Notes under the pieces: model-generated | Told to the model about the DNA's origin: nothing | Databases searched by the model: none | What the model saw: only the letters and a program-made list of their open reading frames with translations | Position numbers and translations under genes: made by a program | NCBI GenBank assembly: GCA_022825505.1 | Contig: JAJDWR010000022.1 | Location: forward strand, 15,046 to 79,045 | Origin: Gammaproteobacteria bacterium | Lineage (GTDB): Bacteria > Pseudomonadota > Gammaproteobacteria > Steroidobacterales > Rariloculaceae | Direction of reading: 5' to 3' | Length of the DNA: 64,000 nucleotides | In this document: piece by piece, positions 1 through 64,000 of the stretch | How positions within the stretch are numbered: position 1 is the stretch's first letter | How the letters are laid out: each line of letters begins with the position of its first letter

Positions 1-212
1 CGGAGCCCCATTCAGGAGCGGTTCAGAAGCCAGTAGCGCCTGACATTGCCCTGATTTACGTCAGGAGTGCCAATGTTCGCTCAGCCGATCCCGTTTCACG
101 AAACGCGGGGGCATCGCCAATGTCCAACCCGCTGTTCAATCCGCGCAATTCATATTCGTGATAGCTTCTCCAGCCAGCCCTCGGGCCGGCCTGAAGCAAC
201 AAGGGATTTCAA

Positions 213-1664
213 GTGAAGAAAGTCGCCGCCGCTATCGCTGCGCTTGCGATTCTCGCCGCCGGCTTGCCGGCGCTGCTGGGTATTCTGGCGCAGGACCGAA
301 TCTTCGAACTCGCCGAAGCCGCGTCAGGCGAGCGACTGGTTCAGGTCGACATCACCGGATACGAGCGCGGCTGGCGCCGCAGCCGGGCGACCCTCAGCAT
401 AACGGTTCACGACAGCTACCGGTCGCTGCTGGAAGCGGCCGCACCCTGGGGCGCCAATCAGACGGCTCAGACAGCCGAACCAGACAGTATTCTCGACCTG
501 GACCTCGCTCTGAATCTGGCCGTCGCCCACGGTCCTCTGTTGCCCCGGGGCGGAATCGGGCTCGCCGAAGCGGTGGTCCAAATAGATCCTCCGGCCGGAG
601 GTCCTGGCGAACTGCTCGCCAATCCGGACATACAGGGAATTGGGGAAGCCGCCGTGCGGATTGGTATCGGAAGCGAATCGTCGTACCGGTGGACGATACC
701 GCCTGTGGCGTACTCGGGTCCGACAGCTACGTACGCCGCGTCCGGGCTGACCGGCGAGGGAATCTATGACTCCGCGCGGCAGCTCCTGAGCAGCCAGGGC
801 CGAATGGACAGCCTGGAATTCAGCACCCCGAATTTGGAATTGGGCGTCGATAGTCTTGCATTTTCCTTCGACGGCGCCAGGAGCATCAGTGGAGTCTGGC
901 CGGGCACTTCGGTCCTGACGCTGGGGAACCTGTCCGTCGGCTCGCCCACGAACGGAACCACCATAGTGGTTGAGGGGATCGAGGCGCACGGAAACGGGGT
1001 GGTCAACGAGGCCGGAGATCTGCTGTCCAACACTGCCGAGACGACCGCGGAATCCCTGTCAGCCATCGTTGACGGCAGCCATCACATCATTACGGAGATT
1101 CGTTTCGACCAGGCACTTCGTAACCTCGATGTGGACGCACTGAACGCATACCGGGACATGGCGCCTGAACTTGCCGGAGAGAACGATCCAACGGCCTTTT
1201 TGGGCGGGTTGCAACCCATCGTTTACGGCGCGCTGAACGCGGAACCCGAACTTGAACTCGGGCCGCTCGGGTTCAATTGGAACGGCAGCACTCTGCAGAC
1301 CAGGATTCTGCTGCGCATCGACAACGAGATGCTGCCGGCCGAACCCATGTTCTCGCTTGCAGACACCTCGCTCTGGACTCGCCTCGTTGCAGTGGAGGCA
1401 GAACTCGATGCAGACCGGGATGTCGCGGAGTGGATCGCCATACAGGCAATGTCCAGGCAAGGTGCACTGGGGGGAAGCCCCGCCGACGTGTCGGACGATA
1501 TCCTGCAGGCACAGGCTCGGGGGACGCTGGTAACGCTGGTCGTCCAGGGCATGCTGGAGGAGACCGGGAGCGGCTACCGGTTCCGGGGTTCCTACGAGAA
1601 TGGGGTGGTGGAAGTGAACGGCACCGTCATACCGATCGGCGCTGCGGCGCAGGCCCTGTTCTGA
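213..1664 (+). CDS. DUF945/YdgA-like envelope protein
   Basis: 483-aa ORF with a GTG start and an AAGGGA SD-like motif just upstream. N-terminal signal/anchor MKKVAAAIAALAILAAGLPALLG. Overall pattern (ITGYERGWRRSRATLSI...) resembles YdgA/DUF945 proteins as I remember them. Confidence 0.5.
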   Translation: MKKVAAAIAALAILAAGLPALLGILAQDRIFELAEAASGERLVQVDITGYERGWRRSRATLSITVHDSYRSLLEAAAPWGANQTAQTAEPDSILDLDLALNLAVAHGPLLPRGGIGLAEAVVQIDPPAGGPGELLANPDIQGIGEAAVRIGIGSESSYRWTIPPVAYSGPTATYAASGLTGEGIYDSARQLLSSQGRMDSLEFSTPNLELGVDSLAFSFDGARSISGVWPGTSVLTLGNLSVGSPTNGTTIVVEGIEAHGNGVVNEAGDLLSNTAETTAESLSAIVDGSHHIITEIRFDQALRNLDVDALNAYRDMAPELAGENDPTAFLGGLQPIVYGALNAEPELELGPLGFNWNGSTLQTRILLRIDNEMLPAEPMFSLADTSLWTRLVAVEAELDADRDVAEWIAIQAMSRQGALGGSPADVSDDILQAQARGTLVTLVVQGMLEETGSGYRFRGSYENGVVEVNGTVIPIGAAAQALF

Positions 1665-1665
1665 C

Positions 1666-2910
1666 CTACGGCTCCGTCTCGCTGCGCAAGCGGGGACGGT
1701 CGAAAGGGAACGTCTCGTCCGCGACCCGGGGATCCAGCAGGCCGAACCTCAGGAAAGCATCCAGATCGTAGCTGTCGAATCCGGTCAGGTCGAAGACGTA
1801 GGTCCCCACGCCGGGGATTTCATCCACGCCGGGCAGCGCCATCGCAGCATTGTAGAAGGTGATCGCCTCGCTCAAGCGGCCGAATTCGCCCGTGTGCATC
1901 AGGCGTGTCCGCAAGCCTACATTGCGCAGGCTGGGGACGCGCATTTCGCCGGCGTCTTCGGGATCTGCCGTCACCTCCTGGCGCCCGGTATCGAATTCGC
2001 TCAGCCGCAGCCCGATATTGAAGAAGTCGTCGTTGGTGAACAGCGGCGGTACGTGGCAGTTGACGCAGCGTAGCCGCTGGAAGACCTGCCAACCGAATCT
2101 GGCCTGTTCGGTGAGCGCCGTCTCCTCGCCGGCCATGTAGCGGTCCCATGGCGTCCGGTCGGCCACCAGCGTACGCTGGTAGGTGGCGATGGCAAACGCG
2201 ATACGTACAGCCGTGATTCCGTCGTCACCAAAGGCCGCCCGGAACAGTGCCGGATAGTCCGGAAGCTCGGCCAGCGCGTCGGAAACATCGTCGGGAAAAT
2301 CCCGTGCCAGCGCCAGCGGGCGCACCCGTCGCAACTTCCCGGTCAGTTCGTCCCAGGCGCGGCCGGGATAGGTCATCTCAGCGGGGTTGGAAAGAGAGTC
2401 CAGCACCTGGTTTTCCAGCGCGCCGCCCTCGGCGATGGCCACCTCACCGCTCTGCGGATCCACGAACTGCGACCCCGCCCGCCCGTCCCAGAACACTTCC
2501 CCGGCCCACAGGGCGCCGAAGTTCGAAGGCGCGATGCGCCGGGTCACCTGGGGCTCGAATCCGAAGATCGGGTGCTCCAGCGCCTCCCCCGCCTCGTTCA
2601 TGTACACGACGCCGGGCGATCCCCAGACATCGTCGATGGTGCCCATGTCGGTGCCCGTGTGGCGGCCAAAGCGGGGATCGGCTCCTCCGGCCGCAGGCCG
2701 GTGGCAAGTGCCGCACGCGGTGGTGTCGTTACTGGAGAGCTGCTCGTCCCAGAAGAGGATCTTGCCCAGAACGCGCTTGGGTTCGGTGATGGGGTTTTCC
2801 GCCGGCACCGGCACGGGCGGCAACTGCGCCACGGCCGGTACGCCGGCCTGCGCCCCGAGCAGGACAGCCATTACCAATGAGGCAATGGATGCTGTTGGCG
2901 AAGGCTGCAT
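1666..2910 (-). CDS. di-haem cytochrome c peroxidase family protein (CCP/MauG-like)
   Basis: Two CxxCH haem motifs (CGTCH, CVNCH) with CCP-like spacing and flanks (LGKILFWDEQLS; PSLRNV). Start set at internal Met 2910 (MQPSPTASIASLVMAVLLGAQA signal peptide); the ORF extends to 2973. Confidence 0.8.
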   Translation of the reverse strand: MQPSPTASIASLVMAVLLGAQAGVPAVAQLPPVPVPAENPITEPKRVLGKILFWDEQLSSNDTTACGTCHRPAAGGADPRFGRHTGTDMGTIDDVWGSPGVVYMNEAGEALEHPIFGFEPQVTRRIAPSNFGALWAGEVFWDGRAGSQFVDPQSGEVAIAEGGALENQVLDSLSNPAEMTYPGRAWDELTGKLRRVRPLALARDFPDDVSDALAELPDYPALFRAAFGDDGITAVRIAFAIATYQRTLVADRTPWDRYMAGEETALTEQARFGWQVFQRLRCVNCHVPPLFTNDDFFNIGLRLSEFDTGRQEVTADPEDAGEMRVPSLRNVGLRTRLMHTGEFGRLSEAITFYNAAMALPGVDEIPGVGTYVFDLTGFDSYDLDAFLRFGLLDPRVADETFPFDRPRLRSETEP

Positions 2911-3123
2911 CGCCTTCGGGAATTGCTGCAGCGCCTCAGGGAAACAGCGCATTCCATTGGGGAAAATTTGCATCGCGTTGGGAATATCCTGCGTTGCCCG
3001 CGGAAGGCACCGTCTCGTTCAAATTCTACCAAGCAGTGTTATATTGCACGATCCGGGCGACAGGCCGGGCACGATGCCGCGACCGACATTCGCCATACAA
3101 AAATTCGCAAGGGGTATCCACCG

Positions 3124-3660
3124 ATGAAACGATTGCTTGCCATCCTGATGCTTTTCGGTGCTCAACTCGCCATGACCGGCGCGCAGGGACAGGTCGTGCG
3201 CGAAGATGTGGAGGGCATCCGCAACTTTGCCCAGATAGAGTCCGTCGTGGCCTGCGCCGGCGCCATCGTGCCCGACTCGGTGGCGCAGATCGCGGACATG
3301 GGATTCCGCAGCATCATCAACCTGCAACGGGCGACGGAAGAAACCGCCAATGTCGAAGGAGAAACCGCCGCCGCCGAGGCCGCCGGGATCAGGTACGTCC
3401 ACCTGCCGTTCGGCGGACCGGACTTCGATCCCGCCGTGGCGGACCGCTTTCTGGAAGCCATCGTCGAACCCGACACGGCGCCCGCGTTCATTCATTGCGG
3501 AGGCGGCGGACGCGCCGCGACCATGTGGTTCATCAAGCGCGTGATGGTGGATGAGTGGGACGTCGACACCGCCCTGGCCGAAGCAACGGACCTGGGCATG
3601 AACCCGGACGGCGGGTCCGGCCAGTTCGGGCTGAACTACGTCGCCGAACGCACGCGCTGA
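3124..3660 (+). CDS. secreted DUF442-type phosphatase-fold protein (beta-lactamase hydrolase-like)
   Basis: Start at ATG 3124 (MKRLLAILMLFGAQLAMTGAQG signal peptide). The upstream ORF extension is R/S-rich. Has an HCGGGGRAA active-site-like loop typical of DUF442 proteins. Confidence 0.5.
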   Translation: MKRLLAILMLFGAQLAMTGAQGQVVREDVEGIRNFAQIESVVACAGAIVPDSVAQIADMGFRSIINLQRATEETANVEGETAAAEAAGIRYVHLPFGGPDFDPAVADRFLEAIVEPDTAPAFIHCGGGGRAATMWFIKRVMVDEWDVDTALAEATDLGMNPDGGSGQFGLNYVAERTR

Positions 3661-3860
3661 CGCCCGGGAGCACGCTCCTCAGACCGACGCCGCTGACACG
3701 GGCTGCCTCCGGTAGCAGGGTTTTACAACGTCTGCGTCAGGATTACTCCTCACTCGCAAGAGACAATTGTGAGCCACGAAGCCGATGAGGATGCCGTGAT
3801 TTTCAGCTTCTCGGACCGGCCGGTCCAGGAAAAGATCGGTTTACTGCGGGAGCAACGCTC

Positions 3861-4556
3861 ATGAACTACGTTATTGAACCCCCGGCGCCGGCAACAGTCG
3901 CCGTTGCTGACAGCGACGCCCGCTTCCCCGTGCGCCGAGTGTTTTGCGTCGGGCGCAACTACGACGCGCATGTCCGCGAGATGGGCAAGAACCCGGACCG
4001 CGACCCGCCGTTCTTCTTCACCAAGCCTGCCGATGCGGTCGTCGACTCGGAAATCACGATTCCGTATCCACCCGAGACTGAGAACTTTCACTACGAAGCA
4101 GAGTTGGTTGTGGCCATTGGGAAAGGCGGCTTTCGGATTGACAAGAAGGACGTATCGAAACACATCTTCGGTTATGCATGCGGAAACGACCTGACCCGAA
4201 GGGACCTCCAGCTTGCTGCAAGAGAGGCCGGCAGGCCGTGGGATTGGGGCAAAGGCTTCGATTTGTCCGCGCCCTGCGCACCGTTGCACCGAATCGAAGA
4301 TACCGGCGAACTCACGACAGGCAGCATCACACTGAGTGTCAATGGTGAATTGAAGCAAGAAGCCGACCTTGCCCAGTTGATTTGGGATGTGAATGAGATC
4401 GTGTCAATTCTGTCCCGATCGATCCATTTGCAAAAAGGCGACCTGATCTATACGGGAACTCCGGCGGGTGTCGGTCCGATCATACCGGGAGACGTAGTCG
4501 TCGTTCGCATTGAAGGCCTTACCGATCTCGTCACGACGATCGGGGACCCGGCATAG
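3861..4556 (+). CDS. fumarylacetoacetate hydrolase family protein (fumarylpyruvate/acylpyruvate hydrolase-like)
   Basis: 231 aa with FAH-family motifs: FCVGRNYDAHVREMG, HYEAELVVAIGK, GDLIYTGTPAGVGP. Confidence 0.85.
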   Translation: MNYVIEPPAPATVAVADSDARFPVRRVFCVGRNYDAHVREMGKNPDRDPPFFFTKPADAVVDSEITIPYPPETENFHYEAELVVAIGKGGFRIDKKDVSKHIFGYACGNDLTRRDLQLAAREAGRPWDWGKGFDLSAPCAPLHRIEDTGELTTGSITLSVNGELKQEADLAQLIWDVNEIVSILSRSIHLQKGDLIYTGTPAGVGPIIPGDVVVVRIEGLTDLVTTIGDPA

Positions 4557-4567
4557 GGATTAGAGCG

Positions 4568-5212
4568 ATGGGAGAACTGACGCTTCACAACTACTTCCGC
4601 AGCTCCACATCGTTTCGTGTGCGCGCCGCGCTTAACCTGAAAGGCAAGGAGTTTGACTATGTCTCATATCACCTTCGGCGAGGCGAGCAATCATCGGAAG
4701 AATACCTTCAGCTCAATGCCCAAGGCCTGGTTCCTGCGTTGCAGACGCCAAACGCCGTTTTGACCCAGTCTCTGGCAATCATCGAGTATCTTGACGAGCT
4801 GTACCCGGAACCGCCGTTGCTGCCTGCGGACCCTTTGGCGAGAGCCAGAGTTCGATCCCTTGCGATGATCGTAGCCTGTGACATTCATCCAATAAACAAT
4901 CTAAGGGTATTGATGGAACTTCGTAGCCGCTTTTCCGCCGACGATGATGCGGTTGCCGCCTGGTTCAGGCATTGGACCGAGACCAGCTTTTCCGCGCTCG
5001 AAACAAGACTGAGTAATGAATCGGAAACAGGTCGCTTTTCCCACGGCGAGAATGTCAGCCTCGCCGACCTATGTCTTTCCGGACAAGTGATCAACAGCGG
5101 AAGGTTCAATGTCGACATGGCTCCCTATCCAGCGATCGAGCGGATACACGCGGACTGCATGTCGCTCGATGCATTTGCGAAGGCGCATCCGCTAGCACAG
5201 CCGGACGCGTAA
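4568..5212 (+). CDS. maiA: maleylacetoacetate/maleylpyruvate isomerase (GST zeta class)
   Basis: 214 aa. N-terminus LHNYFRSSTSFRVRAALNLKG...NAQGLVPAL and IIEYLDE are typical of GST-zeta isomerases. Lies 11 nt downstream of the FAH gene. Confidence 0.8.
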   Translation: MGELTLHNYFRSSTSFRVRAALNLKGKEFDYVSYHLRRGEQSSEEYLQLNAQGLVPALQTPNAVLTQSLAIIEYLDELYPEPPLLPADPLARARVRSLAMIVACDIHPINNLRVLMELRSRFSADDDAVAAWFRHWTETSFSALETRLSNESETGRFSHGENVSLADLCLSGQVINSGRFNVDMAPYPAIERIHADCMSLDAFAKAHPLAQPDA

Positions 5213-5268
5213 TGCGCGCGGTGAAGCACCCGCTCGATGCGGGCATCAAGGTGGTTCGGTCTAACTGA
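5212..5268 (+). pseudogene. relic of the 3' end of a cobO-like adenosyltransferase gene
   Basis: Translates to MRAVKHPLDAGIKVVRSN*. The intact CobO at 7997..8599 ends EMRPIKHPFDAGIKAVRGIDY*. I counted 35 of 51 matching nucleotides by hand. The relic ATG overlaps the maiA TAA stop. Confidence 0.5.
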
Positions 5269-5620
5269 GCACGTGGCCTGGCGATTCACCAGACTAAATG
5301 TAGTCCAAAAGCAGGTCTGATTGCGAAACAACCCCCTGCCAAGGGCCGTGACCGAAGCGAGGTGATCATGACGTACCGGTGCGGCACGACCGCATCGTGC
5401 AGCTTCCATCGATACGCATGCGCGAACGGCGCGGCTGCCTGTACGTGCGTTCAACCGCGCTGTCCATTTTCCTGCTCTTATTTTGTGCCTTCAAGCGCAT
5501 CATCTGCCATGCTGTCAATTGTCGAAAAAATCGTTACCGCCGGACACCCGGCATAGCATAATGCCCGCAATCGCGGCGCTTCCCGCTTTTTTCCGCGCTT
5601 CACGAACCGGACCAACTCCA

Positions 5621-6691
5621 ATGACGGATTTCGATTACGCCAGGGAGCCAACTGAGCAAACTGTGGGGAAGCATGCCCCGGCACGCGCGGAGGCCGATTT
5701 CGAACGCGCCGTCCGGGACGCGATCGACAACAAGACCAAGCCCGTCGGTGCGCTAGGCAGGATTGAATCGCTGGCGGCGCAGATCGCTCTGGTTCAGCAA
5801 ACGCTGGAGCCCACCGCCGAGCGCTGCAAGCTGACCGTCTTTGCCGCCGATCACGGCATCGCCGAGGCGGGCGTGTCCGCCTACCCCCGGGAAGTGACCC
5901 GGCAGATGTTGCTGAACTTTCTTGCCGGGGGCGCGGCGGCCAATGTGATGGCAAGCGCGCTTGACGCAGAGTTCGCCCTGGTTGACGCCGGCGTCAAGGG
6001 TCCGGAGATTCGACACCCAAAGCTCGATTCGCAGCGCATTGGCAATGGCACTCGCAACGCTCTGGAACAACCCGCCATGTCTGCTGACCAATGCTCGCAT
6101 GCGTTGCGCGCCGGTCAGGCGATCGGCCGGGAGGGTACCCATGAGGTTGCCTGTTTCGGCGAGATGGGTATCGGCAACACATCGTCGGCCAGCCTGGTGG
6201 CGGCCAAGCTGCTCGGTCAGCCGGTCAGCGGGCTTGTCGGCCGGGGCACGGGCCTGGACGACGACGGACTGGTCCGCAAACGCCGCGTGCTGGAACAGGC
6301 CGCCGAACGGACACCGGGCGAACTGGACCCGCACACTACCCTGAGGCAATACGGCGGCTTCGAATCGGTGATGTTGACCGGCGCAATCCTGGGCGCCGCC
6401 GCGGCGGGCAAACTCGTGCTGGCAGACGGTTTCATTGCGACGGTATCGGCCCTGGCCGCGCTGCGCATTTCACCCGGCGCCCGTGGCAATCTCGTTTTCG
6501 CGCATCGCTCGGCGGAACCCGGGCACGCGGTGGTGCTGCAGGCGCTTGAAGCGGAGCCCCTGCTTGACCTGGGCCTGCGCCTGGGCGAAGGCACGGGCGC
6601 CCTGCTGGCATGGCCCCTGGTCAGGGCGGCGGCAGCGATGCTGCGCGACATGGCCAGTTTCGACTCCGCGGGCGTCAGCGGGCGGACATAG
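5621..6691 (+). CDS. cobT: nicotinate-nucleotide--dimethylbenzimidazole phosphoribosyltransferase
   Basis: CobT motifs: KTKPVGALGRIE, VFAADHG, FGEMGIGNTSSAS, LGEGTGA. Start set at ATG 5621; the ORF is open from 5483. Confidence 0.9.
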   Translation: MTDFDYAREPTEQTVGKHAPARAEADFERAVRDAIDNKTKPVGALGRIESLAAQIALVQQTLEPTAERCKLTVFAADHGIAEAGVSAYPREVTRQMLLNFLAGGAAANVMASALDAEFALVDAGVKGPEIRHPKLDSQRIGNGTRNALEQPAMSADQCSHALRAGQAIGREGTHEVACFGEMGIGNTSSASLVAAKLLGQPVSGLVGRGTGLDDDGLVRKRRVLEQAAERTPGELDPHTTLRQYGGFESVMLTGAILGAAAAGKLVLADGFIATVSALAALRISPGARGNLVFAHRSAEPGHAVVLQALEAEPLLDLGLRLGEGTGALLAWPLVRAAAAMLRDMASFDSAGVSGRT

Positions 6692-6700
6692 GACACTTCC

Positions 6701-7456
6701 GTGAACGAACTCCGTACATTCGCCCTGGCCGTGCAATTCCTCACGAGGCTGCCGGTTCCGGCCGCCAATGCCTACAGTCCCGAACGGCTGGCGGCCGCCG
6801 TCCGCTACTACCCGCTGGTCGGCGCCCTGATCGGCGGGCTGTGTGCCGCCGTGTTCTGGCTGGCGCATCTGTGGTTGCCGCAGACCGTCTCCGTTCTTGT
6901 GGCGGTGGCCACCGGCCTGGCAGCGACAGCCGCGTTCCATGAAGACGGACTGGCCGATACGTTCGACGGCCTGGGAGCAACCGGCGACCGGAATCGCGCA
7001 CTTGAGATCATGCGCGACAGCCGCCTGGGCACTTTCGGCGCCGTTGCGCTGGCCGTCGCGCTGGGTCTGAAAGTGGCCGCGCTGACGAACCTGACTCCAA
7101 CCGCAGTCGTTGCGGCCCTGGTTGCCGGGCATGGATTATCCCGGCTCTCCAGCGTTGTCGCGTTGGAGACGGGCATCTACATTCGCGAGGCGGGAGTCGC
7201 TACACCGGTGACGGCTCGCATGGGGCCGGCAGGTTGGTTCGTGGTCCTGCTTGCCGGATTCGCTCTTGCCGCCGGTCTGGTGTGGATGCTATCGCCACTC
7301 GCCACGGCTCTGGCGTTGGGCGGGCTCGCCGCCGGGCACGTGCTGATGCGACTATGGTACGAGCGCAGACTCGGTGGCTATACCGGCGACACCCTGGGCG
7401 CCGTTCAGCAGTGCAGCGAAATCGGTCTCTATCTCGGCCTGTGCGCATGGGCCTGA
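6701..7456 (+). CDS. cobS: adenosylcobinamide-GDP ribazoletransferase (cobalamin 5'-phosphate synthase)
   Basis: 251-aa polytopic membrane protein with a GTG start. CobS signature FLTRLPVP, HEDGLADTFDG, GYTGDTLGA. Confidence 0.9.
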   Translation: MNELRTFALAVQFLTRLPVPAANAYSPERLAAAVRYYPLVGALIGGLCAAVFWLAHLWLPQTVSVLVAVATGLAATAAFHEDGLADTFDGLGATGDRNRALEIMRDSRLGTFGAVALAVALGLKVAALTNLTPTAVVAALVAGHGLSRLSSVVALETGIYIREAGVATPVTARMGPAGWFVVLLAGFALAAGLVWMLSPLATALALGGLAAGHVLMRLWYERRLGGYTGDTLGAVQQCSEIGLYLGLCAWA

Positions 7457-8004
7457 TTTTGGTGCGCCACACGCGTCCGGACGTCGCCGCCGGTACCTGC
7501 TACGGCCGCCTGGACGTGGGATTGGCCGATACCTTCCCGTCGGAAGCACAAGCGGTTCTGTCAGCATTGCCTGCCATCCAGCGAGTCGTTTCGAGCCCGC
7601 TGAGCCGGTGCCTGAAACTGGCAAGCTACATCGCTTCCGCGAAAGACCTGCCCATTGACGAGGACGAGCGTCTGATGGAACTGGATTTCGGCGCCTGGGA
7701 AGGTCAGCCGTGGACTGAAGTGGGCGCAGCGGCCCTGGATGGCTGGGCGCAGGACTTCTTGCATGCGCGCCCCCATGGCGGGGAAAGCGTCGCCATGCTC
7801 AGGGACCGTGTCGCCTCGGCACTTGCCGACTGGTCGGCTCGCCGGGAACCCATCGCGATCGTCACCCACGCCGGGGTGATCAAGGCAGCCTGCATGCGTG
7901 AAGGCGACGGGCCGTGGGATTTCAGGCCACCGGTGGATTTTGGTGGCATCATCACGCTTCCGGACGGAAACCCGGTCGAGAGCGGGAGATTGAAACATGA
8001 CTGA
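7447..8004 (+). CDS. cobC: alpha-ribazole phosphatase (histidine phosphatase family)
   Basis: LILVRHTRP...CYGRLD N-terminus, GGES and VTHAGVI motifs of the histidine phosphatase / CobC family. ATG 7447 overlaps the cobS stop by 10 nt. Sits between cobS and cobO. Confidence 0.75.
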   Translation: MGLILVRHTRPDVAAGTCYGRLDVGLADTFPSEAQAVLSALPAIQRVVSSPLSRCLKLASYIASAKDLPIDEDERLMELDFGAWEGQPWTEVGAAALDGWAQDFLHARPHGGESVAMLRDRVASALADWSARREPIAIVTHAGVIKAACMREGDGPWDFRPPVDFGGIITLPDGNPVESGRLKHD

Positions 8005-8599
8005 CGCGCAGACCCACACAGAAAAGATGAAGGTGCAGCAGGCCGCCCACCGCAAGCGGGTGTCCGAGGCGGCCGTGCCGGGCCGCGGCCTGGTGCTGGT
8101 GTACACGGGCGACGGCAAGGGGAAGTCCAGTTCGGCGTTCGGCGTGATCGTGCGGGCACTGGGCTGGGGCCAGAAGGTGGGCGTGGTGCAGTTCATCAAG
8201 GGCAAGTGGAAAACCGGCGAGCGCCAGTTTTTCTCCAGATTCGAGGACCAGATCCATTGGCGGACGATGGGCGAGGGCTTCACCTGGGATACCCAGGACC
8301 TGGAGCGCGACACCGCCGTGGCGGAAGCGGCCTTCGACAAGGCCCGTGACATGCTGGCGAGCGGTGACTACGACCTGGTCGTTCTGGACGAGATCAATAT
8401 CGCATTGCGCTACGGATACCTCTCAGAAGCGAACGTGCTCGAGGGGCTTGAGGCCCGGTCCGGGCGCACCAGCGTCATCCTCACCGGCCGCGATGCCAGG
8501 CCCCGGATCTGCGAATACGCCGACCTCGTCAGCGAGATGCGCCCCATCAAACACCCCTTCGACGCCGGCATCAAGGCCGTACGCGGCATCGATTACTGA
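7997..8599 (+). CDS. cobO: cob(I)yrinic acid a,c-diamide adenosyltransferase
   Basis: P-loop-like VYTGDGKGKSSSAFG, VVQFIKG, LVVLDEIN and the C-terminal KHPFDAGIKA motif of CobO/BtuR. Confidence 0.9.
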   Translation: MTDAQTHTEKMKVQQAAHRKRVSEAAVPGRGLVLVYTGDGKGKSSSAFGVIVRALGWGQKVGVVQFIKGKWKTGERQFFSRFEDQIHWRTMGEGFTWDTQDLERDTAVAEAAFDKARDMLASGDYDLVVLDEINIALRYGYLSEANVLEGLEARSGRTSVILTGRDARPRICEYADLVSEMRPIKHPFDAGIKAVRGIDY

Positions 8600-8733
8600 A
8601 CCATCCGCTACCGCCCGTTCCGTTCATCGGAAGGTGTGAGACTTTGGAACGCGTGATCGTGCCCGCCGACTTCAACGCCGGTGACTTCAGCGCCGGTTGA
8701 CAAGTAACGGACCCTGTTCCCACAATAGCCGCA

Positions 8734-8891
8734 GATGGCGCCGTCCAACGGACGGCCAAGAGGGAACCCGGTGAAATGCCGGGGCTGTACCCGCAACTGT
8801 AAGCCGGAAGCTTGCGGCCTGTAGGCCACTGGAGAATTCTCCGGGAAGGCGGCCAAAGAGCGACGATCGGCGAGTCAGGAGACCTGCCATC
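8734..8891 (+). promoter_or_regulatory. cobalamin (B12) riboswitch aptamer
   Basis: Conserved core AGGGAACCCGGTGAAATGCCGGGGCTGTACCCGCAACTGTAA, then GCCACTGG...GGGAAGGC and the B12 box AGTCAGGAGACCTGCC. P1 is closed by GATGGC (8734) and GCCATC (8886). Located in the 456-nt leader of btuB. Confidence 0.85.
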
Positions 8892-9055
8892 GCGTCGTTC
8901 GTTCGTGGGTCGGGCACATTGCCCTCGAACGGGAAAGAGCACGCAGGTGCTCCTTCTCCCTGTAACGACATAGGACCAGGAACCGCGCCCGTAATGGTCG
9001 GCGGGTTCGGAGGTGTCATTACAGTGCGCCCCGGAAGGGGTGCGGGAGGAGATCA

Positions 9056-10924
9056 ATGGAGCGTACTTCCTGGATTATCGGGCTGGTTTCTGCGGCCGTG
9101 TGGACAACCGCCGGCGCGCAGCCGGCTGACAGCAGCGCCCAGTCCCCGGGCGACGGCGAAGAAAGCCCGATGGATACCATCGTCGTCACCGGAACACGAA
9201 TCGAGCAGACCACGGCGGAGGTGGGCTCGACGGTTCGGGTCATCGATGCGGCCGATATCGAAGCCCTCGGGTTCAATCATGCCCTGGATGTACTGGCCAA
9301 TGCTCCAGGGGTGACGGTCAATCAGAACGGATCGTACGGGGGTTCCGCCACGGTGCGTATCCGCGGCGCCTCCAGCGACCAGACGCTGGTCCTGGTGGAC
9401 GGCGTGGCGGTGAACGATGCGTCATCCCCGGGGGGCGGCTTCAATTTCGCCCGCCTGGACACCGAGAACATCGAGCGGATCGAGATTCTCAGCGGCCCTC
9501 AATCGACGCTTTGGGGTACCGATGCCATCGGCGGCGTGGTCTCCATCACCACCAGGCGGCCGGACGAGGGCCTGCGAGGCGCCGTCTTCGGGCAGACGGG
9601 CTCGTTCGGCGCCTTTCGCGGCGGGGCGTCGGTCAGCAATGCGGGTGAAGCCGGAGATTTCCGGCTGGCCGCCACCCAACTGAATACCGATGGCATATCC
9701 AGGGCGGACCAAGCCAATGGTAACGATGAGCAGGACAGCTTCGACGCCCTCACGCTCTCGGCCCGCGGTGGACTCAACCTTCCCGCCGGCGCGCGCATCG
9801 ACGGCAGCGTCCTGTGGAACGACGCGAGTACGGAGTTCGACAGCTTCGTGTTCGGGGCGCAGGGCAACGTCGGCGACGGCGATGAAATCAACGAGACGAA
9901 AGAACGTTCGGCAAATCTGTCGCTGACGGCGCCTCTGCTCGACGGCCGGCTGGACAATCTGCTGTTGGTCGGCCGCTCGGAAATAGACCGCCGCAATTTC
10001 AGCGACGGCGCCCCGAGCTTCGACGCACAGGGCGAGCGCACCCTGTTCCGCTACCAGGGCACCCTGACAATCGATGCGCGCAACACCCTGGCCTTCGGCA
10101 CGGAGCGGGAGGATTCAACCGCCAATGTAAACAGCAGTTCCCTGAATGGCCTGTTCGCACTCTACGAATTGAGGCCGGTGCGGTCCGTGACCCTGTCGGG
10201 GGGCATACGCTCCGACGACCATGAGCGCTTCGGATCGGAAACCACCGGACGTTTCGCCGGGGCGTATCAACCCACGCCCGGCCTGACCCTGCGCGGTAGC
10301 TGGGGACAGGGATTCAAGGCGCCCACCATCTTTCAGACGACGTTTTTCTGTTGCGGCGCGGCCGCCGCCAACGAGGCGCTCAGGCCGGAGCGATCCGATG
10401 GCATCGACATCGGGGCCGAATGGCGTGCCGTGAACGGTCGCGGCCACGTTGGCGTAACGCTCTTCCGGCAGGACACCGAGGATCTGATCGACTTCTCCTT
10501 TGCGGTCGGCGGCTACGAAAACATCTCGGAGGTCGAATCCAGGGGCGTCGAGGTTTCAGCAGGGTGGAACGTGACGCGAACGCTCACTGTGGCGGCGGAC
10601 TATGCCTACATCGATGCATCGGAGGGCGACGGTACGCCCCTGCGCCGCATGCCCAGGCATTCGGGCGACCTCTTGCTGGGCTTCGACCCCGGCGGCCCGC
10701 TCTCGGGTTCCGTTGTGCTGCGTTACAACGGTAGCGAACCGAACAACGACGGCAGCGATCTCGGCGATTGGACACGAGTGGACATCAACGCGCGCTACGA
10801 TCTGACCGACAGCTTCGAGGTGTTCGGGCGCATCGAGAACCTGCTCGATGCGCATTACCAGCAGATCCTCGGGTACGGCACACCGGGAAGATCGGGCTTC
10901 GTGGGCGCGCGGTGGCGCTACTGA
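9056..10924 (+). CDS. btuB: TonB-dependent vitamin B12/cobalamin outer-membrane receptor
   Basis: 622 aa with a signal peptide. TonB-box/plug region (DTIVVTGTR, RIEILSGPQSTLWG) and C-terminal GFVGARWRY. Directly follows the B12 riboswitch. Confidence 0.85.
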   Translation: MERTSWIIGLVSAAVWTTAGAQPADSSAQSPGDGEESPMDTIVVTGTRIEQTTAEVGSTVRVIDAADIEALGFNHALDVLANAPGVTVNQNGSYGGSATVRIRGASSDQTLVLVDGVAVNDASSPGGGFNFARLDTENIERIEILSGPQSTLWGTDAIGGVVSITTRRPDEGLRGAVFGQTGSFGAFRGGASVSNAGEAGDFRLAATQLNTDGISRADQANGNDEQDSFDALTLSARGGLNLPAGARIDGSVLWNDASTEFDSFVFGAQGNVGDGDEINETKERSANLSLTAPLLDGRLDNLLLVGRSEIDRRNFSDGAPSFDAQGERTLFRYQGTLTIDARNTLAFGTEREDSTANVNSSSLNGLFALYELRPVRSVTLSGGIRSDDHERFGSETTGRFAGAYQPTPGLTLRGSWGQGFKAPTIFQTTFFCCGAAAANEALRPERSDGIDIGAEWRAVNGRGHVGVTLFRQDTEDLIDFSFAVGGYENISEVESRGVEVSAGWNVTRTLTVAADYAYIDASEGDGTPLRRMPRHSGDLLLGFDPGGPLSGSVVLRYNGSEPNNDGSDLGDWTRVDINARYDLTDSFEVFGRIENLLDAHYQQILGYGTPGRSGFVGARWRY

Positions 10925-11781
10925 TGCTGCAACCAACTGACAATCGCGCACCCGTGGCAGCACCGATCATCATTGCGCTCGGCACAGCGCTGGGCGCATG
11001 CGGGCCGGACACACCCGATTCGGGCATCGTCGGCCAGCGGCCGCAGCGCATCGTCAGTCTCGACTACTGCGCCGATCAGTACGTGCTGAAATTCGTCGAG
11101 CCGGCACGCATCCTAGCCGTATCGCCCGACGCCGGGCGGGATTTTTCCTACATGCGCGATTACGCCGCAGGACTGCCCAGCGTCCGGCCGGTGGCAGAAG
11201 ATGTGATCGTCCTCAAGCCGGATCTGGTGGTGCGCTCCTACGGCGGCGGACCGCACGCGCCGGCGATGTTCGAACGGGCCGGCATACCCGTGCACAACAT
11301 CGGCTGGCCCGAAAACATCGGGGCCGTCATGCGCATGACCGAGGACACGGCCCGGGTACTGGGTTCCGGGCGGCAGGGCCTGACCGTGGTCGCCGAAATG
11401 CAAGAGCGCCTGGCGTCCCTGCGCCAGCCCGATCGGCGGGCCAGCGCGCTTTACCTGACCCCGGCCGGCGTGACGTCGGGTCCGGGATCGCTGGTGCACG
11501 AACTGATTACCGTTGCGGGGCTTGCAAATTTCCAGACCCGCCCGGGATGGGGACCCATCCCGCTGGAGAGGCTCGCCTACGAAAAACCGGACCTGATCGC
11601 CGCCGCGTTCTTCGACACACTGACCAACCACCCCCACGGGTGGAGCGCGATACGGCATCCCGTGGCCCGGGCCCAACTGGACGGGGGCGCCGTGGTGACC
11701 ATCGACGGTGCCTGGACTGCCTGCGGCGCCTGGTTCCTGGTGGATGCGGTGGAAGCGCTGGCCCGCGGTCCCGCACCCTGA
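10924..11781 (+). CDS. btuF: periplasmic cobalamin/siderophore-type ABC substrate-binding lipoprotein
   Basis: Start ATG 10924 overlaps the btuB TGA (TGATG). Lipobox-like ALGTALGAC. Position between btuB and a FecCD permease. Family call is by context plus weak sequence recollection. Confidence 0.6.
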   Translation: MLQPTDNRAPVAAPIIIALGTALGACGPDTPDSGIVGQRPQRIVSLDYCADQYVLKFVEPARILAVSPDAGRDFSYMRDYAAGLPSVRPVAEDVIVLKPDLVVRSYGGGPHAPAMFERAGIPVHNIGWPENIGAVMRMTEDTARVLGSGRQGLTVVAEMQERLASLRQPDRRASALYLTPAGVTSGPGSLVHELITVAGLANFQTRPGWGPIPLERLAYEKPDLIAAAFFDTLTNHPHGWSAIRHPVARAQLDGGAVVTIDGAWTACGAWFLVDAVEALARGPAP

Positions 11782-11784
11782 GCG

Positions 11785-12768
11785 ATGCGAGCTGACTTCG
11801 CGGCACTGGTACTGGCCTGTCTGGCGGCGCTGTTCGCCGCCTGCCTGCTCGGATCGACACCGATGGAGATCGAACGGGTGCTTGGGGCCTTGCTGGGGCG
11901 CGGCGATCCGGGCGATCAACTGGTGGTGGTGCACATCCGCCTGCCGCGGGCGATCACCGCGTTTGCCGTCGGCGCCGCGCTGGGCGCCAGCGGCGCCGCG
12001 CTGCAGGGACTGCTCCGCAATCCGCTTGCCGAACCCGGCGTACTGGGCGTCTCGGCCATGGCCTCACTGGGCGCCACGGGGGCACTCTACTACGGCCTGG
12101 CCGCGCTGAGCGCATGGGTGATGCCGGCGGCGGCGATCGTCGGCGCGATCACAGGGACCGCGCTGATCGCCTTCGCCGCGCTGCGCACCGCTTCGGTAGT
12201 CACGCTCATCCTCATCGGCGTGGGCCTGTCCAGCTTCGCCGGCGCGGCCATGAACCTGATGATGAACCTGGCGCCGAACCCGTTCTCCCTGGCCGACATG
12301 ATCAACTGGATGCTCGGCTCGGTTGCGAACCGAAGCTTCCTGGACCTGGGATTCTCCGCACCGTTCCTCGCGGTCGGCCTGGGTGTACTGTTCGCCACCC
12401 GGCGCGGCCTCTCGGCGCTGACCCTGGGAGAAGAGGCGGCCAGCGGCGTCGGCCTGAACCTGCGGCGGCAGCGGCTGTCGATCGTGCTGGGGGCGGGCCT
12501 GGCTACCGGCGGGGCCGTCGCCCTGGCGGGCGTCATCGGATTCGTCGGGATCGTCGCGCCCCACATCATCCGGCCCATGGTCAACCACGATCCGGCCCGC
12601 TCCCTGCTGCCGTCCGCCCTGCTGGCCGGACTGATCCTGGTATTGGCGGACATCGGGGTTCGGCTGATGCCCACCGTCACCGAACTCAAGCTGGGCGTGG
12701 TTGCGGCGTTGATCGGAGCGCCCGCCTTCGTCTGGATCGCCATGCAACGGCGCAGCGTCCATGACTGA
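11785..12768 (+). CDS. btuC: FecCD-family ABC permease (B12/iron-complex type)
   Basis: 327-aa polytopic protein with FecCD hallmarks: RLPRAITAF.VGAALGASGAALQGLLRNPLAEP, GVIGFVGIVAPHIIR. Confidence 0.8.
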   Translation: MRADFAALVLACLAALFAACLLGSTPMEIERVLGALLGRGDPGDQLVVVHIRLPRAITAFAVGAALGASGAALQGLLRNPLAEPGVLGVSAMASLGATGALYYGLAALSAWVMPAAAIVGAITGTALIAFAALRTASVVTLILIGVGLSSFAGAAMNLMMNLAPNPFSLADMINWMLGSVANRSFLDLGFSAPFLAVGLGVLFATRRGLSALTLGEEAASGVGLNLRRQRLSIVLGAGLATGGAVALAGVIGFVGIVAPHIIRPMVNHDPARSLLPSALLAGLILVLADIGVRLMPTVTELKLGVVAALIGAPAFVWIAMQRRSVHD

Positions 12769-13561
12769 GGCGGTCGCACGGATGGACCGGCAGCGACCCG
12801 CCCGGGGCCTGCACGCGCGGGACCTGACCGTCACCGCGGGCGAGGCCACCCTGGTACGGGACGCCACGTTTCGCTTGCAGCCCGGCGAACTTACCGCCCT
12901 GCTCGGCCCCAACGGCGCGGGCAAGACCAGCCTGCTGCGGGGCGCCATCGGGCTCACGCCGCGAGCCTCGGGCTGGGCCGGAATCGACGGCGAAGACATC
13001 GCCCGAATGCCGCCGCGGCGCCGTGCGCGGCAACTGGCCTACCTGCCCCAGAACCGTCCCCTGGCCTGGCCGAGCCCGGTTCGCGACGTGGTCGCGTTGG
13101 GACGCTTCGCCCATGGCGCCGCGCTGGGCCGGCTGCGCGGCGCCGACCGCCGGGCGGTGGAGCGCGCGCTGGCCGCCTGTGACCTGGAGCGACTGGCCGA
13201 ACGCTCCACCGCGACGCTGTCCGGCGGAGAACTGGCCCGGGTGCATTGCGCCCGCGCGTTCGCAGCCGAAGCACCGCTGCTGATCGCGGACGAACCCGTC
13301 GCGGAACTGGATCCATACCATCAGTTCACGGTCATGAACCTGATCAGGGACTTCGTAAACCGGGGCGGCGGCGCCCTGGCCGTGCTCCATGACGTGGTGC
13401 TCGCCAGGCGCTATGCGGATCGGTTCATCTGGATGAAGGATGGACGCATTGTCGCCGACGGAACGCCCGCCGAGACGTTGAGCGCGGCCCGGCTGGGGGA
13501 GATCTACGGTGTGCGCGGCCGCGTGGAAGGCGAACGCGTGGAGATCGAGGGGCCGCTGTGA
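12761..13561 (+). CDS. btuD: ABC transporter ATP-binding protein (B12/iron-complex type)
   Basis: Walker A GPNGAGKTSLL, signature LSGGELARV, Walker B LLIADEPVAELD. Overlaps the btuC end by 8 nt. Confidence 0.8.
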   Translation: MTEAVARMDRQRPARGLHARDLTVTAGEATLVRDATFRLQPGELTALLGPNGAGKTSLLRGAIGLTPRASGWAGIDGEDIARMPPRRRARQLAYLPQNRPLAWPSPVRDVVALGRFAHGAALGRLRGADRRAVERALAACDLERLAERSTATLSGGELARVHCARAFAAEAPLLIADEPVAELDPYHQFTVMNLIRDFVNRGGGALAVLHDVVLARRYADRFIWMKDGRIVADGTPAETLSAARLGEIYGVRGRVEGERVEIEGPL

Positions 13562-13600
13562 CCCGGGTTGCGCATCGGCCCCTGCGGCAGACCCAGGTGC

Positions 13601-15091
13601 ATGATTCGCGCTAGGGCACTGATGGTGCAAGGCACCGGCTCCGATGTCGGCAAGTCCCTCGTCGTCGCCGCGCTTTGCCGCATCGCCCTCCGGCGGGGCA
13701 TCCGGGTCGCGCCGTTCAAACCTCAAAACATGTCCAATAACGCGGCGGCCTGCGCCGGCGGCGAGATCGGCCGGGCTCAGGCACTGCAGGCCCAGGCGGC
13801 CGGTCTCGAACCCGAAGTGGACTTCAACCCGGTGCTGCTCAAGCCGGAGACGGACCGCCGGGCGCAGGTGGTCGTGCGGGGCAAGGTGGTCGACAGCATG
13901 GATGCGACCGACTACATGGCACGGCGCGAGGCCCGCATGGACGCGGTGCTGGGGAGTTTTCAGCGGCTCGTGGACGCATACCAACTGGTCGTCGTGGAAG
14001 GCGCCGGCAGCCCCGCGGAAGTCAACCTGCGGGCCGGCGACATCGCCAACATGGGTTTCGCACGGCGGGTCGGGATTCCCGTCTGCCTGGTCGGAGACAT
14101 CGACAAGGGCGGCGTGATCGCCAGTCTGGCCGGAACAAGGACCGTACTGTCACCGGAAGACGCGGCGATGATCCGGGGCTTCATGATCAACAAGTTCCGG
14201 GGCGATCCCACGTTGTTCGACGATGGCGTGAGCGCCATCGAGGAGCACACCGGATGGCCCTGCTTCGGCGTGATCCCGTGGTTGTCCTGCACAGCGGATC
14301 TGCCCGCGGAAGATGCGGTGGTACTCGACGGCGGCCGACATCATGCGGGAGACGAATTGCGGATCGTCGCGCCCATGCTGTCCCGGCTGGCCAACTTCGA
14401 CGACGCCGATCCGCTGCGGCTGGAACCCGGAGTCGACTTCCGCTGGATACCGCCCGGACGGCCCCTGCCACGGGACGCCGACGTCATCATTTTGTTCGGC
14501 ACCAAGTCCACGCTGGGAGACCTGGAATTCCTCCGCGCTCAGGGCTGGGACCATGACATTCTCGCCCACGCGCGGGCGGGAGGACGGGTGTTGGGGCTGT
14601 GCGGGGGCTTCCAGATGCTCGGCGCGGAGGTCGAGGACTCTGAGGGCGTCGACGGCAGGGTGGGCCGCGCACCCGGGCTCGGCCTGCTCGACGTCCAAAC
14701 GGAGATGTCGGAATCCAAGGCCGTACGTCCGGTCGCGGGGCGCTGCGTGAGCACCGGGCGGCCCGTCACCGGTTACGAAATCCATGTCGGCCGGACCACC
14801 GGCAAGGACTGTGGCCGGCCCATGTTCGACCTTGAAGGCCGGGCGGACGGGGCACGCTCCGCCGATGGCCGGGTCGAGGGAAGCTATGTTCACGGGATCT
14901 TTGCCGAAGATGAGTTTCGACGTGCGTGGCTGAAGCGCTCGGGGGCGAAAGGGGATTCGAGCCTGGACTACGGCGCCTCCGTCGAAGCAGCGCTGGATGC
15001 GTGGGCCGACGGCGTCGAGCAGGCCGTCCAGGTGGACGCGCTGTTGGCATGCGCTGCGCGCCCAACCAGCCTGCAGGCGGATGCCTCATGA
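13601..15091 (+). CDS. cobQ: cobyric acid synthase
   Basis: N-terminus LMVQGTGSDVGKS, KPQNMSNNAA, a GATase domain with GLCGGFQMLG, and YEIHVG. Confidence 0.9.
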   Translation: MIRARALMVQGTGSDVGKSLVVAALCRIALRRGIRVAPFKPQNMSNNAAACAGGEIGRAQALQAQAAGLEPEVDFNPVLLKPETDRRAQVVVRGKVVDSMDATDYMARREARMDAVLGSFQRLVDAYQLVVVEGAGSPAEVNLRAGDIANMGFARRVGIPVCLVGDIDKGGVIASLAGTRTVLSPEDAAMIRGFMINKFRGDPTLFDDGVSAIEEHTGWPCFGVIPWLSCTADLPAEDAVVLDGGRHHAGDELRIVAPMLSRLANFDDADPLRLEPGVDFRWIPPGRPLPRDADVIILFGTKSTLGDLEFLRAQGWDHDILAHARAGGRVLGLCGGFQMLGAEVEDSEGVDGRVGRAPGLGLLDVQTEMSESKAVRPVAGRCVSTGRPVTGYEIHVGRTTGKDCGRPMFDLEGRADGARSADGRVEGSYVHGIFAEDEFRRAWLKRSGAKGDSSLDYGASVEAALDAWADGVEQAVQVDALLACAARPTSLQADAS

Positions 15092-16050
15092 TGGGCCTGT
15101 TCGGCGGCGCCATGCTCATGCTCGCGGCCTGGCTGGTGGAGGTGCTGTTCGGCTACCCGGATTGGCTGTACCGACGCATTCGGCATCCCGTGGTATGGCT
15201 TGGGGCGCTGATCGACGGGCTCGACCGGGCGCTCAATCGTCCGGCACTTGGCCACGCCTGGCGCGTTGTCCTGGGCGCTGCGGCGACTGCAGCGACGGTA
15301 GCGCTTGCGGTTTGCGCGGCAGTGGCAGTCTCCGCGCTTCTGTCCGAATCGATGCCGGGCTTCTGCGTTGAAGCGATTATTGCCTCAAGCCTGATCTGCT
15401 CCCGCAGCCTCTACCACCACGTCGCCGCCGTGTCCGGGCCCCTGGCGGCAGGCGACCTGCCGGGCGCCCGCACCGCAGTGGCTCACGTGGTCGGACGGGA
15501 GACCGCGCAACTACCGCCCGATGGCGTCGCTCGCGCGGCGCTGGAATCACTCGCCGAAAACACGTCCGACGGCGTTGTCGCTCCGCTGTTCTGGGGTGTC
15601 GTATTCGGCCTGCCCGGGCTGGCGGCGTACAAGGCCGTCAACACGCTGGATTCGATGATCGGCCATCGCGACGCGCGTCACGCGGCCTTCGGACGGTTCG
15701 CGGCGCACCTGGACGATGCGGCGAACTACGTCCCGGCCAGGCTGACCGGGCTGCTGTTCGCCCTGGTCAGCTTCAAGCCGGAAGCCTTTGCCGTGATGTG
15801 GCGCGATGCGCGCCGGCATCGCTCGCCCAATGCCGGGTGGCCTGAAGGTGCGGCGGCCGGGGCGCTGGGCGTGCGGCTGTCGGGACCGCGAAGTTACGGC
15901 GGCGCCGAATCGGCGGAGGCCTGGCTCAACGCCCGCGCCGGCGACCCCGGACCGGACGACCTGCGCACCGGCCTGGCTCTCTACTGCAAGGCGTTGTTCC
16001 TCGCCGCACTGGTGCTGGCCGGCATCGCCACCCTGCAATGGGCCCAATGA
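15088..16050 (+). CDS. cbiB: adenosylcobinamide-phosphate synthase
   Basis: ATGA overlap with the cobQ stop. Membrane protein with CbiB/CobD motifs: IRHPVVWLG, NTLDSMIGH, SPNAGWPEGAAAGALGVRLSGP. Confidence 0.9.
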   Translation: MMGLFGGAMLMLAAWLVEVLFGYPDWLYRRIRHPVVWLGALIDGLDRALNRPALGHAWRVVLGAAATAATVALAVCAAVAVSALLSESMPGFCVEAIIASSLICSRSLYHHVAAVSGPLAAGDLPGARTAVAHVVGRETAQLPPDGVARAALESLAENTSDGVVAPLFWGVVFGLPGLAAYKAVNTLDSMIGHRDARHAAFGRFAAHLDDAANYVPARLTGLLFALVSFKPEAFAVMWRDARRHRSPNAGWPEGAAAGALGVRLSGPRSYGGAESAEAWLNARAGDPGPDDLRTGLALYCKALFLAALVLAGIATLQWAQ

Positions 16051-17051
16051 AACGCGTCGAGGTTCACGGCGGAGCACTCGATGCCATGCGGCGCCTGTAT
16101 GCGGACGCGCCGCGACCCTGGGTGGACCTCTCCACCGGCATCAATCCCTGGCCCTGGCCGGCCGGGGAGCAACATTTCCGCGATCTCCACAGGCTGCCCA
16201 CCGGCGAGGACTTCGCCCGCTGCACCGCGGCAATGGCCGCGGCCCTTGGAACCCGGGAAGACGCGATTCTGCCGGCTCCGGGGAGCGAATTGCTGATCCG
16301 CATGCTGCCCGGCGTGATCGCACCGGAGCGCGTTGCCGTGCTGGCGCCGAGCTATGGCGACCATGCGCGCGTCTGGCGTGCGGCAGGCTGCGACGTGGTG
16401 GAATCGCCCGACCCCCTGTCCGAGGCCGGCTCGGCGGATGCCGTGGTGATCTGCAATCCGAACAACCCGGACGGACGACGCTTCGAACCGGACGAGATAG
16501 AGGCCGCGCATCGTCGCCTGAGCCGGCGCAGAGGCTGGTTGATCATCGATGAGGCTTTCGCCGATCTGCAACCTGAACGGAGCTGGGCACCGCGGGGCGG
16601 TTCCGATCACCTTCTGGTGCTGCGCTCCATGGGCAAGTTCTACGGCCTGGCGGGCTTGCGCCTGGGCGCCCTGCTCGCCCCGAAGGAAATTGTCCGCAGC
16701 ATGCAGGCCCGATTGGGCTGCTGGAGCGTGTCGACGCCGGCGCTTGCGGTCGGCGCCGCGGCGTATTCGGACCGGCACTGGCAAACTGCGACGCGACAGC
16801 GTCTTGCGGAAGCACGGCAGCGCCTTGATGAACTGTTGCAGGAACAGCCTCGGGAACGACCGTTCCGAGTGGTAGGCGGCACCGATCTGTTCCGTTACGT
16901 GGAGATGGCCGACGCGCATCGACTCTGGCAGCAACTGGCCCGCCAGGGCGTGTACGTTCGGCGCTTCCCCTGGACGTCACGCCACCTGCGAATCGGACTC
17001 CCGGGGAACGCCGGCGAGGAGAGCCGGCTCCGGGCTGCGCTTAGCCCTTGA
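16047..17051 (+). CDS. cobD: L-threonine-O-3-phosphate decarboxylase (class I/II aminotransferase fold)
   Basis: ATGA overlap with the cbiB stop (alternative ATG at 16038). Motifs DLSTGINPWPWP, VICNPNNPDG, LRSMGKFYGLAGLRLG (PLP lysine motif). Lies in the cob operon. Confidence 0.8.
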   Translation: MKRVEVHGGALDAMRRLYADAPRPWVDLSTGINPWPWPAGEQHFRDLHRLPTGEDFARCTAAMAAALGTREDAILPAPGSELLIRMLPGVIAPERVAVLAPSYGDHARVWRAAGCDVVESPDPLSEAGSADAVVICNPNNPDGRRFEPDEIEAAHRRLSRRRGWLIIDEAFADLQPERSWAPRGGSDHLLVLRSMGKFYGLAGLRLGALLAPKEIVRSMQARLGCWSVSTPALAVGAAAYSDRHWQTATRQRLAEARQRLDELLQEQPRERPFRVVGGTDLFRYVEMADAHRLWQQLARQGVYVRRFPWTSRHLRIGLPGNAGEESRLRAALSP

Positions 17052-17550
17052 GCGCCATGGGCAGTCCCGCGACCATGAATTCCACCCGGCCGCAGACCGC
17101 GGCGACAGCCTGATTCAACGACCCCTGTGCATCGCGGAACCCGCGCCCCAGCGGCGTGCCCGGCACCAGGCCCATTCCCACCTCGTTGGAGACCAGTATG
17201 AGCGGTCCGGGAGTCCGGGCGATGAAGCGGGTCAGCGCCGCAGTCTGCGCTTCCACGTCCCGGCCGTAATGCATCAGGTTCGACAGCCACAGCGTCAGGC
17301 AGTCGACGACCACGACCCGGTCCGGAGACGCGGCCCGTTCCAGCGCGTCCACCAATTCCAGGGGCGCTTCCACCGTCGTGAACCCGGGCCCGCGGTCGGC
17401 GCGATGGCGCTCGATGCGATCGGCCATTTCCGGATCCGATGCCTCCGCGGTGGCGACGAAAATCCGGTCTGGCGCCGTGTCCCGGGACAGTTCGATCGCC
17501 CGTTGGCTCTTGCCCGACCGTGCACCGCCAACAATGAGTATCGTCTCCAT
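17041..17550 (-). CDS. cobU: bifunctional adenosylcobinamide kinase / adenosylcobinamide-phosphate guanylyltransferase
   Basis: 169 aa. P-loop ILIVGGARSGKS, VATAEA, VVVDCLTLWLSN, LVSNEVGMG. Its 3' end overlaps the cobD 3' end by 11 nt (convergent). Confidence 0.9.
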   Translation of the reverse strand: METILIVGGARSGKSQRAIELSRDTAPDRIFVATAEASDPEMADRIERHRADRGPGFTTVEAPLELVDALERAASPDRVVVVDCLTLWLSNLMHYGRDVEAQTAALTRFIARTPGPLILVSNEVGMGLVPGTPLGRGFRDAQGSLNQAVAAVCGRVEFMVAGLPMALKG

Positions 17551-17621
17551 CCCTCGCCGCCCTTCGCCGGTTGCACTAAGCTTCAGTCCTGAAATTCGGA
17601 AGTACCGAGCTCAGCGACTTG

Positions 17622-18701
17622 ATGGTCCCCGGAAACATCACAAAACGCAATTCACGCGAGCCGCAGGTCAGCGCCACGGTCTTGCAGGCCTTCGGACTTG
17701 GCGGCGGCAAACCGACACTGTTCGACTCCGGGCTGATCAACAGGAGTTGGCGCATCGACATGCCGGACGGGGGCCGTTTCGTGCTGCAGCGCGTCAACCC
17801 CATCTTCCCCGCGAGCATCAACGGCGACATCGACGCGGTGACCCGGCATCTGCGCAACAAGGGCATGTGCACGCCCCTGATCGTGCCGACGCAGGCCGGC
17901 GAACCGGCGTTGATACGGGGAGAAGAGGTCTGGCGCGCGTTGACCTACATTCCAGGCGTCGCCCGGGACGAGCTTGACAACACTCGCCAGGCCTTCCGCG
18001 CCGGCGCCCTGCTGGGACGATTCCACAGCGCCGTGAGCGATCTCGATCACACCTTCTCCAATCCACGCCTGGGGGTGCACGACACCGCCGCGCACCTGGA
18101 AAATCTGCGACGAACGCTCGCCTCCCACGGCGACCATCCGCAATACGGCCGTGTCGCCCCGATCGCCGAACGGATCCTGGCACTGGCCGGACGGCTGCCG
18201 AAACTTCCGCTGAGCAACAAACGAATCGTGCACGGCGACCCCAAGATTTCCAATTTCATCTTCGATCCCGAGTCCGACGAGGCCATCGCCCTGGTCGACC
18301 TGGATACCGTGGCGTCCATGCCGGTTATCCTCGAACTGGGCGATGCCTTCCGCTCGTGGTGCAACCCGCTGGGCGAGGACAGCCGGGAAACGGAGTGCTC
18401 CGTACCCATATTCGAGGCTGCGCTCAGCGGCTACGCGCGGGAGGCCCGGGACCTGTTGACCGATGAGGAGTGGGCGGGGCTGCCGGCGGCGACCCTGACC
18501 ATTGCGCTGGAACTTTCCGCCCGGTTTGCGGCCGACGCGCTGATCGAGTCCTATTTCGGGTGGGATTCGAGCCGCTTCCGGTCCGCCTCGGAACACAATC
18601 AACTCCGGGCCGTTGGCCAGCTAAGCCTGGCAGAGAGCGTAAGAACCCAGTGGAAAACGCTGCAAACTGCGGTTAACGCTGCTGAATTTGGGATGTATTA
18701 G
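17622..18701 (+). CDS. APH/choline-kinase-fold small-molecule kinase (phosphotransferase family)
   Basis: Catalytic loop HGDPKISNFIF (HxDxxxxN) followed by LVDLDT (metal-binding Asp). About 360 aa. Divergent from cobU. Confidence 0.7.
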   Translation: MVPGNITKRNSREPQVSATVLQAFGLGGGKPTLFDSGLINRSWRIDMPDGGRFVLQRVNPIFPASINGDIDAVTRHLRNKGMCTPLIVPTQAGEPALIRGEEVWRALTYIPGVARDELDNTRQAFRAGALLGRFHSAVSDLDHTFSNPRLGVHDTAAHLENLRRTLASHGDHPQYGRVAPIAERILALAGRLPKLPLSNKRIVHGDPKISNFIFDPESDEAIALVDLDTVASMPVILELGDAFRSWCNPLGEDSRETECSVPIFEAALSGYAREARDLLTDEEWAGLPAATLTIALELSARFAADALIESYFGWDSSRFRSASEHNQLRAVGQLSLAESVRTQWKTLQTAVNAAEFGMY

Positions 18702-18743
18702 ACTTAGCGCAGGGTCCTGCAGCACAACAAGCGAGAAATTCCC

Positions 18744-19733
18744 ATGATCCGCATCAGCGCGTTTTTCTTCCTGGCGATGCCCCTGGCGGCAAACGCTCAT
18801 CACTCGGTGGCCGCATTCTACGAACCGGATGCCACAAGCGAGGTCGCCGGGACCATCACCGAAGTCAACTGGGTGAATCCGCACATCAGTTTCTCGGTGG
18901 AATCGATCAACGACGACAACGAAGTGGAAACCTGGACGATCGAATCGGGTCCCGCAAACGGCATGGCCAGAAACGGGATCACCCGGGATGTGCTCGAGGT
19001 GGGAACGGACGTCACCGTGGTCGGACGGCCCTCAAGTCGCGGCCAGATGGCATTGTACGCATCATCCGTGCGCCGCGCGGACGGTGAGAGCGTTGCCTTG
19101 CGCGGCGTGGGCTCGCGCCCCGACCTGCTTCAGGCCTCGGCGGGGCCGGAGCCTGAAGGGATCTTCCGCGTCTGGTCCCGCGGGAGGGCCTTTGGCGATC
19201 ACGTAAACAACTCGCCCACCGGCTTCGAGCTCCCTTACACGCCGGCGGCCCAGGCAGCCCGGGACCAATACGACCCGGTCACCGACGATACCGCCCTGAA
19301 GTGCATACAACAGGGTATGCCCGGCATCATGGACAACCCCTACCCCATCGAGTTCGTTGCAGACGGTGACGATATCGAACTGCGGTTGGAAGAGTGGTCG
19401 GTGGTGCGCACGATCCACATGTCCGGCTACGACGATCCCGAGAGCCAGGTGTTTACCCGCCACGGCTATTCGGTCGGCCGCTGGGAGGGCAACACGCTCA
19501 TCGTGGAGACCTCGAAAATCGACTGGCCGTTCTTCGACGATGTCGGGACACCGCAGAGCATGGCGGTGGATATCGTCGAGCGCTTCGCGCTGAGTCCGGA
19601 CGCAAGCCGCCTCGACTACGAGATCACGGTCACCGATCCGGCGACCTTCACGGAGACCATCTCGCTGGACGGTTACTGGAACTGGGTTCCGGGCGAGGAA
19701 GTCAAGACCTACCAGTGCACGCCCTGGCTCTGA
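18744..19733 (+). CDS. secreted protein, uncharacterised AxA|HHS...NPH family (DUF6152-like N-terminal domain), paralogue 1
   Basis: Signal peptide MIRISAFFFLAMPLAANA followed by HHS. NPH lies 29 residues after the first His. Shares a C-terminal module (GYSVGRWEGNTLIVETS, VERFALS, TVTDPATFTE, YQC) with three other ORFs in this window. Confidence 0.7.
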   Translation: MIRISAFFFLAMPLAANAHHSVAAFYEPDATSEVAGTITEVNWVNPHISFSVESINDDNEVETWTIESGPANGMARNGITRDVLEVGTDVTVVGRPSSRGQMALYASSVRRADGESVALRGVGSRPDLLQASAGPEPEGIFRVWSRGRAFGDHVNNSPTGFELPYTPAAQAARDQYDPVTDDTALKCIQQGMPGIMDNPYPIEFVADGDDIELRLEEWSVVRTIHMSGYDDPESQVFTRHGYSVGRWEGNTLIVETSKIDWPFFDDVGTPQSMAVDIVERFALSPDASRLDYEITVTDPATFTETISLDGYWNWVPGEEVKTYQCTPWL

Positions 19734-19785
19734 ACCAAATCATCTCCGTCGCGTCTAATCGGATAAATGGCTGACGGTCGAGCTG

Positions 19786-20196
19786 ATGTCCCGATTCAAT
19801 TCGCTTGCTGATTCACCCTGGGCTTTCTGGGCAGGTTCTCTGCTCTGGCTGCCCGCAGGGGTAGTGCTGACGGCACTTTTTCGCTTTCCCGATCAACTGT
19901 TCAGCCCCATGGGCTGGATGATGCTGCTTGGCGGCCTGGCCTCGTTGATATTCGTCGCCCCGTGCGGACTGCCGCTGGCGCTCGGATGCCGCGAGCTCTG
20001 GAAGCGCGGTTACCGCCAGGCAGCGTGGGCCTCGATGGTCGTGCTGGGGGTGGTTTCCGTTGGCGCAACGTTGCTCGCCGGGCTCCTTGGCCCGATCGCG
20101 ATCGCGGTATACGCGATCATCCTCAGCCTGCCGGTGTGGCTTGCCGTCGGTGTGGTCAGCGTCCTGCAGCGCCGGCGGGCAGAGTCCGCCGGCTAA
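19786..20196 (+). CDS. small integral membrane protein, unknown function
   Basis: 136 aa with about four hydrophobic helices. No recognisable motif. Confidence 0.45.
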   Translation: MSRFNSLADSPWAFWAGSLLWLPAGVVLTALFRFPDQLFSPMGWMMLLGGLASLIFVAPCGLPLALGCRELWKRGYRQAAWASMVVLGVVSVGATLLAGLLGPIAIAVYAIILSLPVWLAVGVVSVLQRRRAESAG

Positions 20197-20256
20197 GAGG
20201 CTGCGCCGCAGGAAATCACGGCGGCAAACTCGCTCTCGTCCGCCGCGTCGACCGCT

Positions 20257-21123
20257 CTATTCGGCGGTCAGCGACTCGTAGACCCCCTGAACGTTGAGCG
20301 CCCGCCAGGCGTCGTACTGCGCCCAATCGCTGTAGTCTTCCATGAGTACGGACGCCTGGGCCTCCTCCAGGCTCATGCCGGCATCCACCGCCTCGCTGAC
20401 GGCGGCCAGGAGTTCTTCCAGGTAGCCGGTCGTATCGTCCACGTCGGCCTTGGTCCCTACCGGGCCGTGGCCGGGGGCCATGATGTCGTAGTCCACCGTG
20501 GACTGCAGGTTTTGGTTGGCCTCGATCCATGACGTGATCGGACCCCACCCGGACATGGTCTGGAACGGCACGCGCTGGACATTGACGAAGTCCACGGCGA
20601 ACACCGCACGCTCGTCGGGGAAATGGATGATCGAGGAGTCGTTGCTGTGACTCGGGAGCGCGTGGATCATCTCCACGGTCTTGCCGCCCAGCGTCACGCT
20701 GGTGCTGTCGGAGTAGGTGGTATCCGGCGCGCGGACTTCGGCGAAGACTTCGTTGCCCTCCTCCGCGGCGAGGTTGACCACCGTGTTGTCGTGGCCCACG
20801 AATTCGGCGGTGTCCTCGAACACGGCCCCGCCCGAGGCGTGGTCATCGTGGTAGTGGCTGTACAGCACGTACCGCACCGGGACGCCGAAGCGCTCATCCA
20901 GCTCACCCTTCAGCCACGTCGCAAAGTCCGTGCTGATGGGATCGGTGAGAATGATGCCCTCGTCCGTCACCAGGAATACGTTGTGATGGGCGTTGTTCGT
21001 GGCCCGGTAGAGGTCCCCCGTGATGTTGACGATCTCCCGGAAGGGCTCATCCTGCGCCAGTGTCATTGGCGTAGCGGCCAGTGCCAGGACGCCCGCTGCA
21101 AATGCGGTCAGTTTGATATTCAT
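20257..21123 (-). CDS. secreted metallo-beta-lactamase-fold hydrolase
   Basis: Start at ATG 21123 (MNIKLTAFAAGVLALAATPMTLAQ signal peptide). HxHxDH motif (SHYHDDHASG). Confidence 0.75.
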   Translation of the reverse strand: MNIKLTAFAAGVLALAATPMTLAQDEPFREIVNITGDLYRATNNAHHNVFLVTDEGIILTDPISTDFATWLKGELDERFGVPVRYVLYSHYHDDHASGGAVFEDTAEFVGHDNTVVNLAAEEGNEVFAEVRAPDTTYSDSTSVTLGGKTVEMIHALPSHSNDSSIIHFPDERAVFAVDFVNVQRVPFQTMSGWGPITSWIEANQNLQSTVDYDIMAPGHGPVGTKADVDDTTGYLEELLAAVSEAVDAGMSLEEAQASVLMEDYSDWAQYDAWRALNVQGVYESLTAE

Positions 21124-21391
21124 GCCGTCTCCTCCTGTATTCCAAGCTGCGGATAGTTCTTCTTCGAGACTCCGATCCGAGTTTAACGCGTCCCCGCGCG
21201 CGCACAAACCCGAAATGCGGCTCGGGCCGCGATCAGAGCCGGCGGTGAACGCCGAATACAGCATGGACCGGCCACCCGGCGCCGGGTGTGTGCCATGGCG
21301 GACAGGGATTCGCCGTGACACTCCGGTGACAATTCGAGCGGCCCGATGCCTAACCTAGGACGCCCCGATACCGAACGCGCGGCCTGCATAC

Positions 21392-22723
21392 GTGTTGGAA
21401 GAACTTGGCATTGTCGGAGTCTCCTGGCGCCAGGACGGCAGCGAAGCCCTGGCACGCTTCGCCCTGCCGGAGGCCGGACGCGATGAGCGCCTGCGTGGTT
21501 TCGCGCGGCAGGCCGGTCTTGCGGAACTCGCATATCTCGATACCTGCAACCGGGTCGAGATCCTCTTCGCGCGCGCCGCCGACAGCGCTCCGGGCGATAC
21601 ACGCCACGATGACATACGCCCCCTGGCGTACGAACTCCTCGCGGGGCGAACACCGGCCCCCGGGGAAGCGGAGCGAACGCTCAAGGCATGGCAGGGCGAA
21701 GGCGCCTGCGAACACCTGTTCCTGGTGGCGGCCGGGCTGGACTCGGCGGCGGTGGGCGAAGTGGAGATTGTCGGGCAGGTTCGTGCCTGCCGCGATCTTG
21801 CGGCCGAAACGGGATTGAGCGGACCGCGGCTGGAACTGCTCTTCGAAGAGGCGCTGAGCATCGCGGCACGGGTACGGGGCACAACCCGCCTCGGCCACGG
21901 TCGCGTATCGCTGGCCGAGGTGGCGGTGGTGCGACTCCGCGAGCGGCTGAAGCGAACGCCCGGAGCCGTGGCGCTGGTGGGGGTATCGGCCATGACCGAG
22001 CGTGCGGCACGCTCGCTGGCGAAGGCGGGAACACCGTTGATCTTCGTCAATCGAACGCTGGCCAAGGCCCGGTTGGCGGCTCAGCCCTACTCCGCGGCGG
22101 CCGTATGCCTGGCCGACTTTCTGCGCGATCCGCCGGCCGTGGAGGTTGTCCTGAGTTCCGCCGGCGCGCCCGAACCACTACTGACGGAACCCGCGCTGGA
22201 ACGCATCGCCGCGAAATCGCCGTCCGGTCAGGCGCCGCTCTTCGTCGACATGGCCGTACCGGAAAACATCGACAGCGCCGCCTGCGAAAAGCTCGGGCTG
22301 CCCCGTATCGGCATGGACGAAATTGTCCGTGAAGCGCAGGTCAACCGGGAGGCCCGGCTGCTGGAGGCAGCCCAGGCCCGTCAGCTGGTGGACCAGGCCC
22401 TGCCGCGGCTCCGGGACCGGTTTGCCGAGCGCGTTTACGGCCCAATGTTCGGCGCGCTGCAGAACCGCTACCGCCACACCGCCCGGGAAGGCGTGCGGCG
22501 GCTGCTGAAGAAGGACCTCAAGGGCCTCGGGGATGCGGAGCGTCAGGCCATCGAGACCTGGGCGGAGGTGCTGGCGCGTCGCTTCGCCCATATTCCCACG
22601 CTGGGAATGAGAGGGCTCCTTCACCATGGACCCGACGGCTCGCTGGACGCCTTTCTCGAGGGCCTCGACCCGAAATTCTCCGAGGAGCTGCGTCAGGCCC
22701 TGGACCGTGGGGCAGTGCGATGA
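21392..22723 (+). CDS. hemA: glutamyl-tRNA reductase
   Basis: GTG start. Catalytic-Cys motif YLDTCNRVEI, GEVEIVGQVR, and an NADPH domain VALVGVSAMTE. Confidence 0.9.
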   Translation: MLEELGIVGVSWRQDGSEALARFALPEAGRDERLRGFARQAGLAELAYLDTCNRVEILFARAADSAPGDTRHDDIRPLAYELLAGRTPAPGEAERTLKAWQGEGACEHLFLVAAGLDSAAVGEVEIVGQVRACRDLAAETGLSGPRLELLFEEALSIAARVRGTTRLGHGRVSLAEVAVVRLRERLKRTPGAVALVGVSAMTERAARSLAKAGTPLIFVNRTLAKARLAAQPYSAAAVCLADFLRDPPAVEVVLSSAGAPEPLLTEPALERIAAKSPSGQAPLFVDMAVPENIDSAACEKLGLPRIGMDEIVREAQVNREARLLEAAQARQLVDQALPRLRDRFAERVYGPMFGALQNRYRHTAREGVRRLLKKDLKGLGDAERQAIETWAEVLARRFAHIPTLGMRGLLHHGPDGSLDAFLEGLDPKFSEELRQALDRGAVR

Positions 22724-23778
22724 AACTCCGCATCGGAACCCGGGGGTCCCATCTCGCCCGCACCCAGGCGGCCGGCGTTGCCGAATCACTGGCTGATCTC
22801 GGCCACGGCTCCGATCTCAGGATCATCAAGACCGCGGGCGATCGTTCCACGGCCACCTCGTTCGGGTCCATCGGCCCTCAGGGTGTCTTCGTGCGCGAGA
22901 TCGAGCACGCCTTGCTCGCCGGCAAAGTGGATATCGCGATCCACTCCTTCAAGGATCTGCCCACCCAGTCACCGGACGAGCTGACCATCGGGGCGGTACC
23001 GGAACGGCTTGACCCTGCCGACGTATTGGTGACGACACGGGAGGCGGCTTCCGTGTCGGCGGAAGCCCTGCCTGTCGTCAGCGGCGCCCACGTGGGGACG
23101 GCATCGGCCCGGCGCCAGGCGTGGATCCGGCATCTTCGGCCGGACATCGTGGTGGTGCCCATTCGCGGCAACGTGCCGACGCGCATCGACCGGCTGCGGA
23201 CGGACCTGGACGGCGTGGTGCTCGCGGCGGCGGGAATCCAGCGTCTGCGCCGGAGTCCGCTGGACGGCGTCGCCGATCCGGTAACGGATGAAATCGCGGT
23301 TCACAGGCTCAGGCCGGTGGATTTCGTTCCCGCACCGGCCCAGGGGGCGCTGGCGATCCAGTGCCGGCGAGGCGACGCCGAAATTTGCGAACTGCTGGAT
23401 TTTCTTGACCACGCCGCGACCCGCCAGGCGGTGCGGGCCGAACGCGCGCTGTTGGCACGGGTGGAGGGCGGTTGCGACCTGGCCTTCGGCGCGTGGTGTG
23501 ACGTTCCGGCTTCATGGGGAGGATCGCCGTCCGGCCGTCACGGTACTGACGCTTCGTCGAGTGGTCGCGCCGACAGGCCGGTCACGGGTCAGGTCCGGCT
23601 CGTCGCCTGGCTCGACCGCGGCGGCATGCTTCTCAAGGCCGATACGCGCACGCCGGATGCCGACCCCTGCGCCCCGGAAACAACCGCGACGACATCGAAC
23701 GCCGACGCGCGCGCATCGGAATTCGACCTGGCGGTGAACACGGCATGGACAGAACTGGAGCGGCAATGGACCGGGTGA
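22720..23778 (+). CDS. hemC: hydroxymethylbilane synthase (porphobilinogen deaminase)
   Basis: MKLRIGTRGSHLARTQA, HSFKDLP, IRGNVPTRI, VEGGCDLAFGA (cofactor Cys). ATGA overlap with hemA. Carries a low-complexity insertion and a C-terminal extension. Confidence 0.9.
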   Translation: MKLRIGTRGSHLARTQAAGVAESLADLGHGSDLRIIKTAGDRSTATSFGSIGPQGVFVREIEHALLAGKVDIAIHSFKDLPTQSPDELTIGAVPERLDPADVLVTTREAASVSAEALPVVSGAHVGTASARRQAWIRHLRPDIVVVPIRGNVPTRIDRLRTDLDGVVLAAAGIQRLRRSPLDGVADPVTDEIAVHRLRPVDFVPAPAQGALAIQCRRGDAEICELLDFLDHAATRQAVRAERALLARVEGGCDLAFGAWCDVPASWGGSPSGRHGTDASSSGRADRPVTGQVRLVAWLDRGGMLLKADTRTPDADPCAPETTATTSNADARASEFDLAVNTAWTELERQWTG

Positions 23779-24620
23779 AGGGCCAGCGGGTGCTCATCAC
23801 GCGAGCCGCCGAAGACTGCGCCGCCTGGGCTTCACGACTGGCGGATGCCGGCGCGGTACCGCTGATGCTGCCGTGCATCGAGTGCCACCCCATCCGCGAT
23901 CCAGGCATCGACACGTGGCTTGCCGCAGCACTGCCGACGGCAGACTGGCTGGTGCTGACCTCCCGGCGTGGGGCCGAGGCACTGGATCGACTGATTTCCC
24001 GCATCGACTGGACTTCCACCGACAAGGCGACCATGGCAGCCATCCGAATTGCAGCCGTGGGGCCGGCGACCGAAGCTGCGGCAGCCTCGCTTCCCGGCCA
24101 GGTCGAACTCGTGGCGCCGGGCGGCACCGCGAAATCTCTCGCCGAGGCGCTGGCGGACCGCCTCCGTGCCCGCACGGCCGATGGCCCGCTACACGTCATG
24201 CGTGACAGTCCGCGGCAAGGGAACGGCGCCGCGCTGCGGCCGCCGTGGCGGTCAAATGCAGCGGGGGGTTCGCCACGGACTGCCAAATGCCTGATCGCCG
24301 TGGCGGAGAACGCGGGGAACATAGTGGAGGAAACGCTTGAGCAGGCAGGCGGCGACTGTCTGCGGCTTAACGTCTACCGCACAACGCCGGCCGCGCCGGG
24401 GACTTCAAAAAAGGCGCTCTCCGAACTGGGTGCGGATAAAATCCTCCTGGCGAGCCCCTCCGCGGTGACGGGGCTGGTGAACCGGCTTGAACTCGATGCG
24501 GCCGTGGAGATTCTGACGATCGGCCCTTCGACCACGCGGGCGGCCCGCGCCGCCGGACTGGCCGTGACCGCGGAGGCGCCCAGACCCAGTCTGGAAGGGC
24601 TGATGGAGGCCATGCAATGA
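23766..24620 (+). CDS. hemD: uroporphyrinogen-III synthase
   Basis: RVLITRAAED, WLVLTSRRGAEA, VYRT, ILLASPSAV pattern of HemD. Alternative ATG at 23745. Overlaps the hemC end. Confidence 0.75.
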   Translation: MDRVKGQRVLITRAAEDCAAWASRLADAGAVPLMLPCIECHPIRDPGIDTWLAAALPTADWLVLTSRRGAEALDRLISRIDWTSTDKATMAAIRIAAVGPATEAAAASLPGQVELVAPGGTAKSLAEALADRLRARTADGPLHVMRDSPRQGNGAALRPPWRSNAAGGSPRTAKCLIAVAENAGNIVEETLEQAGGDCLRLNVYRTTPAAPGTSKKALSELGADKILLASPSAVTGLVNRLELDAAVEILTIGPSTTRAARAAGLAVTAEAPRPSLEGLMEAMQ

Positions 24621-25621
24621 GCGAAACGAACGTTACCGTGCCGGGGCGGGTACGACCCAGGCGACTGCGCCGCAATCGGGTCATCCGCGATCTCGCGGCC
24701 GAGACCCGTCTCGCCCCGTCGCAGTTCATCGTGCCGCACTTCGTGCTGGCCGCCCGCAAGGCCGAGCGGCCCATCCCGTCCATGCCCGGCATCGCGGAAC
24801 TGGGCCTGGACAACCTGCTCGGCCGGGTCGCGGCGGACCTGGACCTGGGCATCCGCTCGGTGCTCCTGTTCGGCCATCCGGACGATGAAGGGCACAAGAC
24901 GCCCGACGGCCTGGCGGCGTGGGCCGGCGACGGTGCGGTGCAACGCGCGGTCCGCCGACTCAAGGCCGAATTCGGCGACGATCTGGTGGTCATGACCGAC
25001 GTCTGCCTGTGCGCCTACACCGATCACGGCCACTGCGGGATCGTCGACGGCGGTGACGTGGTCAACGACGCCTCCCTGGTTCCGCTGGTGCGCACCGCCC
25101 TGAGTCACGCCGAAGCCGGCGCCGACGCGGTCGCGCCCTCCGACATGATGGACGGGCGCGTCGCCGCCATCCGGGATGCCCTTGACGGGGCGGGGCACCA
25201 ACGGGTCATCCTGCTTGCCTACGCGGTCAAGTACGCTTCCGGCTACTACGGGCCGTTTCGCGACGCGGCGGACTCCGCACCGTCGTTCGGCGACCGGTGC
25301 AGCTACCAGATGGATCCGCGCAATGTCCGCGAGGCAATTCGGGAGGCGCAGCTTGACGAGCAGGAGGGCGCGGACATGCTGATGGTCAAGCCCGCACTGG
25401 CCTACCTCGACGTGATCCGGGCGGTACGCCGCGCCAGCAACCTGCCCCTGGCCGTATACAACGTGTCCGGGGAATACGCGGCGGTCAAGGCGGCAGCAGC
25501 CAACGGTTGGCTGGAAGAGGCGCAGGTCGTGCGGGAAAACCTGATGGCCATGCGCCGCGCCGGCGCCGACCTGATCATCACCTATCATGCCCGGGACGCT
25601 ATCGAGGGAGGTTGGCTGTGA
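24617..25621 (+). CDS. hemB: porphobilinogen synthase (Zn-type ALA dehydratase)
   Basis: RPRRLRRN, Cys-rich Zn site DVCLCAYTDHGHCG, APSDMMDGRV, MVKPALAYLD (Schiff-base Lys). ATGA overlap with hemD. Confidence 0.92.
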   Translation: MSETNVTVPGRVRPRRLRRNRVIRDLAAETRLAPSQFIVPHFVLAARKAERPIPSMPGIAELGLDNLLGRVAADLDLGIRSVLLFGHPDDEGHKTPDGLAAWAGDGAVQRAVRRLKAEFGDDLVVMTDVCLCAYTDHGHCGIVDGGDVVNDASLVPLVRTALSHAEAGADAVAPSDMMDGRVAAIRDALDGAGHQRVILLAYAVKYASGYYGPFRDAADSAPSFGDRCSYQMDPRNVREAIREAQLDEQEGADMLMVKPALAYLDVIRAVRRASNLPLAVYNVSGEYAAVKAAAANGWLEEAQVVRENLMAMRRAGADLIITYHARDAIEGGWL

Positions 25622-26973
25622 GCGAGCAACGCGTCAGTAAACGATCAACGCAGTGGTTCGACCGGGCGCTCGAGGTCCTGCCGGGCGGCGTGAGTTCCCC
25701 GGTACGGGCGTTCGGGAGCGTCGGGGGCACACCGCCCGTCATTCGAAGCGGTGACGGAGCCCATGTAGTCGACGTGGACGGTAACCGGTACCTGGACTTT
25801 GTCGGCTCGTGGGGCCCCCTGATACTGGGCCATGCCAACCGGCACGTGGTCAGCGCCGTGCTCGACGCCGTGCAGGGCGGCACATCCTTCGGCGCACCAT
25901 CCGCCGTGGAGATCGAATTGGCCGAGGAGGTGGTGGCCGGTTATCCGGGTATCGAACAGGTCCGCTTCGTCTCCTCCGGCACCGAAGCCGTCATGAGCGC
26001 CGTACGCCTCGCCCGGGGCGCCTCCGAACGCGACATCATCGTCAAGTTTTCCGGCTGCTATCACGGTCACGTGGACCACCTGCTGGTGGCGGCCGGCTCG
26101 GGGCTTGCGACGTTCGGCACCCCGTCATCATTGGGTGTGCCCGAACCGAGCGCATCGCAGACGCGCGTGCTGCCACTGGACGACGATGACGCCCTGGCTG
26201 CGCTCTTCGACCGGGAAGGCGACCGCATCGCCGCAGCCATCATCGAGCCCGTGCCCGCAAACAACGGCCTGCTTCTCCAGCGCCCCAGGTTCCTCGCCAC
26301 CTTGCGCGAGCATTGCACGCGCCACGGGGCGCTCCTGATCTTCGACGAGGTCATTTCCGGATTCCGCCTGGGCCCGGGCGGTGCGGCCGCTCACTACGGC
26401 GTGCAACCGGACCTCGCCACGTTCGGCAAGGTCATCGGTGGCGGCATGCCGGTGGGTGCGTTCGGGGGACCGCGGGAATTGATGCGGCACCTTGCACCGA
26501 CCGGCGGCGTTTACCAGGCCGGCACCCTGTCGGGGAACCCGGTGGCCATGACGGCCGGTCTGGCGACGCTCAGATACCTCCAGCAGTACGATTGCTGGGA
26601 AGGCCTGGAGGAACTGGGCCAGTACCTGAAACAGCGTCTCGGCAATGTCCTGAAGCGATCCGGCGTTCCGGCAACCCTGGTGCGCATCGGTTCGATTTTC
26701 TGGATCGCCTGGGGTTCGACCGCCGATCCGCGCTCCGCAGAGGCGATCCACCCGGATGCCGCAAGTATCTACCGCGACGTGTTTCACGGCCTGCTGGAAC
26801 GCGGTATCGCGCTGGCGCCGTCCGCCTACGAAGTCGGCTTCCTGTCGCTGGCTCATCGTCCCGGACACATCGACCTGCTCGCGGACACCCTTGCGGAAGT
26901 TCTCGACAACCTGAAACGCAAGGGCGATCCAACCGCTCCGGCAGACGCGGAACCGGCCGGGAGCCAGTCATGA
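25618..26973 (+). CDS. hemL: glutamate-1-semialdehyde 2,1-aminomutase
   Basis: GTG 25618 overlaps the hemB TGA. Motifs LPGGVSSPVRAF, SGTEAVMSAVRLAR, FDEVISGFR, TFGKVIGGG (PLP Lys), GTLSGNP. Confidence 0.92.
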   Translation: MSEQRVSKRSTQWFDRALEVLPGGVSSPVRAFGSVGGTPPVIRSGDGAHVVDVDGNRYLDFVGSWGPLILGHANRHVVSAVLDAVQGGTSFGAPSAVEIELAEEVVAGYPGIEQVRFVSSGTEAVMSAVRLARGASERDIIVKFSGCYHGHVDHLLVAAGSGLATFGTPSSLGVPEPSASQTRVLPLDDDDALAALFDREGDRIAAAIIEPVPANNGLLLQRPRFLATLREHCTRHGALLIFDEVISGFRLGPGGAAAHYGVQPDLATFGKVIGGGMPVGAFGGPRELMRHLAPTGGVYQAGTLSGNPVAMTAGLATLRYLQQYDCWEGLEELGQYLKQRLGNVLKRSGVPATLVRIGSIFWIAWGSTADPRSAEAIHPDAASIYRDVFHGLLERGIALAPSAYEVGFLSLAHRPGHIDLLADTLAEVLDNLKRKGDPTAPADAEPAGSQS

Positions 26974-28058
26974 TTCTCAAGCGCGATCCCAGCAAGGCGC
27001 TGTTGCTTGGTTTTCTCGCCCTGCTGGCCATTTCCACCGCACAGGTGGCATGGTGGGTCGCCGACCAGAGAGGCCTGGCGCGCCAGGAACGGGACCGTGT
27101 CACGGCACTTTACGAAGCCGACGCGCTGGCGGTAACCGCAGCGTTCGCCCAGGCCACGCCCCAACTGCCGGAACTGATGCCGCATCTCGAGATCGACCCG
27201 GAACTGGGCACGGCCACGGTGCGTCCGGAATCCCTGGAGGCGCTCGCCGCGGATGCCGACTCGCGAATCAACCGCTACACGTGGGAGGGGGGGTTCTTCC
27301 TGCTCGTTCTTCTCGGCGGCATGACCGTGCTGACACGCACCATCCGCTACGACACACAGCTCAGGAAGCGTCAGCAGAATTTTCTTGCGGCCGTCTCCCA
27401 CGAACTGAAGAGTCCGCTGGCCAGCATACGGCTGGCGGCCGAAACGTTGATCCGGCGATCGGACGGCGGCCACACCGAACGGCTGGCCCGGCGCATGCTC
27501 GAAGACGGCGAACGGCTGCTGCGCATGGTCGAGAATCTCCTGGATACCACCCGGCTCGAGGACGGCCGGATCGAACTGAAGGGAGAATCGGTGGATCTGA
27601 GCAGTGCGGTGACCGCGGAGGTGGCGCGCTACCTGGAACCTGCGCGCTCCCACGGCATCGAGATCCACGTCGATGTCTCCGATGAGTTGCGAATAGAGGC
27701 CGATCCCGTCGCCATCGAAACGGTGCTGCGAAACCTGCTGGACAACGCCATCAAGGCATGTGTCGCGGCCCGGGGGCGGAACGTGTGGGTCGACGCGCAA
27801 CCGGACGGGAGTGTCGTGCGGATCAACGTACGGGACGATGGCAGCGGTTTCCTGCCCGACGATGCCGCCATGATCTTCGAGAAGTTCTATCGCCTGGGCG
27901 ACGAAATGCGCCGCTCCACGCCGGGTACCGGGCTGGGGCTTTACCTGGTCCGCGGCCTCGCGGAACTCTCCGGCGCCCGCGTCAGCGCCGCCAGCGAGGG
28001 GCCGGGTCTCGGTGCGACCGTCACCGTGAAGTGGCCGGCCGCGAGTCCGCCGGCATGA
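26970..28058 (+). CDS. membrane sensor histidine kinase (two TM segments, about 85-aa periplasmic loop)
   Basis: ATGA overlap with hemL. H-box AAVSHELKSPLASI, N-box LRNLLDNAIKA, G-boxes DDGSGF and GTGLGLYLV. The upstream part of ORF 26313.. is R/G-rich and overlaps hemL, so it is rejected. Confidence 0.85.
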   Translation: MILKRDPSKALLLGFLALLAISTAQVAWWVADQRGLARQERDRVTALYEADALAVTAAFAQATPQLPELMPHLEIDPELGTATVRPESLEALAADADSRINRYTWEGGFFLLVLLGGMTVLTRTIRYDTQLRKRQQNFLAAVSHELKSPLASIRLAAETLIRRSDGGHTERLARRMLEDGERLLRMVENLLDTTRLEDGRIELKGESVDLSSAVTAEVARYLEPARSHGIEIHVDVSDELRIEADPVAIETVLRNLLDNAIKACVAARGRNVWVDAQPDGSVVRINVRDDGSGFLPDDAAMIFEKFYRLGDEMRRSTPGTGLGLYLVRGLAELSGARVSAASEGPGLGATVTVKWPAASPPA

Positions 28059-28774
28059 ACGCGGCGGCAAATCCGGCCCGGATCCTCGTGGTGGACGACG
28101 AGAAGCACCTGGCCGACGGCGTGTGCGAAATTCTCCGGGCCGAGGGCTATGCCGCAGAGGTGGCCCATGACGGAGTGGAAGGCTTGCGCAAGGCGCTTGC
28201 GCACAGCTTCGACCTGATTCTGCTGGACGTGATGATGCCGAAGATGGATGGGCTCAGAGCCTGCGAGGAACTGCGCCGCAACGGCCTGCACACGCCGGTG
28301 CTGTTTCTGACCGTCAAGGGCGCCCCCGAAGACCGCATTCGCGGTCTGGAAGCCGGCGGGGACGACTACCTGGCGAAGCCGTTTCATCTGAAGGAATTGC
28401 TGCTGCGCGTCGCCGCCATGCTGCGCCGCAGCCACTGGTACTCGCGCGCGGGGCAGACGCTCGGCTTCAACGGCAATACCATCGACTTTCTGACGTATCA
28501 CGCCACCGCGTGGGACGGCAGCGACCACACGCTGACCCACAAGGAAGCCATGATCCTTAAATTTCTGGCCGAACAGGACGGCGCGATCGTGCCGCGGGAA
28601 GACATCCTGGACCGGGTCTGGGGTTACGAGGTGTATCCGTCTACGCGCACCATCGACAACTTCATCGTGCGGCTGCGCAAGCGCTTCGAACGCAATCCCG
28701 AGATGCCGGAGCACTTCCATACCGTGCGCGGCGTCGGGTACCGGTTTACCCGGCATGCGGAGCAATCCCAATGA
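28055..28774 (+). CDS. OmpR/PhoB-family response regulator
   Basis: ATGA overlap with the kinase. Receiver motifs ILVVDDE, DLILLDVMMPKMDG, KG. Winged-helix C-terminus TVRGVGYRF. Confidence 0.88.
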   Translation: MNAAANPARILVVDDEKHLADGVCEILRAEGYAAEVAHDGVEGLRKALAHSFDLILLDVMMPKMDGLRACEELRRNGLHTPVLFLTVKGAPEDRIRGLEAGGDDYLAKPFHLKELLLRVAAMLRRSHWYSRAGQTLGFNGNTIDFLTYHATAWDGSDHTLTHKEAMILKFLAEQDGAIVPREDILDRVWGYEVYPSTRTIDNFIVRLRKRFERNPEMPEHFHTVRGVGYRFTRHAEQSQ

Positions 28775-29793
28775 CGGGCGAGCGCTTGCTGTTGAAGGCG
28801 ATTCGCGGCGAGGCCGTCGAGCGGCGCCCGCTGTGGATCATGCGCCAGGCCGGGCGCTACCTGCCCGAGTACCGCGAACTGCGCCGGTCGTACCCGTTCA
28901 AGGCGGTGGCCCAGTCCCCGGAGCTTGCCGCCCGGGTGACGCTGATGCCCATGGCCCGTTTCCCGCTGGACGCGGCCATCGTCTTCGCCGACATCATGAG
29001 CCCGCTGCCGGCGCTGGGCGTCGAGTTCGATTTCGATCCGGGCCCGGTGGTGGAAAAGCCCATCCGCGACCGGGCCGGCGTGGACGCGCTGACGCCGCCC
29101 GATCCCGCCAGGCTCGGCCCCGAAGTGCTCGCCGCGTTGCGGCAGACCCGTGACGCGCTCCCGGCGGAAACGGCGCTGCTGGGATTCTGCGGCGCACCCT
29201 GGACGCTGGCCGCCTACCTCGTGGAGGGGCGCGGCAGAAAGGACTTCCCGAAACTGCGCGCGTTCGCCGCAGCCGAACCGAAACTGCTGGAGATCCTGCT
29301 GCGCAAGCTATCCGGGGCCATGGCCACCTACCTGGTCAGTCAGGCACGCGCCGGCGCCGACGCCGTACAGGTGTTCGATTCCTGGGCCGGTCTCCTGTCT
29401 CTGGCCGACTGGGAACGGCTCATTCGGCCGCACCTGGAGATGCTCCTGCAGACCGTTGGCGAGGCCGGCGTGCCGAGAATCCTGTTCCTTCAGAACGCGC
29501 CCCATCTGCTGGACGCCTACGCCGGCCTGCCTGCCGAGGTGTTGGCGGTCGACTGGCGGGTGGACATCGCCGAGGTGCAGCGGCGCTATCCTTCGCGAGC
29601 CGTGCAGGGCAATATCGATCCGGCCGTTCTGCTTGGCGGCGCCGCACCTACCCGGGCCGCGGCGGTTGCTTTGTTGCAGCAGGTCAGGCCAGAGGGCCAC
29701 ATCGTGAATCTCGGTCACGGCATCCTGCCGCAAACACCACTTGAGAGCGTCTCGGCCCTGGTCGACGCCGTACACGAGGAGCAAGCAACGTGA
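28771..29793 (+). CDS. hemE: uroporphyrinogen decarboxylase
   Basis: PLWIMRQAGRYLPEY, FADIMSPL, GFCGAPWTLAAYLVEG, VFDSWAG. ATGA overlap with the response regulator. Confidence 0.92.
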   Translation: MTGERLLLKAIRGEAVERRPLWIMRQAGRYLPEYRELRRSYPFKAVAQSPELAARVTLMPMARFPLDAAIVFADIMSPLPALGVEFDFDPGPVVEKPIRDRAGVDALTPPDPARLGPEVLAALRQTRDALPAETALLGFCGAPWTLAAYLVEGRGRKDFPKLRAFAAAEPKLLEILLRKLSGAMATYLVSQARAGADAVQVFDSWAGLLSLADWERLIRPHLEMLLQTVGEAGVPRILFLQNAPHLLDAYAGLPAEVLAVDWRVDIAEVQRRYPSRAVQGNIDPAVLLGGAAPTRAAAVALLQQVRPEGHIVNLGHGILPQTPLESVSALVDAVHEEQAT

Positions 29794-30512
29794 CTGAACC
29801 GACCCGAGAGGTCAAATCCGTGGACCTGAGCGAGAAGGGCATGCACAAGGGCCGGCCCATCTCGCTGGATCGCCGCCTGTTCATGAAATTCACCGCGTTC
29901 AATGGCTGCGGGTCCGGGCAGGACGCCGCGCAGGCTCTTGCCGACGCCGGAGTGGAAGGTGCCATGTACGTCGACACGAACGATCCAACGGGCATCGGCG
30001 TCATGGCGATAGCCGAGGATCCGGAATTTTTTGCGACGACGCTGCGCGACACCTTCAATGGGCCACCTTTCGCCGGCATGAACCACAAGGACGAATTCGA
30101 CATGCTGGGGCGCAGCTACTCCATCGGATACGAACCGGACCTTGAGGATACGCTGCTGGTAAAGCCCCGCGCCAAAGTCCTCAACCCATCCTTCACCTGG
30201 GCCGTGTGGTACCCGCTGCAGCGTTCCAAGAGCTTCTACGTGCTGCCCCGGGACAAGCAGCGCCAGATCCTCGCCGAACACGGCTCCATAGGCCGGCGAT
30301 ACGGCGTTGCCGGACTCGCGGCGGACGTCCGCCTGGCCTGCCACGGACTCGACAAGCACGACAACGATTTCGTGATCGGATTGCTGGGGCCGAACCTGTT
30401 CCCCCTCTCGGCCGTCGTCCAGGAAATGCGCAAGACCGAACAAACCTCCCAGTACCTGGACAGCCTCGGCCCCTTCTTCGTCGGCCGCACCGCCTGGCAG
30501 AGCACCCCCTAG
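29790..30512 (+). CDS. chlorite-dismutase-family protein (HemQ/ChdC-like coproheme decarboxylase candidate)
   Basis: 240 aa. GTGA overlap with hemE. Chlorite-dismutase-family pattern: WAVWYPLQRSKSFY, ILAEHGSIGRRY, GLDKHDNDFVIGLLGPNL, VQEMRKTEQT. Confidence 0.7.
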   Translation: MTEPTREVKSVDLSEKGMHKGRPISLDRRLFMKFTAFNGCGSGQDAAQALADAGVEGAMYVDTNDPTGIGVMAIAEDPEFFATTLRDTFNGPPFAGMNHKDEFDMLGRSYSIGYEPDLEDTLLVKPRAKVLNPSFTWAVWYPLQRSKSFYVLPRDKQRQILAEHGSIGRRYGVAGLAADVRLACHGLDKHDNDFVIGLLGPNLFPLSAVVQEMRKTEQTSQYLDSLGPFFVGRTAWQSTP

Positions 30513-30521
30513 GTCATCCCC

Positions 30522-31583
30522 ATGACCTTCTACGATAACGCCGCCCGGGACTACGACGCCGTCCTGATCGTGTCCTTCGGCGGCCCGGAAGGTCCGGACG
30601 ATGTCATGCCGTTCCTGGACAATGTGCTGGCGGGCCTGCGCGTGCCGGCGCCTGTCAAGGCGCGTATAGCCCGGCGCTACCACCGCTTCGGCGGGGTCAG
30701 CCCGATCAACAGGCACACGCGCGAGTTCATCGCGGCGCTGGAGCGGGAACTGGCCGCTTCCGGGCCAGCGCTGCCCGTCTACTGGGGCAATCGAAACTGG
30801 CACCCCATGCTGGGCGACACGCTCGCGCGGATGGCCGCGGACGGCGTCGGCCGCGCCATCGCCTACGTCACCAGCACCTTCAGTTCCTACAGCGGCTGCC
30901 GCAAGTACCGCGAAGATCTCTACAACGCGGTCACGGGCCTTGACGGTGCGCCGCACATCGACAAGCTGCGCATCGGGTACAACCACCCGGGGTTTATCGG
31001 AGCGATGGCGGACCGGCTCCGCGATGCGCTCCGGCGGGTTCCGAAGACAGGGGCACAACCGGCGCTATTGTTCACGGCCCACAGCCTGCCGCTTTCCATG
31101 GCCGGGGCGTGCGACTACGTGAGTCAGTTGCGCGAGGCCTGCTCACTCACCGCGAAAATGGCCGGCGCGGGGCCGTGGGAATTGGTGTACCAGAGCCAGA
31201 ACGCATCCTACGGCGAGCCGTGGCTCGGGCCGGACATCGAAGAGGCGCTGGAAACCGTTCGCGCGGCGGGCCACACAGGCGTAGTCGTCGCACCCATCGG
31301 CTTCGTGTGCGATCACATGGAAGTGGTGCTGGACCTGGACGTGGAGGCGGCGGAGAAAGCGGACGAACTCGGGCTCGACATGGTACGCGCCGGCACGGTG
31401 GGCGCCCATCCCGCCTACGTACGCATGGTGCGCGATCTGATCGTCGAGCGAATGACGGCCGATCCGGAGCGTCCCGCGCTGGGCGGCCTGGCGCCCGGTC
31501 ACGACTTCTGCCCCGTCGACTGCTGTCTTTCCGGCCGGCCCGGCGAGCCCCGGGGCGCGCTCTGCGGTGCGGAGTTGACGTGA
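30522..31583 (+). CDS. hemH: ferrochelatase (possibly coproporphyrin-type, with C-terminal Cys cluster)
   Basis: AVLIVSFGGPEGPDDVMPFLDNV, RYHRFGGVSPIN, LLFTAHSLP, VAPIGFVCDHMEV. C-terminal CPVDCC...C extension. Confidence 0.88.
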   Translation: MTFYDNAARDYDAVLIVSFGGPEGPDDVMPFLDNVLAGLRVPAPVKARIARRYHRFGGVSPINRHTREFIAALERELAASGPALPVYWGNRNWHPMLGDTLARMAADGVGRAIAYVTSTFSSYSGCRKYREDLYNAVTGLDGAPHIDKLRIGYNHPGFIGAMADRLRDALRRVPKTGAQPALLFTAHSLPLSMAGACDYVSQLREACSLTAKMAGAGPWELVYQSQNASYGEPWLGPDIEEALETVRAAGHTGVVVAPIGFVCDHMEVVLDLDVEAAEKADELGLDMVRAGTVGAHPAYVRMVRDLIVERMTADPERPALGGLAPGHDFCPVDCCLSGRPGEPRGALCGAELT

Positions 31584-33058
31584 CGAAAACGCATCGCTGC
31601 GAGGCGGTGGTGATCGGCGCGGGCCTGGCGGGACTCAACGCCGCCGTTCATCTCCAGGATGCCGGCCTGGACGTGCGGGTTGTCGAGGCTCGGAATCGGG
31701 TGGGCGGCAGGGTGCGGTCCATGCGTGAACTCGGCGGCAACCTGGAAGCCGGCGGCACCTACATCGGCGCTGCGTACCGGCGCGTGATCGCCGCGGCCGC
31801 GCGCCACGACGTGAGGCTCATCGACGTCACGCCCTCGCTGAAGTTTTTCAGGGAGCAGGACCTGGTGCTCGACGGCGCTATCATCCGCCAGTCCGAGTGG
31901 CCGGCTCATCCTGCCAACCCGTTTCCCAATCCGGACAGGGCGCTGATGCCCTGGACCTTCAGCCGAGTACTGACCGCCCGGGAGAACCCGCTGGAAGAAC
32001 CGCGGAACTGGCTGGACCCCCGGCAGACCGAGCACGACGTATCGATGTACGAATGGATGCGTGGACTCGGACTCGACGATAAGGCGATTCGGGTCGGTTA
32101 CGGGATGAATGTCAGCTACGGAGAGGATGCCCAAGACATATCGGCGCTTCAGTTGCTGTTTCGTGCGGCGTTCTCCAGGGCGCAAGCGAACACGTCCGCA
32201 ACGGCGGGTAGATTTCCCGGTGGCGAGTCGGCGCCATCTTCATCTTCATCTTCTGTGACCTCAACCGGCGCGAGGGGCTATACGGTTGCGGACGGTGTAC
32301 AGCGAATCCCCGAGGCGATGGCCGAGTCGCTGGTCCAGCCGGTACATTACGGCCGCACGGTCGGGCGGATAGAAGACGACGGCAGGCACGTCACCGTTTT
32401 CTGCGAGGGTGGCGCCGAGTACAAGGCAGCATACGCCGTCTGTGCCCTGCCCTTCACAGTCCTTCGCCGCATCGATTTCGACCCGCCATTGCACGGTTCC
32501 CAGCGGGAAGCCGTCGCGAGCCTGCCGTCCCAGTCCATGACCCAACTGTACTTCGCTCACAAATCCGAATTTTGGGAAGCGGACGAATATGCTCCGAGCC
32601 TGTTCACCGACACGGCCGCAGGCATGTTTTCTGCGATCCGCAACGGCAGCGATCCCACGCAAATCGCCGGGTTTTCGGCCTGGGTGATGGGTCGAAACGC
32701 GTCGCAGCTTGATGCTCTGCCGCCCGAATCGGCCGGTGCGCGGGTTATCGAGGAAATCGAAGCAGTGCGTCCGGCCGCTCGCGGGCAGTTGAAGTTCATC
32801 GGGCGGCAAAGCTGGGGAGCGGATCCCTTCGCCCGCGGCGCATGGGCCTATTTCCGTCCCGGACAGATCACCCGCTTCGCCGCCGCGATGGGCGCACCCC
32901 ACGGCCGGGTCCGGTTCTGCGGCGAGCACCTGGCCGTGGCCAACCGCGGGATGGAGGGCGCCATGGAGTCGGGCGAGAGCGCCGCAATGGGAATCCTTGC
33001 CCCGCGCCGGTCGCGCAAAGCCGAGCTTTCAAACCAATCTGACCAGCGCCACCATTAA
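31580..33058 (+). CDS. FAD-dependent amine-oxidase-family flavoprotein (MAO-like; candidate porphyrinogen oxidase)
   Basis: GTG 31580 overlaps the hemH TGA. Dinucleotide fold VVIGAGLAGLNAAVHLQDAGLDVRVVEARNRVGGR. C-terminal FCGEHLA...GMEGAMESGESAA typical of flavin amine oxidases. The ORF part 31109..31579 is R-rich, overlaps hemH, and is rejected. Confidence 0.75.
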   Translation: MTKTHRCEAVVIGAGLAGLNAAVHLQDAGLDVRVVEARNRVGGRVRSMRELGGNLEAGGTYIGAAYRRVIAAAARHDVRLIDVTPSLKFFREQDLVLDGAIIRQSEWPAHPANPFPNPDRALMPWTFSRVLTARENPLEEPRNWLDPRQTEHDVSMYEWMRGLGLDDKAIRVGYGMNVSYGEDAQDISALQLLFRAAFSRAQANTSATAGRFPGGESAPSSSSSSVTSTGARGYTVADGVQRIPEAMAESLVQPVHYGRTVGRIEDDGRHVTVFCEGGAEYKAAYAVCALPFTVLRRIDFDPPLHGSQREAVASLPSQSMTQLYFAHKSEFWEADEYAPSLFTDTAAGMFSAIRNGSDPTQIAGFSAWVMGRNASQLDALPPESAGARVIEEIEAVRPAARGQLKFIGRQSWGADPFARGAWAYFRPGQITRFAAAMGAPHGRVRFCGEHLAVANRGMEGAMESGESAAMGILAPRRSRKAELSNQSDQRHH

Positions 33059-33420
33059 CCCAGCCCCGGCAGGCGCGGCGGGAACAGGACCGTCAACGCG
33101 CCCACGTAGAAAACCAGCCAGCCGACCGTCACCAGGAGAAGGTACGTCTCACTGAGCACTTTGGCGCCCAACCATCGCAGGACCATGGCCGGTCCGGCAT
33201 AGAGCGCAACGCACACCAGGACGCGTGCAGCGATGCCGACCGGAGCATTGGCGTCCATGAACGCACCACCCGTGGCGTTGCGTACCAGGAAGTCCGAACC
33301 CATCGCAATGACGACAAACAGCACCGTCCATGGATCGCGTAGGACCAGATCGAACAGGAGCCAGACACTTGCCACGATGAGGCTGCCCAGCCAAAGCGTC
33401 CATCTTGCGCGTATGTTCAT
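33055..33420 (-). CDS. small integral membrane protein, unknown function
   Basis: Start ATG 33420 (MNIRARWTLWLGSLIVASVWLLF). About four hydrophobic helices. 4-nt 3'-end overlap with the preceding gene. Confidence 0.45.
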   Translation of the reverse strand: MNIRARWTLWLGSLIVASVWLLFDLVLRDPWTVLFVVIAMGSDFLVRNATGGAFMDANAPVGIAARVLVCVALYAGPAMVLRWLGAKVLSETYLLLVTVGWLVFYVGALTVLFPPRLPGLG

Positions 33421-33536
33421 GGAGTTCCACCCACGGAGTTCAATCCGTCCAGGGGCGAGTCGAAGTCGATCCACGCCGGCCCTGGTGCAGCGGGATCGGG
33501 TATCCTTGCATGAAAACCTGTTTGGGGAGTAGCCAA

Positions 33537-34592
33537 ATGTACTATTCAGGCGCAATCAGGACCCTCACCTTACTATGGCTCTGGCTCCTTGCGGGCACCG
33601 CATTCGCACACCACTCGCTGCTCACTTACGATCCCGGCGAGATCGTCGAATTCGAGGGTGAAGTCACGAACGTGTTCTGGCGCAATCCCCACGTGCAGCT
33701 GACGGTCAGGACCACGGACGAGGACGGCGGCGAGCGGGTCTGGACCGCCGAAGGTTCTCCCGTCAACGCGATGGAGCGTGCGGGAATTACCGAGGCGGTG
33801 GTTTCCGTGGGGGAACGCGTCAGGGTGACGGCAAACCCTTCCAGGCTTGTCGAGGATGAGGCCAGACTCGTGCTGCTTACCCTGACCGATGGACAGTCGT
33901 TCGTGTTGAACACGGAGGCGGCCGCAGCGCTCGGCCTTCCGGCCTATACGTCACAGGCTGTCCCGGCAGGCGGCGCCGCGGTGGCCGGCGCCGAGGGCTA
34001 TCCCGAGGCTACCGGCATCTTTCGAGTCTGGACGAATCGCGACCGGCACTGGGTTGCGCGCGATGTCCGGGAGTGGTGGGCCAGGACCCACCCTCTGACG
34101 GAATCGGCCCAGGCCATGCTGGATGCGTGGGACCCGGTGGCGGACGATCCTGCAAGACAGTGCATTCCGGCTGGCATGCCCGAAGCCATGCTCATGCCCT
34201 TTCCGATCGAATTCGTCGATCAGGGCGACATCCTTGTTCTGAATATAGAAGAGTGGGACAACTCGCGCACGATTCACCTGAATGCGGATCCTGACGCGGA
34301 CATGCCTCCCTCACGGCTCGGCTATTCCGTCGGACGCTGGGAGGGCGACACGCTGATCGTGGAAACCAGCCGCATCGACTATCCTTACTTCAACGACCAG
34401 GGCATTCCGCAAAGCGAGGCTCTTGCGATGGTCGAGCGATTCACGCTCAGCGAAAACGGCACGAAGCTGGACTGGACGGCTACGGTGACCGATCCGGAAA
34501 CGTTCACGGAACCAATCATCATGCCGGAGTTCCACTGGGACTGGATCCCCGGGCAGGAGATCAAGCCCTACAACTGCGTCGTAGCCGAGTAA
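33537..34592 (+). CDS. secreted protein, AxA|HHS...NPH family, paralogue 2
   Basis: Signal peptide ...LLWLWLLAGTAFA followed by HHS, with NPH 28 residues on. Motifs GYSVGRWEGDTLIVETS, VERFTLS, TVTDPETFTEP, YNC. Alternative ATG at 33510. Confidence 0.7.
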   Translation: MYYSGAIRTLTLLWLWLLAGTAFAHHSLLTYDPGEIVEFEGEVTNVFWRNPHVQLTVRTTDEDGGERVWTAEGSPVNAMERAGITEAVVSVGERVRVTANPSRLVEDEARLVLLTLTDGQSFVLNTEAAAALGLPAYTSQAVPAGGAAVAGAEGYPEATGIFRVWTNRDRHWVARDVREWWARTHPLTESAQAMLDAWDPVADDPARQCIPAGMPEAMLMPFPIEFVDQGDILVLNIEEWDNSRTIHLNADPDADMPPSRLGYSVGRWEGDTLIVETSRIDYPYFNDQGIPQSEALAMVERFTLSENGTKLDWTATVTDPETFTEPIIMPEFHWDWIPGQEIKPYNCVVAE

Positions 34593-34665
34593 CCGGACCC
34601 CGACAGCGCTCAAGGCACGATGGAATGGCCGAAACCGCCGGCTTCGACCATTCCGTGTAGCGTTG

Positions 34666-35313
34666 TCAGTCTGCCGCGAAGCAGTAGAACAGCCCGTCGC
34701 CGCCCGTACCGATCAGGTCTTCCTGACTGCAGCCGCGGCTGCTGTGCACCGCATTCCAGGACGCGCTCGGTCCACCCAGGCGATCATGGTGGCCTACCAT
34801 GGCCCGGCCCTCGCCGTTACTGGTCCAATTGTTGCAGGTGGTGATGTCGGCGGCACCGGGCGCTGCCCGGCCCATGGAGTCCGATCCGGTCAGAATGTCG
34901 TGCCGGTTGGGCTGGTCGCCCGCGCCGGCCACTTCGTTGCCGTTCTCGTCCACGGCGGTGGGCTTGCGGATGTTGTTGCGGTCCTCGTGGAGGCCGTCGA
35001 TGTCCCAGGCGATGTATACGCCGTTGGCGTTGTACCAGGGCCCGTCGCCGATGCGGTCGCGCGCATTGACCTGCGGTGCGCCCATCCCGGCGGCCTGGCT
35101 CAGGTAAGCGCGCCAGGCTGCATCGCCCCGCCCTACGGCGGAGGCGAGTGCCTGGCAGTGCGCATCGGCGCCCTCGAGCCCTCCCAGATTTGCCCCGTCG
35201 CCCGGACCGACGCTGGTTATGAAGAAACTCATGGGCGGCTGATCCTGGGCGATACCCAGCATCGAAACCGCAGCCAATGCCATTCCGGCCAAAAGAACTC
35301 TTGTCGCTTTCAT
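34666..35313 (-). CDS. secreted endostatin/DUF1554-like (C-type-lectin-fold-like) protein
   Basis: Signal peptide MKATRVLLAGMALAAVSMLGIAQD. Then SFFITSVGPGDGANLGGLEGADAHCQALA and AWRAYLS, which I recall as the DUF1554/endostatin-like pattern. Four Cys. Confidence 0.4.
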   Translation of the reverse strand: MKATRVLLAGMALAAVSMLGIAQDQPPMSFFITSVGPGDGANLGGLEGADAHCQALASAVGRGDAAWRAYLSQAAGMGAPQVNARDRIGDGPWYNANGVYIAWDIDGLHEDRNNIRKPTAVDENGNEVAGAGDQPNRHDILTGSDSMGRAAPGAADITTCNNWTSNGEGRAMVGHHDRLGGPSASWNAVHSSRGCSQEDLIGTGGDGLFYCFAAD

Positions 35314-35415
35314 TCTCATCTCCTTCGCTTGTACTTCATCCCCCGGCGTCCGCGGCGCAGGAAATTGCGGCAGTGAATTCGCCATCAAGGTTTCCTGCCC
35401 ATCGGACTCCAAAGG

Positions 35416-36321
35416 CTACATCATCCGGCTGATGATTCTGTCACCCTGCTCCTTCGTCAAAGCCTCGGTCCGGTGGGCGATGGGGCCGCCCTCGTCCAGC
35501 ACCGGTTCGGCGGCGTCCAGGGACGGACGGTCCTTGACGTGAAGAAACAGACCCGTGTAGATCGTATCGCCCCACACCATGGCCTTCTCGCAGGCCGCCT
35601 TCCAATCGCCGGTATCGTGGTTCTCGTCCTCGAGCTTCTTCACCCGGCGCTTGAAGAACTTCACGGTGTTGTCGTGGTTGAAGGTAATGCAGGGACTGAA
35701 GATGCTGATCAGGGAGAACCCCTTGTGCTCGATGGCCTGTTGCATGAGCATCGACAGGTGGCGGGTGTCGGAACTGAATCCCCTGGCGACGAAGGTGGCG
35801 CCGTTCATGATGGCCGAGGTGATCGGGTTGAACGGAAACTCGATACTGCCGTAGGGAGAACTCTTGGTCTTCATGTCCAGCGAACTGGTGGGGGACAACT
35901 GGCCCGTGGTCAGGCCGTAGATCTCGTTGTCCATGACGATGTAGGTCAGGTCCACGTTGCGGCGGGCGGTGTGGGTGAAATGGTTGCCGCCGATGCCGTA
36001 GCCGTCGCCGTCCCCGCCGGTGACCACCACGTTCAGTTCGTGGTTGGCCATCTTCGCCCCGGTCGCCACGGCCAGGGCGCGCCCGTGCAGGGTGTGCATG
36101 CCGTAGGAATTGAAGTAGCCGGGAAAGTTCGACGAACAGCCGATGCCGCTGACGGTCAGTATTTCGTGGGGCTTGAGTCCCATGTCCAGACAGGCCTTGC
36201 GCATGCTGTTGAGGACGCCGAAGTCGCCGCAGCCCGGGCACCAGTCCGGATCCACCCTGCCCTTGTAGTCGTTGGCAGTCTCCGGATCGAGTACAAGCTG
36301 CCTGGTGTCGATTCCATCCAT
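35416..36321 (-). CDS. korB: 2-oxoacid:ferredoxin (acceptor) oxidoreductase, beta subunit (TPP-binding)
   Basis: WCPGCGDFGVL, GIGCSS, VVVTGGDGDGYGIGGNHF, IVMDNEIYGLTTGQ. Confidence 0.88.
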   Translation of the reverse strand: MDGIDTRQLVLDPETANDYKGRVDPDWCPGCGDFGVLNSMRKACLDMGLKPHEILTVSGIGCSSNFPGYFNSYGMHTLHGRALAVATGAKMANHELNVVVTGGDGDGYGIGGNHFTHTARRNVDLTYIVMDNEIYGLTTGQLSPTSSLDMKTKSSPYGSIEFPFNPITSAIMNGATFVARGFSSDTRHLSMLMQQAIEHKGFSLISIFSPCITFNHDNTVKFFKRRVKKLEDENHDTGDWKAACEKAMVWGDTIYTGLFLHVKDRPSLDAAEPVLDEGGPIAHRTEALTKEQGDRIISRMM

Positions 36322-36332
36322 AGTTGAATCCT

Positions 36333-38117
36333 CTAGACCATGATTTCCTGATACGGAATGTAGTGATCCGTCTTGCCGGCGACCTGCTCGATGACGCCGT
36401 CGACGATGTGGTGGGGCATGAACGGCTCGCCATCGTACTTTCGGATGTGGCCGTCGACGCTGAGCCCGGTCTCGCTGCGCAGGTAGCGGTAGAACTGCCC
36501 GGAGTAGTTGTTCTCGACGATGATCGTGCGCTTCGCGCGGCTGACCGCATTGATGACTGCCTGTGCGTGGAAGGGCACGATCCAGCGAATCGCAAGCTGG
36601 TTGGCGGTGATGCCCTTGTCGGCCAGTTGCTCGATGGCCTCCCCGATCACGCCCTCGGTCGAGCCCCAGCCGATCAGGGTGACATCGGCGTCCTCCGGGC
36701 CCTGTAACTCGGGAGCCGGAATCTGCTCGATGATGTTGGCGATCTTGCGGGCGCGTTTCTCGACCATGCGGCGGCGCTTGTGGGGGTCGGTGAACTCGTC
36801 GCTGATGAGCACGCTGTCCTGGTCGTGTTCATCGGTGGCAACCACGTGCGCATACCCGGGAACGCCCGGCAGCGCCCGCGGGGACACGCCGCTTTCGGTG
36901 TCCTTGTAGCGCAGGTATTCGCCGTTGGGCGCGGCGCCGTTGGCAATCATCTCGCCACGGTCGATTTCCGGGTACAGGTCGATCCCGTCCGGATCGGCGC
37001 TGAAGGTGCCCTCCGAGATCAGCAGGTCCGTGATCACGATGCCCGGGCACTGGGCCTGGTCGCAGAGATTGAAGATTTCCGGTACCACGTTGAAGGCGTC
37101 CAGCGCGTCCGTGGGCGCCACGATCAGGCGTTCGAAGTCGCCCTGGCTGGCGCCGAGCGCCTGCCACAGGTCGCCCTGCTCGGTCTTGGTGGGCACGCCG
37201 GTGGACGGGCCCGCGCGCATCACGTTGATGAACACCGCCGGGATTTCCATCATGGCGGCGGAGCCCACCGCCTCGGTCATGAGCGCGAAACCGCCGCCGG
37301 AGGTCGCGCACATGGCCCGGGCTCCGACGTGGGCCGCGCCGATGACCATGTTGGCCACTGAGATCTCGTCCTCGGCCTGACGAACCATGATGCCCAGATC
37401 CCGGGCGTTGCGGGCCATCCAGTGGAGCACGCCGGTGGAGGGGCTCATGGGGTAGGCGGAGTAAAACTTGACGCCTGCCGCGGCGCCGCCCATGGCCAGC
37501 GCGTCGTTGCCCGTCCACAGCGCCAGGGGTTTGGCGCCCGTGGGCAACGGCTCGGACAACGGCTGGAAATTCTCGATCGCGTAGTCGTACCCGGCGCGCG
37601 CCGCCGTGACGTTCTCGTTCACCACGGCGTCGCCCTTGCGGCCGAACTGCAGCTTCAGGGCCTGCTCGAGGACGTCGAATTCGAGACCCAGCAGATTGGT
37701 GATCACGCCCAGGGCGATGGTGTTCTGTATGACCCTGTTGCGGCTTCGGTTGGAGAGTTGCTTGACCGGCATGGGGCAGAGTTGCACGCCGTCTGCGGCT
37801 TCGCCGGGCTTGATGGTGTCGCTGTTGTAGATCGCCCGGCCGCCGGCGCCCAGCAACCCCAGGTGGCGATCCATGGTGTCCTGGTTCAGGCAAAGCAGCA
37901 TATCCAGACTGTCGCCGTGACTGTAGATCTGCCGGTCGCTGATGCGCATGGTCAGGTAGATGTGCCCGCCACGGATGATCGACTGGTAGGCGTTGTAGGC
38001 GTAAAGCCAGAGGCCGCGGCGGGTGAATAGCCGCGCCAGAATACTGCCCGGGGTGGCGATGCCCTGCCCCGCGGCCCCTCCGATGGCGAGCGTGAACTCG
38101 AATTGCCCTGAACTCAT
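36333..38117 (-). CDS. korA: 2-oxoacid:ferredoxin (acceptor) oxidoreductase, alpha subunit
   Basis: 594 aa. N-terminal gamma-like domain (IGGAAGQGIATPG) fused to the alpha domain (YSAYPMSPST, GFALMTEA). Lies 11 nt upstream of korB. Confidence 0.88.
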   Translation of the reverse strand: MSSGQFEFTLAIGGAAGQGIATPGSILARLFTRRGLWLYAYNAYQSIIRGGHIYLTMRISDRQIYSHGDSLDMLLCLNQDTMDRHLGLLGAGGRAIYNSDTIKPGEAADGVQLCPMPVKQLSNRSRNRVIQNTIALGVITNLLGLEFDVLEQALKLQFGRKGDAVVNENVTAARAGYDYAIENFQPLSEPLPTGAKPLALWTGNDALAMGGAAAGVKFYSAYPMSPSTGVLHWMARNARDLGIMVRQAEDEISVANMVIGAAHVGARAMCATSGGGFALMTEAVGSAAMMEIPAVFINVMRAGPSTGVPTKTEQGDLWQALGASQGDFERLIVAPTDALDAFNVVPEIFNLCDQAQCPGIVITDLLISEGTFSADPDGIDLYPEIDRGEMIANGAAPNGEYLRYKDTESGVSPRALPGVPGYAHVVATDEHDQDSVLISDEFTDPHKRRRMVEKRARKIANIIEQIPAPELQGPEDADVTLIGWGSTEGVIGEAIEQLADKGITANQLAIRWIVPFHAQAVINAVSRAKRTIIVENNYSGQFYRYLRSETGLSVDGHIRKYDGEPFMPHHIVDGVIEQVAGKTDHYIPYQEIMV

Positions 38118-38342
38118 GACAAATGCTGCTCCGTGTGGTGCCCGGCGTACGCAGCGACGCCGCAGACGAAATTGTTGTGCCCGCAGGGGGTCCCGGCGGG
38201 AGCGCGCTATTTTACACTGTCCGCTTCGGCGTTGTCGGCGCGGTACGCCGATTGCCGCGAATTATTGTCAACTCCCGCTGCGAATCGGGCAATTCGCGAG
38301 ACCGGAAGGGTCAGATCGACCTGAAAAGGGGTCAATCCATTG

Positions 38343-39374
38343 TCAGCGTCCCAGTTCGGGGTGCGTGCAATCGTATTGGCGGGGCGCCTGGTCGGAGGCA
38401 GCGAATGTTCGGGTATCCGTTACGGGTGCGGTGTAATAGAGCGCATCCTCGCTGACGATGGTCAGTTCGAAGGTGTCGCCCGCCTGCCCCAGCGTCAGCC
38501 GTTCCACGGTGTGGAGCTGGTTGCTGTGCGGCATTCCGGGATGCTGCGCCAGCATCCCCGCCTCGTAGCCGACGGTATCGATCACCAGCGTCGAGCCTTC
38601 GTACCGGCCGATGGAGTGCCCCAGGACGCGATCCTCGAGATCCGCGGGATGTTCGTCCATGTCGAGGCGGACCTCCCGTACGGCGTCCATCCATTCGTGC
38701 CGAATGACGACGCGGTCCCCGGTCTGTTCGATCTCGGTGAGGTCGTTATTGCCCCAAAGCCGCCGGATGCTCACCGGGCTGCAGGTCAGGGCGGGATCGT
38801 CCAGCACCGGATCGTACCGTGCCAGGGCCTCGCGGCCGGCGTCGTTGAGCACGCCGGCCAGACGGTTGGGACCGCCGAGTTGCGGACCGCCGCCGCCCCC
38901 ACCGCCGCCGCCGGACCGCTGCCAGACCCGGCTGAAGTCGGGCACGTCCGCCGGAACGGCCACACGGGCAGCGCGGGGGGCCGAAGCCGGTACTACCGCA
39001 TCGAACGTGTCGCCGAGTGCGATCACACGGCCGTCCGCAAACTCCGCGGTTTCAAAGTAGCACTCGGCGTCGTGACGCCTCGCCGCAAATCCCTGCACGA
39101 CGATGTCGTCGCCGGGCCGGAAGACGTCCCGCGTCCACCCGCGCCTCATCAGGCCGTTGGATCCCGACATCTCGCAGTCCCAGGTCACTACCGATCCGTC
39201 GTCCCCGGTGACGTCGATCAACAGCCGGGCATGCGGATTGATGAAGCGGAACAGCTTGACCGTCCCGCTGACGGTGACACCGACGTTGCGGTCGAAGTGA
39301 TAGTCGTTGGAGTGGTGGGCGTGGGCGGTCCCCGCGACCATGCCTGCCACGAATGCTGCGGTGATCCGGTTCAT
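38343..39374 (-). CDS. secreted protein, AxA|HHS...NPH family, paralogue 3 (poly-Gly linker)
   Basis: Signal peptide MNRITAAFVAGMVAGTAHA followed by HHS, NPH at +29, a run of nine Gly. Motifs LGHSIGRYEGSTLVIDT, VERLTL, YDC. Confidence 0.7.
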   Translation of the reverse strand: MNRITAAFVAGMVAGTAHAHHSNDYHFDRNVGVTVSGTVKLFRFINPHARLLIDVTGDDGSVVTWDCEMSGSNGLMRRGWTRDVFRPGDDIVVQGFAARRHDAECYFETAEFADGRVIALGDTFDAVVPASAPRAARVAVPADVPDFSRVWQRSGGGGGGGGGPQLGGPNRLAGVLNDAGREALARYDPVLDDPALTCSPVSIRRLWGNNDLTEIEQTGDRVVIRHEWMDAVREVRLDMDEHPADLEDRVLGHSIGRYEGSTLVIDTVGYEAGMLAQHPGMPHSNQLHTVERLTLGQAGDTFELTIVSEDALYYTAPVTDTRTFAASDQAPRQYDCTHPELGR

Positions 39375-39529
39375 GATTCTCCCCTCCGTGTATTTTCGAA
39401 TCGCCTGGGAATCAAGGGCCGCAGAACGATTCTACCCCAGCCCGGGTTTCCGTCGCTGGCGCGGTTGAATCCCCAATGCTATGTTGGGCATCCTGACCAA
39501 CCTGCTCGAGTTCCGGGGAGAGAAGTAAC

Positions 39530-40327
39530 ATGAAAAGAGCCGGACTGACACGAATTCTCGCATCCCTGACCGTACTTTCGCTCCTGCCGGCGGGAACCGT
39601 ACTGGCGCAGAGCGTCTTCACTCACGCTCATTACCGGGTTCCGGAGGGGCAGCAGGAGGCGGCGGCGGAATGGTACAACCGCGTGCTGGGCGGAGAACCT
39701 GGTGAAATCGGGCCGGGGCCGGGCATCCGCCACCCCAACGGCTTTGTCGGCACCATGCCCAACGAGGGCATGGCGGGGGACGGCGCGGTCAATGTCCTCG
39801 ATCACATTGGAATTACCGTGCCCGATGTGCAGGCCGCCGTGGACCTGATCCGGGAAATCGGCGGGGAAATACGGACCGAACCGCAGGAAGGCGTCACCGC
39901 GCCCGTGATCGCCCACGTCACGGATCCCTGGGGCGGCCGCTTCGAACTGCTGGAAGACCCCGACTATCCGGGTATCAACCACGCGCATATCTTCGCCTCC
40001 GATGCGGACGCCACACGGGACTGGTTCCTGCAGGTGTTCGGCGGCGAATTGAACGAGGCACGCGGTCAGGGCCGTTTTCACACCATTCTCTACGACAACG
40101 TCTGGATCCACATCAGCCAGACGCCGGAGGACGCACCGAGGATGTCGAGCCGGTTCCGGGCCGCCGATCACATCGGTTTCAGGGTCCCGTCGCTGGACGA
40201 ATTCCGCGAGACCCTGCGGGCGTCCGGGTACGAACCCTATCTCGAACGCCCCAATCCTCCAGGCGCGGACCTCATGTTCCTGGAGGGTCCTGACGGACTG
40301 CACATCGAGATGACGGAACCCCTGTGA
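39530..40327 (+). CDS. secreted two-domain VOC (glyoxalase/bleomycin-resistance/dioxygenase) family protein
   Basis: Signal peptide MKRAGLTRILASLTVLSLLPAGTVLAQS. Two repeats of the VOC pattern (LDHIGITVPD...DPWGGRFELL and ADHIGFRVPS...GPDGLHIEM). Confidence 0.65.
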   Translation: MKRAGLTRILASLTVLSLLPAGTVLAQSVFTHAHYRVPEGQQEAAAEWYNRVLGGEPGEIGPGPGIRHPNGFVGTMPNEGMAGDGAVNVLDHIGITVPDVQAAVDLIREIGGEIRTEPQEGVTAPVIAHVTDPWGGRFELLEDPDYPGINHAHIFASDADATRDWFLQVFGGELNEARGQGRFHTILYDNVWIHISQTPEDAPRMSSRFRAADHIGFRVPSLDEFRETLRASGYEPYLERPNPPGADLMFLEGPDGLHIEMTEPL

Positions 40328-40337
40328 GAGGCAACCA

Positions 40338-41444
40338 ATGAAACGCTGGCACGTATCGCTTTTCGCAGCCGTCGGCACAGTTGGCCTTTTCGGCCTTGCC
40401 GACGCCCATCACTCCCGGGGCAATTTCGATCTCGACGACGTGATCGAACTCCACGGCACGGTCACCGAATACACCTGGCGAAATCCGCATACCTTCGTGA
40501 CCCTGGACGTCGAGAACGATGCCGGCGAGGTGGAAGAATGGCTGCTGGAACTCAACTCCATCGCCGTGCTCACCGGTACCGGGTGGACGCGCGACACCAT
40601 CCGGGTGGGCGACAGCGTGACCGTGTTCGGCAATCCGGACAACGACCGCAGCAAGAAATTCTTCTTCTCCAACTACTTCGTATTGCCCGACGGCAGCCGC
40701 ATGGTGTCGGCGCCGAACTATTCGCGCGGCGTGCCCATTCAGCGCCCGCCCGAGCGGGAACTGGACACCACCGCGAGTTCCGGCGACTTCACCGGCATCT
40801 GGCGGCGGGAAGGCGGCATGGGCGGCGGCATGGGGATGGGCGGCGGCGGTGCACCCGCGGCCGGACCTCCGCCGGCAGGCGCCAACATCTCCCTCGGAAA
40901 CCAGACGCCTGCCATGGGTCTGTCGGTTACGGCGCGAGGTCAGGCGGAGCTGGACAACTGGGACGTGCGCGACAACCCGTGGTTCCGGTGCGAGCCGAGA
41001 ACGCTTCCCGGGGTCGTCAGCGGCACCCAGGAGATTCTCCGGCCGACCGAAGACCGAATCGCTTTCCGCTACGAAATCCTGGAGGTGGAGCGTACCGTCC
41101 ACCTGGGCCTGACCGGCCATCCTTCCGATGTCGAGCCCTCCCACCTGGGCCATTCCATCGGCTGGTTCGAGGACGAAAGCCTGGTGGTGGATACGGCGTT
41201 GTTCTCCCCCGCGGACTGGGGCATCGGCGCCGGGGTGCCCTCCAGCGACCTCAAGCACGTGGTGGAGCGATACACCCTGCTCGATGGCGGCAGGCGCATG
41301 CAGGTTGACTACACCTTCGAGGATCCGGTCTACCTTGCGGAACCGGTGAACATGTCAGCCACGTTCTTTGTGGATCCGGGGTACCCATGGGCGGAGTACG
41401 ACTGCGATCCGCATGCCAGCAGCCGGCATCTGGATGTCGAATAG
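40338..41444 (+). CDS. secreted protein, AxA|HHS...NPH family, paralogue 4 (Gly/Met-rich linker)
   Basis: Signal peptide ...GTVGLFGLADA followed by HHS, NPH at +28, linker GGMGGGMGMGGGG. Motifs LGHSIGWFEDESLVVDT, VERYTLL, YDC. Lies 10 nt after the VOC gene. Confidence 0.7.
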   Translation: MKRWHVSLFAAVGTVGLFGLADAHHSRGNFDLDDVIELHGTVTEYTWRNPHTFVTLDVENDAGEVEEWLLELNSIAVLTGTGWTRDTIRVGDSVTVFGNPDNDRSKKFFFSNYFVLPDGSRMVSAPNYSRGVPIQRPPERELDTTASSGDFTGIWRREGGMGGGMGMGGGGAPAAGPPPAGANISLGNQTPAMGLSVTARGQAELDNWDVRDNPWFRCEPRTLPGVVSGTQEILRPTEDRIAFRYEILEVERTVHLGLTGHPSDVEPSHLGHSIGWFEDESLVVDTALFSPADWGIGAGVPSSDLKHVVERYTLLDGGRRMQVDYTFEDPVYLAEPVNMSATFFVDPGYPWAEYDCDPHASSRHLDVE

Positions 41445-41468
41445 GAGACTGATTGGAGGAGAACCAAG

Positions 41469-41903
41469 ATGGCGAGATTATTGACTGCCGTAGCGGCTCT
41501 GGCGCTGACGCCGCTCCTGGTGGCGCAGGATTCCAGCGAGGGTTTCGTGCGCATCAACCCGGAGGAACTGGAGTGGACCGTACGGCCCGGAGGCTCCGAG
41601 TTCGTCTACCTGCACGGCGACTCGCAGGCCGAAGGGCTTTACATCATGCGCAACAAGTTCACGCCGGGAGCCTTTTCCGCGCCTCACTACCACGATCAGG
41701 ACCGTTTCATCACGGTCATCTCCGGCGTCTGGCATACCGGCACCGATGCCAGCGGCGACCGGGACATCACCGTTCCGCTGGGCCCGGGAAGCTACATGAT
41801 GCACCCGGCCGGCGCGGTTCACTACGACGGCGCGAAGGAAGAAGAAGTGATCGTTGAGATCCGGGGCATGGGCCCGGTGCAAACGATCTTCCTGGAGGAG
41901 TGA
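41469..41903 (+). CDS. secreted cupin-domain protein
   Basis: Signal peptide MARLLTAVAALALTPLLVAQD. Single cupin barrel with HYHDQDRF...G.WH...PAGAVHYD-type His-containing motifs. Confidence 0.6.
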   Translation: MARLLTAVAALALTPLLVAQDSSEGFVRINPEELEWTVRPGGSEFVYLHGDSQAEGLYIMRNKFTPGAFSAPHYHDQDRFITVISGVWHTGTDASGDRDITVPLGPGSYMMHPAGAVHYDGAKEEEVIVEIRGMGPVQTIFLEE

Positions 41904-41986
41904 GCCTGGCGATGCCGGCCGGGACCCCGCGGCGCCCGCAGGCGGGTGCCCGTTCCGCGAACGGTCATCGATTCAGTCCCTGAGCG

Positions 41987-42937
41987 TCAGTCCCCGCCCG
42001 TATAGACCCGCACATAGTCGACTTCCATCGTCACGGGGAACACTGTGTCCGGGCTCGGCGCGCCCGGAAAGCGGCCGCCCACGGCGACGTTCAGGAGTAT
42101 GTAGAAGGGCTGATCGAACGGCGCCGGATAGTCCGCCGACGCGGTATGCCAGAAGTTCTGCATGGCATACAGAACGTCATCCACGTACCAGCGGATCTCG
42201 TTGGGATCCCATTCCAGGGCATACAGGTGGAATTCGCCGGTCGCACTGCCGGGCACAACGTATTCGTTGCCGGTGAAGACGTTGTCCGGGGACTCGCCGC
42301 CATAGTGAAGCGTGCCGAGTACGATGTTGCCGCCCGTTCCGCCAAGGTTCCGCGCCTCCATGATGTCGATTTCGCCTGACGCAGCCCAGGTCCCGTACGT
42401 ATCCTCCTGGGGCAGCAGCCAGAATGCGGGCCACAGTCCCTGCCCGCCCGGAAGCCGGATGCGCGCCTCGACGCGGCCGTAACGAAATGCAAATCGGCTG
42501 CGCGTGTGCAGCCGCGCGGAGGTGTAGCCGTAGCCGCTTTGCGACTCCCGCCGCGCAGTGACGGTCAACAGCCCGTTTTCGAGAAGCGCGCTGTCCGGCA
42601 GGTACCATTGCAGTTCGTCGTTGCCCCATCCGGCCAGCGAGTACTGACTGCCGTCGCCGGTTTCAAAGAACCACTGCTCCGGATCCAGCCGATCACCGCC
42701 GAATTCATCGTTCCAGACCAGCGTCATGGTTCCCCCGGGCGCGATCGGCTCGTTGTGCGCCACGGTCAGCGTCGGGTTATCGATGTTGACGTTGGTCGGA
42801 TCCGGCGGGGGTGGAGGCGGCGGAGGGGTCACCGATACCGGGGGTGGAGCAGGACGTTCGGCGTCGCCGGACGAGCCGGAGCCGCCGCAGCCCCAGAGGA
42901 AAACCGCAAGCAGGGGCCAGACCGCGGTCCTGCTCAC
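41987..42937 (-). CDS. GH16 beta-glucanase (laminarinase-like) lipoprotein
   Basis: Lipobox LWGCGG, poly-Pro linker, GH16 catalytic motif GEIDIMEA, WPAFWLL. ATGA overlap with the GH43 stop. Confidence 0.85.
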   Translation of the reverse strand: MSRTAVWPLLAVFLWGCGGSGSSGDAERPAPPPVSVTPPPPPPPPDPTNVNIDNPTLTVAHNEPIAPGGTMTLVWNDEFGGDRLDPEQWFFETGDGSQYSLAGWGNDELQWYLPDSALLENGLLTVTARRESQSGYGYTSARLHTRSRFAFRYGRVEARIRLPGGQGLWPAFWLLPQEDTYGTWAASGEIDIMEARNLGGTGGNIVLGTLHYGGESPDNVFTGNEYVVPGSATGEFHLYALEWDPNEIRWYVDDVLYAMQNFWHTASADYPAPFDQPFYILLNVAVGGRFPGAPSPDTVFPVTMEVDYVRVYTGGD

Positions 42938-44568
42938 GGTTCACTCCTGAGTTCGAGCCAGTCGAAATCGGCGTGCCGGCGCGCGCCGGTCAGGTCGTTG
43001 CAGCACAGCCCGATGAACGTGCCAGTGAACTGGATGCGGCTGTCGCCACCGTATTCATCCGACAGGAATCGCATGTCCAAAGTGCAATCCAGCGCGATCC
43101 AGTTGGCGCCATCCGTCGACCAGGAGAACACGAGGTCCACTCCGTCGATCTCGGCGCGCAGGAAAACCCGGCCCGTTTCCGGTAGCTCGACCGGCCGGTC
43201 CCCGATGGGACAGACCACGCCGAGGGCCGGGTCGGCCTCGCAGCTCATGATGTCGAGGCGCCTTCCCGTACCGTCCTTCGTGGACAGGTACAGATAATGA
43301 AACTTGCTCGAGTTGTAGTAGACGATCAGGCCGGCCAGTTGCTGGAAGTTGTCGGGCTGAAACTCCACGCACGTGGTGGCGCGGCACCGAAGTGCTGTCA
43401 TCCGCCTCGCAACCAGCGCCTGCCGATACAGACTGCCGGGCGACTCCATGCCGTAGAGCCGCAGCCAACCGGGACGCTTGCTCAGGCTCATGAACTCCTC
43501 TGGCCACGGCGTTCGCAACCACTGGTAATCGGGATCGAGACTCCTCCCCTCGAAGTCGTCATGCTCGAGCAAGGCCGCCGGGTTTCCGGACGGCAGTGCG
43601 GGCGGTTGGATTTCAAGCTGCGGAAGTACGTGACCGTTCGCGAGGCGAAACCAGCCGTCGTCGGTGAATTCCAGGTTCTGGATAGCCGTTTCCCGGCCCA
43701 GCGGACTCAGGCGAGTGCCCTGCAGCGCCCGGCTGACCAGATGGACCATGAACAGGTCGCCATCCCCTGTCTCGACCACGTCGGCGTGGCCGGCGCGTTG
43801 CAGCGGCCAGTCGGGGTCGTGGCGGCTGGTGATCACCGGACCCGCCGGATCCAGCACATAAGGTCCGCCGATCGACCGGGAACGCGCCATGGTCACCGCG
43901 TGGTTGTAGCCCGTGCCGCCCTCGGCCGTGATCAGATAATAGTAGCCGCCGCGCTTGTAGAGATGCGGCCCTTCCGTACATCCGAGTTCGGTGCCGGAGA
44001 ATATGATCCTGCGCTCGCCGACGAGACGCTGCCGGGCGGGCGAGTATTCCTGCAGCGCGATGCCCGCGAATCGATTGTGGCCGGGACGATGATCCCAGAC
44101 CATGTTGAGAATCCACTTGCGGCCATTGTCGTCGTGGAAGAGCGAGGGGTCGAAGCCGCTCGAATTCAGGTGGATGGGGTCGGACCACTCCCCGTCGACG
44201 GATTCGCAGGTGGTCAGGTAGTTGTGCGTATCCTTGAAATTGCCGTCGTAGCGCTTGACATCGGTATACAGGAGATAGAAAAGCCCGTCGCAGTAGCTCA
44301 GGCACGGCGCCCAGACGCCGCACGAGTCGGGGTTGCCCAGCATGTTCAACAGTTCCGGCCGATTCAGCGGACAACCTGCCAAGTGCCAGTCGCGCAGGTT
44401 GCGCGAATGATGAATTCGCACACCCGGATACCACTCGAAGGTCGAAGTCGCAATGTAGTAATCGTCGCCCACCCGGCAGATCGAAGGGTCGGGGTGGAAG
44501 CCCCGCAGGATGGGGTTGCGGATTACTGTAGCGGCCACGAAATTCCTCGTTGCTGGCGATGCGCACAC
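42934..44568 (-). CDS. GH43 glycoside hydrolase (beta-xylosidase/arabinofuranosidase type) with C-terminal beta-sandwich domain, cytoplasmic
   Basis: NPILRGFHPDPSICRVGDDYYIATSTFEWYPGV, CTEGPHLYKRGGYYYL. No signal peptide. Confidence 0.85.
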   Translation of the reverse strand: MCASPATRNFVAATVIRNPILRGFHPDPSICRVGDDYYIATSTFEWYPGVRIHHSRNLRDWHLAGCPLNRPELLNMLGNPDSCGVWAPCLSYCDGLFYLLYTDVKRYDGNFKDTHNYLTTCESVDGEWSDPIHLNSSGFDPSLFHDDNGRKWILNMVWDHRPGHNRFAGIALQEYSPARQRLVGERRIIFSGTELGCTEGPHLYKRGGYYYLITAEGGTGYNHAVTMARSRSIGGPYVLDPAGPVITSRHDPDWPLQRAGHADVVETGDGDLFMVHLVSRALQGTRLSPLGRETAIQNLEFTDDGWFRLANGHVLPQLEIQPPALPSGNPAALLEHDDFEGRSLDPDYQWLRTPWPEEFMSLSKRPGWLRLYGMESPGSLYRQALVARRMTALRCRATTCVEFQPDNFQQLAGLIVYYNSSKFHYLYLSTKDGTGRRLDIMSCEADPALGVVCPIGDRPVELPETGRVFLRAEIDGVDLVFSWSTDGANWIALDCTLDMRFLSDEYGGDSRIQFTGTFIGLCCNDLTGARRHADFDWLELRSEP

Positions 44569-44610
44569 GTGCTCGGATGCCGTTTCGAGGGGCGCGCTTG
44601 ATCGCCAGAT

Positions 44611-44624
44611 TGTAAACGCTTACA
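44611..44624. promoter_or_regulatory. LacI-family operator-like palindrome TGTAAACGCTTACA
   Basis: 12 of 14 self-complementary, with a central CG. Lies in the 121-nt divergent region between GH43 (-) and the GH26-like gene (+). Same motif occurs at 55028, 63190 and 63355. Confidence 0.6.
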
Positions 44625-44689
44625 GTGGCCGGGGGAAGACTCGTGTCTTCTTCAAAAACCTGTTAGAAGTCAATGACATACATCCACGA

Positions 44690-45922
44690 ATGCGAACGGT
44701 GACCTGGATGCTCGAAAAAACGGTGAAAACCTGGCCCGGACTGGTTCTGACGGCAACGATTTTCGCCGTCTCCGGCTGCGACGGAGACGGCGCCGCCGAC
44801 GGAGCGGCAACAGCCGGCGCCGACGGGTCGGCGAGCGCCGGGGTTGACGGGCCGGCAGCCGCCGGCAATGAATGGGCGAAGCTGCTGATCATCGGCCAGG
44901 ACCTCGGCGCAATACGCGGCTACATGGCCAGCGGTTGCTGTCCCGCTCCGGACGGGCTCACCGCGTACATCGACTTCTACGACCTGTTCACGCCCGACGA
45001 TTTCGGCGGCCTTGGGCTCGATGCGGCAGGAGAGCCCATCGACCTGGAACTGGACTGGAACGCCGGCCCGGTCAGCGCCTGGAAGACGGCAACGGAGTTC
45101 GGTGTAGACGGACTCGCCATCGGCCTGTCCATTACCGAGAACGATCATCCCGGCAGCCTTGACCGGCTCGCATCCGGCGAACTGGATGACCATATTCGCC
45201 GACTGGGCCATTTCTTCTCGATGATTCCCGGTCCCGTCTACCTCCGCATCGGCTACGAATTCGACGGCGCCTGGAACCTGGGCTATGAAGACTCCGAGCG
45301 GTTCGCGAACGTATTTCGCCGCATCGTCGACGTGCTGCGGGCCCAGGGCGCCGACAACGTGGAATACGTCTGGCAGGGCGCCGCGGCGGTCGCCGACGAG
45401 ATCATCGACCAACGGCACGAGGATATCCGCCAGTGGTATCCCGGCGACGGGTACGTGGACTGGATGGGCCTGTCATGGTTCATGAATCCCGACGAGACCA
45501 TTCGGGTTGAGTCGCCCCCCTACATTCCGCCGACGCCCGCGGAACTGGCGGACGAAGTTCTCGAATTCGCCCGGGAGCGCGGCAAGCCGGTCATGATCGC
45601 CGAGGCGGCGCCGCAGGCCATGGATCTGCTCAACGGCTTCATTGCCGATCACTCGCCCATATGGGATGGCGAACCTGCCGGCAACCGCATCGACATGAGC
45701 GGCGAGGAGATCTGGGATCACTGGTTCGCGCCTCTCTTCGCGCTCATGAACGACAACGATGACGTGATTCGGGCCCTCGCCTACATCAACGCGAACTGGG
45801 ACTCGCAGGCCATGTGGGGGCCGCCCTACGAGTCGGGCTTCTGGGGCGATACGCGGATTGAGGTCAACGACGAAATCGCGGCCCGTTTCACGGCGGCGAT
45901 CGAGTCCTGGCGCGACCGCTAG
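44690..45922 (+). CDS. clan GH-A glycoside hydrolase lipoprotein, GH26-like
   Basis: Lipobox FAVSGC. YLRIGYEFDGAWN (acid/base Glu context), WYPGDGYVDWMG (a GH26-like motif as I recall it), VMIAEAAP (nucleophile Glu context). Confidence 0.55.
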   Translation: MRTVTWMLEKTVKTWPGLVLTATIFAVSGCDGDGAADGAATAGADGSASAGVDGPAAAGNEWAKLLIIGQDLGAIRGYMASGCCPAPDGLTAYIDFYDLFTPDDFGGLGLDAAGEPIDLELDWNAGPVSAWKTATEFGVDGLAIGLSITENDHPGSLDRLASGELDDHIRRLGHFFSMIPGPVYLRIGYEFDGAWNLGYEDSERFANVFRRIVDVLRAQGADNVEYVWQGAAAVADEIIDQRHEDIRQWYPGDGYVDWMGLSWFMNPDETIRVESPPYIPPTPAELADEVLEFARERGKPVMIAEAAPQAMDLLNGFIADHSPIWDGEPAGNRIDMSGEEIWDHWFAPLFALMNDNDDVIRALAYINANWDSQAMWGPPYESGFWGDTRIEVNDEIAARFTAAIESWRDR

Positions 45923-45954
45923 CCGCCCATCGCCGATTACGCGGGACGGCGGCC

Positions 45955-47556
45955 TTGCAGCAAACGGATCGCAAAGCGCTGGCCTATGCTGCCGTTATCG
46001 CGCTGGGCGGGTTCCTGTTCGGCTTCGACGCTGTCGTCATTTCAGGCGTCGTCGGCTTCATCACGCCCGAGTTCGGGCTTGACGACTGGCAGGTCGGGCT
46101 GGTCGTCGGCGCCCCGACCCTCGCCGCCATCCTCGCCGCTCTGACTGTCGGGCCAGCGGCCGACGCGCTGGGCCGCAAGAAGGTGATGCTGGCGCTGGCG
46201 TTTCTCTATGCCATGTCGGCCACCGCTTCCGCCTTCGCGCCGGACGTTGCCACGCTGATCGCAGCGCGTTTCATCGGCGGCCTGGCATTCGGCACCCTGA
46301 TGCTGGCGCCCATCTACATTGCGGAACTCTCGCCCGCACGGCTGCGGGGCCGCATGGTTTCAGTGAACCAGCTCAATATCGTCATCGGATTTTCGGCCGC
46401 CTATTTCGCCAACTACTACCTGCTCCAGGCGAGTCAGTCCGGAGAGCCCTGGGTACAGGCCATCGCGCTGGACCGGTTTACCTGGCGATGGATGCTGGGC
46501 ATCGAGGCGCTGCCCGCCGTCGCATACCTGGCGTGCATGCTATTCGTTCCGGAGAGTCCACGCTGGCTGTTGCTGCGCGGCCGGGAAACGCGGGCTCGCG
46601 CAATCCTGGTGAGGATCACCCCCCGGCACCGGATCGACGCGAAGTTGTCGGAAATCGCGGCAACCGTGTCGGAAGCACCGGAGCGACTTGCGACTCGGGT
46701 CAGACAGGTGTTCAGGCCGGAGTTGCGCCTCATCCTGATCATCGGACTGGTCGTCGGAATCTCCCAGCAGATCAGCGGGATCAACTCGGTCTACTTCTAT
46801 GCGCCGACGATCTTCGAACAGAGCGGCGTGGGCACCAACGCCGCATTCGCCCAGGCCACCTACATCGGCATCATCAATGTGATTTTTACCCTTGTCGCCA
46901 TGGCGACCATCGACCGGTTCGGCCGTCGGCCGCTGATGATCCTGGGGCTCGCGGGCGTCGCCGTCAGCATGTCCATTTCGGCCTACGGATTCCACCAGGC
47001 GCAGTACGAACTGCCCGTTGAGGCCGCGGCGGAGCTTGGCGCTCAACTCAACCTGGATGGGCTGAGCCAGATTGCCGTAATCCGCTTCGAGAACGACCTT
47101 GAATTCAAGGGCGCCGTGGCCGCTGCCATCGGAGATACGGCGCTGACAGCCCATGAAGCGGAACTCATCGGCGCGGCCATCCGCATGAATCCGCGAATCG
47201 TGCTGATCGGCATCCTGGGGTTCGTCGCCTCGTTCGCCATATCCCTGGGCCCGGTGATGTGGGTACTGTTCTCGGAGATCTTTCCGAACGCCATTCGCGG
47301 CGTCTGCATGTCCATCATGGGCGTCGTCAACAGCGGCGTGAGTTTCTTCGTGCAGTTCATCTTTCCGTGGGAACTCTCGAACCTTGGCACGGCCACCACG
47401 TTCCTGCTGTACGCGATTGCAGCAGGGATCTTCCTGGTGCTGGTGGTCTGGCTGCTACCCGAGACCAGGGGACGCACGCTGGAACAACTGGAAAGCGAAC
47501 TGACCGGCTCTCGCCGGCCGGGCGTCTGGCGGGTCCTGGCTTCGGGCAATGGCTGA
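45955..47556 (+). CDS. sugar-porter-family MFS transporter with about 65-aa TM9-TM10 insertion
   Basis: TTG start per the ORF track. LGGFLFGFD, GRKKVML, PESPRWL, PETRGRTLEQLE. Confidence 0.85.
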   Translation: MQQTDRKALAYAAVIALGGFLFGFDAVVISGVVGFITPEFGLDDWQVGLVVGAPTLAAILAALTVGPAADALGRKKVMLALAFLYAMSATASAFAPDVATLIAARFIGGLAFGTLMLAPIYIAELSPARLRGRMVSVNQLNIVIGFSAAYFANYYLLQASQSGEPWVQAIALDRFTWRWMLGIEALPAVAYLACMLFVPESPRWLLLRGRETRARAILVRITPRHRIDAKLSEIAATVSEAPERLATRVRQVFRPELRLILIIGLVVGISQQISGINSVYFYAPTIFEQSGVGTNAAFAQATYIGIINVIFTLVAMATIDRFGRRPLMILGLAGVAVSMSISAYGFHQAQYELPVEAAAELGAQLNLDGLSQIAVIRFENDLEFKGAVAAAIGDTALTAHEAELIGAAIRMNPRIVLIGILGFVASFAISLGPVMWVLFSEIFPNAIRGVCMSIMGVVNSGVSFFVQFIFPWELSNLGTATTFLLYAIAAGIFLVLVVWLLPETRGRTLEQLESELTGSRRPGVWRVLASGNG

Positions 47557-48520
47557 AGTCCGCTGGGGCATCGTGAGCGCCGGCAACATCGCCGGCACGT
47601 TCGCGCGCGACATCGTGTACGCCGACAACGCGCGAGTCGGCGCGGTAGCGGCCCGCAGCGGCGATGCCGCGGTGCGGTTCGCGGCCAAGCACGGCATTTC
47701 CACGACCTACGAGGGTTACGAAGCGCTGTTTGCGGACCCGGATATCGACGCCGTCTACGTCGCCACGCCGCATACGCTGCATCTGGAACATTCTCTGGCG
47801 GCCCTGGAGGCGGGCAAGGCCGTGCTCTGCGAGAAACCCGTCACCACCAGCGCCGCGGACTTCGGGACCCTGCGGGCGGCGGCCGCCGCCGCGGACCGCT
47901 ACCTGATGGAGGGTATGTGGACCTGGTTCCTGCCCGCCATTCTCAAGGCGAAGGAATGGGTCGATGCGGGCCGAATCGGCGAACTTCGGCACCTGAAGGC
48001 GGACTTCGGCTACCCGATTCCCTACGACCCTTCCGAACGCCTGTACAACGCCGAACTGGCCGGCGGGTGCCTTCTTGAAATGGGCATTTACCCGGTAGCG
48101 CTTGCCCGGCTGTTCACGTCGCAGGCGCCGTCGACGATAGAAGTGGTTTCGCGATTCGCACCCAATGGCGTCGAGGACGACGTAGTCATGCTCTTCAACT
48201 ACGACGATTGCGTGGCCACCCTGGCGACATCCTTTCGATGCAAGCTCCAGAACACCGCCTACATCATCGGTACAAAGGGGTACATCGAGATTCCGCACTT
48301 CTGGCGCGCCTCGGAGTGCACCCTGTACGTTCTCCACGATGCAGTCGACGCCTTCGTGGACGATCGCCGGGGGTCGGGCTTCGAATTCCAGATTGCCGCC
48401 GCAAGCGACGACATTCTGCGGGGAAGAAAGGAATCGGCCGTCGTCAACCACGCGGCGAGCCTTGGCTTTCAGGAGGACATGGATCGGATCAGGACGAATT
48501 TCGAGCCCGGACATTGGTAG
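47549..48520 (+). CDS. Gfo/Idh/MocA-family NAD(P)-dependent oxidoreductase
   Basis: VRWGIVSAGNIAGTFARDI, AVYVATPHTLH, GKAVLCEKP. Overlaps the MFS stop by 8 nt. Confidence 0.85.
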   Translation: MAEVRWGIVSAGNIAGTFARDIVYADNARVGAVAARSGDAAVRFAAKHGISTTYEGYEALFADPDIDAVYVATPHTLHLEHSLAALEAGKAVLCEKPVTTSAADFGTLRAAAAAADRYLMEGMWTWFLPAILKAKEWVDAGRIGELRHLKADFGYPIPYDPSERLYNAELAGGCLLEMGIYPVALARLFTSQAPSTIEVVSRFAPNGVEDDVVMLFNYDDCVATLATSFRCKLQNTAYIIGTKGYIEIPHFWRASECTLYVLHDAVDAFVDDRRGSGFEFQIAAASDDILRGRKESAVVNHAASLGFQEDMDRIRTNFEPGHW

Positions 48521-48523
48521 CCG

Positions 48524-49912
48524 TCATTCGACGTAGAAGGGCATGTTTGCGTGGCCGGCTTTGCCCTGGCCATCGTACACATAGGCGAACAGGCGGTAGG
48601 CGCCCGGTTGGGGCGGCGCGGTCACGCGGACGTTGCCGTTGTCCGGATTGCTGATGAGCCCTTCAATGCGTTCCGGTACCTCCTCCAGGTCGCCGCCTTC
48701 CTGGGTCGTTTGGCTCTCACGCATGATCTCCCAGAGGTACGACAGCGGGTCGCCGTCGGGATCGGCAGCACGGATCGTTGCCTCGTATTCCGTGCCGGCG
48801 GCGAGGACCACGCTGTCGTGGGCGCTCCGAGCATCCAGAAACATCCCTTCAACAGCGGGCGACCTGTTGGCGGGCCATTCCCCGTTCCAGATGTAGTGCA
48901 TCACATCGACGGCTTCGGTCTCGGCGCCGTCCTCCAGGAACAGGCCGTACCAGGTCGGTGTGCGTTCCTGTTTCTGTCCCCACAAGAATACGTAGGAACC
49001 CAGGATCTGCCGAGGATTCGATCCGATGGCGATCTCGTAACTTTGCAGGTAGTTGGCCGCCTTCTCACTGCTGTTCTGTTCGATTGGCGCACCCCAGTTC
49101 GTCTGCGCCACTTCCCAGTGGCCGATCGCGCCCCACTCGGTGACAAACAACGGCGCTTCCCAGTTGCTCGCCTCGAGGATGGCGGGCAGATGGACGATAT
49201 CGCCGTACATCTGGATGCTGACGAAGTCCAGGTCCGGAGCGCGCGTCTCGATCAGGCCGGCCAATTCCGGGCTGAACCCGGCCAGGGCAGTAGTCACCGG
49301 ATGCCGGCCGTCCACGTCGTGAATCATCCGGGCGATGTCGTTGATCGCGTCGAATACGCGGGGATTCTCGAAGAACAGGTTGGCCTCGTTGCCGACCATC
49401 CAGGCCAGCAGGGCCGGATGGTCCCTGTACTTCATCACTTCGCCGCGGGCGTATTCGAGCTGCTGCGCCACGGCCTGCTCATCGTCGTAGTCGAAACCGT
49501 GCCGCTCACGGCCGATTTCAATGCACATCACAACCGTCACGCCGTGGCTTGCGGCCTCGTCCAGCACCTCTCGGGCAGTGGAGAAGCGGCTGTCGGTGCG
49601 CCAGGTGCGCAGCGAATTGCCGCCGTGCGCGGCGAAGTTGCCCACATCGGCGAATTCGATGCCCGCGCCCCTGATTGCATACGGCTCCCCGCCGCGCAGG
49701 AGCGTATAGCGGCCGTCCAGCATGACGACCTCCACGGGAATTGCGCCGCCATTCGAACCTTCATCGCCAGCGGCAACCACATCGCCGGAAGTAACCTGAT
49801 CGCCCGCCTCGGTCCCGTTGGCGACCGCGTCTCCATCGCCTGCCGGCGGCGGCTGGCACGACGCAGCGAGTATGAACAGGGGAATGGCGGCGATTATTCT
49901 GATCAACGACAT
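48524..49912 (-). CDS. clan GH-A (TIM-barrel) retaining glycoside hydrolase lipoprotein with C-terminal Ig-like domain; family unresolved
   Basis: Lipobox ILAASC. GGNSLRTW, MVGNEANLF (acid/base NE), LFVTEWGA (nucleophile). C-terminal PDGDPLSYLWE repeat-like domain. Confidence 0.6.
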   Translation of the reverse strand: MSLIRIIAAIPLFILAASCQPPPAGDGDAVANGTEAGDQVTSGDVVAAGDEGSNGGAIPVEVVMLDGRYTLLRGGEPYAIRGAGIEFADVGNFAAHGGNSLRTWRTDSRFSTAREVLDEAASHGVTVVMCIEIGRERHGFDYDDEQAVAQQLEYARGEVMKYRDHPALLAWMVGNEANLFFENPRVFDAINDIARMIHDVDGRHPVTTALAGFSPELAGLIETRAPDLDFVSIQMYGDIVHLPAILEASNWEAPLFVTEWGAIGHWEVAQTNWGAPIEQNSSEKAANYLQSYEIAIGSNPRQILGSYVFLWGQKQERTPTWYGLFLEDGAETEAVDVMHYIWNGEWPANRSPAVEGMFLDARSAHDSVVLAAGTEYEATIRAADPDGDPLSYLWEIMRESQTTQEGGDLEEVPERIEGLISNPDNGNVRVTAPPQPGAYRLFAYVYDGQGKAGHANMPFYVE

Positions 49913-49927
49913 TCCAGCAGCTCCTTC

Positions 49928-51490
49928 CTATACCTTTACCAACTCCGCCTGGAGTTCCTCGAGGCTTCGGCCCTTGGTCTCGGGCACGAGTCGAATGACG
50001 ATGACGAGCCCGATGATGGCGAAAACGGCGTAGATCAGGAACGTCAGCGAGTTGCCGAGATTTTCCAGTTCCCACGGAAACACGAGTTGCACGCCGAAAC
50101 TCACCGCCGAGTTCACCAGGCCGACAAAGGATATGGCCAGCCCGCGAACCCGGTTGGGGAACAGTTCCGAGAACAGCACCCACATGACGGGTCCCAGCGA
50201 AATGGCGAAACTCGCGACGAATCCGAGAATGCCCGCGAGAATCAACGCGGGGTTCATGCCGATTGCCGCGCTGACCAGTTCCGACCGATGCTCGTCGTAC
50301 GCCTCCGGGCCCACGGCGTCCACCACCGCCTGCCGGAATGCCACGTCGCTGTCGTAGGTCTCGTCCTGAAGCGCTACCAGGGCCTCGCGCTCCAGGGTCT
50401 CCGGCAGCGACGCCACGGCCCGGTCGTCGAGCGTGTAGGTCGCCGACCCGAATCCGTACGAGAGTACCAGCATGCACACCGCGATGCCGGTCAGGCCGAA
50501 GGCGAGCAGCGGCCGCCGGCCCAACCGGTCGATGGTCAGGATCGCCAGCACCGTGAAAACCAGGTTGACCAATCCGACGAGGACAGCCTGCAGGAACGAC
50601 GCGTCGGTTCCGATTCCCGACTGCTCGAATATCATCGGCGCGTAGAAGAACACGGAGTTGATGCCGGTGATCTGCTGCAGGATCGCCACGGCGAGCCCGA
50701 TCGTCAGAACCAGTCGCATCGCTGGGCGAAAAAGCTCCCGGAACGCAGCCTTCTCCTCGCTCGCGTCGGCGCTCAGGGATTCGTGCACGGCCTCAAGGCC
50801 CGCGCGGGCCTGATCGGCATTGGTGACCCGCTCCATGATGCCCAGCGCCTCGTCGTCCCTGCCGTGCATGACCAGCCATCTCGGGCTCTCGGGCACGGCG
50901 AACAGCGCCAGGAAATAGACGACTGCGGGGATTGCCTCCACACCAAGCATCCAGCGCCAGTTCCAGTCTCCCAGGTTCAGTGCCTGCGCCCAGCCCAGGT
51001 CCGACGCACCGAGCCTCAGGATCAGGTAGTTGCTGAAGAACGCGGCCGAAATGCCGATGACGATGTTGAGCTGGTTGAAGGAAACCATGCGGCCGCGAAT
51101 CTTCGCCGGCGCAATCTCGGCGATGTACATGGGCGCGATGATCAAGGCCGCGCCCACGCCCAGACCACCGAGCATTCGGGCGGCGACAAGCGAAATGAAG
51201 TCCGGCGCCACGGCCGAGGCCAGGGCGGACACCGCGAACAGCGCGGCGGCGATCCGGAGAACCGGCTTGCGGCCGAGCCGGTCGCTGAGCGGACCCGATA
51301 CCATCATGGCCAGGGTCGCGGTCAACGTCAGAGACGCCACCGACCAGCCAAGTTGAATTCGCGTCAGGTCGAACTCGGGTCCGATGAAGGAAACGACCCC
51401 GGAGATGACCGAAGCGTCGAACCCCATGAGGAAGCCGCCCAGGGCCACGATGAGGGCCACAGTGACGGTATAACGGAGTTGTCCGGTCAT
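49928..51490 (-). CDS. sugar-porter-family MFS transporter (paralogue of 45955..47556) with the same insertion
   Basis: LGGFLMGFD, GRKPVL, PESPRWL, PETKGRSLEELQ. Collinear with the other transporter, including the TM9-TM10 insert. Confidence 0.85.
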   Translation of the reverse strand: MTGQLRYTVTVALIVALGGFLMGFDASVISGVVSFIGPEFDLTRIQLGWSVASLTLTATLAMMVSGPLSDRLGRKPVLRIAAALFAVSALASAVAPDFISLVAARMLGGLGVGAALIIAPMYIAEIAPAKIRGRMVSFNQLNIVIGISAAFFSNYLILRLGASDLGWAQALNLGDWNWRWMLGVEAIPAVVYFLALFAVPESPRWLVMHGRDDEALGIMERVTNADQARAGLEAVHESLSADASEEKAAFRELFRPAMRLVLTIGLAVAILQQITGINSVFFYAPMIFEQSGIGTDASFLQAVLVGLVNLVFTVLAILTIDRLGRRPLLAFGLTGIAVCMLVLSYGFGSATYTLDDRAVASLPETLEREALVALQDETYDSDVAFRQAVVDAVGPEAYDEHRSELVSAAIGMNPALILAGILGFVASFAISLGPVMWVLFSELFPNRVRGLAISFVGLVNSAVSFGVQLVFPWELENLGNSLTFLIYAVFAIIGLVIVIRLVPETKGRSLEELQAELVKV

Positions 51491-51491
51491 T

Positions 51492-51576
51492 GAACGGTGG
51501 CGCCGTTCTTGGGAACGCGATGCCGTTCAGGGAGCATGGCGCGGTTCATGGGAGCGGACCGCCGTTCATGTGAGGG
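51492..51576. repeat. four direct ~20-bp repeats (GCSGTTCWKGKGA) plus a 6-bp inverted repeat abutting the MFS start codon
   Basis: gccgttcttggga at 51502, gccgttcagggag at 51522, gcggttcatggga at 51541, gccgttcatgtga at 51561 (spacing 20/19/20 nt). gaacgg (51492) and ccgttc (51503) are inverted. Confidence 0.7.
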
Positions 51577-51622
51577 CAAAGCAGCTTGCAGGCGGACAAT
51601 CCTTTGTGTAAGTCATCGGCGA

Positions 51623-53923
51623 TCAGTCGTCAACCAGGGTGAATGACGACTGAAGCCCGGCGTCGGAACTACCCCCGATCCAAACGTGGAAATCGCCAGG
51701 CTCAGTCATCAACTCCATGTCCTGGCCGTAGAACGCGAGATCGACTCCGGTCAACTCGAAGGACAACGTGCGGCTTTCTCCCGGCTGCAGCCGTATGCGC
51801 TTGAATCCCTTGAGTTCCTTTACGGGGCGGGTCACGTCGCCTACCAGGTCCCTGATGTAGAGTTGCACGACTTCTTCCGCCGCCACTTCCCCGCTGTTGG
51901 TAACGACCGCCTGGACGGTCAGCGAATCGGCCATCCCCAGCGTGCTCCGGCTCAACTCGATGTCGGAATAGGTGAATTCCGTGTACGAGAGCCCGTAGCC
52001 GAATGCGAACAGGGGCGTATAGCCCGCGTCCAGATGGTGGGACGTCATGCCAAAGGCGGCCTGCGCGCCGCGCACCGGCAGGTCGTCGAGATGCACGTAG
52101 GTCTCGGGTGTCGCCGGCTTGCCTGTGTTCTTCTGGGCATAGTAGATGGGAATCTGTCCCACGACCCTGGGAAACGTGACGGGCAATTTACCCGATGGCG
52201 ACTCAATCCCGAACAGCACGTCGGCGATGGCCGGCCCGCCCATGGTGCCCGGGTGCCAGGCGAATACCAGCGCATCGACCTCCTGCAAAACGTTCTCGAT
52301 GGTCAATGGACGGCCAGCGAGAATGAATGCGATGACGGGCTTTCCGGCCGACCGAAGTTCACGCACCAGTTCGACCTGGGCTCCGGGCAGGTCGATGTTC
52401 GCTCGCGAATGAGCCTCGCCCGAAAGGATGGACTCCTCACCCAGAAACAGGACGACTGCATCGGACGACCGGGCGGCCTCCAGCGCTTCGCTGAATCCCG
52501 CGGTGTCACGGCTGCGGCTGGTTTCCAGAGCGCGTACGTACTTGATCTCGGCCCGGTCGCCCACGAACGTCCGAATCGCCTGCAGCGGCGTCTGGCTGAG
52601 CCCCGGGTCGCCGTCGAAAATCCAGGTCCCCAACTGCTCGTAGGGATCGTCGGAGAGTGGGCCGATGACCGCAATGGAATCCAGCCCACGCACGTCCAGC
52701 GGCAATACGTTGCCCACATTCTGCAGCAGAACGAGACTTTGCAGCGCCGCTTCGCGAGCCACGGCCAGATGGTCGTCGTTGCCGGACTCCGGAAAATCGC
52801 CGGGTTCCGTGTAGGGGTTCTCGAACAGTCCGAGCCGGAGCTTGATGCGAAGGATTTCGCCTACCAGTTGATCGACTCGTTCGATGGCGATCTCCCCGTC
52901 TTCCACAAGCTGCGCCAGGTGATCCGCATACGTGCGGCTCACCATCTCCATGTTCACGCCCGCCGTAACCGCCTTGCGCGCCGCGTCCCTGAAGCCGGCC
53001 GCAAACCCGTGATCCGTGAGCTGGTCAATGGAATCCCAGTCGCTGACCACAAAACCGTCGAAGCCCCACTCGTCGCGCAGTACCTCCTGCATCAGGAACC
53101 GGTTACCGCTGGCAGGGACACCGTTCAGGTCGCTGAACGAGGTCATGAGCGTCGTCACGCCTGCATCGACCGCCGCCTTGAAGGGCGGCAGGTGAACGTT
53201 GCGCAGTTCGTTCTCGGGTATGTTGGTGGTGTTGTAGTCCCGCCCGGCCTCGCTGGCGCCGTAACCGGCGAAGTGTTTCGCACAAGCGGCAATGGTGCCC
53301 GGCGCGGACAGGTCGTCACCCTGGAAGCCCTCGACCATGGCGACGGCGAAGCGGCTGGTCAGGTACGGATCCTCACCGAAACTCTCGGCAATGCGGCCCC
53401 ATCGCGGATCCCGCGAGATATCGATCATCGGCGCCAGGGCCCAGTTGACGCCGGCCCTTGCTGCTTCCAGCGCGGCAATTCGCGTGCCTCGCTCGACAAG
53501 ATCCGGGTTCCAGGTAGCGGCCTGCCCGAGGGGGATGGGCAGCACTGTCCGGAAGCCGTGGATCACGTCCCGGGCCAGCAGCAGCGGGATACCGAGACGG
53601 CTCTCGTCCGTGGCAATTCTCTGCAATTCGTTGGCAACGTCGGCGTCGACCACGTTGAGCAGGGAACCGATACGGCCCGCCGCAACGGCATCGGCCATTT
53701 CGGCGGAGACTTCGCCCGGATAGTGGGTCTGGACCATCTGACCGATCTTTTCATCCAGGGTCATCTGCCCGACGAGTTCGGCGATCCTTGCCTCGATCAC
53801 GTCGTCCGCGGATGTTGATTCTGCGGCTACCGCACTCAGAGATGCGTTCATACAATAGATTCCAACGAATAGGCCCGCGGCCAGTCCGCGCGCAGGTTTA
53901 CTTGCAGGTCGATTTCCGTGCAT
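51623..53923 (-). CDS. bglX: GH3 periplasmic beta-glucosidase (BglX-like)
   Basis: GQMVQ, KHFAGYG, GFVVSDWDSI (nucleophile Asp), C-terminal FnIII-like domain. Signal peptide. An internal ATG at 53851 is an alternative start. Confidence 0.88.
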   Translation of the reverse strand: MHGNRPASKPARGLAAGLFVGIYCMNASLSAVAAESTSADDVIEARIAELVGQMTLDEKIGQMVQTHYPGEVSAEMADAVAAGRIGSLLNVVDADVANELQRIATDESRLGIPLLLARDVIHGFRTVLPIPLGQAATWNPDLVERGTRIAALEAARAGVNWALAPMIDISRDPRWGRIAESFGEDPYLTSRFAVAMVEGFQGDDLSAPGTIAACAKHFAGYGASEAGRDYNTTNIPENELRNVHLPPFKAAVDAGVTTLMTSFSDLNGVPASGNRFLMQEVLRDEWGFDGFVVSDWDSIDQLTDHGFAAGFRDAARKAVTAGVNMEMVSRTYADHLAQLVEDGEIAIERVDQLVGEILRIKLRLGLFENPYTEPGDFPESGNDDHLAVAREAALQSLVLLQNVGNVLPLDVRGLDSIAVIGPLSDDPYEQLGTWIFDGDPGLSQTPLQAIRTFVGDRAEIKYVRALETSRSRDTAGFSEALEAARSSDAVVLFLGEESILSGEAHSRANIDLPGAQVELVRELRSAGKPVIAFILAGRPLTIENVLQEVDALVFAWHPGTMGGPAIADVLFGIESPSGKLPVTFPRVVGQIPIYYAQKNTGKPATPETYVHLDDLPVRGAQAAFGMTSHHLDAGYTPLFAFGYGLSYTEFTYSDIELSRSTLGMADSLTVQAVVTNSGEVAAEEVVQLYIRDLVGDVTRPVKELKGFKRIRLQPGESRTLSFELTGVDLAFYGQDMELMTEPGDFHVWIGGSSDAGLQSSFTLVDD

Positions 53924-53925
53924 CG

Positions 53926-54930
53926 CTAGCCGGGGCCTGGGCCCGCCGACGCCCGAATCACCAATTCAGGTTCAAAAATATTCTGGAAATCTGCGCCGCT
54001 CTGACCGTATACGTTCTCAAGCACCCAGTGCGCCGCCATGCGTCCCATCTCGGTGATCGGATAGTTGACGGTCGAGAGCTTGGGATAGAGATACCGGCTG
54101 AGCGGCGCATTATCGAATCCGACCAGCGACATGTCGTCGGGGATGCTGCGACCCTGGGTACGCAGCGTATCCATCGCACCCGCCGCCATTTCGTCGTTTG
54201 CGCAGACCACGGCCGAGAAGGGGATGTCCCGTCGCAGCAGTTCCGCCATGGCTTCGCTTCCGCCGACCTCATGGAAATTGCTCTCGATGACCAGGCGCCG
54301 GTCGAGCCTCAGGCCGTGCTCCTTCAATGCGCGCCCATGCCCTTCAAGCCGTGCTCTGGCGTCTCCCCAGGCGAGCGGGCCTGAAATATAGGCGATACGG
54401 CGATGCCGCATTTCCAGCAGCATGTTGGTCGCGACGTAACCGCCGTGCTCGTTGTCGAGGCTGATGCAACGGTCTTCCAGTCCGGGGACAACCCGGTTCA
54501 TGATCAGCAGCGGCGGCCCCTGATGCGCCTGCTGATGGATGAAGGCGTCCGCAAGCGCCTCCACGTGCATGATCAGCGCGTCGCAGTTTCTGCTGACGAG
54601 AAACCGGATGGCTTCGCGCTCCTTGGCTTCGACATTGTGCCCGGTGGCAAAGATCGTCAACTTGCCCGCTGCTCTCAGTTCTGCCTCTATCCCGCTCAAC
54701 ATGGCGCCGAAAACTGGTCCGTGGACCTCGGACACCAGTACACCCACGCAATTGGAACGGTTGGAAGCCAGCGACTGGGCGATCGAATTGGGCTGATAGT
54801 CCAATGCCCGCATGCCGGACAGCACCTTCTGGCGGGTCTTTTCACTGACCCGGCCGCTCCCGTTGATGACCCGGGAAACCGTAGCCACCGATACTCCGGC
54901 CAGTTTCGAAACTTCGTAAATCGTCGCCAT
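53926..54930 (-). CDS. LacI-family transcriptional regulator
   Basis: Start ATG 54930: MATIYEVSKLAGVSVATVSRVINGS (HTH) followed by a periplasmic-binding-protein-like sugar domain. The 173-codon upstream ORF extension is rejected. Confidence 0.88.
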   Translation of the reverse strand: MATIYEVSKLAGVSVATVSRVINGSGRVSEKTRQKVLSGMRALDYQPNSIAQSLASNRSNCVGVLVSEVHGPVFGAMLSGIEAELRAAGKLTIFATGHNVEAKEREAIRFLVSRNCDALIMHVEALADAFIHQQAHQGPPLLIMNRVVPGLEDRCISLDNEHGGYVATNMLLEMRHRRIAYISGPLAWGDARARLEGHGRALKEHGLRLDRRLVIESNFHEVGGSEAMAELLRRDIPFSAVVCANDEMAAGAMDTLRTQGRSIPDDMSLVGFDNAPLSRYLYPKLSTVNYPITEMGRMAAHWVLENVYGQSGADFQNIFEPELVIRASAGPGPG

Positions 54931-55027
54931 AGCTTGTATGCGAATCGTCGCCTTGACCTGCAAAGCGATTCCAGTCTGCCGGATTCTCCGATCAACGTAA
55001 CTCGAACCGTAACGTGCCCGGGCAGAA

Positions 55028-55041
55028 TGAAAGCGGTTACA
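55028..55041. promoter_or_regulatory. LacI-family operator-like palindrome TGAAAGCGGTTACA
   Basis: Lies 98 nt upstream of the lacI-family gene start and downstream of the halogenase-like gene A. Same consensus as 44611, 63190 and 63355. Confidence 0.55.
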
Positions 55042-55157
55042 TCTTACTGCTTCGGCGTCCCGTCTAGCAATGTTTTTTCCACAAAGACAAAACGTTAGGC
55101 AAGCAATTGCCGATTGTCGATGCCGCCCCGCGGGAGATCGGAGCGCGACATCGGCTG

Positions 55158-56648
55158 TCAGGCCATGGGCACCTTGCAGTAATGGTCGATAAATCGCTGA
55201 TGGGTGGGAAGCTGGCTGACCAGTTTTGCCACCGAACCGTGAATCCCGGTCAGGAACCTGTTCAGCTCCTCTTCGCTCATCATGTTCACGATCGGGTGGT
55301 ATTGCTCCGGCAGCAGTCCCTGTCCGAGCATGACCTGGATCCACGAATTCTCGCCGAACAGTTCCGTCGGGATCTTGAAAACGCGCCCCGCCTGCTTGAA
55401 CAGTTCGATGCGGTGCCTGAGGGAATCGGGAATGTCCAGGTTCCGGCAATGACGCCAGAAACGAGAATCGGTCCGGTTGGTTACGTAGTAATGCAGAACG
55501 ATGAAATCGCGAACGTTGTCGATCTCGAACTTCATCTGGTTGTTGAACTCGTCCACATCGGGCTGCCGAATGCCATCGTAGGGGAACATCTGCATCAGGC
55601 GGATGATGCTGCGCTGAATCAGGTGGATGCTCGTCGATTCCAGTGGCTCGATGAATCCGGACGACAAGCCCATGGCGACACAGTTCTTGTACCAGTGCCT
55701 GCGCCGCTGGCCGGCGTTGAAGCGGATGACCCTGGGTTCGGTGAGCACCCTGCCTTCGACATTATCCAGCAGATGTTGGATCGCCTCATCGGCGCTCCAG
55801 TGCCTGCTGCTGAATACCACCCCGTTTCCAACCCGATGCTGCAACGGGATGCGCCATTGCCAGCCGGCTTCATGGGCGATGGACCGGGTATAGGGGATAG
55901 GCTCTTCAACGGATTCGGTCTGAACGGCAACCGCACTGTCGCAGGGCAGCCAGTGCTTCCAGTCATCGTAACCGGCATGGAGGGTCTGCTCGATGAGAAT
56001 CCCGCGAAAACCCGTGCAGTCAATGAACAGATCGCCCTCGATCACTTGCCCCGACTGCAGGCGAATGGCGGTGATGAAGCCGCTCTCGGGGTCCTGTTCC
56101 ACGAATTCGATCCTGCCTTCCTGACGCACCGTACCGAACTCCTCGGCGATGCCCCGAAGGAACCTGGCATACAGCGACGCGTCAATGTGGTATGCGTAAT
56201 TCAGTCCCTGGCTGGGCAGTACCGCAAAACGGTTCTGCACGGCAGCAAGCCATTCATTGCAGTACTCGCCGAACTCGCGGCTGATACCCATGTTCAAGCC
56301 CTTCAGCCAGAAATGCTGGAATCCCGCAGCCCAGCTATCCTTGCCGGTCCAGCCGAAGGAATGGATGTAGTCTTCATCTACATTGCGCCAGCTCTCGAAC
56401 TTGATGCCGAGCTTGAATGTACCCCGGGTTGCCCTCAGAAAGTCCTGCTCCTTGACCTTGATCAGTTCGTGAAAGGTGAGCAGGGTCGGAATGGTGGCCT
56501 CGCCGACACCCACCGTGCCGATCTCCTCGGATTCCACCAGAGTGATGTCCAGGGTCTTGCCCAACAACCGTGACAGGGCCGCCGCAGCCATCCAGCCCGC
56601 AGTACCGCCGCCAGCGATGACTACCTTGTGTATCTTGCGTCGTTGCAT
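55158..56648 (-). CDS. flavin-dependent tryptophan-halogenase-family protein, copy A
   Basis: VVIAGGGTAGW, GVGEATIP, TFKLGIKF, GWQWRIPLQHRVGNGVVFSS (WxWxIP), GFIEPLESTSIH. No signal peptide. Confidence 0.85.
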   Translation of the reverse strand: MQRRKIHKVVIAGGGTAGWMAAAALSRLLGKTLDITLVESEEIGTVGVGEATIPTLLTFHELIKVKEQDFLRATRGTFKLGIKFESWRNVDEDYIHSFGWTGKDSWAAGFQHFWLKGLNMGISREFGEYCNEWLAAVQNRFAVLPSQGLNYAYHIDASLYARFLRGIAEEFGTVRQEGRIEFVEQDPESGFITAIRLQSGQVIEGDLFIDCTGFRGILIEQTLHAGYDDWKHWLPCDSAVAVQTESVEEPIPYTRSIAHEAGWQWRIPLQHRVGNGVVFSSRHWSADEAIQHLLDNVEGRVLTEPRVIRFNAGQRRRHWYKNCVAMGLSSGFIEPLESTSIHLIQRSIIRLMQMFPYDGIRQPDVDEFNNQMKFEIDNVRDFIVLHYYVTNRTDSRFWRHCRNLDIPDSLRHRIELFKQAGRVFKIPTELFGENSWIQVMLGQGLLPEQYHPIVNMMSEEELNRFLTGIHGSVAKLVSQLPTHQRFIDHYCKVPMA

Positions 56649-56696
56649 CGGTGGTCTATCCGTATTCCGCCTTCATCTCAGCCCGAATTCCTTCCC

Positions 56697-57713
56697 TCAA
56701 CGGTTCAGCCTGTTTAACAAGTCGGCGTGCAACTGCTTTGCCGTCGCTTCATCGAGCGGCGCCAGGCAGCCTCTGCCCGGTTCCGGTATGTGTTCGTAGA
56801 CGGACTCGTCGAAATCGAAAACGTAGTGATCGAAGAGTCCCCGCCAGATTCGCCGCTGCCGCGGCGGCAGATCGCGCAACGCCAAAATCGAGTGCATCAG
56901 GGCGGTCGTGGGTGAACCCATGAAGTTCGGCGTGGTGCACCACCAATAGTTGATCAGCAGATTGAAGGGCGTCGTCGACTCGACATGATGCCACCACATG
57001 CCTGGAACGAAGATGGCGTCTCCGGGCTGCAGCAATGCTTGCTTCGCATGCCTGACCGCTTCGGCGTACCTGGGAAATCGTTCCAGGTCCGGTTCACAGA
57101 TGTCGACCATACTGATCGCCTGGCCGGACGGGGTCTTGTCCAGGGGGCCGACGTACAGATTGCCAACCTGTTCGGGGGGAAAGAGCGTGAAGCACCTCTC
57201 GCCGGCCACCACGCAAGCCACGTTGTCCGGAAAGTCATAATGGGCCGAAACCCGGGTCTGGCTTCCGATCCAGAAACTGGCCAAGGCATCGTCCGTCGGC
57301 AATCCGATGTCGTTCTGGGCCCGAAATCCGGGCATCCACTTGTCGACCGGGGTAGAGCCCACATATAGGGTTGTCAGGCGATCCTCCCGTTCGGGTTCGG
57401 CGAGCTTGGCGAAAACCTGCGGCAAGGTCGCCCTGCCGCTGATGAAATTGAACCCGGTGAAATCTCCGTTATAGAAGATTCTCCCGTTGATCGAGGCGTC
57501 GCCGGCATAAACCGTGACCGGCTCCTCCCGCCAGAACTGCGAGAGATAGCGGGCAGCGGCGCCGATGGACTCGCTGCACTGTCTGACCGCCGGCCAGTCG
57601 TTCACCAGTCCCTTGAGTCTCACGGGTTCCGTGGAATCGTACACCTCCTGCGGAATGACGCCGCCGGCGCACTCAACGGTCCTTGCGGGCACAGGTTCAA
57701 GCATCCGGCTCAC
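56697..57713 (-). CDS. JmjC/cupin_8-type domain protein (Fe(II)/2-oxoglutarate oxygenase-like)
   Basis: LVNDWPA N-terminal motif. HxD...H triad candidates SAHYDFPDN and GMWWHHVES. Overlaps the SapC stop by 17 nt. Confidence 0.75.
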   Translation of the reverse strand: MSRMLEPVPARTVECAGGVIPQEVYDSTEPVRLKGLVNDWPAVRQCSESIGAAARYLSQFWREEPVTVYAGDASINGRIFYNGDFTGFNFISGRATLPQVFAKLAEPEREDRLTTLYVGSTPVDKWMPGFRAQNDIGLPTDDALASFWIGSQTRVSAHYDFPDNVACVVAGERCFTLFPPEQVGNLYVGPLDKTPSGQAISMVDICEPDLERFPRYAEAVRHAKQALLQPGDAIFVPGMWWHHVESTTPFNLLINYWWCTTPNFMGSPTTALMHSILALRDLPPRQRRIWRGLFDHYVFDFDESVYEHIPEPGRGCLAPLDEATAKQLHADLLNRLNR

Positions 57714-58455
57714 CGCTCATGTCCGAAGTCTCATTCTCGAGAGACGCATTCTTCAATTCGGCCAGGCGCTGAATATTGCCCATGGAAGCCAGCACCATGA
57801 ACATTGGCATCAGGTAACCGCGCTCATTGAAGTCGCCGAGGACTTGCGCCGGCAGCGCCTGCACTTTCTCCTCGTCCAGGCAATGGAATCCGATGAGCTG
57901 GTTCCGGGACCCGTCGTTCAATTCGATTTCAACCGTCATTGCCTCGAGCAAGTCGTGTTCCTGCAGGGCGTCGACAAAGGACTTGTTGTGCTCGATTCCG
58001 GCGTAGATGGTTTCCAGCAGATTGGCCGCGCTTTCCAGGAAGGGCGACCGGCCACCCAGCGGCTGGAACAATGGTTCGCCATGTTCGGTATTGACGCGGG
58101 GATGGTCCATGTCGATGGAAAGTACGCGTGTGCGCTCGGTTTCCCCCTGGGTCTTCGGGTCCTGATAGCCGATGAGAAAGGGCTCGCGCCGAACCATGGC
58201 GGGGATATAGGGCGCCTGCCACCCCGTCTCGTCGAGAAACAGGTTCTCCTTCTCCTGGAATCCGAACAGTGCCAGCGGATAGAAGCCCCCCTCGCCGTGC
58301 TGCTGAAACAGAATCGGGTAGCAGACCTGTACGTTGCGGAATTCGAACGGGAAAACCAGTGACTGCATGATGTCGTCGCGATACCGGGCAGAGCGGTCGG
58401 TAATGATCCTGATGTCCGCGTGGTCGACGTTGTTGAGGAGCGCGTAATTGGTCAT
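57697..58455 (-). CDS. SapC-family protein
   Basis: 252 aa. N-terminus MTNYALLNNVDHADIRI...VFPFEFRNVQVCYPILF matches my recollection of SapC-family proteins. Positioned between the two halogenase-like genes. Confidence 0.7.
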   Translation of the reverse strand: MTNYALLNNVDHADIRIITDRSARYRDDIMQSLVFPFEFRNVQVCYPILFQQHGEGGFYPLALFGFQEKENLFLDETGWQAPYIPAMVRREPFLIGYQDPKTQGETERTRVLSIDMDHPRVNTEHGEPLFQPLGGRSPFLESAANLLETIYAGIEHNKSFVDALQEHDLLEAMTVEIELNDGSRNQLIGFHCLDEEKVQALPAQVLGDFNERGYLMPMFMVLASMGNIQRLAELKNASLENETSDMSGEPDA

Positions 58456-58456
58456 T

Positions 58457-60022
58457 TCAGCCCTGTCCAGCGGCCCGGTGTGCGATGGCGGTAACCAGTT
58501 CCCTCGTGGTTGGCAGAAGGCGCTCCATCTGCCGCGCCTTCATCCGCGTACCGTGGAACACCTCGTCCGCCCGCTTGCGCATCCGGCCAAAGCGCGCGTT
58601 TTCGCAAGTGGCGTAGCGTGGTTTGAAACCCATTCCATACAGCACATACTGATAGCTCGCCGACGGAAACAGTTCATCCAGACGCGGCGCGTCGTCATGC
58701 CACGGCGGTTGCTGCTGCCACAATTTCATCTTCCGGCGCAGCCCCTCGGGCCAGGAACGCCGCTCGCGATTTTCCTTCCAGTAGTCGCTGTCCCCGCGGA
58801 CACTCGCCGCATAGTGCAACTTCAGGAATTCGACGATGCGCCGCCAATGGTAGCCCATCTTCGCGTTGAATCGGTCGGCGACGATATCCATGATCTCCCG
58901 GTCGCGGGGCATCTGTTCCCCAATGAGTTTCGCGGCCTGTTCGATCAGTACCAGCGCCGAAGCTTCCAGCGGTTCGACAAAGCCCGCGGACAGCCCGACG
59001 GCAACGCAGTTTCTGACCCAGAACTTCTCGCGGTAACCCGGCTCGAATGGAATGGTCCGGTAGCTCAGCGATCGGAGGTCGACACCGGGTGAGGTTTCTT
59101 CAACGTATCGTTCCAGCGCAGAAAACGCGATTTGCTCATCGGCATGGGCACTGGAATGGACGTAGCCGATCCCCCGTCGGCTGCTGAGGCCGATGTCCCA
59201 GATCCAGCCGTAGGGTTCTGCCGTTGCCAACGTCACCGACGCAATCGGATCACCTACGTTCGCATAGGGGACCTGGACCGCAATGGCCCTGTCATTGAAA
59301 AGCACATCCTTGACCGAAACAAGGCGACTGCCGAAGTGGCGCCCAATCAACAGCGCCTTCTGGCCGGTACAATCGACGAACAAATCCCCTTCCACGCGCT
59401 CGCCGGTATCGAGCGCCACGGCCGCGATATCTCCGTCCGGGTGCGATTCGATCCGCTCGACATTCGCGGAAACGTAGCGCACGCCCAGTTCTTCCACTGC
59501 GTGCCGGTGCAACAATGCCGCAAACTTTGCTGCGTCGAAGTGGTAGCCGTAGTTGACCGTGAACGCGTACTGCGGCGCGCTGACCTGCTTGGGCGCGAGG
59601 CCCAGTTCTATGACCCGTGCCTGCGGGGTGACGAGATCGGCATAGGCCGAATGGCCGCCATGCGAGAGCCAGAATCTCGCGGGATTCAGGTCGGCATAGT
59701 CGACCGGCAAACTGAAAGGGTGAGTGTACTCGGTTGTGTCGGGATTTCCGGACCAGTTGCGAAAACGGGTTCCCTGCTTGAAACTGGCGTTGCATTCGCA
59801 GATGAATTCGTCTTCCGGGAGACCCATCTGCTGAAGTGTCATGCGCATCGACGGCCAGGTGCCTTCCCCGACACCGATAATGGGTATATCGGGAGACTCG
59901 ACAAGAACGACCTGGACCGCCTGATCGTCGCGCCCAGGGGATTCCGCCGCCACCACGGCGGCTGTAATCCAGCCCGCCGTACCGCCACCGACGATTACGA
60001 TTTTTCGTATTGGCTGATCCAT
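58457..60022 (-). CDS. flavin-dependent tryptophan-halogenase-family protein, copy B (divergent motifs)
   Basis: IVIVGGGTAGW, GVGEGTWPS, ASFKQGTRF, GWIWDIGLSSRRGIGYVHSS, GFVEPLEASAL. Lies 1 nt upstream of SapC. Confidence 0.85.
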   Translation of the reverse strand: MDQPIRKIVIVGGGTAGWITAAVVAAESPGRDDQAVQVVLVESPDIPIIGVGEGTWPSMRMTLQQMGLPEDEFICECNASFKQGTRFRNWSGNPDTTEYTHPFSLPVDYADLNPARFWLSHGGHSAYADLVTPQARVIELGLAPKQVSAPQYAFTVNYGYHFDAAKFAALLHRHAVEELGVRYVSANVERIESHPDGDIAAVALDTGERVEGDLFVDCTGQKALLIGRHFGSRLVSVKDVLFNDRAIAVQVPYANVGDPIASVTLATAEPYGWIWDIGLSSRRGIGYVHSSAHADEQIAFSALERYVEETSPGVDLRSLSYRTIPFEPGYREKFWVRNCVAVGLSAGFVEPLEASALVLIEQAAKLIGEQMPRDREIMDIVADRFNAKMGYHWRRIVEFLKLHYAASVRGDSDYWKENRERRSWPEGLRRKMKLWQQQPPWHDDAPRLDELFPSASYQYVLYGMGFKPRYATCENARFGRMRKRADEVFHGTRMKARQMERLLPTTRELVTAIAHRAAGQG

Positions 60023-60098
60023 CGACCCATTTACCCGACCGTGCGCGGTTAGAGTCGAGATACCGCCTGGCCCGCATTACGTGGGACGATGATACCAA

Positions 60099-60126
60099 GA
60101 GAGGCTGCGCCAGCAGGCAGCCTCTC
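60099..60126 (-). terminator. perfect 10-bp GC-rich hairpin between the TonB-dependent receptor and halogenase-like gene B (terminator/attenuator candidate)
   Basis: gagaggctgc (60099-60108) and gcagcctctc (60117-60126) with an 8-nt loop. Starts 12 nt after the receptor stop on the minus strand. Only a weak U-tract follows (TTGGTATC). Confidence 0.45.
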
Positions 60127-60137
60127 ACCGATGCAGA

Positions 60138-63101
60138 TTACAACTTGTACCGGAAGCCGAAGTTGTAGCGCGGTCCCGCCTGGCCGGCGAAGAGCGTCTG
60201 GAACGGATGCCGACCGTATACATGGGTCGTCTCGTCGGTCAGGTTAAGCCCGTCGAAGTAGACGTTCATATTGTCGTTTATCCAGTAACTGGCGCTCAGG
60301 TCCAGTTGCTGATACTCGCCGACATAGGTCGGAGGCCCGGCACCCACGTTGTTCTGTCCGGTACCCGCCAGGAAAGCATCCCGCCAATTGTAGGCCACCC
60401 TCACACTGATGCCGTCCCTGTCGTAAAAGGCAATGAAATTCGCCGAATCGCTCAGGCCCGTAAGCACGAACTGCTGAGCGAGGCTGAAGTTGTCGTAGCC
60501 GACGTCGGCATCGACAAGAGTGGCGTTTGCGATCAAACCGAAACCGGTGTCGCCAAAGTTGTGCTGTACAACGAATTCCCAGCCTTTCATGGTCGCCTGT
60601 TCAATATTCACGGGCACAGTCAGATTGAACGGCGCGGCCGGGTCGCGGCCGGGTACGCCGGCGATGACGCCGGTGGCAGAGTTCACTCCCTGCGCGTCCG
60701 ACCTGTTTGCAAGGATCCAGCCATACAGGGTTCCGGCATCGGAACTGCCGGTGGCTGCCCGCGCTTCTTCGGCCAAGGGTCCGAGGCCCGGATGCGGCAA
60801 CCCGAAGGTTTCTTCGACAACCGACGAAGTCCCGATAAAGTTCTTCACGTCCTTGAGGAAATAGCCGACAGCCACGTAACTGTCGTCGTTGTAGTAGTAC
60901 TCGACAGAGAAGTCACTGTTCTGCGACTCGAATGGCAACAGCGCCGGATTGCCGCGATTGCCCGTCCCACCACCGATCCGCACCGGATTGTTGATGGTCT
61001 GGCCACCCTGTATGTCGCCGTAGTTGGGTCGCGTGAGAGTCTTGCTCAACGAAACACGCCCGACCAGATCCGGTGTCAGGTCGATCCTGAAGTCAAAATT
61101 GGGCAACACGACATCGTAGTCGCCTTCCAGAGCGGAAAAGTCCGGATCGCCCTGCACGGCGGTGAACTCGTTGCCCGAGCCCCAGACCAGGCCCGTATAG
61201 GCCGGCGCAAGCGCCTGGGAGGAAACGTCGGTCGACTCGTAACGCGCTCCCAACCGCATATCCACCGGCATATCGCCGAACTCTGTCGACATGTTCAATT
61301 GAAAGTACGCCGCGACAGAGTCTTCCTGAGTTCGCCGGTCGGAAGTGAAGTTACTCGATGAACACAAGCCCGTTCCGCATTCGCCCATGTCTCCGGTCGT
61401 TGTGATGGCGATGTTCGCGTCACCCGACGCCATCAGCGCCTCCGTTCTGGCAATCAAATCCGACGTGTCGAACCGGAAGAAATCCGTCTGCCGACGCGGG
61501 TCGTTTCCGCCCGGGATCTTACTGAAAGCGTCCGCGGCAGAAGCGGGCTCCATAAGATCCGCGATCGCACCGAGGGGGGTTTGAGCGCTCCAGGCGTCGC
61601 GTTGCAAAACGGAACCGGCAGACTGGTTGTTCACCTCCGTAAGCTGAATGCCGAAGTCGATACTTTCCACAAAGTCCACATCGAAATCGAACGCCCCGGC
61701 CAACTTGGTCTGATCGATGTCCATTCTGGACAGATTGTTGGTGAACACGCTGCCGGTGACAACCATGTCGTCGGGAGACAGCGGAGCGCTCAGTCCCAAC
61801 TCGAGAACCGGCAAATGCTCTCCGAAATAGCCGGTTGTGCGGTCGCGCTTGTACGCCGCCGTGGAAAGCAGGGCCGAATCGCCAAACGGGCTGTTGGGGG
61901 CGCGCTTCGCGTTCGAGTTGTGATAATCGAACTCCACCGTAAACCGATCGGAAACGTCCCAGAGCAGGTTCAACCCGGTGGACCCGTTCTGCGTACGCCA
62001 CGCGTCCTCGCCGCCTCCCATGGAATAGTCGGAACCGCCCAGGTTCTCGGTGTAGGTCAGTGGGCTTGCCTGGGGTCCGTCCGTCCAGAGCGTTTCCTGG
62101 GCGCCGAAATTGAACCAGGCCGACAGATTGCTGTATGTCCTTGTCAACTCGACTTCCGAATGCGTGTAGTCCAGCGTCGCTATCAGGTTGTCCGCCGCCT
62201 GCATCTGCAACGTTAGCTGGCCGTTGGTTCGAACGCGGTCGTATTCGGCCAGTTCATAACCAATGCTCTGCGGTACCGAGTAGAGGTCGCCTTCTCCCGG
62301 CCGGTTCTGCTGGTTCGGGTCCGTATGCGGGGGAATGCCGCCCCACTCCGAGGGACCGATACCGCACCAGCAGTTGTCCGTTTGTCCGGGAAATGTTCGC
62401 CACCCGCCGACGCTGGCCGTATTGGCGCCGTTGTTCCGATCCTGCCGAACCGCGCTCAGCGCGATGCCGACGCGGTCATCCGCGAACGTATTGGAAAACA
62501 GCGCCGAAATTTCTGGCGTGAAGGAGTCGCCCCTTGTGGTCGATTGATCGGTCAACCCACTCGCGGCCGCCGTGAAGTTCATTCCAGGGGCTTCCAGCGG
62601 ACGGGTCGTGCGGATATTCAAGGTAGAACCGATGCCACCGGTGGGCACATCCGCCTGTCCGCTCTTGTACACTTCGACCGCGGAAATGCCCTCCGAAGCC
62701 AGATCGCCGAAGTCGAACGACCTCCCGAGTCCGCTGGTTGTCGGCATCTGCCGACCATTCAACAGGACGAGATTGAAGTCCGGTCCGAAGCCGCGAACCG
62801 TCACTCGCGCGCCTTCGCCCCGTTCCCTGTCGATCGAAACGCCCGTGATGCGCTGCAGGGATTCTGCCAGGTTGCTGTCGGGGAAATCGCCGATATCCTC
62901 GGCGGTGATGGCGTCGACAACTCCATCTGCGCCTCTTTTCAGGTCCATGGAGGCTCTCAGGCTCTGGCGGATACCGACGACCACGATTTCCTCGATCGGT
63001 TGAGCACCCGGCCCGGCCTGCTGCGCGTATGCCGCCCCGCCGGCCATTGCCACGGAGACCGCCGCCGCAACCGGCGACTTTCTGAAATTTCTGACAGGCA
63101 C
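60138..63101 (-). CDS. TonB-dependent outer-membrane receptor (about 987 aa, polysaccharide/oligosaccharide-type)
   Basis: Signal peptide ...AMAGGAAYAQQ. TonB-box/plug (EEIVVVGIR, DAITAEDIGDFPDSNLAESLQRITGVSI, LLNGRQM). C-terminal beta-barrel ending NFGFRYKL. Confidence 0.88.
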   Translation of the reverse strand: MPVRNFRKSPVAAAVSVAMAGGAAYAQQAGPGAQPIEEIVVVGIRQSLRASMDLKRGADGVVDAITAEDIGDFPDSNLAESLQRITGVSIDRERGEGARVTVRGFGPDFNLVLLNGRQMPTTSGLGRSFDFGDLASEGISAVEVYKSGQADVPTGGIGSTLNIRTTRPLEAPGMNFTAAASGLTDQSTTRGDSFTPEISALFSNTFADDRVGIALSAVRQDRNNGANTASVGGWRTFPGQTDNCWCGIGPSEWGGIPPHTDPNQQNRPGEGDLYSVPQSIGYELAEYDRVRTNGQLTLQMQAADNLIATLDYTHSEVELTRTYSNLSAWFNFGAQETLWTDGPQASPLTYTENLGGSDYSMGGGEDAWRTQNGSTGLNLLWDVSDRFTVEFDYHNSNAKRAPNSPFGDSALLSTAAYKRDRTTGYFGEHLPVLELGLSAPLSPDDMVVTGSVFTNNLSRMDIDQTKLAGAFDFDVDFVESIDFGIQLTEVNNQSAGSVLQRDAWSAQTPLGAIADLMEPASAADAFSKIPGGNDPRRQTDFFRFDTSDLIARTEALMASGDANIAITTTGDMGECGTGLCSSSNFTSDRRTQEDSVAAYFQLNMSTEFGDMPVDMRLGARYESTDVSSQALAPAYTGLVWGSGNEFTAVQGDPDFSALEGDYDVVLPNFDFRIDLTPDLVGRVSLSKTLTRPNYGDIQGGQTINNPVRIGGGTGNRGNPALLPFESQNSDFSVEYYYNDDSYVAVGYFLKDVKNFIGTSSVVEETFGLPHPGLGPLAEEARAATGSSDAGTLYGWILANRSDAQGVNSATGVIAGVPGRDPAAPFNLTVPVNIEQATMKGWEFVVQHNFGDTGFGLIANATLVDADVGYDNFSLAQQFVLTGLSDSANFIAFYDRDGISVRVAYNWRDAFLAGTGQNNVGAGPPTYVGEYQQLDLSASYWINDNMNVYFDGLNLTDETTHVYGRHPFQTLFAGQAGPRYNFGFRYKL

Positions 63102-63189
63102 CTTCTATCTCTCCTCTACCGTCCGCACGCAGTACGGCGACTGTTCGCGGCTGGTAATTGTCGTTTTCTCACCAAAGCGGCGCAAAAAG

Positions 63190-63203
63190 TGTAAGCGGTT
63201 TCA
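63190..63203. promoter_or_regulatory. LacI-family operator-like palindrome TGTAAGCGGTTTCA
   Basis: Lies 89 nt upstream of the receptor start codon, in a lower-GC intergenic region. Confidence 0.55.
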
Positions 63204-63354
63204 TTTATGCAATTTACTCGGCTTTTCGAGTTTCGTCAACACCTTTGTTGCCGCCATGTCAGGGCAGAACGAAGGCCAAACAGTCCTTTCGTCCCTTGTT
63301 CGTACAGGCACTTACGATGACAACGAGCATTACAGCCGGTCTTCTCGAAGAAAA

Positions 63355-63368
63355 TGTAAGCGATTTCA
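63355..63368. promoter_or_regulatory. LacI-family operator-like palindrome TGTAAGCGATTTCA
   Basis: Second copy, 165 nt from the first, in the same receptor/cysH divergent region. The flank AAAATGTAAGCGATTTCAT closely resembles AAAGTGTAAGCGGTTTCAT at the first copy. Confidence 0.55.
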
Positions 63369-63591
63369 TCATTGGTTTGGCCGACGCGCGAATGAGGCAA
63401 TGTTGTATCCATCGGCGTCTGGCTATCGTTTCCTGCGCGTTTCGAATCCCTGGCGGCTAAGAATCCAGGGGAATGTCGCTATTCCAAATCCGCGTAACTT
63501 ATTCACCTACGGCATGGAAGCATGAAAACTCGGTCGTTCCGATTCAACCTCACATGCCGTACCGTCGCGTTCCCGGAAAGAACGAACCGAG

Positions 63592-64000
63592 ATGAGCGCC
63601 GTAGCGACAGACCTGTTCCCGTGCGACCCGCAGCCGGTTGCCTATGACGAGGACGAGAGCCGTGAGGCCGCCCTCGCCCATTGCGAGCGCGAGTTTGCCG
63701 GCATGGCGGCGGAGGAACGCGTGCGCTGGTCGCTGGACCGGCTGCCGGGGAACCACGTCCTGAGTTCGAGCTTCGGCGCCCAGGCGGCCGTGTCGCTGCA
63801 CTTGCTGACGCAGGTCGCCCCCGGAATTCCGGTGATTCTTGTGGACACGGGCTACCTGTTCCCGGAGACGTATCAATTCGTGGATCAGCTCAGCGAGCGG
63901 CTCAACCTGAACCTGAAGGTCTATCGCAGCGAGTTTTCGCCGGCCTGGCAGGAAGCCCGCTTCGGCAAACGGTGGGAACAGGGTATCGAGGGGATCGAAG
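63592..64000 (+). CDS. cysH: phosphoadenosine phosphosulfate (PAPS/APS) reductase, 5' partial
   Basis: My own translation from ATG 63592 (not in the ORF track because there is no stop): ...[19 protein letters not shown]...[23 protein letters not shown]. Runs off the window end. Confidence 0.8.

Follow-up and report, generated by a model that had tools for sequence, protein, structure and literature searches.

Secreted DUF6152 proteins with a predicted His-His mature N-terminus: a candidate metal site on a predicted OB-fold joined to a calycin-like barrel

Four related genes in one window

The window analysed here, a 64,000-nucleotide stretch of gammaproteobacterial DNA, contains four related open reading frames, referred to below as P1 to P4. 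P1 (18744..19733, + strand, 329 aa) and P2 (33537..34592, + strand, 351 aa) are followed by P3 on the opposite strand (38343..39374, - strand, 343 aa) and by P4 (40338..41444, + strand, 368 aa). A sequence-only reading of the window had proposed them as genes for proteins of 329-368 aa. All four ORFs were recovered at these positions, with coding-type GC3 (0.76-0.82) and an RBS-like purine-rich sequence upstream. Promoter and terminator scans gave signal no higher than shuffled expectation, and six-frame hmmsearch of the whole window found no fifth copy of the family.

A predicted His-His N-terminus and a distant NPH motif

All four proteins begin with a Sec signal peptide that ends in AxA and is directly followed by HHS. 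In P1 the signal peptide (18744-18797) is MIRISAFFFLAMPLAANA, with HHS at 18798-18806 and an Asn-Pro-His motif (NPH) at 18876-18884. The corresponding elements of P2 are a signal peptide ending in LLAGTAFA (33537-33608), HHS at 33609-33617 and NPH at 33684-33692. On the - strand, P3 has a signal peptide ending in VAGTAHA (39318-39374), HHS at 39309-39317 and NPH at 39231-39239, while that of P4 ends in LFGLADA (40338-40406) and precedes HHS at 40407-40415 and NPH at 40482-40490. The NPH histidine lies 28, 27, 28 and 27 residues after His1 in P1, P2, P3 and P4, respectively, which places it at position 28-29 of the predicted mature protein.

The same arrangement was found throughout the family. 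NPH was present in 261 of 268 homologues, and each of the 261 full-length proteins bearing it had HH 26-31 residues upstream (26-28 in 257). In all 261, HH was placed at a signal peptidase I-type site, with A, G or S at position -1 in 257 and A, V, T, S, L, G or I at position -3. Furthermore, HH followed by xPH was present in 195/195 N-domains with a covered N-terminus from 80 other loci, and an alignment of 196 N-domains, from fused and split forms alike, left only H1, H2, N27, P28, H29, W46 and R58 as conserved residues other than glycine. On sequence grounds, the HH/NPH pattern is far beyond chance. Cleavage is predicted immediately before HH because the -3/-1 rule and strict positional conservation agree, supporting the view that P1-P4 are secreted and processed at this site. 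The sequence-only reading had anticipated both the exposure of HHS by signal peptidase and the invariance of NPH behind it; both are supported by the sequences of the four window proteins, and conservation of H1, H2 and NPH holds family-wide.

A predicted OB-fold joined to a calycin-like barrel

The N-terminal ~100 aa of P1-P4 matched Pfam DUF6152 (PF19649) with E values of 1e-18 to 1e-24. Scores of 69.6, 65.5, 78.5 and 85.5 bits for P1 to P4, against a gathering cut-off of 27 bits, turn the likeness to DUF6152 suggested by the sequence-only reading into a firm assignment (65-85 bits). The full-length structure model reached a pLDDT of 89.9 and a pTM of 0.86, and therefore indicates a defined arrangement of two domains; its first ten residues, at pLDDT 80, fall below the domain core. 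Fold matches of the N-domain were to OB-folds, namely SSB and LysRS anticodon-binding domains, and we predict from the model that DUF6152 is an OB-fold (~18798-19097 in P1). The NPH turn would then form the beta1-beta2 loop. The P3 N-domain has two additional Cys.

The second module covers the C-terminal ~190 aa (~19161-19730 in P1, ~34017-34589 in P2, 38346-38936 in P3 and 40788-41441 in P4). As had been suspected, it belongs to no named family in Pfam or NCBIfam. The C-terminal motifs described earlier are present, except that P1 reads HGYSVG and not LGYSVG. Two conserved Cys, one mid-protein and one in a Y-x-C near the C-terminal end, were likewise found in every copy (codons 19302-19304 and 19716-19718 in P1, 34161-34163 and 34575-34577 in P2, 38781-38783 and 38367-38369 in P3, 40989-40991 and 41403-41405 in P4). 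Modelled at pLDDT 93.4, the module had its best PDB fold matches in FABP4, CRABP2 and iFABP (E 3.5e-4 to 5e-3). The match is weak when normalised to the query (TM 0.40-0.46; 0.51-0.63 normalised to the target), siderocalins matched more weakly still, and no similarity to FABP/lipocalin-like barrels was detected at the sequence level. We describe the C-module as a predicted FABP/calycin-like barrel that carries two conserved Cys. Between the modules the linker varies: P3 has a run of nine Gly (38886-38912), and P4 a Met/Gly-rich segment, GGMGGGMGMGGGG (40812-40850). Such a Met-rich, copper-like linker is confined to a small P4 clade, being present in 2/261 homologues and P4 itself.

Sequence searches of the PDB, using P4 or the profiles A1 and A2 as queries, returned only low-complexity or insignificant matches, and hence no solved structure of a family member. 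Literature searches found nothing relevant on DUF6152, DUF6644, DUF2214, an OB-fold histidine brace or a periplasmic N-terminal-histidine OB-fold.

The two modules also occur as adjacent genes

The C-module also occurs as a stand-alone secreted protein beside a DUF6152 gene, an arrangement not previously described. Stand-alone C-modules adjoined stand-alone short DUF6152 genes in loci L001-L006 and L083-L085, and were related to the fused modules by C-domain HMM (E 1e-11 to 4e-28) and by hhalign (probability 91-94%). In L002, for instance, one split pair occupies 7971-8351 and 8378-9184. Among the ORFs of the 80 loci and the window, 134 were fused, 62 had the N-domain only and 50 had the C-module only. 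Since both modules occur as adjacent stand-alone genes, the window proteins are best regarded as fusions of a two-gene unit, and the recurrence of separate but adjacent genes in many genomes suggests that the modules act as a unit.

The family is large. The DUF6152 profile matched at least 12,000 clusters (50% identity) at E<=1e-10, 858 of them at E<=1e-30, and Ca. Rariloculaceae-like MAGs carry it in many copies. The four window copies had been taken as a lineage-specific expansion. The multi-copy character of the family agrees with this, but P1-P4 are old paralogues (28-44% identity), and each resembles proteins of other genomes more closely than it does the other three. P1 orthologues with 90-91% identity were found in Ca. 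Rariloculaceae-type genomes, in differing gene contexts. By sequence comparison, P1-P4 are old, diverged copies of a widespread secreted bacterial protein.

Gene neighbourhoods and the readings they suggest

P4 lies between two genes on its own strand. A two-domain VOC/glyoxalase-fold protein with a signal peptide (39530..40327, + strand) ends 10 bp before P4, and a small cupin, also with a signal peptide (41469..41903, + strand), starts 24 bp after it; given these distances and the shared strand, both genes are probably co-transcribed with P4. Cupins were found beside family genes elsewhere too (5/100 neighbours). Convergent with P1, with one small ORF between them, is a gene for a secreted SoxH-like/B1-like metallo-beta-lactamase (MBL)-fold zinc hydrolase (20257..21321, - strand, start probably near 21123); at least 8 other loci have a homologue of it as the immediate neighbour of a long-form family gene. 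Other neighbours of the family included amidohydrolases, sulfatases, M28 peptidases, MBL hydrolases, cupins and VOC proteins. The small membrane ORFs at 19786-20196 (beside P1) and 33055-33555 (beside P2) showed no relationship to DUF6644, nor did one to the other.

The enrichment of metal-dependent periplasmic enzymes among these neighbours raises the possibility of a periplasmic Zn, Ni or Cu metallochaperone. It would supply metal to the secreted enzymes encoded nearby (MBL-fold hydrolases, amidohydrolases, M28 peptidases, cupins, VOC proteins), or else to a membrane transporter, as in the CopC-CopD and YcnI-YcnJ pairs. The recurrent SoxH-like neighbours fit this reading, as does S. meliloti, where translational coupling links a short DUF6152 gene to that of a small membrane protein, and bacterial histidine-brace derivatives act mostly in copper trafficking (PMC10952591). 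We nevertheless judge it unlikely. No copper-homeostasis family was among the 25 commonest Pfam families of either of two neighbour sets (170 ORFs), and no zinc or nickel homeostasis family was among the most frequent families of the same scanned ORFs. The CopC-CopD analogy was itself rejected for DUF6644, which gave an hhalign probability of 0.2% against E. coli CopD/YebZ and no CopD Pfam match. Moreover, a chaperone role leaves the conserved ligand-type barrel unexplained, and dozens of paralogues per genome would be unusual for a chaperone.

A second set of neighbours points to import. TonB receptors were the commonest large neighbour (7/70), and in L002, L003 and L085 they border the split cassette; NCBIfam typing of these receptors was generic. 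Nearby regulators were of TetR, MarR, LysR or AraC type and not metal sensors. DUF6644 membrane genes, homologous to a DUF2214-annotated protein of S. meliloti (99%), adjoin family genes in 7/8 alphaproteobacterial loci. Together with the modelled FABP-like barrel and the many diverged paralogues, which recall substrate-binding families, these features would suit a non-metal binding or shuttle protein, whose barrel and His cluster (an anion or polar-group clamp) bind TonB-imported organic nutrients and pass them to periplasmic hydrolases or, in Alphaproteobacteria, to DUF6644/DUF2214 inner-membrane partners. This reading is in our view rather improbable, since it leaves unexplained why the histidines of every member occupy precisely the predicted start of the mature protein, and why S. 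meliloti and Azospirillum have a short DUF6152 with DUF6644 and without any barrel protein.

The window also invites a link to haem, as hemACDBL and hemE/hemH lie between P1 and P2. Calycin barrels can bind haem, and HbpS-like proteins are encoded near family genes in L007 and L084, so that one could imagine the barrel as a haem pocket of nitrobindin type, with the histidines ligating the haem axially. However, haem-biosynthesis genes were found neither among the commonest neighbour families (170 ORFs) nor among the annotated genes of inspected loci, P1 orthologues lie in different contexts, and P1-P4 had no Pfam match to haem-binding families. Because the context is not conserved, we rejected the operon link and regard a haem- or tetrapyrrole-binding role as very improbable. 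Redox and ROS-related genes were encountered as well: peroxiredoxin in L003 and L085, cytochrome c in L085 and SOD in L006, to which the HbpS-like proteins of L007 and L084 can be added. Overall, the gene context of the family varies from locus to locus and gives no more than anecdotal evidence for any one function.

A candidate N-terminal-histidine metal site

A putative N-terminal-histidine metal site is the most economical reading. In a histidine brace, Cu is held by the NH2 and N-pi of His1 and the N-tau of a second His, and an N-terminal His is an intrinsic chelator that prefers Cu(II) (PMC10952591). In the present family His2 and His29 (the NPH histidine) are both invariant and are candidate second ligands for such a T-shaped, three-nitrogen site.

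We favour, with a probability of roughly 0.45, a periplasmic or secreted two-module protein in which an N-terminal-His metal site on an OB-fold is combined with a ligand barrel, and paralogues serve varied ligands. Signal peptidase I would expose His1, whose amine and imidazole, with His2 and/or the NPH His, would form a mononuclear metal site. From the Irving-Williams series, and by comparison with other N-terminal-His proteins, copper would be the likeliest metal, with Zn or Ni as alternatives. The barrel may hold a small organic ligand beside the site, and the diverged paralogues may be adapted to different ligands or partner enzymes as imported organic matter is processed in the periplasm. 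On this view the metal centre would act in binding or in redox (oxidase/peroxygenase-type) chemistry and not in copper homeostasis. The redox and ROS-related neighbours, the TonB receptors and the nearby hydrolases fit this reading. Points against it are the lower model confidence of the first ten residues, the weak calycin match and the lack of copper-handling families among the commonest neighbour families of the 170 scanned ORFs.

A bolder version, which we consider decidedly doubtful, would make DUF6152 an unrecognised and very large class of OB-fold N-terminal-histidine copper centres which, with the barrel, act as small-molecule oxidases or peroxygenases, deployed in dozens of paralogues by marine and sediment heterotrophs against recalcitrant dissolved organic matter. 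Such an enzyme would be an 'LPMO for soluble substrates', with the adjacent peroxiredoxin, SOD and cytochrome c managing electrons and peroxide. A histidine-brace or N-terminal-His copper site on an OB-fold would in itself bring another scaffold to these few copper centres, which matter in biology and in industry. The family reaches very high copy numbers in uncultured Gammaproteobacteria from marine and sediment habitats.

The link between barrel and DUF6152 is independent of the metal question. Through fusion and adjacency it connects DUF6152 with a family of secreted barrel proteins that lacks a model and has at least 5,000 'hypothetical' members, and therefore provides a testable functional partnership for both families. 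Cultured hosts tractable for genetics include Sinorhizobium, Novosphingobium, Sphingobium and Croceibacterium.

Comparison with known systems

By their N-terminal 100 aa, all four window proteins are bona fide members of Pfam DUF6152. The Pfam model spans the OB-fold module alone; the fused calycin-like module is without a model, and its link to DUF6152 is recorded in neither Pfam nor NCBIfam.

To our knowledge, all characterised histidine-brace and N-terminal-His copper sites are carried by Ig-like or cupredoxin-like sandwiches, and the OB-fold is not a known brace scaffold. The N-domain model is an OB-fold and not one of these sandwiches (Ig/FnIII-like or cupredoxin-like), unlike LPMO, CopC, PmoB and YcnI, and P1-P4 had no Pfam match to LPMO_10, GH61, CopC or YcnI families at E<=1. 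Like LPMOs (AA9-AA17) and X325/Bim1, the family is secreted, with His1 predicted to be exposed by signal-peptide removal; like LPMOs, it forms large multi-paralogue families in degraders, with carbohydrate-active or other hydrolases and redox partners as neighbours. LPMOs differ in presenting a flat substrate face on an Ig/FnIII-like beta-sandwich, whereas the models here show an OB-fold and an enclosed barrel, which suggest small-molecule ligands.

CopC/PcoC and YcnI, bacterial periplasmic copper proteins with a histidine brace or a 'monohistidine brace', share with the family Sec export, an invariant His that is residue 1 after cleavage (sequence-inferred here), a distal conserved His and a small beta-rich domain. 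The alphaproteobacterial short form with its small inner-membrane protein also resembles the CopC-CopD and YcnI-YcnJ pairings, although DUF6644/DUF2214 has no detectable similarity to CopD. The folds differ (cupredoxin-like or DUF1775 against a predicted OB-fold), as do the sequences, which show no similarity; the family has an extra invariant His at position 2, is fused to or paired with a calycin-like barrel and has no copper genes among its commonest neighbour families (170 ORFs).

CusF, a periplasmic Cu(I)/Ag(I) chaperone, resembles the predicted N-domain in being a small five-stranded OB-type barrel, and in both a conserved His and a conserved Trp lie close to the putative site. CusF binds metal through His-Met-Met and a cation-pi contact to Trp and makes no use of an N-terminal His, whereas the N-domain has no conserved Met, and no cus genes lie near the family genes; P1-P4 had no CusF Pfam match, and CusF was absent from the best 50 fold matches of the N-domain. 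The periplasmic zinc-binding protein ZinT/YodA likewise pairs a calycin-type barrel with a His-rich N-terminus, whose histidine motif helps to capture metal. It has no sequence similarity to P1-P4 by Pfam, and its three-His site lies on the barrel itself, whereas the histidines of the present family are on a separate OB-fold domain. Judged by its sequences, the family looks like a new scaffold for a candidate metal, possibly copper, site.

Four ancient paralogues with a predicted mature N-terminal histidine pair

The four ORFs singled out by the sequence-only reading are present in the window: P1 (18744-19733, +), P2 (33537-34592, +), P3 (38343-39374, -) and P4 (40338-41444, +). Their third-position GC content (0.76-0.82) is of coding type, and an RBS-like purine-rich sequence lies upstream of each. 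Every N-terminus runs from a positively charged n-region through a hydrophobic h-region to an AxA box (ANA, AFA, AHA and ADA), with HHS directly after it, as had been described. The invariant NPH was also confirmed, its His lying 27-28 residues past His1. The C-terminal motifs reported as shared, G[YH]S[VI]G[RW][WYF]E..[TS]L[IV][VI][ED]T and VER[FLY].L, were recovered from all four proteins, except that P1 has HGYS instead of LGYS; the two conserved Cys are likewise common to all, P3 having two extra.

A six-frame profile search detected no fifth copy in the window, which is part of a 494-kb metagenome scaffold. P1-P4 share 28-44% pairwise identity, and their closest relatives in other genomes are 91, 56, 46 and 57% identical to P1, P2, P3 and P4, respectively. 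Because each copy has closer relatives elsewhere, the comparison identifies them as ancient paralogues rather than products of recent local amplification, and the lineage-specific expansion first suggested is only half upheld: the family is present in many copies in these genomes. The linkers between their two domains differ: that of P3 is Gly9 (38886-38912), and that of P4 (40812-40850) is rich in Met/Gly (GGMGGGMGMGGGG), recalling Met-rich Cu(I) loops. Such Met/Gly-rich linkers are limited to a small P4 clade (homologues P0121 and P0221).

A histidine cluster marks the DUF6152 domain

The N-terminal ~100 aa of P1-P4 (N-domain) matched Pfam DUF6152 at 65-85 bits (cut-off 27), bearing out the resemblance suggested from the sequence alone. 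No other Pfam or NCBIfam match to P1-P4 was found, in agreement with the view that the C-terminal module belongs to no recognised family. Profile searches, counted as cluster representatives at 50% identity, returned 24,904 matches at E<=1e-3, 12,039 at E<=1e-10 and 858 at E<=1e-30; nearly all of the best 150 matches listed were 320-380 aa long and aligned end to end. The expected conservation of HH and NPH held in homologues: NPH was present in 261 of 268 retrieved sequences, DUF6152 being N-terminal in every case, and HH preceded it by 26-31 residues in 261/261 (26-28 in 257). Among these, residue -1 before HH was A (204), G (29) or S (24), residue -3 was A, V, T, S, L or G, and the third mature residue was S, A or G. 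The residues ahead of HH match signal peptidase I specificity. In 80 further loci, HH...xPH was found in 195/195 N-domains with a covered N-terminus. The only non-glycine N-domain residues conserved across fused and split (stand-alone) forms were H1, H2, N27, P28, H29, W46 and R58; on this basis the His cluster is taken as the functional signature of DUF6152.

Mature P1 was modelled with AlphaFold2 from an alignment of 63 sequences (pLDDT 89.9, pTM 0.86), and the N-domain came out as a five-stranded OB-fold whose PDB fold matches were SSBs and the LysRS anticodon-binding domain. The high pTM of this two-domain chain suggests a defined packing of one domain against the other. NPH forms the beta1-beta2 turn in the model. 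Were residues 1-13 to fold back along strand beta1 (13 residues), His1 would come to lie beside N27-P28-H29, making a site feasible; model confidence is lower over the first ten residues (pLDDT 80). Because HH strictly occupies the end left by processing, with constant spacing to the invariant turn His, the arrangement is most simply explained by a metal site in which the free alpha-amine takes part. Histidine braces, as defined in PMC10952591, work on this principle; the brace reading of P1-P4 itself is plausible but unproven.

The window proteins as fusions of a two-gene unit

Modelled alone, the C-terminal ~190 aa (C-module) reached a pLDDT of 93.4. Its best fold matches were FABP, CRABP and iFABP (E 3.5e-4 to 5e-3, target-normalised TM 0.5-0.63), lipocalins and siderocalins being weaker, and it was therefore read as a predicted calycin-like barrel with a helical insert. 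Conserved residues are C169, C307, R204, S225, W229, T238, E261-R262 and D280; the invariant Cys pair would be compatible with a periplasmic disulfide. PDB searches gave neither a sequence match nor a close fold match to the family, and no solved structure of either module.

ORFs in the 80 further loci comprised 134 fused, 62 N-only and 50 C-only forms. Among the loci found, fused forms occurred in MAGs only (Ca. Rariloculaceae, other uncultured Gammaproteobacteria, 'Rhodospirillaceae' MAGs and a few Terriglobia), frequently at several loci per genome and also in tandem runs. The genome nearest the window, OZ244860.1 (Ca. Rariloculaceae), encodes a P1 orthologue 90% identical and an operon-like row of an MBL hydrolase, a 269-aa protein, a 336-aa protein and a 129-aa DUF6152 protein, the 269- and 336-aa proteins being remote C-module homologues (hhalign 91-94%; HMM E 1e-11 to 1e-12). 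Cultured alphaproteobacterial loci (C-module HMM E 1e-12 to 4e-28) gave the same pairing: DUF6152, DUF6152, C-module and TonB receptor in Croceibacterium atlanticum; two C-module/DUF6152 pairs in tandem, followed by a pair of DUF6644 membrane genes and a TonB receptor, in Sphingobium sp. TomTYG65; and C-module/DUF6152 pairing in Novosphingobium (N. humi; sp. PP1Y, KACC 22771) and Sinorhizobium mexicanum. Stand-alone C-modules number at least 5,326, every one 'hypothetical' and without a Pfam domain. By these comparisons the window proteins are fusions of a DUF6152 plus C-module two-gene unit. This tie between DUF6152 and an un-modelled calycin-like family is new and testable, as are the recurring partners of the family genes.

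In 7/8 alphaproteobacterial loci the cassette adjoins a DUF6644-type four-helix membrane protein, or two of them, and S. meliloti and Azospirillum have a short DUF6152 whose only partner is a DUF6644-type protein. Such DUF6644/DUF2214-type proteins (loci L003, L004, L082-L086) carry a GRWI motif at the C-terminus and an invariant His; the DUF6152 and membrane genes of S. meliloti (L082) overlap, stop/start at 6363. No DUF6644 gene was found near fused genes of gammaproteobacterial MAGs or in the window. Small multi-pass membrane ORFs directly beside P1 (19786-20196, +) and P2 (33055-33555, -) had no family assignment and are unrelated to each other and to DUF6644.

Gene neighbours and the proposed metal

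Neighbours of family genes were heterogeneous. The most frequent Pfam families among 170 adjacent ORFs were RidA (8), TonB receptors (7), amidohydrolases (6), NHL/lactonase-type propellers (6), sulfatases (5), cupins (5), M28 peptidases (4), Abhydrolase_10 (4) and TRAP transporter components (3); no copper-homeostasis family was among the commonest. A metal-free ligand shuttle working with TonB receptors is possible.

One ORF from P1 lies a secreted SoxH-like/B1-like MBL-fold hydrolase (20257-21321, -), homologues of which directly adjoin fused genes in at least eight loci (L001, L031, L044, L050, L051, L052, L058 and L077). P4 sits in a same-strand trio (39530-41903), 10 bp after a VOC/glyoxalase-fold protein and 24 bp before a small cupin, both with signal-peptide-like N-termini; VOC and cupin folds are typically metal-dependent. 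A serious alternative is that the family chaperones Zn or Ni for the numerous metallohydrolases nearby. Copper is the favoured metal of the proposed site, because of the Irving-Williams preference and redox/ROS genes immediately beside family genes in five unrelated loci: peroxiredoxin (L003, 5158-5829), peroxiredoxin and cytochrome c (L085, 3142-4765), Fe/Mn-SOD (L006, 7116-7829) and HbpS-like proteins (L084, 4321-4815; L007, 9116-9415).

Between P1 and P2 lies a haem-biosynthesis cluster (21392-33058) of hemA, hemC, hemD, hemB and hemL, then hemE, chlorite-dismutase-like (HemQ/ChdC-type), hemH and amine-oxidase/HemY-like genes, with a histidine kinase/response regulator pair inside it (26313-28774). 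The set is that of the coproporphyrin-dependent branch, unusual for a gammaproteobacterium. A haem role linked to this operon is unlikely, since the hem context is not conserved.

Other neighbours were recorded. In three unrelated genomes the cassette is bordered by genes of sulfur metabolism: cysD, PAPS reductase and choline sulfatase (L082, 3899-11707), tauD, alkanesulfonate monooxygenase and a sulfonate-binding protein (L003, 11952-16129), and two sulfatases (L005, 12344-15562). Convergent with P2 lies a gene for a secreted protein that resembles DUF1554 on a weak Pfam hit (34666-35412, -); similar proteins occur near family genes in L068, L079 and L052 (12173-13640), in the last as a tandem pair immediately downstream of the fused gene. 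The stretch upstream of P1 (16038-18701), with its APH-type kinase and cobalamin salvage genes (aminotransferase, CobU), is syntenic with the P1-orthologue locus L005 (1-9403). In L005 a TonB receptor of BtuB type and an ABC importer come next; no synteny remains downstream.

Comparison with known families

The likeness of P1-P4 to CopC, YcnI and LPMO is limited to export with an N-terminal His. Their N-domain is a predicted OB-fold, whereas known brace families are sandwiches; P1-P4 had no Pfam match to any histidine-brace family; and the copper-gene context of bacterial trafficking members is absent from the commonest neighbour families (170 ORFs). Membership of a known brace family fails on fold, homology and copper-gene context. 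CusF shares the OB-type fold, but its Met/His/Trp site is not conserved in the P1-P4 family. ZinT has in common a calycin and the idea of a His-rich N-terminus, in a different architecture. The P1-P4 family is real, strongly conserved and uncharacterised, and a histidine brace on these proteins, if true, would sit on a scaffold new for such sites.

Follow-up and report, generated by a model that had tools for sequence, protein, structure and literature searches.

The 11-gene cluster described here is best explained, from its sequence, as a complete operon for haem biosynthesis, with translationally coupled genes, that follows the coproporphyrin-dependent (CPD) or 'Gram-positive' scheme; it lies in the window, by which we mean the whole 64,000-nucleotide stretch of gammaproteobacterial DNA that was analysed. 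Its last gene encodes an FAD flavoprotein, and we consider it likely that this protein, recruited from the monoamine oxidase (MAO) branch and not orthologous to CgoX/HemY, is the coproporphyrinogen III oxidase of a CPD haem operon in a diderm. Since HemY/CgoX would here be replaced by an MAO-branch flavoprotein, coproporphyrinogen oxidases probably come in a third kind that has so far gone undescribed, and the literature that we searched contains no description of this flavoprotein in that role. With a little less assurance, we favour the further reading that it represents a family of coproporphyrinogen III oxidases recruited independently of the two known ones, a cytoplasmic descendant of Tat-exported periplasmic flavoproteins of the MAO branch.

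Operon layout and conservation

The operon starts at hemA (21392) and comprises hemA-C-D-B-L, a two-component system, hemE, a chlorite dismutase (Cld)-family gene, a ferrochelatase gene and the flavoprotein gene (Table 1). The last four of the 11 genes form a translationally coupled tail, with a GTGA overlap between hemE and cld, a 9-nt gap between cld and hemH, and a GTGA overlap between hemH and the flavoprotein gene; a sequence-only reading of this DNA had described these four genes and their junctions, and all were found at the positions it gave. Neither the histidine kinase nor the response regulator of the two-component system reaches an NCBIfam equivalog. Nine operon genes encode enzymes, set against the nine CPD steps from glutamyl-tRNA to haem, and family models map eight of the nine to known enzymes. 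Because the CgoX step is the only one left and a PF01593 FAD oxidase is the only gene left, the flavoprotein is the candidate for that step.

Table 1. Features of the haem operon (positions within the window)
Feature	Position	Strand	Evidence and remarks
hemA (glutamyl-tRNA reductase), first operon gene	21392..22723	+	PF05201 97 bits, PF01488; ATGA overlap with hemC
hemC (porphobilinogen deaminase)	22720..23778	+	PF01379 218 bits
hemD (uroporphyrinogen-III synthase), start codon uncertain	23745..24620	+	PF02602 131 bits; ATGA overlap with hemB
hemB (porphobilinogen synthase)	24617..25621	+	PF00490 455 bits
hemL (glutamate-1-semialdehyde aminomutase)	25618..26973	+	PF00202 244 bits; GTG start overlaps hemB stop
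Sensor histidine kinase within operon	26970..28058	+	HisKA, HATPase_c; same position in all related loci
OmpR-family response regulator within operon	28055..28774	+	PF00072, PF00486; ATGA overlap on each side
hemE (uroporphyrinogen decarboxylase)	28771..29793	+	TIGR01464 367 bits (cut-off 303)
Cld-family protein, divergent; predicted ChdC-like coproheme decarboxylase	29790..30512	+	PF06778 57.9 bits
Ferrochelatase, coproporphyrin type (CpfC-like)	30522..31583	+	PF00762 254 bits; best PDB match 28wn
FAD flavoprotein, 492 aa, GTG start, predicted coproporphyrinogen III oxidase	31580..33058	+	PF01593 204.7 bits
Ser-rich low-complexity insertion, flavoprotein residues ~203-232	32186..32275	+	closest relatives only; pLDDT <50

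Orthologues of the flavoprotein, with 56-97% identity, close the same operon in all seven of the distinct related places compared (L001/L002, L003-L005, L022, L086, L087 and L088, from other assemblies), and the hemH/flavoprotein junction is retained there as an overlap or a short gap. The flanks are unrelated, and since the gene order recurs in seven places with differing flanks, the arrangement is not due to chance. The haem-operon orthologues group in a single clade, with an NJ bootstrap of 81-90 of 100, and the relatives of 30-44% identity surround it; the intruder that seemed to break this clade in the NJ tree (P0324) is a frameshifted orthologue. None of the ten closest sampled relatives at 30-44% identity adjoins haem genes, and paralogues at ~40% identity have mixed neighbourhoods (TonB receptor, RND efflux, DUF885) with no common theme. 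A genome scan with a generic FAD-motif pattern gave, among the matches listed, at least one true orthologue (that of L022) and at least about 80 distant paralogues, the latter giving a negative control on linkage to haem genes but no guide to taxonomy.

The operon had been said to lack any hemF/hemN or hemG/hemJ-like gene, and this is confirmed: members of the hemF, hemN, hemG, hemJ and hemY families are absent from the selected gene-like ORFs scanned across the 64-kb window, and also from those genes called in the related-locus flanks for which Pfam hits are on record. As had been proposed, the host is a diderm, probably a Steroidobacteraceae-like gammaproteobacterium: the window encodes a di-haem cytochrome c peroxidase and, at 9056-10924 and 60138-63101, two TonB-dependent receptors. 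The accompanying claim that the pathway type is unusual in such a host needs narrowing: it stands for Proteobacteria, in which the protoporphyrin route is reported to predominate (PMC10740692), and does not extend to all diderms, since CPD genes are already on record in some diderm phyla (PMC10740692, PMC7611857).

Family placement and active site of the flavoprotein

The flavoprotein matches PF01593 over residues 16-473 with 204.7 bits. Against the HemY equivalog TIGR00562 it scores 30.6 bits (cut-off 97.85), over residues 7-60 with the FAD motif only, and against NF008845 it scores 33.9 bits (cut-off 560); the BLASTP alignment with the oxygen-dependent CgoX of B. subtilis (3I6D) is limited to residues 6-58. 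No protoporphyrinogen oxidase or HemY-family structure appears among its best 60 profile matches or best 50 fold matches, and the reverse PDB search with 3I6D finds protoporphyrinogen oxidases only, plus one weak N-terminal match to an L-amino-acid oxidase (LAAO). By these comparisons the flavoprotein is not a member of the HemY/CgoX family and is no orthologue of it, although the two have in common the PF01593 superfamily fold, the N-terminal GxGxxG FAD motif, a predicted soluble and cytoplasmic state, the partners hemE, ferrochelatase and ChdC, and the predicted reaction.

The top sequence and predicted-fold matches are MAO-B, LAAO and putrescine oxidase. MAO-B is matched at 1e-30 with the single sequence and at 1e-46 with a family profile, and Foldseek superimposes the model on MAO, LAAO and putrescine oxidase with TM ~0.7, in a two-domain FAD/substrate fold; the best full-length matches (MAO-B 1GOS, LAAO 8P84 and putrescine oxidase 2YG3) have 19-26% identity. 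The model itself is moderate (pLDDT 71.5) with a poorly defined substrate domain, and shallow alignments account for the mediocre quality of both this model and that of the Cld-family protein (pLDDT 64.5). Judged by sequence and modelled fold, the flavoprotein belongs to the MAO/LAAO/putrescine-oxidase branch of PF01593, and automatic annotation labels it "monoamine oxidase" or "FAD-dependent oxidoreductase". The peptides on which the sequence-only reading had drawn (VEARNRVGGR, GEHLA..GMEGAMESGESAA and SAPSSSSSSVTSTG) are all present in the translation.

That reading's description of the protein as MAO-like thus fits its sequence and predicted fold but not its active site, where the amine-oxidase signature is lost. 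The flavin-N5 lysine of MAO-B (Lys296) is replaced by Gln322 in 17 of 17 clade members; in the aromatic cage, Tyr435 is deleted and Tyr398 corresponds to Trp422. The position of the covalent-FAD Cys397 holds Ala or Gly in the clade, and the cavity residue Tyr188 is an invariant arginine, Arg195. Judged by this signature, the protein does not qualify as a functional amine oxidase; it differs from the MAO, LAAO and putrescine oxidase enzymes in the N5, cage and cavity residues, in having neither the covalent-FAD Cys nor a C-terminal membrane anchor, and in the location of its gene in a haem operon. Gln at the flavin-N5 position is also found in most non-haem relatives and is therefore not specific to the new role. 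Three arginines (R103, R129 and R195) are specific to the haem-operon clade and could bind propionates. The flavoprotein has no signal peptide, whereas its relatives are Tat-exported, with Tat signal peptides in 60 of 70 relatives at 30-44% identity.

Two other features were considered and set aside. The Ser-rich insertion to which attention had been drawn is indeed present; it varies in length and sequence, lies in a low-confidence part of the model and occurs in the closest relatives only, and therefore it is not a defining feature and was rejected as a functional one. An LAAO-like flavoprotein was likewise rejected, there being no Arg at what we take to be the carboxylate-binding Arg position, as judged by eye.

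The ferrochelatase and the Cld-family protein

The best PDB match of the ferrochelatase is 28wn, an actinobacterial CpfC deposited as 'Coproporphyrin III ferrochelatase' (223 bits), compared with ~118 bits to Firmicute CpfCs and ~92 bits to human protoporphyrin ferrochelatase; against NF000689 it scores 372.8, just below the cut-off of 408. By sequence it groups with the coproporphyrin ferrochelatases. Actinobacterial CpfCs carry a C-terminal [2Fe-2S] cluster. Cys126 and C330-x3-C334-C335 align with 28wn and are kept in six of the six orthologues compared, so that this four-Cys motif is predicted to provide the putative ligands of an actinobacterial-type [2Fe-2S] cluster; the SFGGPEG motif is identical in the two proteins.

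In the Cld-family protein, PF06778 is matched over residues 132-234 only, the C-terminal half, with 57.9 bits against a cut-off of 25, and the scores against the HemQ equivalogs fall below threshold (NF042928, 41.9 vs 235; NF008913, 38.9 vs 253). All its significant PDB sequence matches are of the ChdC/HemQ type, the solved ChdCs scoring about 25-31 bits, and ChdCs are also its top fold matches, from a low-confidence model in which the haem-binding half is weak. Tyr141 (WAVWYPL) aligns with the catalytic Tyr (LmChdC Tyr147, CdChdC Tyr135) and His164 (AEHG) with the proximal His (LmChdC His174, CdChdC His158), and both are invariant in 22 family members; loss of the catalytic Tyr had been set beforehand as a refuting test, and on alignment the residue is kept. 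Functional chlorite dismutases have a distal Arg; here, at the position of LmChdC Gln187, the alignment places Asp179, with an invariant Arg181 two residues further, in a part of the model that is of low confidence. From its PDB matches and the kept Tyr and His we predict that the protein is a divergent coproheme decarboxylase. It has the VYP/WYP Tyr and AEHG His motifs in common with CdChdC, yet it is very divergent from the ChdCs of C. diphtheriae and S. coelicolor. The system as a whole also differs from actinobacterial CPD enzymes in its host, a diderm proteobacterium, and in its gene order, hemE-chdC-cpfC-oxidase, inside a whole-pathway operon with a two-component system.

Proposed route, alternatives and significance

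In the route that we propose, HemA, L, B, C, D and E would lead to coproporphyrinogen III, and the cytoplasmic flavoprotein with its amine-oxidase fold would then carry out the six-electron oxidation to coproporphyrin III, an activity that we infer from the logic of the operon. As in HemY-type enzymes, flavin N5 would accept hydride from the meso-methylene carbons, and the flavin would most likely be reoxidised by O2 to give H2O2. The CpfC-like ferrochelatase would insert iron to form coproheme, which the ChdC-like protein would decarboxylate to haem b by way of Tyr141 and His164, the oxidant probably being H2O2 from the flavoprotein step. The flavoprotein would thus be a paralogous displacement of CgoX, with ancestry in a bacterial Tat-exported periplasmic family of the MAO/LAAO branch, whose signal peptide would have been lost and in which the arginines R103, R129 and R195 would have been gained.

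The searches for a canonical oxidase covered selected ORFs of the 64-kb window and the related-locus flanks, and other parts of the genome may contain a canonical hemY/cgoX or else hemF/N together with hemG/J. If a CgoX/HemY, CgoN, HemG or HemJ were encoded there, the flavoprotein could be an accessory, for example supplying H2O2 to an H2O2-dependent ChdC or removing a toxic by-product; ChdC does require an oxidant and amine-oxidase-fold enzymes produce H2O2 (established knowledge; PMC13564367), and the relatives at 30-44% identity are clearly non-haem. We nevertheless regard this as unlikely, because the operon would then miss exactly one step yet carry one extra gene with the right cofactor and fold, a pairing of missing step and flavoprotein that is kept in all sampled lineages, and because the sampled flanks have no second PF01593 gene on record, nor any hemG, hemJ or DUF1444 (YtpQ/CgoN) gene.

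It is improbable that the pathway is instead of the protoporphyrin type, with the flavoprotein acting on protoporphyrinogen IX, the ferrochelatase on protoporphyrin, a coproporphyrinogen decarboxylase encoded elsewhere and the Cld-family protein in some other haem-related role. The great divergence of that protein, far under the HemQ cut-offs and matched by Pfam in its C-terminal half only, would suit such a scheme, as would the oxidation of both porphyrinogens by B. subtilis HemY (PMC13564367); the invariant ChdC catalytic Tyr and proximal His, the restriction of significant PDB matches to ChdCs, the ferrochelatase scores (coproporphyrin over human protoporphyrin type) and the lack of hemF/hemN near any locus examined all argue for the CPD type. 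More improbable again is that the flavoprotein works as a genuine amine oxidase on a pathway amine (such as 5-aminolevulinate or porphobilinogen) or an unrelated one and is placed in the operon for regulation: monoamine, putrescine and L-amino-acid oxidases are the top sequence and fold matches and relatives are automatically annotated 'monoamine oxidase', but with Lys296 changed to Gln and Tyr435 deleted the signature is lost, the cavity Arg would repel cationic amines, destroying an intermediate from inside a biosynthetic operon makes little sense, and the operon arrangement is strictly conserved.

For the conversion of coproporphyrinogen to coproporphyrin, CgoX and CgoN are the only enzymes named in a 2026 review of haem biosynthesis, which concludes that the known enzymes appear to cover all haem-synthesising organisms (PMC13564367). 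CgoN (YtpQ), the oxygen-independent enzyme of Priestia megaterium (PMC10965808), resembles the flavoprotein as a second, FAD-using solution to this step outside HemY, but its fold is reported to resemble that of no other family and it is nearly confined to Bacillaceae (PMC10965808), whereas the flavoprotein has a standard amine-oxidase fold. The operon points to a further, unannotated enzyme for the step and, if this is true, the inventory of terminal haem-synthesis enzymes is still open to additions. With the flavoprotein automatically annotated as an amine oxidase or oxidoreductase, reconstructions would therefore show an incomplete haem pathway. CPD enzymes have been discussed as targets for selective antibacterials, and herbicides act on HemY-type oxidases, so an active site of different construction that serves this reaction would be of practical interest. 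If our reading is correct, a gammaproteobacterial lineage that has many metagenomic representatives would possess the CPD haem pathway as a native, self-contained one, and a complete CPD pathway in Proteobacteria would bear on the evolution and spread of both haem routes.

The haem operon and its flavoprotein gene

The flavoprotein gene closes an operon that by Pfam scan runs hemA (from 21392)-hemC-hemD-hemB-hemL-histidine kinase-OmpR-type response regulator-hemE-cld-ferrochelatase-flavoprotein, with ATGA or GTGA overlaps at almost all of its junctions. GTGA overlaps join hemE to cld and the ferrochelatase gene to that of the flavoprotein, and a 9-nt gap separates cld from the ferrochelatase gene; ORF translation, family models and junction sequence agree with the sequence-only reading on these four genes, their coordinates and their spacing, and every peptide motif that it quoted is found in the flavoprotein translation. 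The coproporphyrin-dependent (CPD) route from glutamyl-tRNA to haem b comprises nine steps. The operon holds nine enzyme genes, eight of which curated family models assign to eight CPD steps; the step left unassigned is the oxidation of coproporphyrinogen III (CgoX), and the gene left unassigned is that of the flavoprotein. No member of the hemF, hemN, hemG, hemJ or hemY families was detected with Pfam among the window ORFs scanned, which were most of the approximately 48 gene-like ORFs called by codon-position G+C.

The two-component system within the operon, joined to its neighbours by translational coupling on either side, is found in every related locus; curated family models gave it no assignment, and its role may be feedback control in response to haem, iron or oxygen.

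Features of the window in and around the haem operon
Feature	Position	Strand	Remarks
B12 salvage and remodelling cluster	5483-17550		btuF/C/D-like transport genes after the cobalamin riboswitch; cobT, cobS, cobO, cobQ, cobD, cobC and cobU around the riboswitch
Cobalamin riboswitch	8719-8906	+	RF00174, 127 bits; upstream of a TonB-dependent receptor gene
Four DUF6152 paralogues	18744-19733, 33405-34592, 38343-39374, 40338-41444		neighbours: glyoxalase, cupin, metallo-beta-lactamase
Histidine kinase and OmpR-type response regulator	26970-28774		within haem operon, hemL/hemE interval
hemE	28771-29793	+	TIGR01464, 367 bits, over cut-off
Cld-family ORF	29790-30512	+	PF06778, 57.9 bits, C-terminal half only
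Ferrochelatase gene	30522-31583	+	PF00762, 254 bits
Flavoprotein gene, GTG start, 492 aa	31580-33058	+	PF01593, 204.7 bits, almost full length
Ser-rich low-complexity stretch	32186-32275		flavoprotein residues ~203-232
Two-subunit 2-oxoacid:ferredoxin oxidoreductase	35416-38117	-	downstream of haem operon, as in the related locus L001
Two tryptophan-halogenase-family genes, SapC, Cupin_8 protein, 987-aa TonB-dependent receptor	55158-63101	-	adjoins glycoside hydrolases GH3, GH16 and GH43, sugar transporters and a LacI-type regulator

The B12 cluster precedes the haem operon by a few kb; together with a di-haem cytochrome c peroxidase and two TonB-dependent receptors in the window it indicates a diderm host, which the sequence-only reading had already suspected from such receptors. 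The DUF6152, glyoxalase, cupin and metallo-beta-lactamase families again adjoin the haem operon in three related loci of other assemblies (L001, L003 and L087), and in L086, from Candidatus Rariloculaceae, a CysG-type siroheme synthase and a PAPS reductase (12472-13908) follow just downstream of it.

Family, residues and origin of the flavoprotein

The flavoprotein is outside the HemY/CgoX family and belongs to the monoamine oxidase (MAO) branch, as had been read from its motifs. With the HemY equivalog TIGR00562 the match is confined to residues 7-60 (30.6 bits, cut-off 97.85), and PDB 3I6D, B. subtilis CgoX (the CgoX sequence differs from this entry at three positions across the full 470 residues), aligns only within the FAD βαβ motif. 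In a sequence search of all solved structures the window protein finds as its best hits human MAO-B (1e-30 over the full length), L-amino-acid oxidases, putrescine oxidase and a bacterial monoamine oxidase; with a 16-sequence family profile the MAO-B match improves to 1e-46, and no protoporphyrinogen oxidase is among the best 60 matches of that profile to solved structures. An AlphaFold model (pLDDT 71.5, moderate) ranks folds in the same order, with TM about 0.7.

The residues that mark functional amine oxidases are lacking. The Lys that contacts flavin N5 in amine oxidases (MAO-B Lys296) is an invariant Gln322 in the haem-linked flavoproteins, Ala or Gly stands at the position of the covalent-FAD Cys397, the aromatic cage has Tyr435 deleted and Tyr398 changed to Trp422, and Arg195, also invariant, takes the place of the cavity residue Tyr188. 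Fourteen positions, three arginines among them (R103, R129 and R195), are invariant within the haem-linked clade and rare among its relatives. The Ser-rich stretch is a variable insertion confined to the closest relatives; it is at most ~40 residues longer, in the related protein P0052, and disorder is predicted for it.

More than 100 clusters (90% identity) are 56-97% identical to the window protein, every one recovered from metagenomes or MAGs; a small number bear names, which label them Gammaproteobacteria, Candidatus Rariloculaceae among them, except for a single Rhodospirillaceae label. At every place examined (L001/L002, L003-L005, L022, L086, L087 and L088) the gene is the last of a hemA..hemL-HK-RR-hemE-cld-hemH operon with differing flanks, and the window haem proteins are 64-89% identical to their L001 counterparts. 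Clustering at 50% identity reduces the haem-linked clade to one full-length representative, beyond which identity drops to 30-44% in the next relatives. An N-terminal twin-arginine (Tat) signal peptide is present in 60 of 70 such relatives; the haem-linked flavoproteins have only 8-20 residues (mostly 12) ahead of the GxGxxG motif. Among the matches listed, no haem genes lie beside the ten closest of these relatives fetched from genomes. In a neighbour-joining tree the haem-linked clade, at 81-90% bootstrap, is nested within the Tat-bearing proteins. Most simply, a periplasmic flavoprotein would have shed its export signal and been recruited into the cytoplasmic haem operon.

The nearest 30-44% relatives (L006-L012, L021; P0250-P0330) are uncharacterised Tat-exported proteins labelled 'flavin monoamine oxidase family', which together make up a large family in mixed genomic surroundings (TonB receptor, RND efflux, DUF885); in most of them, too, Gln stands where amine oxidases have Lys. 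A 39% paralogue is found in the Steroidobacteraceae MAG OZ257256.1. P0324 (43% identity), a seeming intruder in the haem-linked clade, is a frameshifted orthologue whose conserved blocks are broken by Arg-rich out-of-frame translation.

The ChdC-like and CpfC-like enzymes

The Cld-family protein has diverged strongly, scoring 42 and 39 bits with HemQ equivalogs whose cut-offs are 235 and 253. All of its significant matches among solved structures are of the ChdC/HemQ type (T. thermophilus, Geobacillus, Listeria, C. diphtheriae and S. coelicolor), and ChdCs top the fold search, with a model that is poor in the haem-binding half. The catalytic Tyr of ChdC, singled out by the sequence-only reading as the residue to check by alignment, is kept: Tyr141 (WAVWYPL) aligns to the catalytic Tyr147/Tyr135 and His164 (AEHG) to the proximal His, both invariant across 22 family members. 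An invariant Arg181 is two residues off the position aligned to the Cld-type distal Arg site.

The ferrochelatase scores 223 bits against a coproporphyrin III ferrochelatase (PDB 28wn), compared with ~118 for Firmicute CpfCs and ~92 for human ferrochelatase. It shares with 28wn Cys126 and C330-x3-CC, which are kept in all orthologues; the [2Fe-2S] CpfC clade of actinobacteria shows this pattern (PMC7340540), which suggests such a cluster in a proteobacterial ferrochelatase. Most orthologues (window; L001, L003, L086-L088) have a fifth Cys.

Proposed route and its alternatives

Around these gene identities, linkages and residues we propose a route that is probably correct, in which the flavoprotein, using FAD, would turn coproporphyrinogen III into coproporphyrin III, and O2 would probably reoxidise the FAD and so yield H2O2; CpfC would convert coproporphyrin III to coproheme, and the ChdC-like enzyme would make haem b from coproheme using H2O2, Tyr141 and His164. 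We infer the substrate of the flavoprotein, its electron acceptor and the role of its Arg residues.

Three other readings bear on the same evidence. A canonical oxidase could be encoded elsewhere, the flavoprotein being an accessory, for example a supplier of H2O2; the Pfam result covers window ORFs, the operon has the flavoprotein gene at every place examined, and we consider this reading unlikely. That the terminal branch is a protoporphyrin route in disguise is improbable, even though the Cld-family protein falls far below the HemQ cut-offs: the structural matches of that protein are all ChdC/HemQ-type, and the ferrochelatase scores higher with 28wn than with the human enzyme. The MAO-type scaffold would suit an amine oxidase, but since the functional signature of those enzymes has been lost, the residues make amine oxidase activity unlikely despite the scaffold, and we give a true amine oxidase hardly any weight.

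CPD genes were previously known from some diderm phyla (PMC10740692; PMC7611857); the new element is the oxidase, not the CPD route in diderms. For coproporphyrinogen oxidation a 2026 Chem Rev review names CgoX and CgoN alone, and it regards the known enzymes as covering all haem-synthesising organisms (PMC13564367); the CgoN paper distinguishes three types of flavin-dependent porphyrinogen oxidase, and the haem-linked family of the MAO branch is absent from it (PMC10965808). Full-text literature searches returned no description of a haem-linked MAO-branch oxidase. The flavoprotein is probably a case of paralogous displacement, by a member of the same superfamily, at a known pathway step, and the prediction that it is a coproporphyrinogen oxidase is readily testable.

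Follow-up and report, generated by a model that had tools for sequence, protein, structure and literature searches.

Layout of the cluster

The window, that is, the whole 64-kb stretch of DNA that was analysed, contains a compact cluster of four genes, one of which (HHS3) is divergent from the other three (VOC, HHS4 and a cupin). The features referred to below are the following, with the positions counted from the first nucleotide of the window.

38343-39374 (-), HHS3, long-form DUF6152 protein, 343 aa (ORF, Pfam DUF6152, Shine-Dalgarno)
39075-39338 (-), Pfam DUF6152 match of HHS3, residues 13-100
39309-39317 (-), predicted mature N-terminus His-His-Ser of HHS3
39318-39374 (-), HHS3 leader, residues 1-19
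39375-39529, putative divergent promoter region, 155 nt, between HHS3 and VOC
39530-40327 (+), exported two-domain VOC protein, 265 aa (ORF, Pfam Glyoxalase in two stretches)
39530-39607 (+), VOC leader, residues 1-26
40338-41444 (+), HHS4, long-form DUF6152 protein, 368 aa (ORF, Pfam, AlphaFold2 models)
40338-40406 (+), HHS4 leader, residues 1-23
40398-40649 (+), Pfam DUF6152 match of HHS4, residues 21-104
40407-40415 (+), His-His-Ser of HHS4
40482-40490 (+), NPH motif of HHS4
about 40809-40886 (+), Gly/Met-rich linker of HHS4
40890-41441 (+), beta-barrel C-domain of HHS4
41469-41903 (+), exported single-domain cupin, 144 aa (Pfam Cupin_7 and Cupin_2)
41469-41525 (+), cupin leader, residues 1-19
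41931-41950, GC-rich inverted repeat read from the sequence, in the spacer of the convergent cupin-GH16 pair
18744-19733 (+), HHS1, long-form DUF6152 paralogue outside the cluster
20257-21123 (-), exported metallo-beta-lactamase-fold gene near HHS1
33537-34592 (+), HHS2, long-form DUF6152 paralogue outside the cluster

The four ATGs are the first starts of their respective ORFs, with a GGAG-type Shine-Dalgarno sequence 6-10 nt upstream of each, and the GC3 of the four ORFs (0.77-0.82, versus 0.65 overall) provides a coding signal. A public gene call, made independently on a contig carrying an identical cupin, gives the same four gene lengths. The ORFs and the gaps of 10 nt (VOC-HHS4) and 24 nt (HHS4-cupin) described in the first-pass annotation were in this way confirmed, and so were the metalloprotein-type folds that it assigned to all four products (Pfam DUF6152 twice, Glyoxalase/VOC and Cupin_7/Cupin_2). 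The operon-like spacing of VOC, HHS4 and the cupin is accompanied by a shared strand and by an order conserved across genomes, and promoter and terminator scans found no signal internal to the trio, which is weak evidence for a single transcript.

An alignment of ten clade-A intergenic regions revealed conserved stretches in the divergent spacer. One is an extended -10-like element, TGCTATGTT (39477-39485), that together with CTGGCGCGG (39456-39464) would serve the VOC operon; another, GATTCTACCCCA (39428-39439), reads TAGAAT on the reverse strand and would serve HHS3. These assignments have to be taken as provisional because a simple promoter scan made no call in 39375-39529. The conserved promoter region showed no palindromic operator, MerR-, Fur- or Zur-like ones included. 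At the other end of the trio, the inverted repeat at 41931-41950, which has no T-run and was not called by the terminator scan, may be a terminator hairpin shared by the cupin and GH16 genes.

Export of the four proteins

In each of the four proteins a basic n-region precedes a hydrophobic core (Kyte-Doolittle 2.15-2.47 in an 11-residue stretch) and a site of the A-x-A type, with predicted cleavage at AHA|HHS in HHS3, VLA|QS in VOC, ADA|HHS in HHS4 and LVA|QD in the cupin; neither a twin-arginine motif nor a lipobox was found in them. By a crude hydropathy test, the leader is kept in 97 of 111 VOC relatives, 116 of 119 cupin relatives and 229 of 263 long DUF6152 relatives. The Sec-type signal peptides reported earlier are therefore not artefacts of start-codon choice. 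Less can be said for the view that an all-periplasmic set of this kind is unusual, since marine Gammaproteobacteria commonly export VOCs and cupins of these types.

The VOC and cupin proteins

VOC matches PF00903 with 75.3 bits in two stretches, as well as Glyoxalase_4 and Glyoxalase_6, and consists of the paired beta-alpha-beta-beta-beta modules (Pfam Glyoxalase) that characterize the VOC superfamily. Its closest solved relatives are glyoxalase I enzymes (E 1e-13 to 6e-10). The modules are common to E. coli GlxI (1f9z) and the two-domain maize GLX1 (6bnn/5d7z), and the positions of GlxI His5, His74 and Glu122 are kept. However, the position of Glu56, the first Glu of the His/Glu/His/Glu tetrad of glyoxalase I, aligns with a Gly. 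Unlike glyoxalase I, the protein has a signal peptide, would be periplasmic and contains a second His/His/Glu set in its C-terminal half. An alignment of 13 homologues showed as invariant H32, H34, H92 and E139 in the first half and H151, H214, H258 and E260 in the second. With a His/His/Glu set in each half, VOC is therefore not a canonical glyoxalase I, and the NCBIfam models specific to that enzyme scored far below their cutoffs (TIGR00068, 44.5 bits versus 120; PRK10291, 23.6 versus 246). Extradiol dioxygenases have His/His/Glu triads that resemble those of VOC. The catechol 2,3-dioxygenase model gave 19.9 bits against a cutoff of 320.2 (TIGR03211), and this assignment was rejected.

The cupin passed the thresholds of two families, Cupin_7 (33.8 bits versus 27) and Cupin_2 (28.4 versus 27.2). 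Among 120 homologues H73, H75, R79, H112 and H118 are invariant, and so are the motifs H73-x-H75 and P113-x-G115-x-x-H118, with the Glu of motif 1 replaced by Arg79. Periplasmic cupins exist, the cyanobacterial MncA/CucA being an example. Like them and like the uncharacterized cupin 3cjx, its closest solved structure (a marginal match, E 0.0018), the window protein is a small exported cupin in which the His ligands (H73, H75, H118) are conserved and the second motif is PxGxxH. What sets it apart is the combination of a 144-aa single domain, a Sec-type leader and the invariant Arg79 in place of the motif-1 Glu.

The DUF6152 proteins

The proteins that had been called the HHS family correspond to the long form of Pfam DUF6152 (PF19649), by sequence matches that are well above the Pfam cutoff of 27 bits: 78.5 for HHS3 (E 4.3e-22), 85.5 for HHS4, 69.6 for HHS1 and 65.2 for HHS2, the matched part being the N-terminal ca. 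85 residues in all four (E 1e-18 to 1e-24). These are the four DUF6152 copies of the 64-kb window. With 28,211 clusters at 50% identity this is a very large family, strongly expanded into paralogues; we found no paper mentioning it, no recorded function and no solved structure. The Pfam model, of 98 positions, covers the N-domain alone, while the HHS proteins of the window have 329-368 aa, and their classification as single-domain DUF6152 proteins of ca. 100-140 aa was rejected on account of the extra C-terminal barrel. Short members do exist (126-140 aa in those encountered) and share the HHS and NPH motifs.

According to AlphaFold2 models and fold searches, the long form is composed of an OB-fold N-domain, a Gly-rich linker and a calycin-like beta-barrel of ca. 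185 aa. The best solved matches of the OB domain are anticodon domains of lysyl-tRNA synthetases and SSB proteins; the barrel, which is disulphide-braced and has an invariant Gly-His-Ser-x-Gly, matched no Pfam or NCBIfam model. The linker of HHS4 orthologues contains MGM repeats. In sphingomonads the OB and barrel parts are split between adjacent genes, both of which have a leader, an arrangement that suggests that the two parts act together.

Of 263 long-form members, 239 have the tripeptide His-His-Ser, its median distance from the start being 23 residues; it is preceded by A/G/S at -1 in 99% and by A/V/S at -3 in 91%. NPH is located at exactly +25 from HHS in 86%, and both motifs are invariant in the alignment of the window paralogues and their relatives, as are His25 and His51 of HHS4, the candidates for the second His of a T-shaped Cu coordination. 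Residues 22-24 of HHS4 have a pLDDT below 50 in the AlphaFold2 model.

Conservation of the gene order

Nine species-level genomes of Ca. Rariloculaceae have VOC, HHS4 and the cupin in this order, as do metagenome contigs (loci L071, L072, L078 and L143), and the trio is intact even where its upstream or downstream flank differs (loci L001, L014 and L072). HHS3 is the divergent partner of VOC in clades A and B. Since the sister clade keeps an HHS3-like gene divergent from VOC and cupin, and lacks HHS4, the latter was probably inserted between VOC and the cupin in the clade of the window. Conservation of the gene order was therefore borne out for the trio, and for its core in the sister clade, but it is shallow, and more distant orthologues of each gene are found elsewhere.

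It could be argued that there is no functional system at all, and that these are unrelated exported proteins that have become neighbours by chance in one family-level lineage where DUF6152 genes are numerous. Relatives of each component are found on their own (VOC orthologues at 55-73% identity, cupin orthologues at 56-57%), the relatives of HHS4 at 60-69% identity are located between tpiA-secG and nuoABC with neither VOC nor cupin, the sister clade does without HHS4, and VOC and cupin are both outside the 25 most frequent Pfam families among 127 DUF6152 neighbours. Furthermore, the local density of one DUF6152 gene per 16.4 kb leads to an expected adjacency of ca. 19%, and because these genes are so dense some of the VOC-DUF6152 adjacency must be due to chance. 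Yet a DUF6152 gene was found within 750 bp of VOC in 12 of 25 loci (dereplicated and with both flanks present; binomial P about 0.001, although the loci are not phylogenetically independent), so that the VOC family adjoins DUF6152 far more often than chance would predict, with genes that vary in subfamily and orientation. The persistence of the trio through rearrangements on both flanks, the short intergenic gaps and the adjacency of VOC and cupin in two clades, with cupin identities down to 56-65%, also speak against mere coincidence, which we consider an improbable explanation.

The placement of the cluster between korAB, upstream, and a glycan locus (GH16, GH43 and a weak GH26 match), downstream, is correct for the window, but the link to the glycan locus is not conserved. 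GH16 and GH43 are directly downstream of the trio in the window and in six loci (L001, L002, L003, L011, L078 and L143), and lytic polysaccharide monooxygenases are typified by a processed N-terminal His (PMC10952591), so one might think of an accessory to this locus (GH16, GH43, GH26 and a sugar transporter), such as a helper in the oxidation of an algal or host polysaccharide. Nevertheless, GH16 is convergent with the cupin and therefore not co-transcribed with the trio, GH genes are missing beside it in L004-L006, L014, L071 and L072 and in the clade-B loci with readable flanks, and the 25 most frequent neighbour families included no CAZyme, sulfatases apart. This role appears very improbable to us.

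Neighbours of the wider DUF6152 family

Among the 127 immediate neighbours surveyed across the wider family, the recurrent ones were short DUF6152 genes, exported metallo-beta-lactamase-fold proteins and sulfatases. The metallo-beta-lactamase family found near HHS1 is met again next to long DUF6152 genes of Acidobacteriota and of Alpha- and Gammaproteobacteria. Monooxygenases and c-type cytochromes are also found, and individual loci have PQQ and molybdenum dehydrogenases nearby.

These neighbourhoods bear on a role in metal homeostasis, in which DUF6152 proteins would be periplasmic carriers like ZinT, CopC or PCuAC devoted to the capture or buffering of Cu, Zn or Ni, or to resistance. The His-His amino terminus with NPH, the Met-Gly repeats of the HHS4 linker and a calycin-like barrel as in ZinT would suit such a function. 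Nonetheless, no P-type ATPase, RND or CopCD-type partner, nor any other metal transporter or copper-handling family, was among the 25 most frequent neighbour Pfam families, and TonB-dependent receptors were found only at sphingomonad plasmid loci. The plasmid copies of DUF6152 are in catabolic and not resistance contexts, many paralogues per genome would be unusual for a protein of this kind, and the conserved promoter lacks the palindrome of a MerR-, Fur- or Zur-like regulator. We regard this possibility as decidedly unlikely.

The DUF6152 proteins could instead be oxidative enzymes, with a Cu histidine brace (His1 and His51) on the OB domain and a barrel that holds a small hydrophobic substrate, with VOC and the cupin as the following enzymes of an oxidative pathway in the periplasm. 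The resemblance of the VOC triads to those of extradiol dioxygenases fits this scheme, as do the dehydrogenases, monooxygenases and cytochromes among the neighbours and the expansion into paralogues, which suits diversified substrate pockets. An N-terminal His that is invariant after the predicted cleavage, accompanied by a further invariant His, is moreover the sequence signature of the histidine brace (PMC10952591). On the other hand, the OB barrel is unlike the known histidine-brace scaffolds, the context is not one of copper and no reductant partner is consistently adjacent, so that we hold this proposal to be unlikely as well.

A proposed periplasmic module

The explanation that we favour, with a probability of about 0.4, is that the cluster is a lineage-restricted periplasmic module in which exported metalloenzymes have the DUF6152 proteins as metal-binding partners. 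VOC, HHS4 and the cupin would form one transcription unit, and HHS3 would be transcribed divergently from the 155-nt promoter region shared with it. The four products would be exported by Sec and act in the periplasm, VOC as a metalloenzyme related to glyoxalase I and the cupin as one of the single-domain type with a His site, and the two would transform a small molecule. HHS3 and HHS4 would be two-part accessory proteins in which cleavage by signal peptidase exposes His-His-Ser on the OB-fold domain, the calycin-like barrel with its Gly-His-Ser-x-Gly coming after. Together, the His-His-Ser terminus and the NPH at +25 would make up the proposed site, where Cu(II), Ni(II) or Zn(II) would bind. 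The role proposed for the DUF6152 proteins is that of partners of such exported metalloenzymes, in this cluster VOC and probably the cupin; their part might be to supply the metal, to buffer it or to present a ligand. What the analysis shows are the genes with their export signals, folds, invariant motifs and synteny pattern, whereas the co-transcription, the metal binding, the partnership and the chemistry of the module are inferred.

The periplasmic metal-dependent system put forward in the first-pass annotation is retained here insofar as the proteins are exported and of metalloprotein-type folds, but no metal transporter or copper-handling family was found in the 25 commonest Pfam families of the neighbours, and no palindromic operator in the promoter. 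Its wording as an "oxidative, detoxification or metal-handling" system is too broad for refutation.

Comparison with known metal-site systems

DUF6152 now has a concrete anatomy (HHS terminus, NPH, OB fold and calycin-like barrel, fused or as two genes) and reproducible enzyme partners, namely the present VOC family and a metallo-beta-lactamase-fold family. One could go further and propose that DUF6152 with its partner barrel is a new, very large family of periplasmic metalloproteins, with a His-His and NPH histidine brace on an OB fold, which would either catalyse oxidations or be dedicated to delivering metal to Sec-exported metalloenzymes (VOC, cupin and metallo-beta-lactamase-fold); in this full form the proposal is a rather doubtful one. 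If the terminus binds metal, it would be a new scaffold for histidine-brace or N-terminal metal-site chemistry, and could bear on how enzymes that fold in the periplasm get the correct metal. If it does not, the cluster would be an ordinary lineage-specific set of exported proteins.

Histidine-brace proteins are defined by a His as the first mature residue, and site B of PmoB uses three histidines (PMC10952591). The DUF6152 proteins have such a first residue, as predicted from the sequence, and like the LPMOs (AA9-AA17), PmoB site B, CopC, PmoF1, YcnI and X325/Bim1 they are exported and combine an invariant His1 with a further His. However, those proteins are immunoglobulin-like or cupredoxin-like, and the OB fold of the DUF6152 N-domain does not correspond to any of the known scaffolds (LPMO, CopC, PmoB or YcnI fold); in addition, copper-handling families are absent from the 25 commonest Pfam families among the DUF6152 neighbours. 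The likeness is therefore one of analogy, not of membership.

ZinT/YodA is a periplasmic zinc-binding protein with a calycin-type barrel and a His-rich processed N-terminus. No match of ZinT to DUF6152 appeared in sequence or fold searches. The DUF6152 proteins would work in a similar way, as metal carriers for a partner protein, but with an extra OB domain and with many paralogues that are found beside enzymes, and not beside transporters of the ZnuABC type.

Organization of the cluster and export of its products

The four genes described in the first-pass annotation were all recovered at exactly the positions claimed there:

38343-39374, minus strand, HHS3, a long-form DUF6152 (PF19649) protein, ORF of 343 aa
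39530-40327, plus strand, VOC, a two-domain Glyoxalase/VOC protein, ORF of 265 aa
40338-41444, plus strand, HHS4, a second long-form DUF6152 protein, ORF of 368 aa
41469-41903, plus strand, cupin, ORF of 144 aa

Their GC3 (0.77-0.82, against a regional GC of 0.65) is typical of real genes in this region. VOC and HHS4 are separated by 10 nt, HHS4 and the cupin by 24 nt, and the divergent HHS3 by a spacer of 155 nt from VOC. Each gene starts at the first ATG of its ORF, with a GGAG-type ribosome-binding site 6-10 nt 5' of it, and in a public contig with an identical cupin, called independently, the four products have these same lengths. At the N-terminus each of the four proteins starts with basic residues, followed by a hydrophobic core and a cleavage site of the A-x-A type; no twin-arginine motif or lipobox was found in any of them. 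By a crude hydropathy test, relatives have such leaders as well (VOC, 97 of 111; cupin, 116 of 119; long DUF6152, 229 of 263), and few of these leaders resemble twin-arginine ones. The Sec-type signal peptides originally reported are therefore present in all four genes and, being kept in most relatives, represent a family property and not an artefact of wrong start codons.

The cluster lies, as had been described, between korAB (2-oxoacid:ferredoxin oxidoreductase), upstream, and a glycan locus, downstream, where we found GH16, GH43 and a weak GH26 match. An exported 248-aa protein (34666-35412, minus strand), with a weak, sub-threshold match to DUF1554 and to the Leptospira LenA/LenB endostatin-like proteins, is conserved beside korB in related genomes too. 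Searching the window against Rfam, no RNA element was found in or near the cluster; the only match was a cobalamin riboswitch (RF00174, 127 bits; 8719-8906, plus strand) that precedes a 622-aa ORF at 9056-10924. Promoter and terminator consensus scans gave nothing inside the cluster, and the repeats that a search recovered merely reflected similarity between the paralogous genes. The HHS3/VOC spacer has conserved blocks, legible as two simple divergent promoters, and no operator-like palindrome was seen in this conserved region. A shared metal-responsive operator was considered here and rejected, the conserved blocks being only promoter-like.

Conservation of the gene order

Conservation of the gene order in related genomes had been proposed as a check on the cluster being a single periplasmic system. 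Using HHS4 as anchor, one genome per species gave 61 loci, fetched with a narrow alignment; with VOC as anchor, public contigs and one metagenome scan were covered. For two loci of lower GC (L082 and L132, L-numbers being loci fetched from other genomes, metagenome contigs and plasmids), gene content was taken from profile matches and not from GC3 gene picking. The VOC-HHS4-cupin order was found in nine of the 61 HHS4 loci, belonging to Ca. Rariloculaceae and unclassified Gammaproteobacteria (HHS4 identity 78-98%), usually with HHS3 and korAB upstream. An identical copy of the cluster is present in ERZ23491399. The order is thus conserved in part, but distant relatives of VOC, HHS4 and the cupin often lack the partners. 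The trio was intact despite different flanks in L001 and L014 and, among the metagenome contigs, in L072; that the cluster is an accessory of the glycan locus next to it seems to us very improbable.

Relatives of HHS4 with 60-69% identity have neither VOC nor cupin beside them and lie between tpiA-secG and nuoABC (L008-L010, L043). These are housekeeping genes, an odd site for exported proteins. A sister clade (VOC 72-76% identical) has an HHS3-like gene divergent from VOC, with the cupin following VOC after 8-66 nt, and no HHS4. We therefore read HHS3, VOC and cupin as the conserved core, into which HHS4 was inserted in the clade of the window, although the direction is one that we infer. Four loci of the sister clade (L073, L087, L089, L091) carry a small bactofilin-domain gene between the HHS3-like gene and VOC, and a LysR regulator and a CBM9/DUF5916 protein after the cupin; none of these genes was found at the cluster of the window.

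VOCs of 45-65% identity often have a DUF6152 gene as their immediate neighbour, and others lack one; the gene may have the long or the short form, may belong to a different subfamily, and is placed upstream, downstream, divergently or convergently. Of the 25 VOC loci that remained after dereplication (95%) and had 1.2 kb or more on either side, 12 had a DUF6152 gene within 750 bp, where ca. 19% would be expected from the density further out in these loci (one DUF6152 gene per 16.4 kb; binomial P ca. 0.001), an excess that is indicative only, as the 25 loci are not independent. At cupin relatives of 56-57% identity neither partner was present. With such solitary relatives on one side and the adjacency excess and the nine conserved trios on the other, we consider it unlikely that the four genes have no functional coupling at all.

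The DUF6152 proteins

The first ca. 100 residues of HHS3, HHS4 and the two further paralogues of the window, HHS1 and HHS2 (18744-19733 and 33537-34592), match DUF6152 (E 1e-18 to 1e-24), and the remaining ca. 230 residues matched no Pfam or NCBIfam model. In the alignments (HHS4 numbering) the invariant residues are His24-His25-Ser26, Asn49-Pro50-His51, Trp155, Cys218, Arg252, Asp329 and Cys356, together with Gly271 and Ser273 of a Gly-His-Ser-x-Gly motif whose His272 is nearly so. HHS was found within the first 70 residues in 239 of the 263 long-form members surveyed (median 23 residues from the start), preceded by Ala (81%), Gly (11%) or Ser (7%) at position -1 and Ala (66%), Val (16%) or Ser (9%) at -3, and in 86% NPH follows at exactly +25. 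The residues at -1 and -3 follow the signal peptidase I rule, so that the mature proteins are predicted to begin with His-His-Ser.

The AlphaFold2 model of HHS4 (pLDDT 88.6) has low confidence only at the end of the leader (residues 22-24) and in a Gly/Met-rich linker (161-178). This linker is encoded at 40809-40886 as a Met-Gly repeat (GGMGGGMGMGGGG), a feature of 57 of the 263 long-form proteins, most of which are HHS4 orthologues; in HHS3 its place is taken by a run of Gly alone. By fold comparison the modelled N-terminal domain is an OB fold, like those of lysyl-tRNA synthetase anticodon domains and SSB proteins, and the C-terminal part an up-and-down barrel of roughly ten strands which, modelled alone (pLDDT 93.8), resembled calycin-type proteins (UnaG, avidins) only weakly, with E values of 0.01 or more. 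Fold searches with the full model and with the C-domain alone gave nothing beyond generic OB folds and weak FABP/avidin-type barrels, and the long-form profile against solved structures only marginal OB-fold matches (E > 0.1), so that no function can be transferred to these proteins. A DUF6152 protein that is itself an oxidative catalyst, with the His-His terminus as its putative metal site, is in our view a rather doubtful alternative.

The family is very large: a profile search gave 28,211 clusters (50% identity) with an E cutoff of 1e-3, 15,248 at 1e-10 and 1,164 at 1e-30. In the plasmid collection there were only nine records, all sphingomonad or rhizobial megaplasmids. The sphingomonad plasmids carry a DUF6152 protein of ca. 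130 aa, with its own leader, AHHS and NPH, adjoining a gene for a protein of ca. 270 aa that likewise has a leader of its own, as well as the Trp motif, GHSIG and the two conserved cysteines:

L139, 6548-10747 (Croceibacterium atlanticum plasmid), OB and barrel parts as separate adjacent genes, each with a signal peptide
L141, 5785-8313 (Sphingobium plasmid), the pair repeated in tandem

The split pair of Croceibacterium consists of WP_046903031.1 and WP_053833712.1. That the two parts are fused in one lineage and encoded by neighbouring genes in another speaks for their acting together. TonB-dependent receptors are encoded near the split pairs, as are, in Sphingobium, monooxygenases and TauD. 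Another variant is found at L070 (1626-3564), where two tandem genes have a DUF6152-type barrel behind a different N-terminal domain (CarboxypepD_reg), ca. 1 kb from a VOC orthologue.

Among the 127 immediate neighbours of the wider family, the recurrent ones were mostly short DUF6152 genes (12), metallo-beta-lactamase (MBL) folds (8), sulfatases (3) and cytochromes c (3), with PQQ and molybdenum dehydrogenases at individual loci. No metal-transport or copper-handling family was among the 25 most frequent neighbour families, and none of the nine plasmid records had a metal-resistance context. The predicted His-His terminus could also serve a metal homeostasis module, which we regard as quite improbable. 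One of the MBL families is represented in the window:

18744-21321, the HHS1 group, consisting of HHS1, a small four-helix membrane ORF (19786-20196) and an exported MBL-fold protein, whose start is probably 21123 and not 21321

Members of this family were repeatedly found next to long DUF6152 genes of Alphaproteobacteria, Gammaproteobacteria and Acidobacteriota, e.g., in Euryhalocaulis, Porticoccaceae, Pseudomonadales and Vicinamibacterales loci. An acidobacterial locus (L050) has about ten DUF6152-type genes in 20 kb, interleaved with MBL-fold genes, and in two Terriglobia loci (L049, L052) DUF6152 genes are flanked by two molybdenum hydroxylase genes.

VOC and cupin

The VOC protein consists of two VOC halves (Pfam). 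The 13 aligned homologues (46-82% identical) all keep the leader and His32, His34, His92 and Glu139, as well as His151, His214, His258 and Glu260, and we predict from these residues a VOC-superfamily metalloenzyme in which each half has a His/His/Glu set. Among solved structures, glyoxalase I enzymes, members of the same superfamily, come closest (E 1e-13 to 6e-10); however, the VOC protein has Gly at the position aligned with their first Glu ligand, and its NCBIfam scores for both glyoxalase I and catechol dioxygenase were far below cutoff. A periplasmic glyoxalase I/II pair of VOC and MBL was rejected as well, because the MBL of the window resembles B1 metallo-beta-lactamases and not glyoxalase II, and the MBLs adjoining VOCs belong to different families.

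The cupin is an ordinary superfamily member, with His73-x-His75 and Pro113-x-Gly115-x-x-His118 kept across 120 homologues and an invariant Arg79 at the usual site of the motif-1 Glu; among solved structures only 3cjx, a cupin without known function, matched. The all-periplasmic set had been considered unusual, but the exported families of VOC and cupin are well populated (133 and 265 clusters at 90% identity), so export of both folds is not rare in these bacteria.

A possible role for the cluster

The explanation that we tentatively favour, with a probability of ca. 40%, is that VOC, HHS4 and cupin form one Sec-exported operon, with HHS3 divergent, in which VOC and cupin would be periplasmic metalloenzymes and the DUF6152 proteins their two-domain partners. 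The processed His-His terminus together with NPH would provide a putative metal site, and the barrel may add a second conserved surface. A DUF6152 neighbour is present in about half of this VOC family, but a VOC neighbour at only a small fraction of the DUF6152 genes, a pattern that would suit an accessory of general use to several families of exported metalloenzymes.

Comparison with known systems

Cu(II) and Ni(II) are chelated strongly by an amino-terminal His or by a His in second position, and in ZinT a His-rich terminus occurs together with a calycin fold. Our literature search found DUF6152 mentioned in no paper, no paper joining "histidine brace" and "OB-fold", and for "Rariloculaceae" only unrelated ecology. 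From the defining features of the histidine brace (PMC10952591), HHS3 and HHS4 have in common only the predicted processed His1 and a further invariant His, and their fold is an OB fold and not that of histidine-brace proteins. Their scores and motifs place them in DUF6152, but their architecture does not. The DUF6152, VOC and cupin families themselves are already catalogued; the fused architecture, its split-gene counterpart, the statistics of the processed terminus and the association with VOC and MBL proteins appear to be undescribed, and any wider importance would hinge entirely on metal binding by the His-His terminus.
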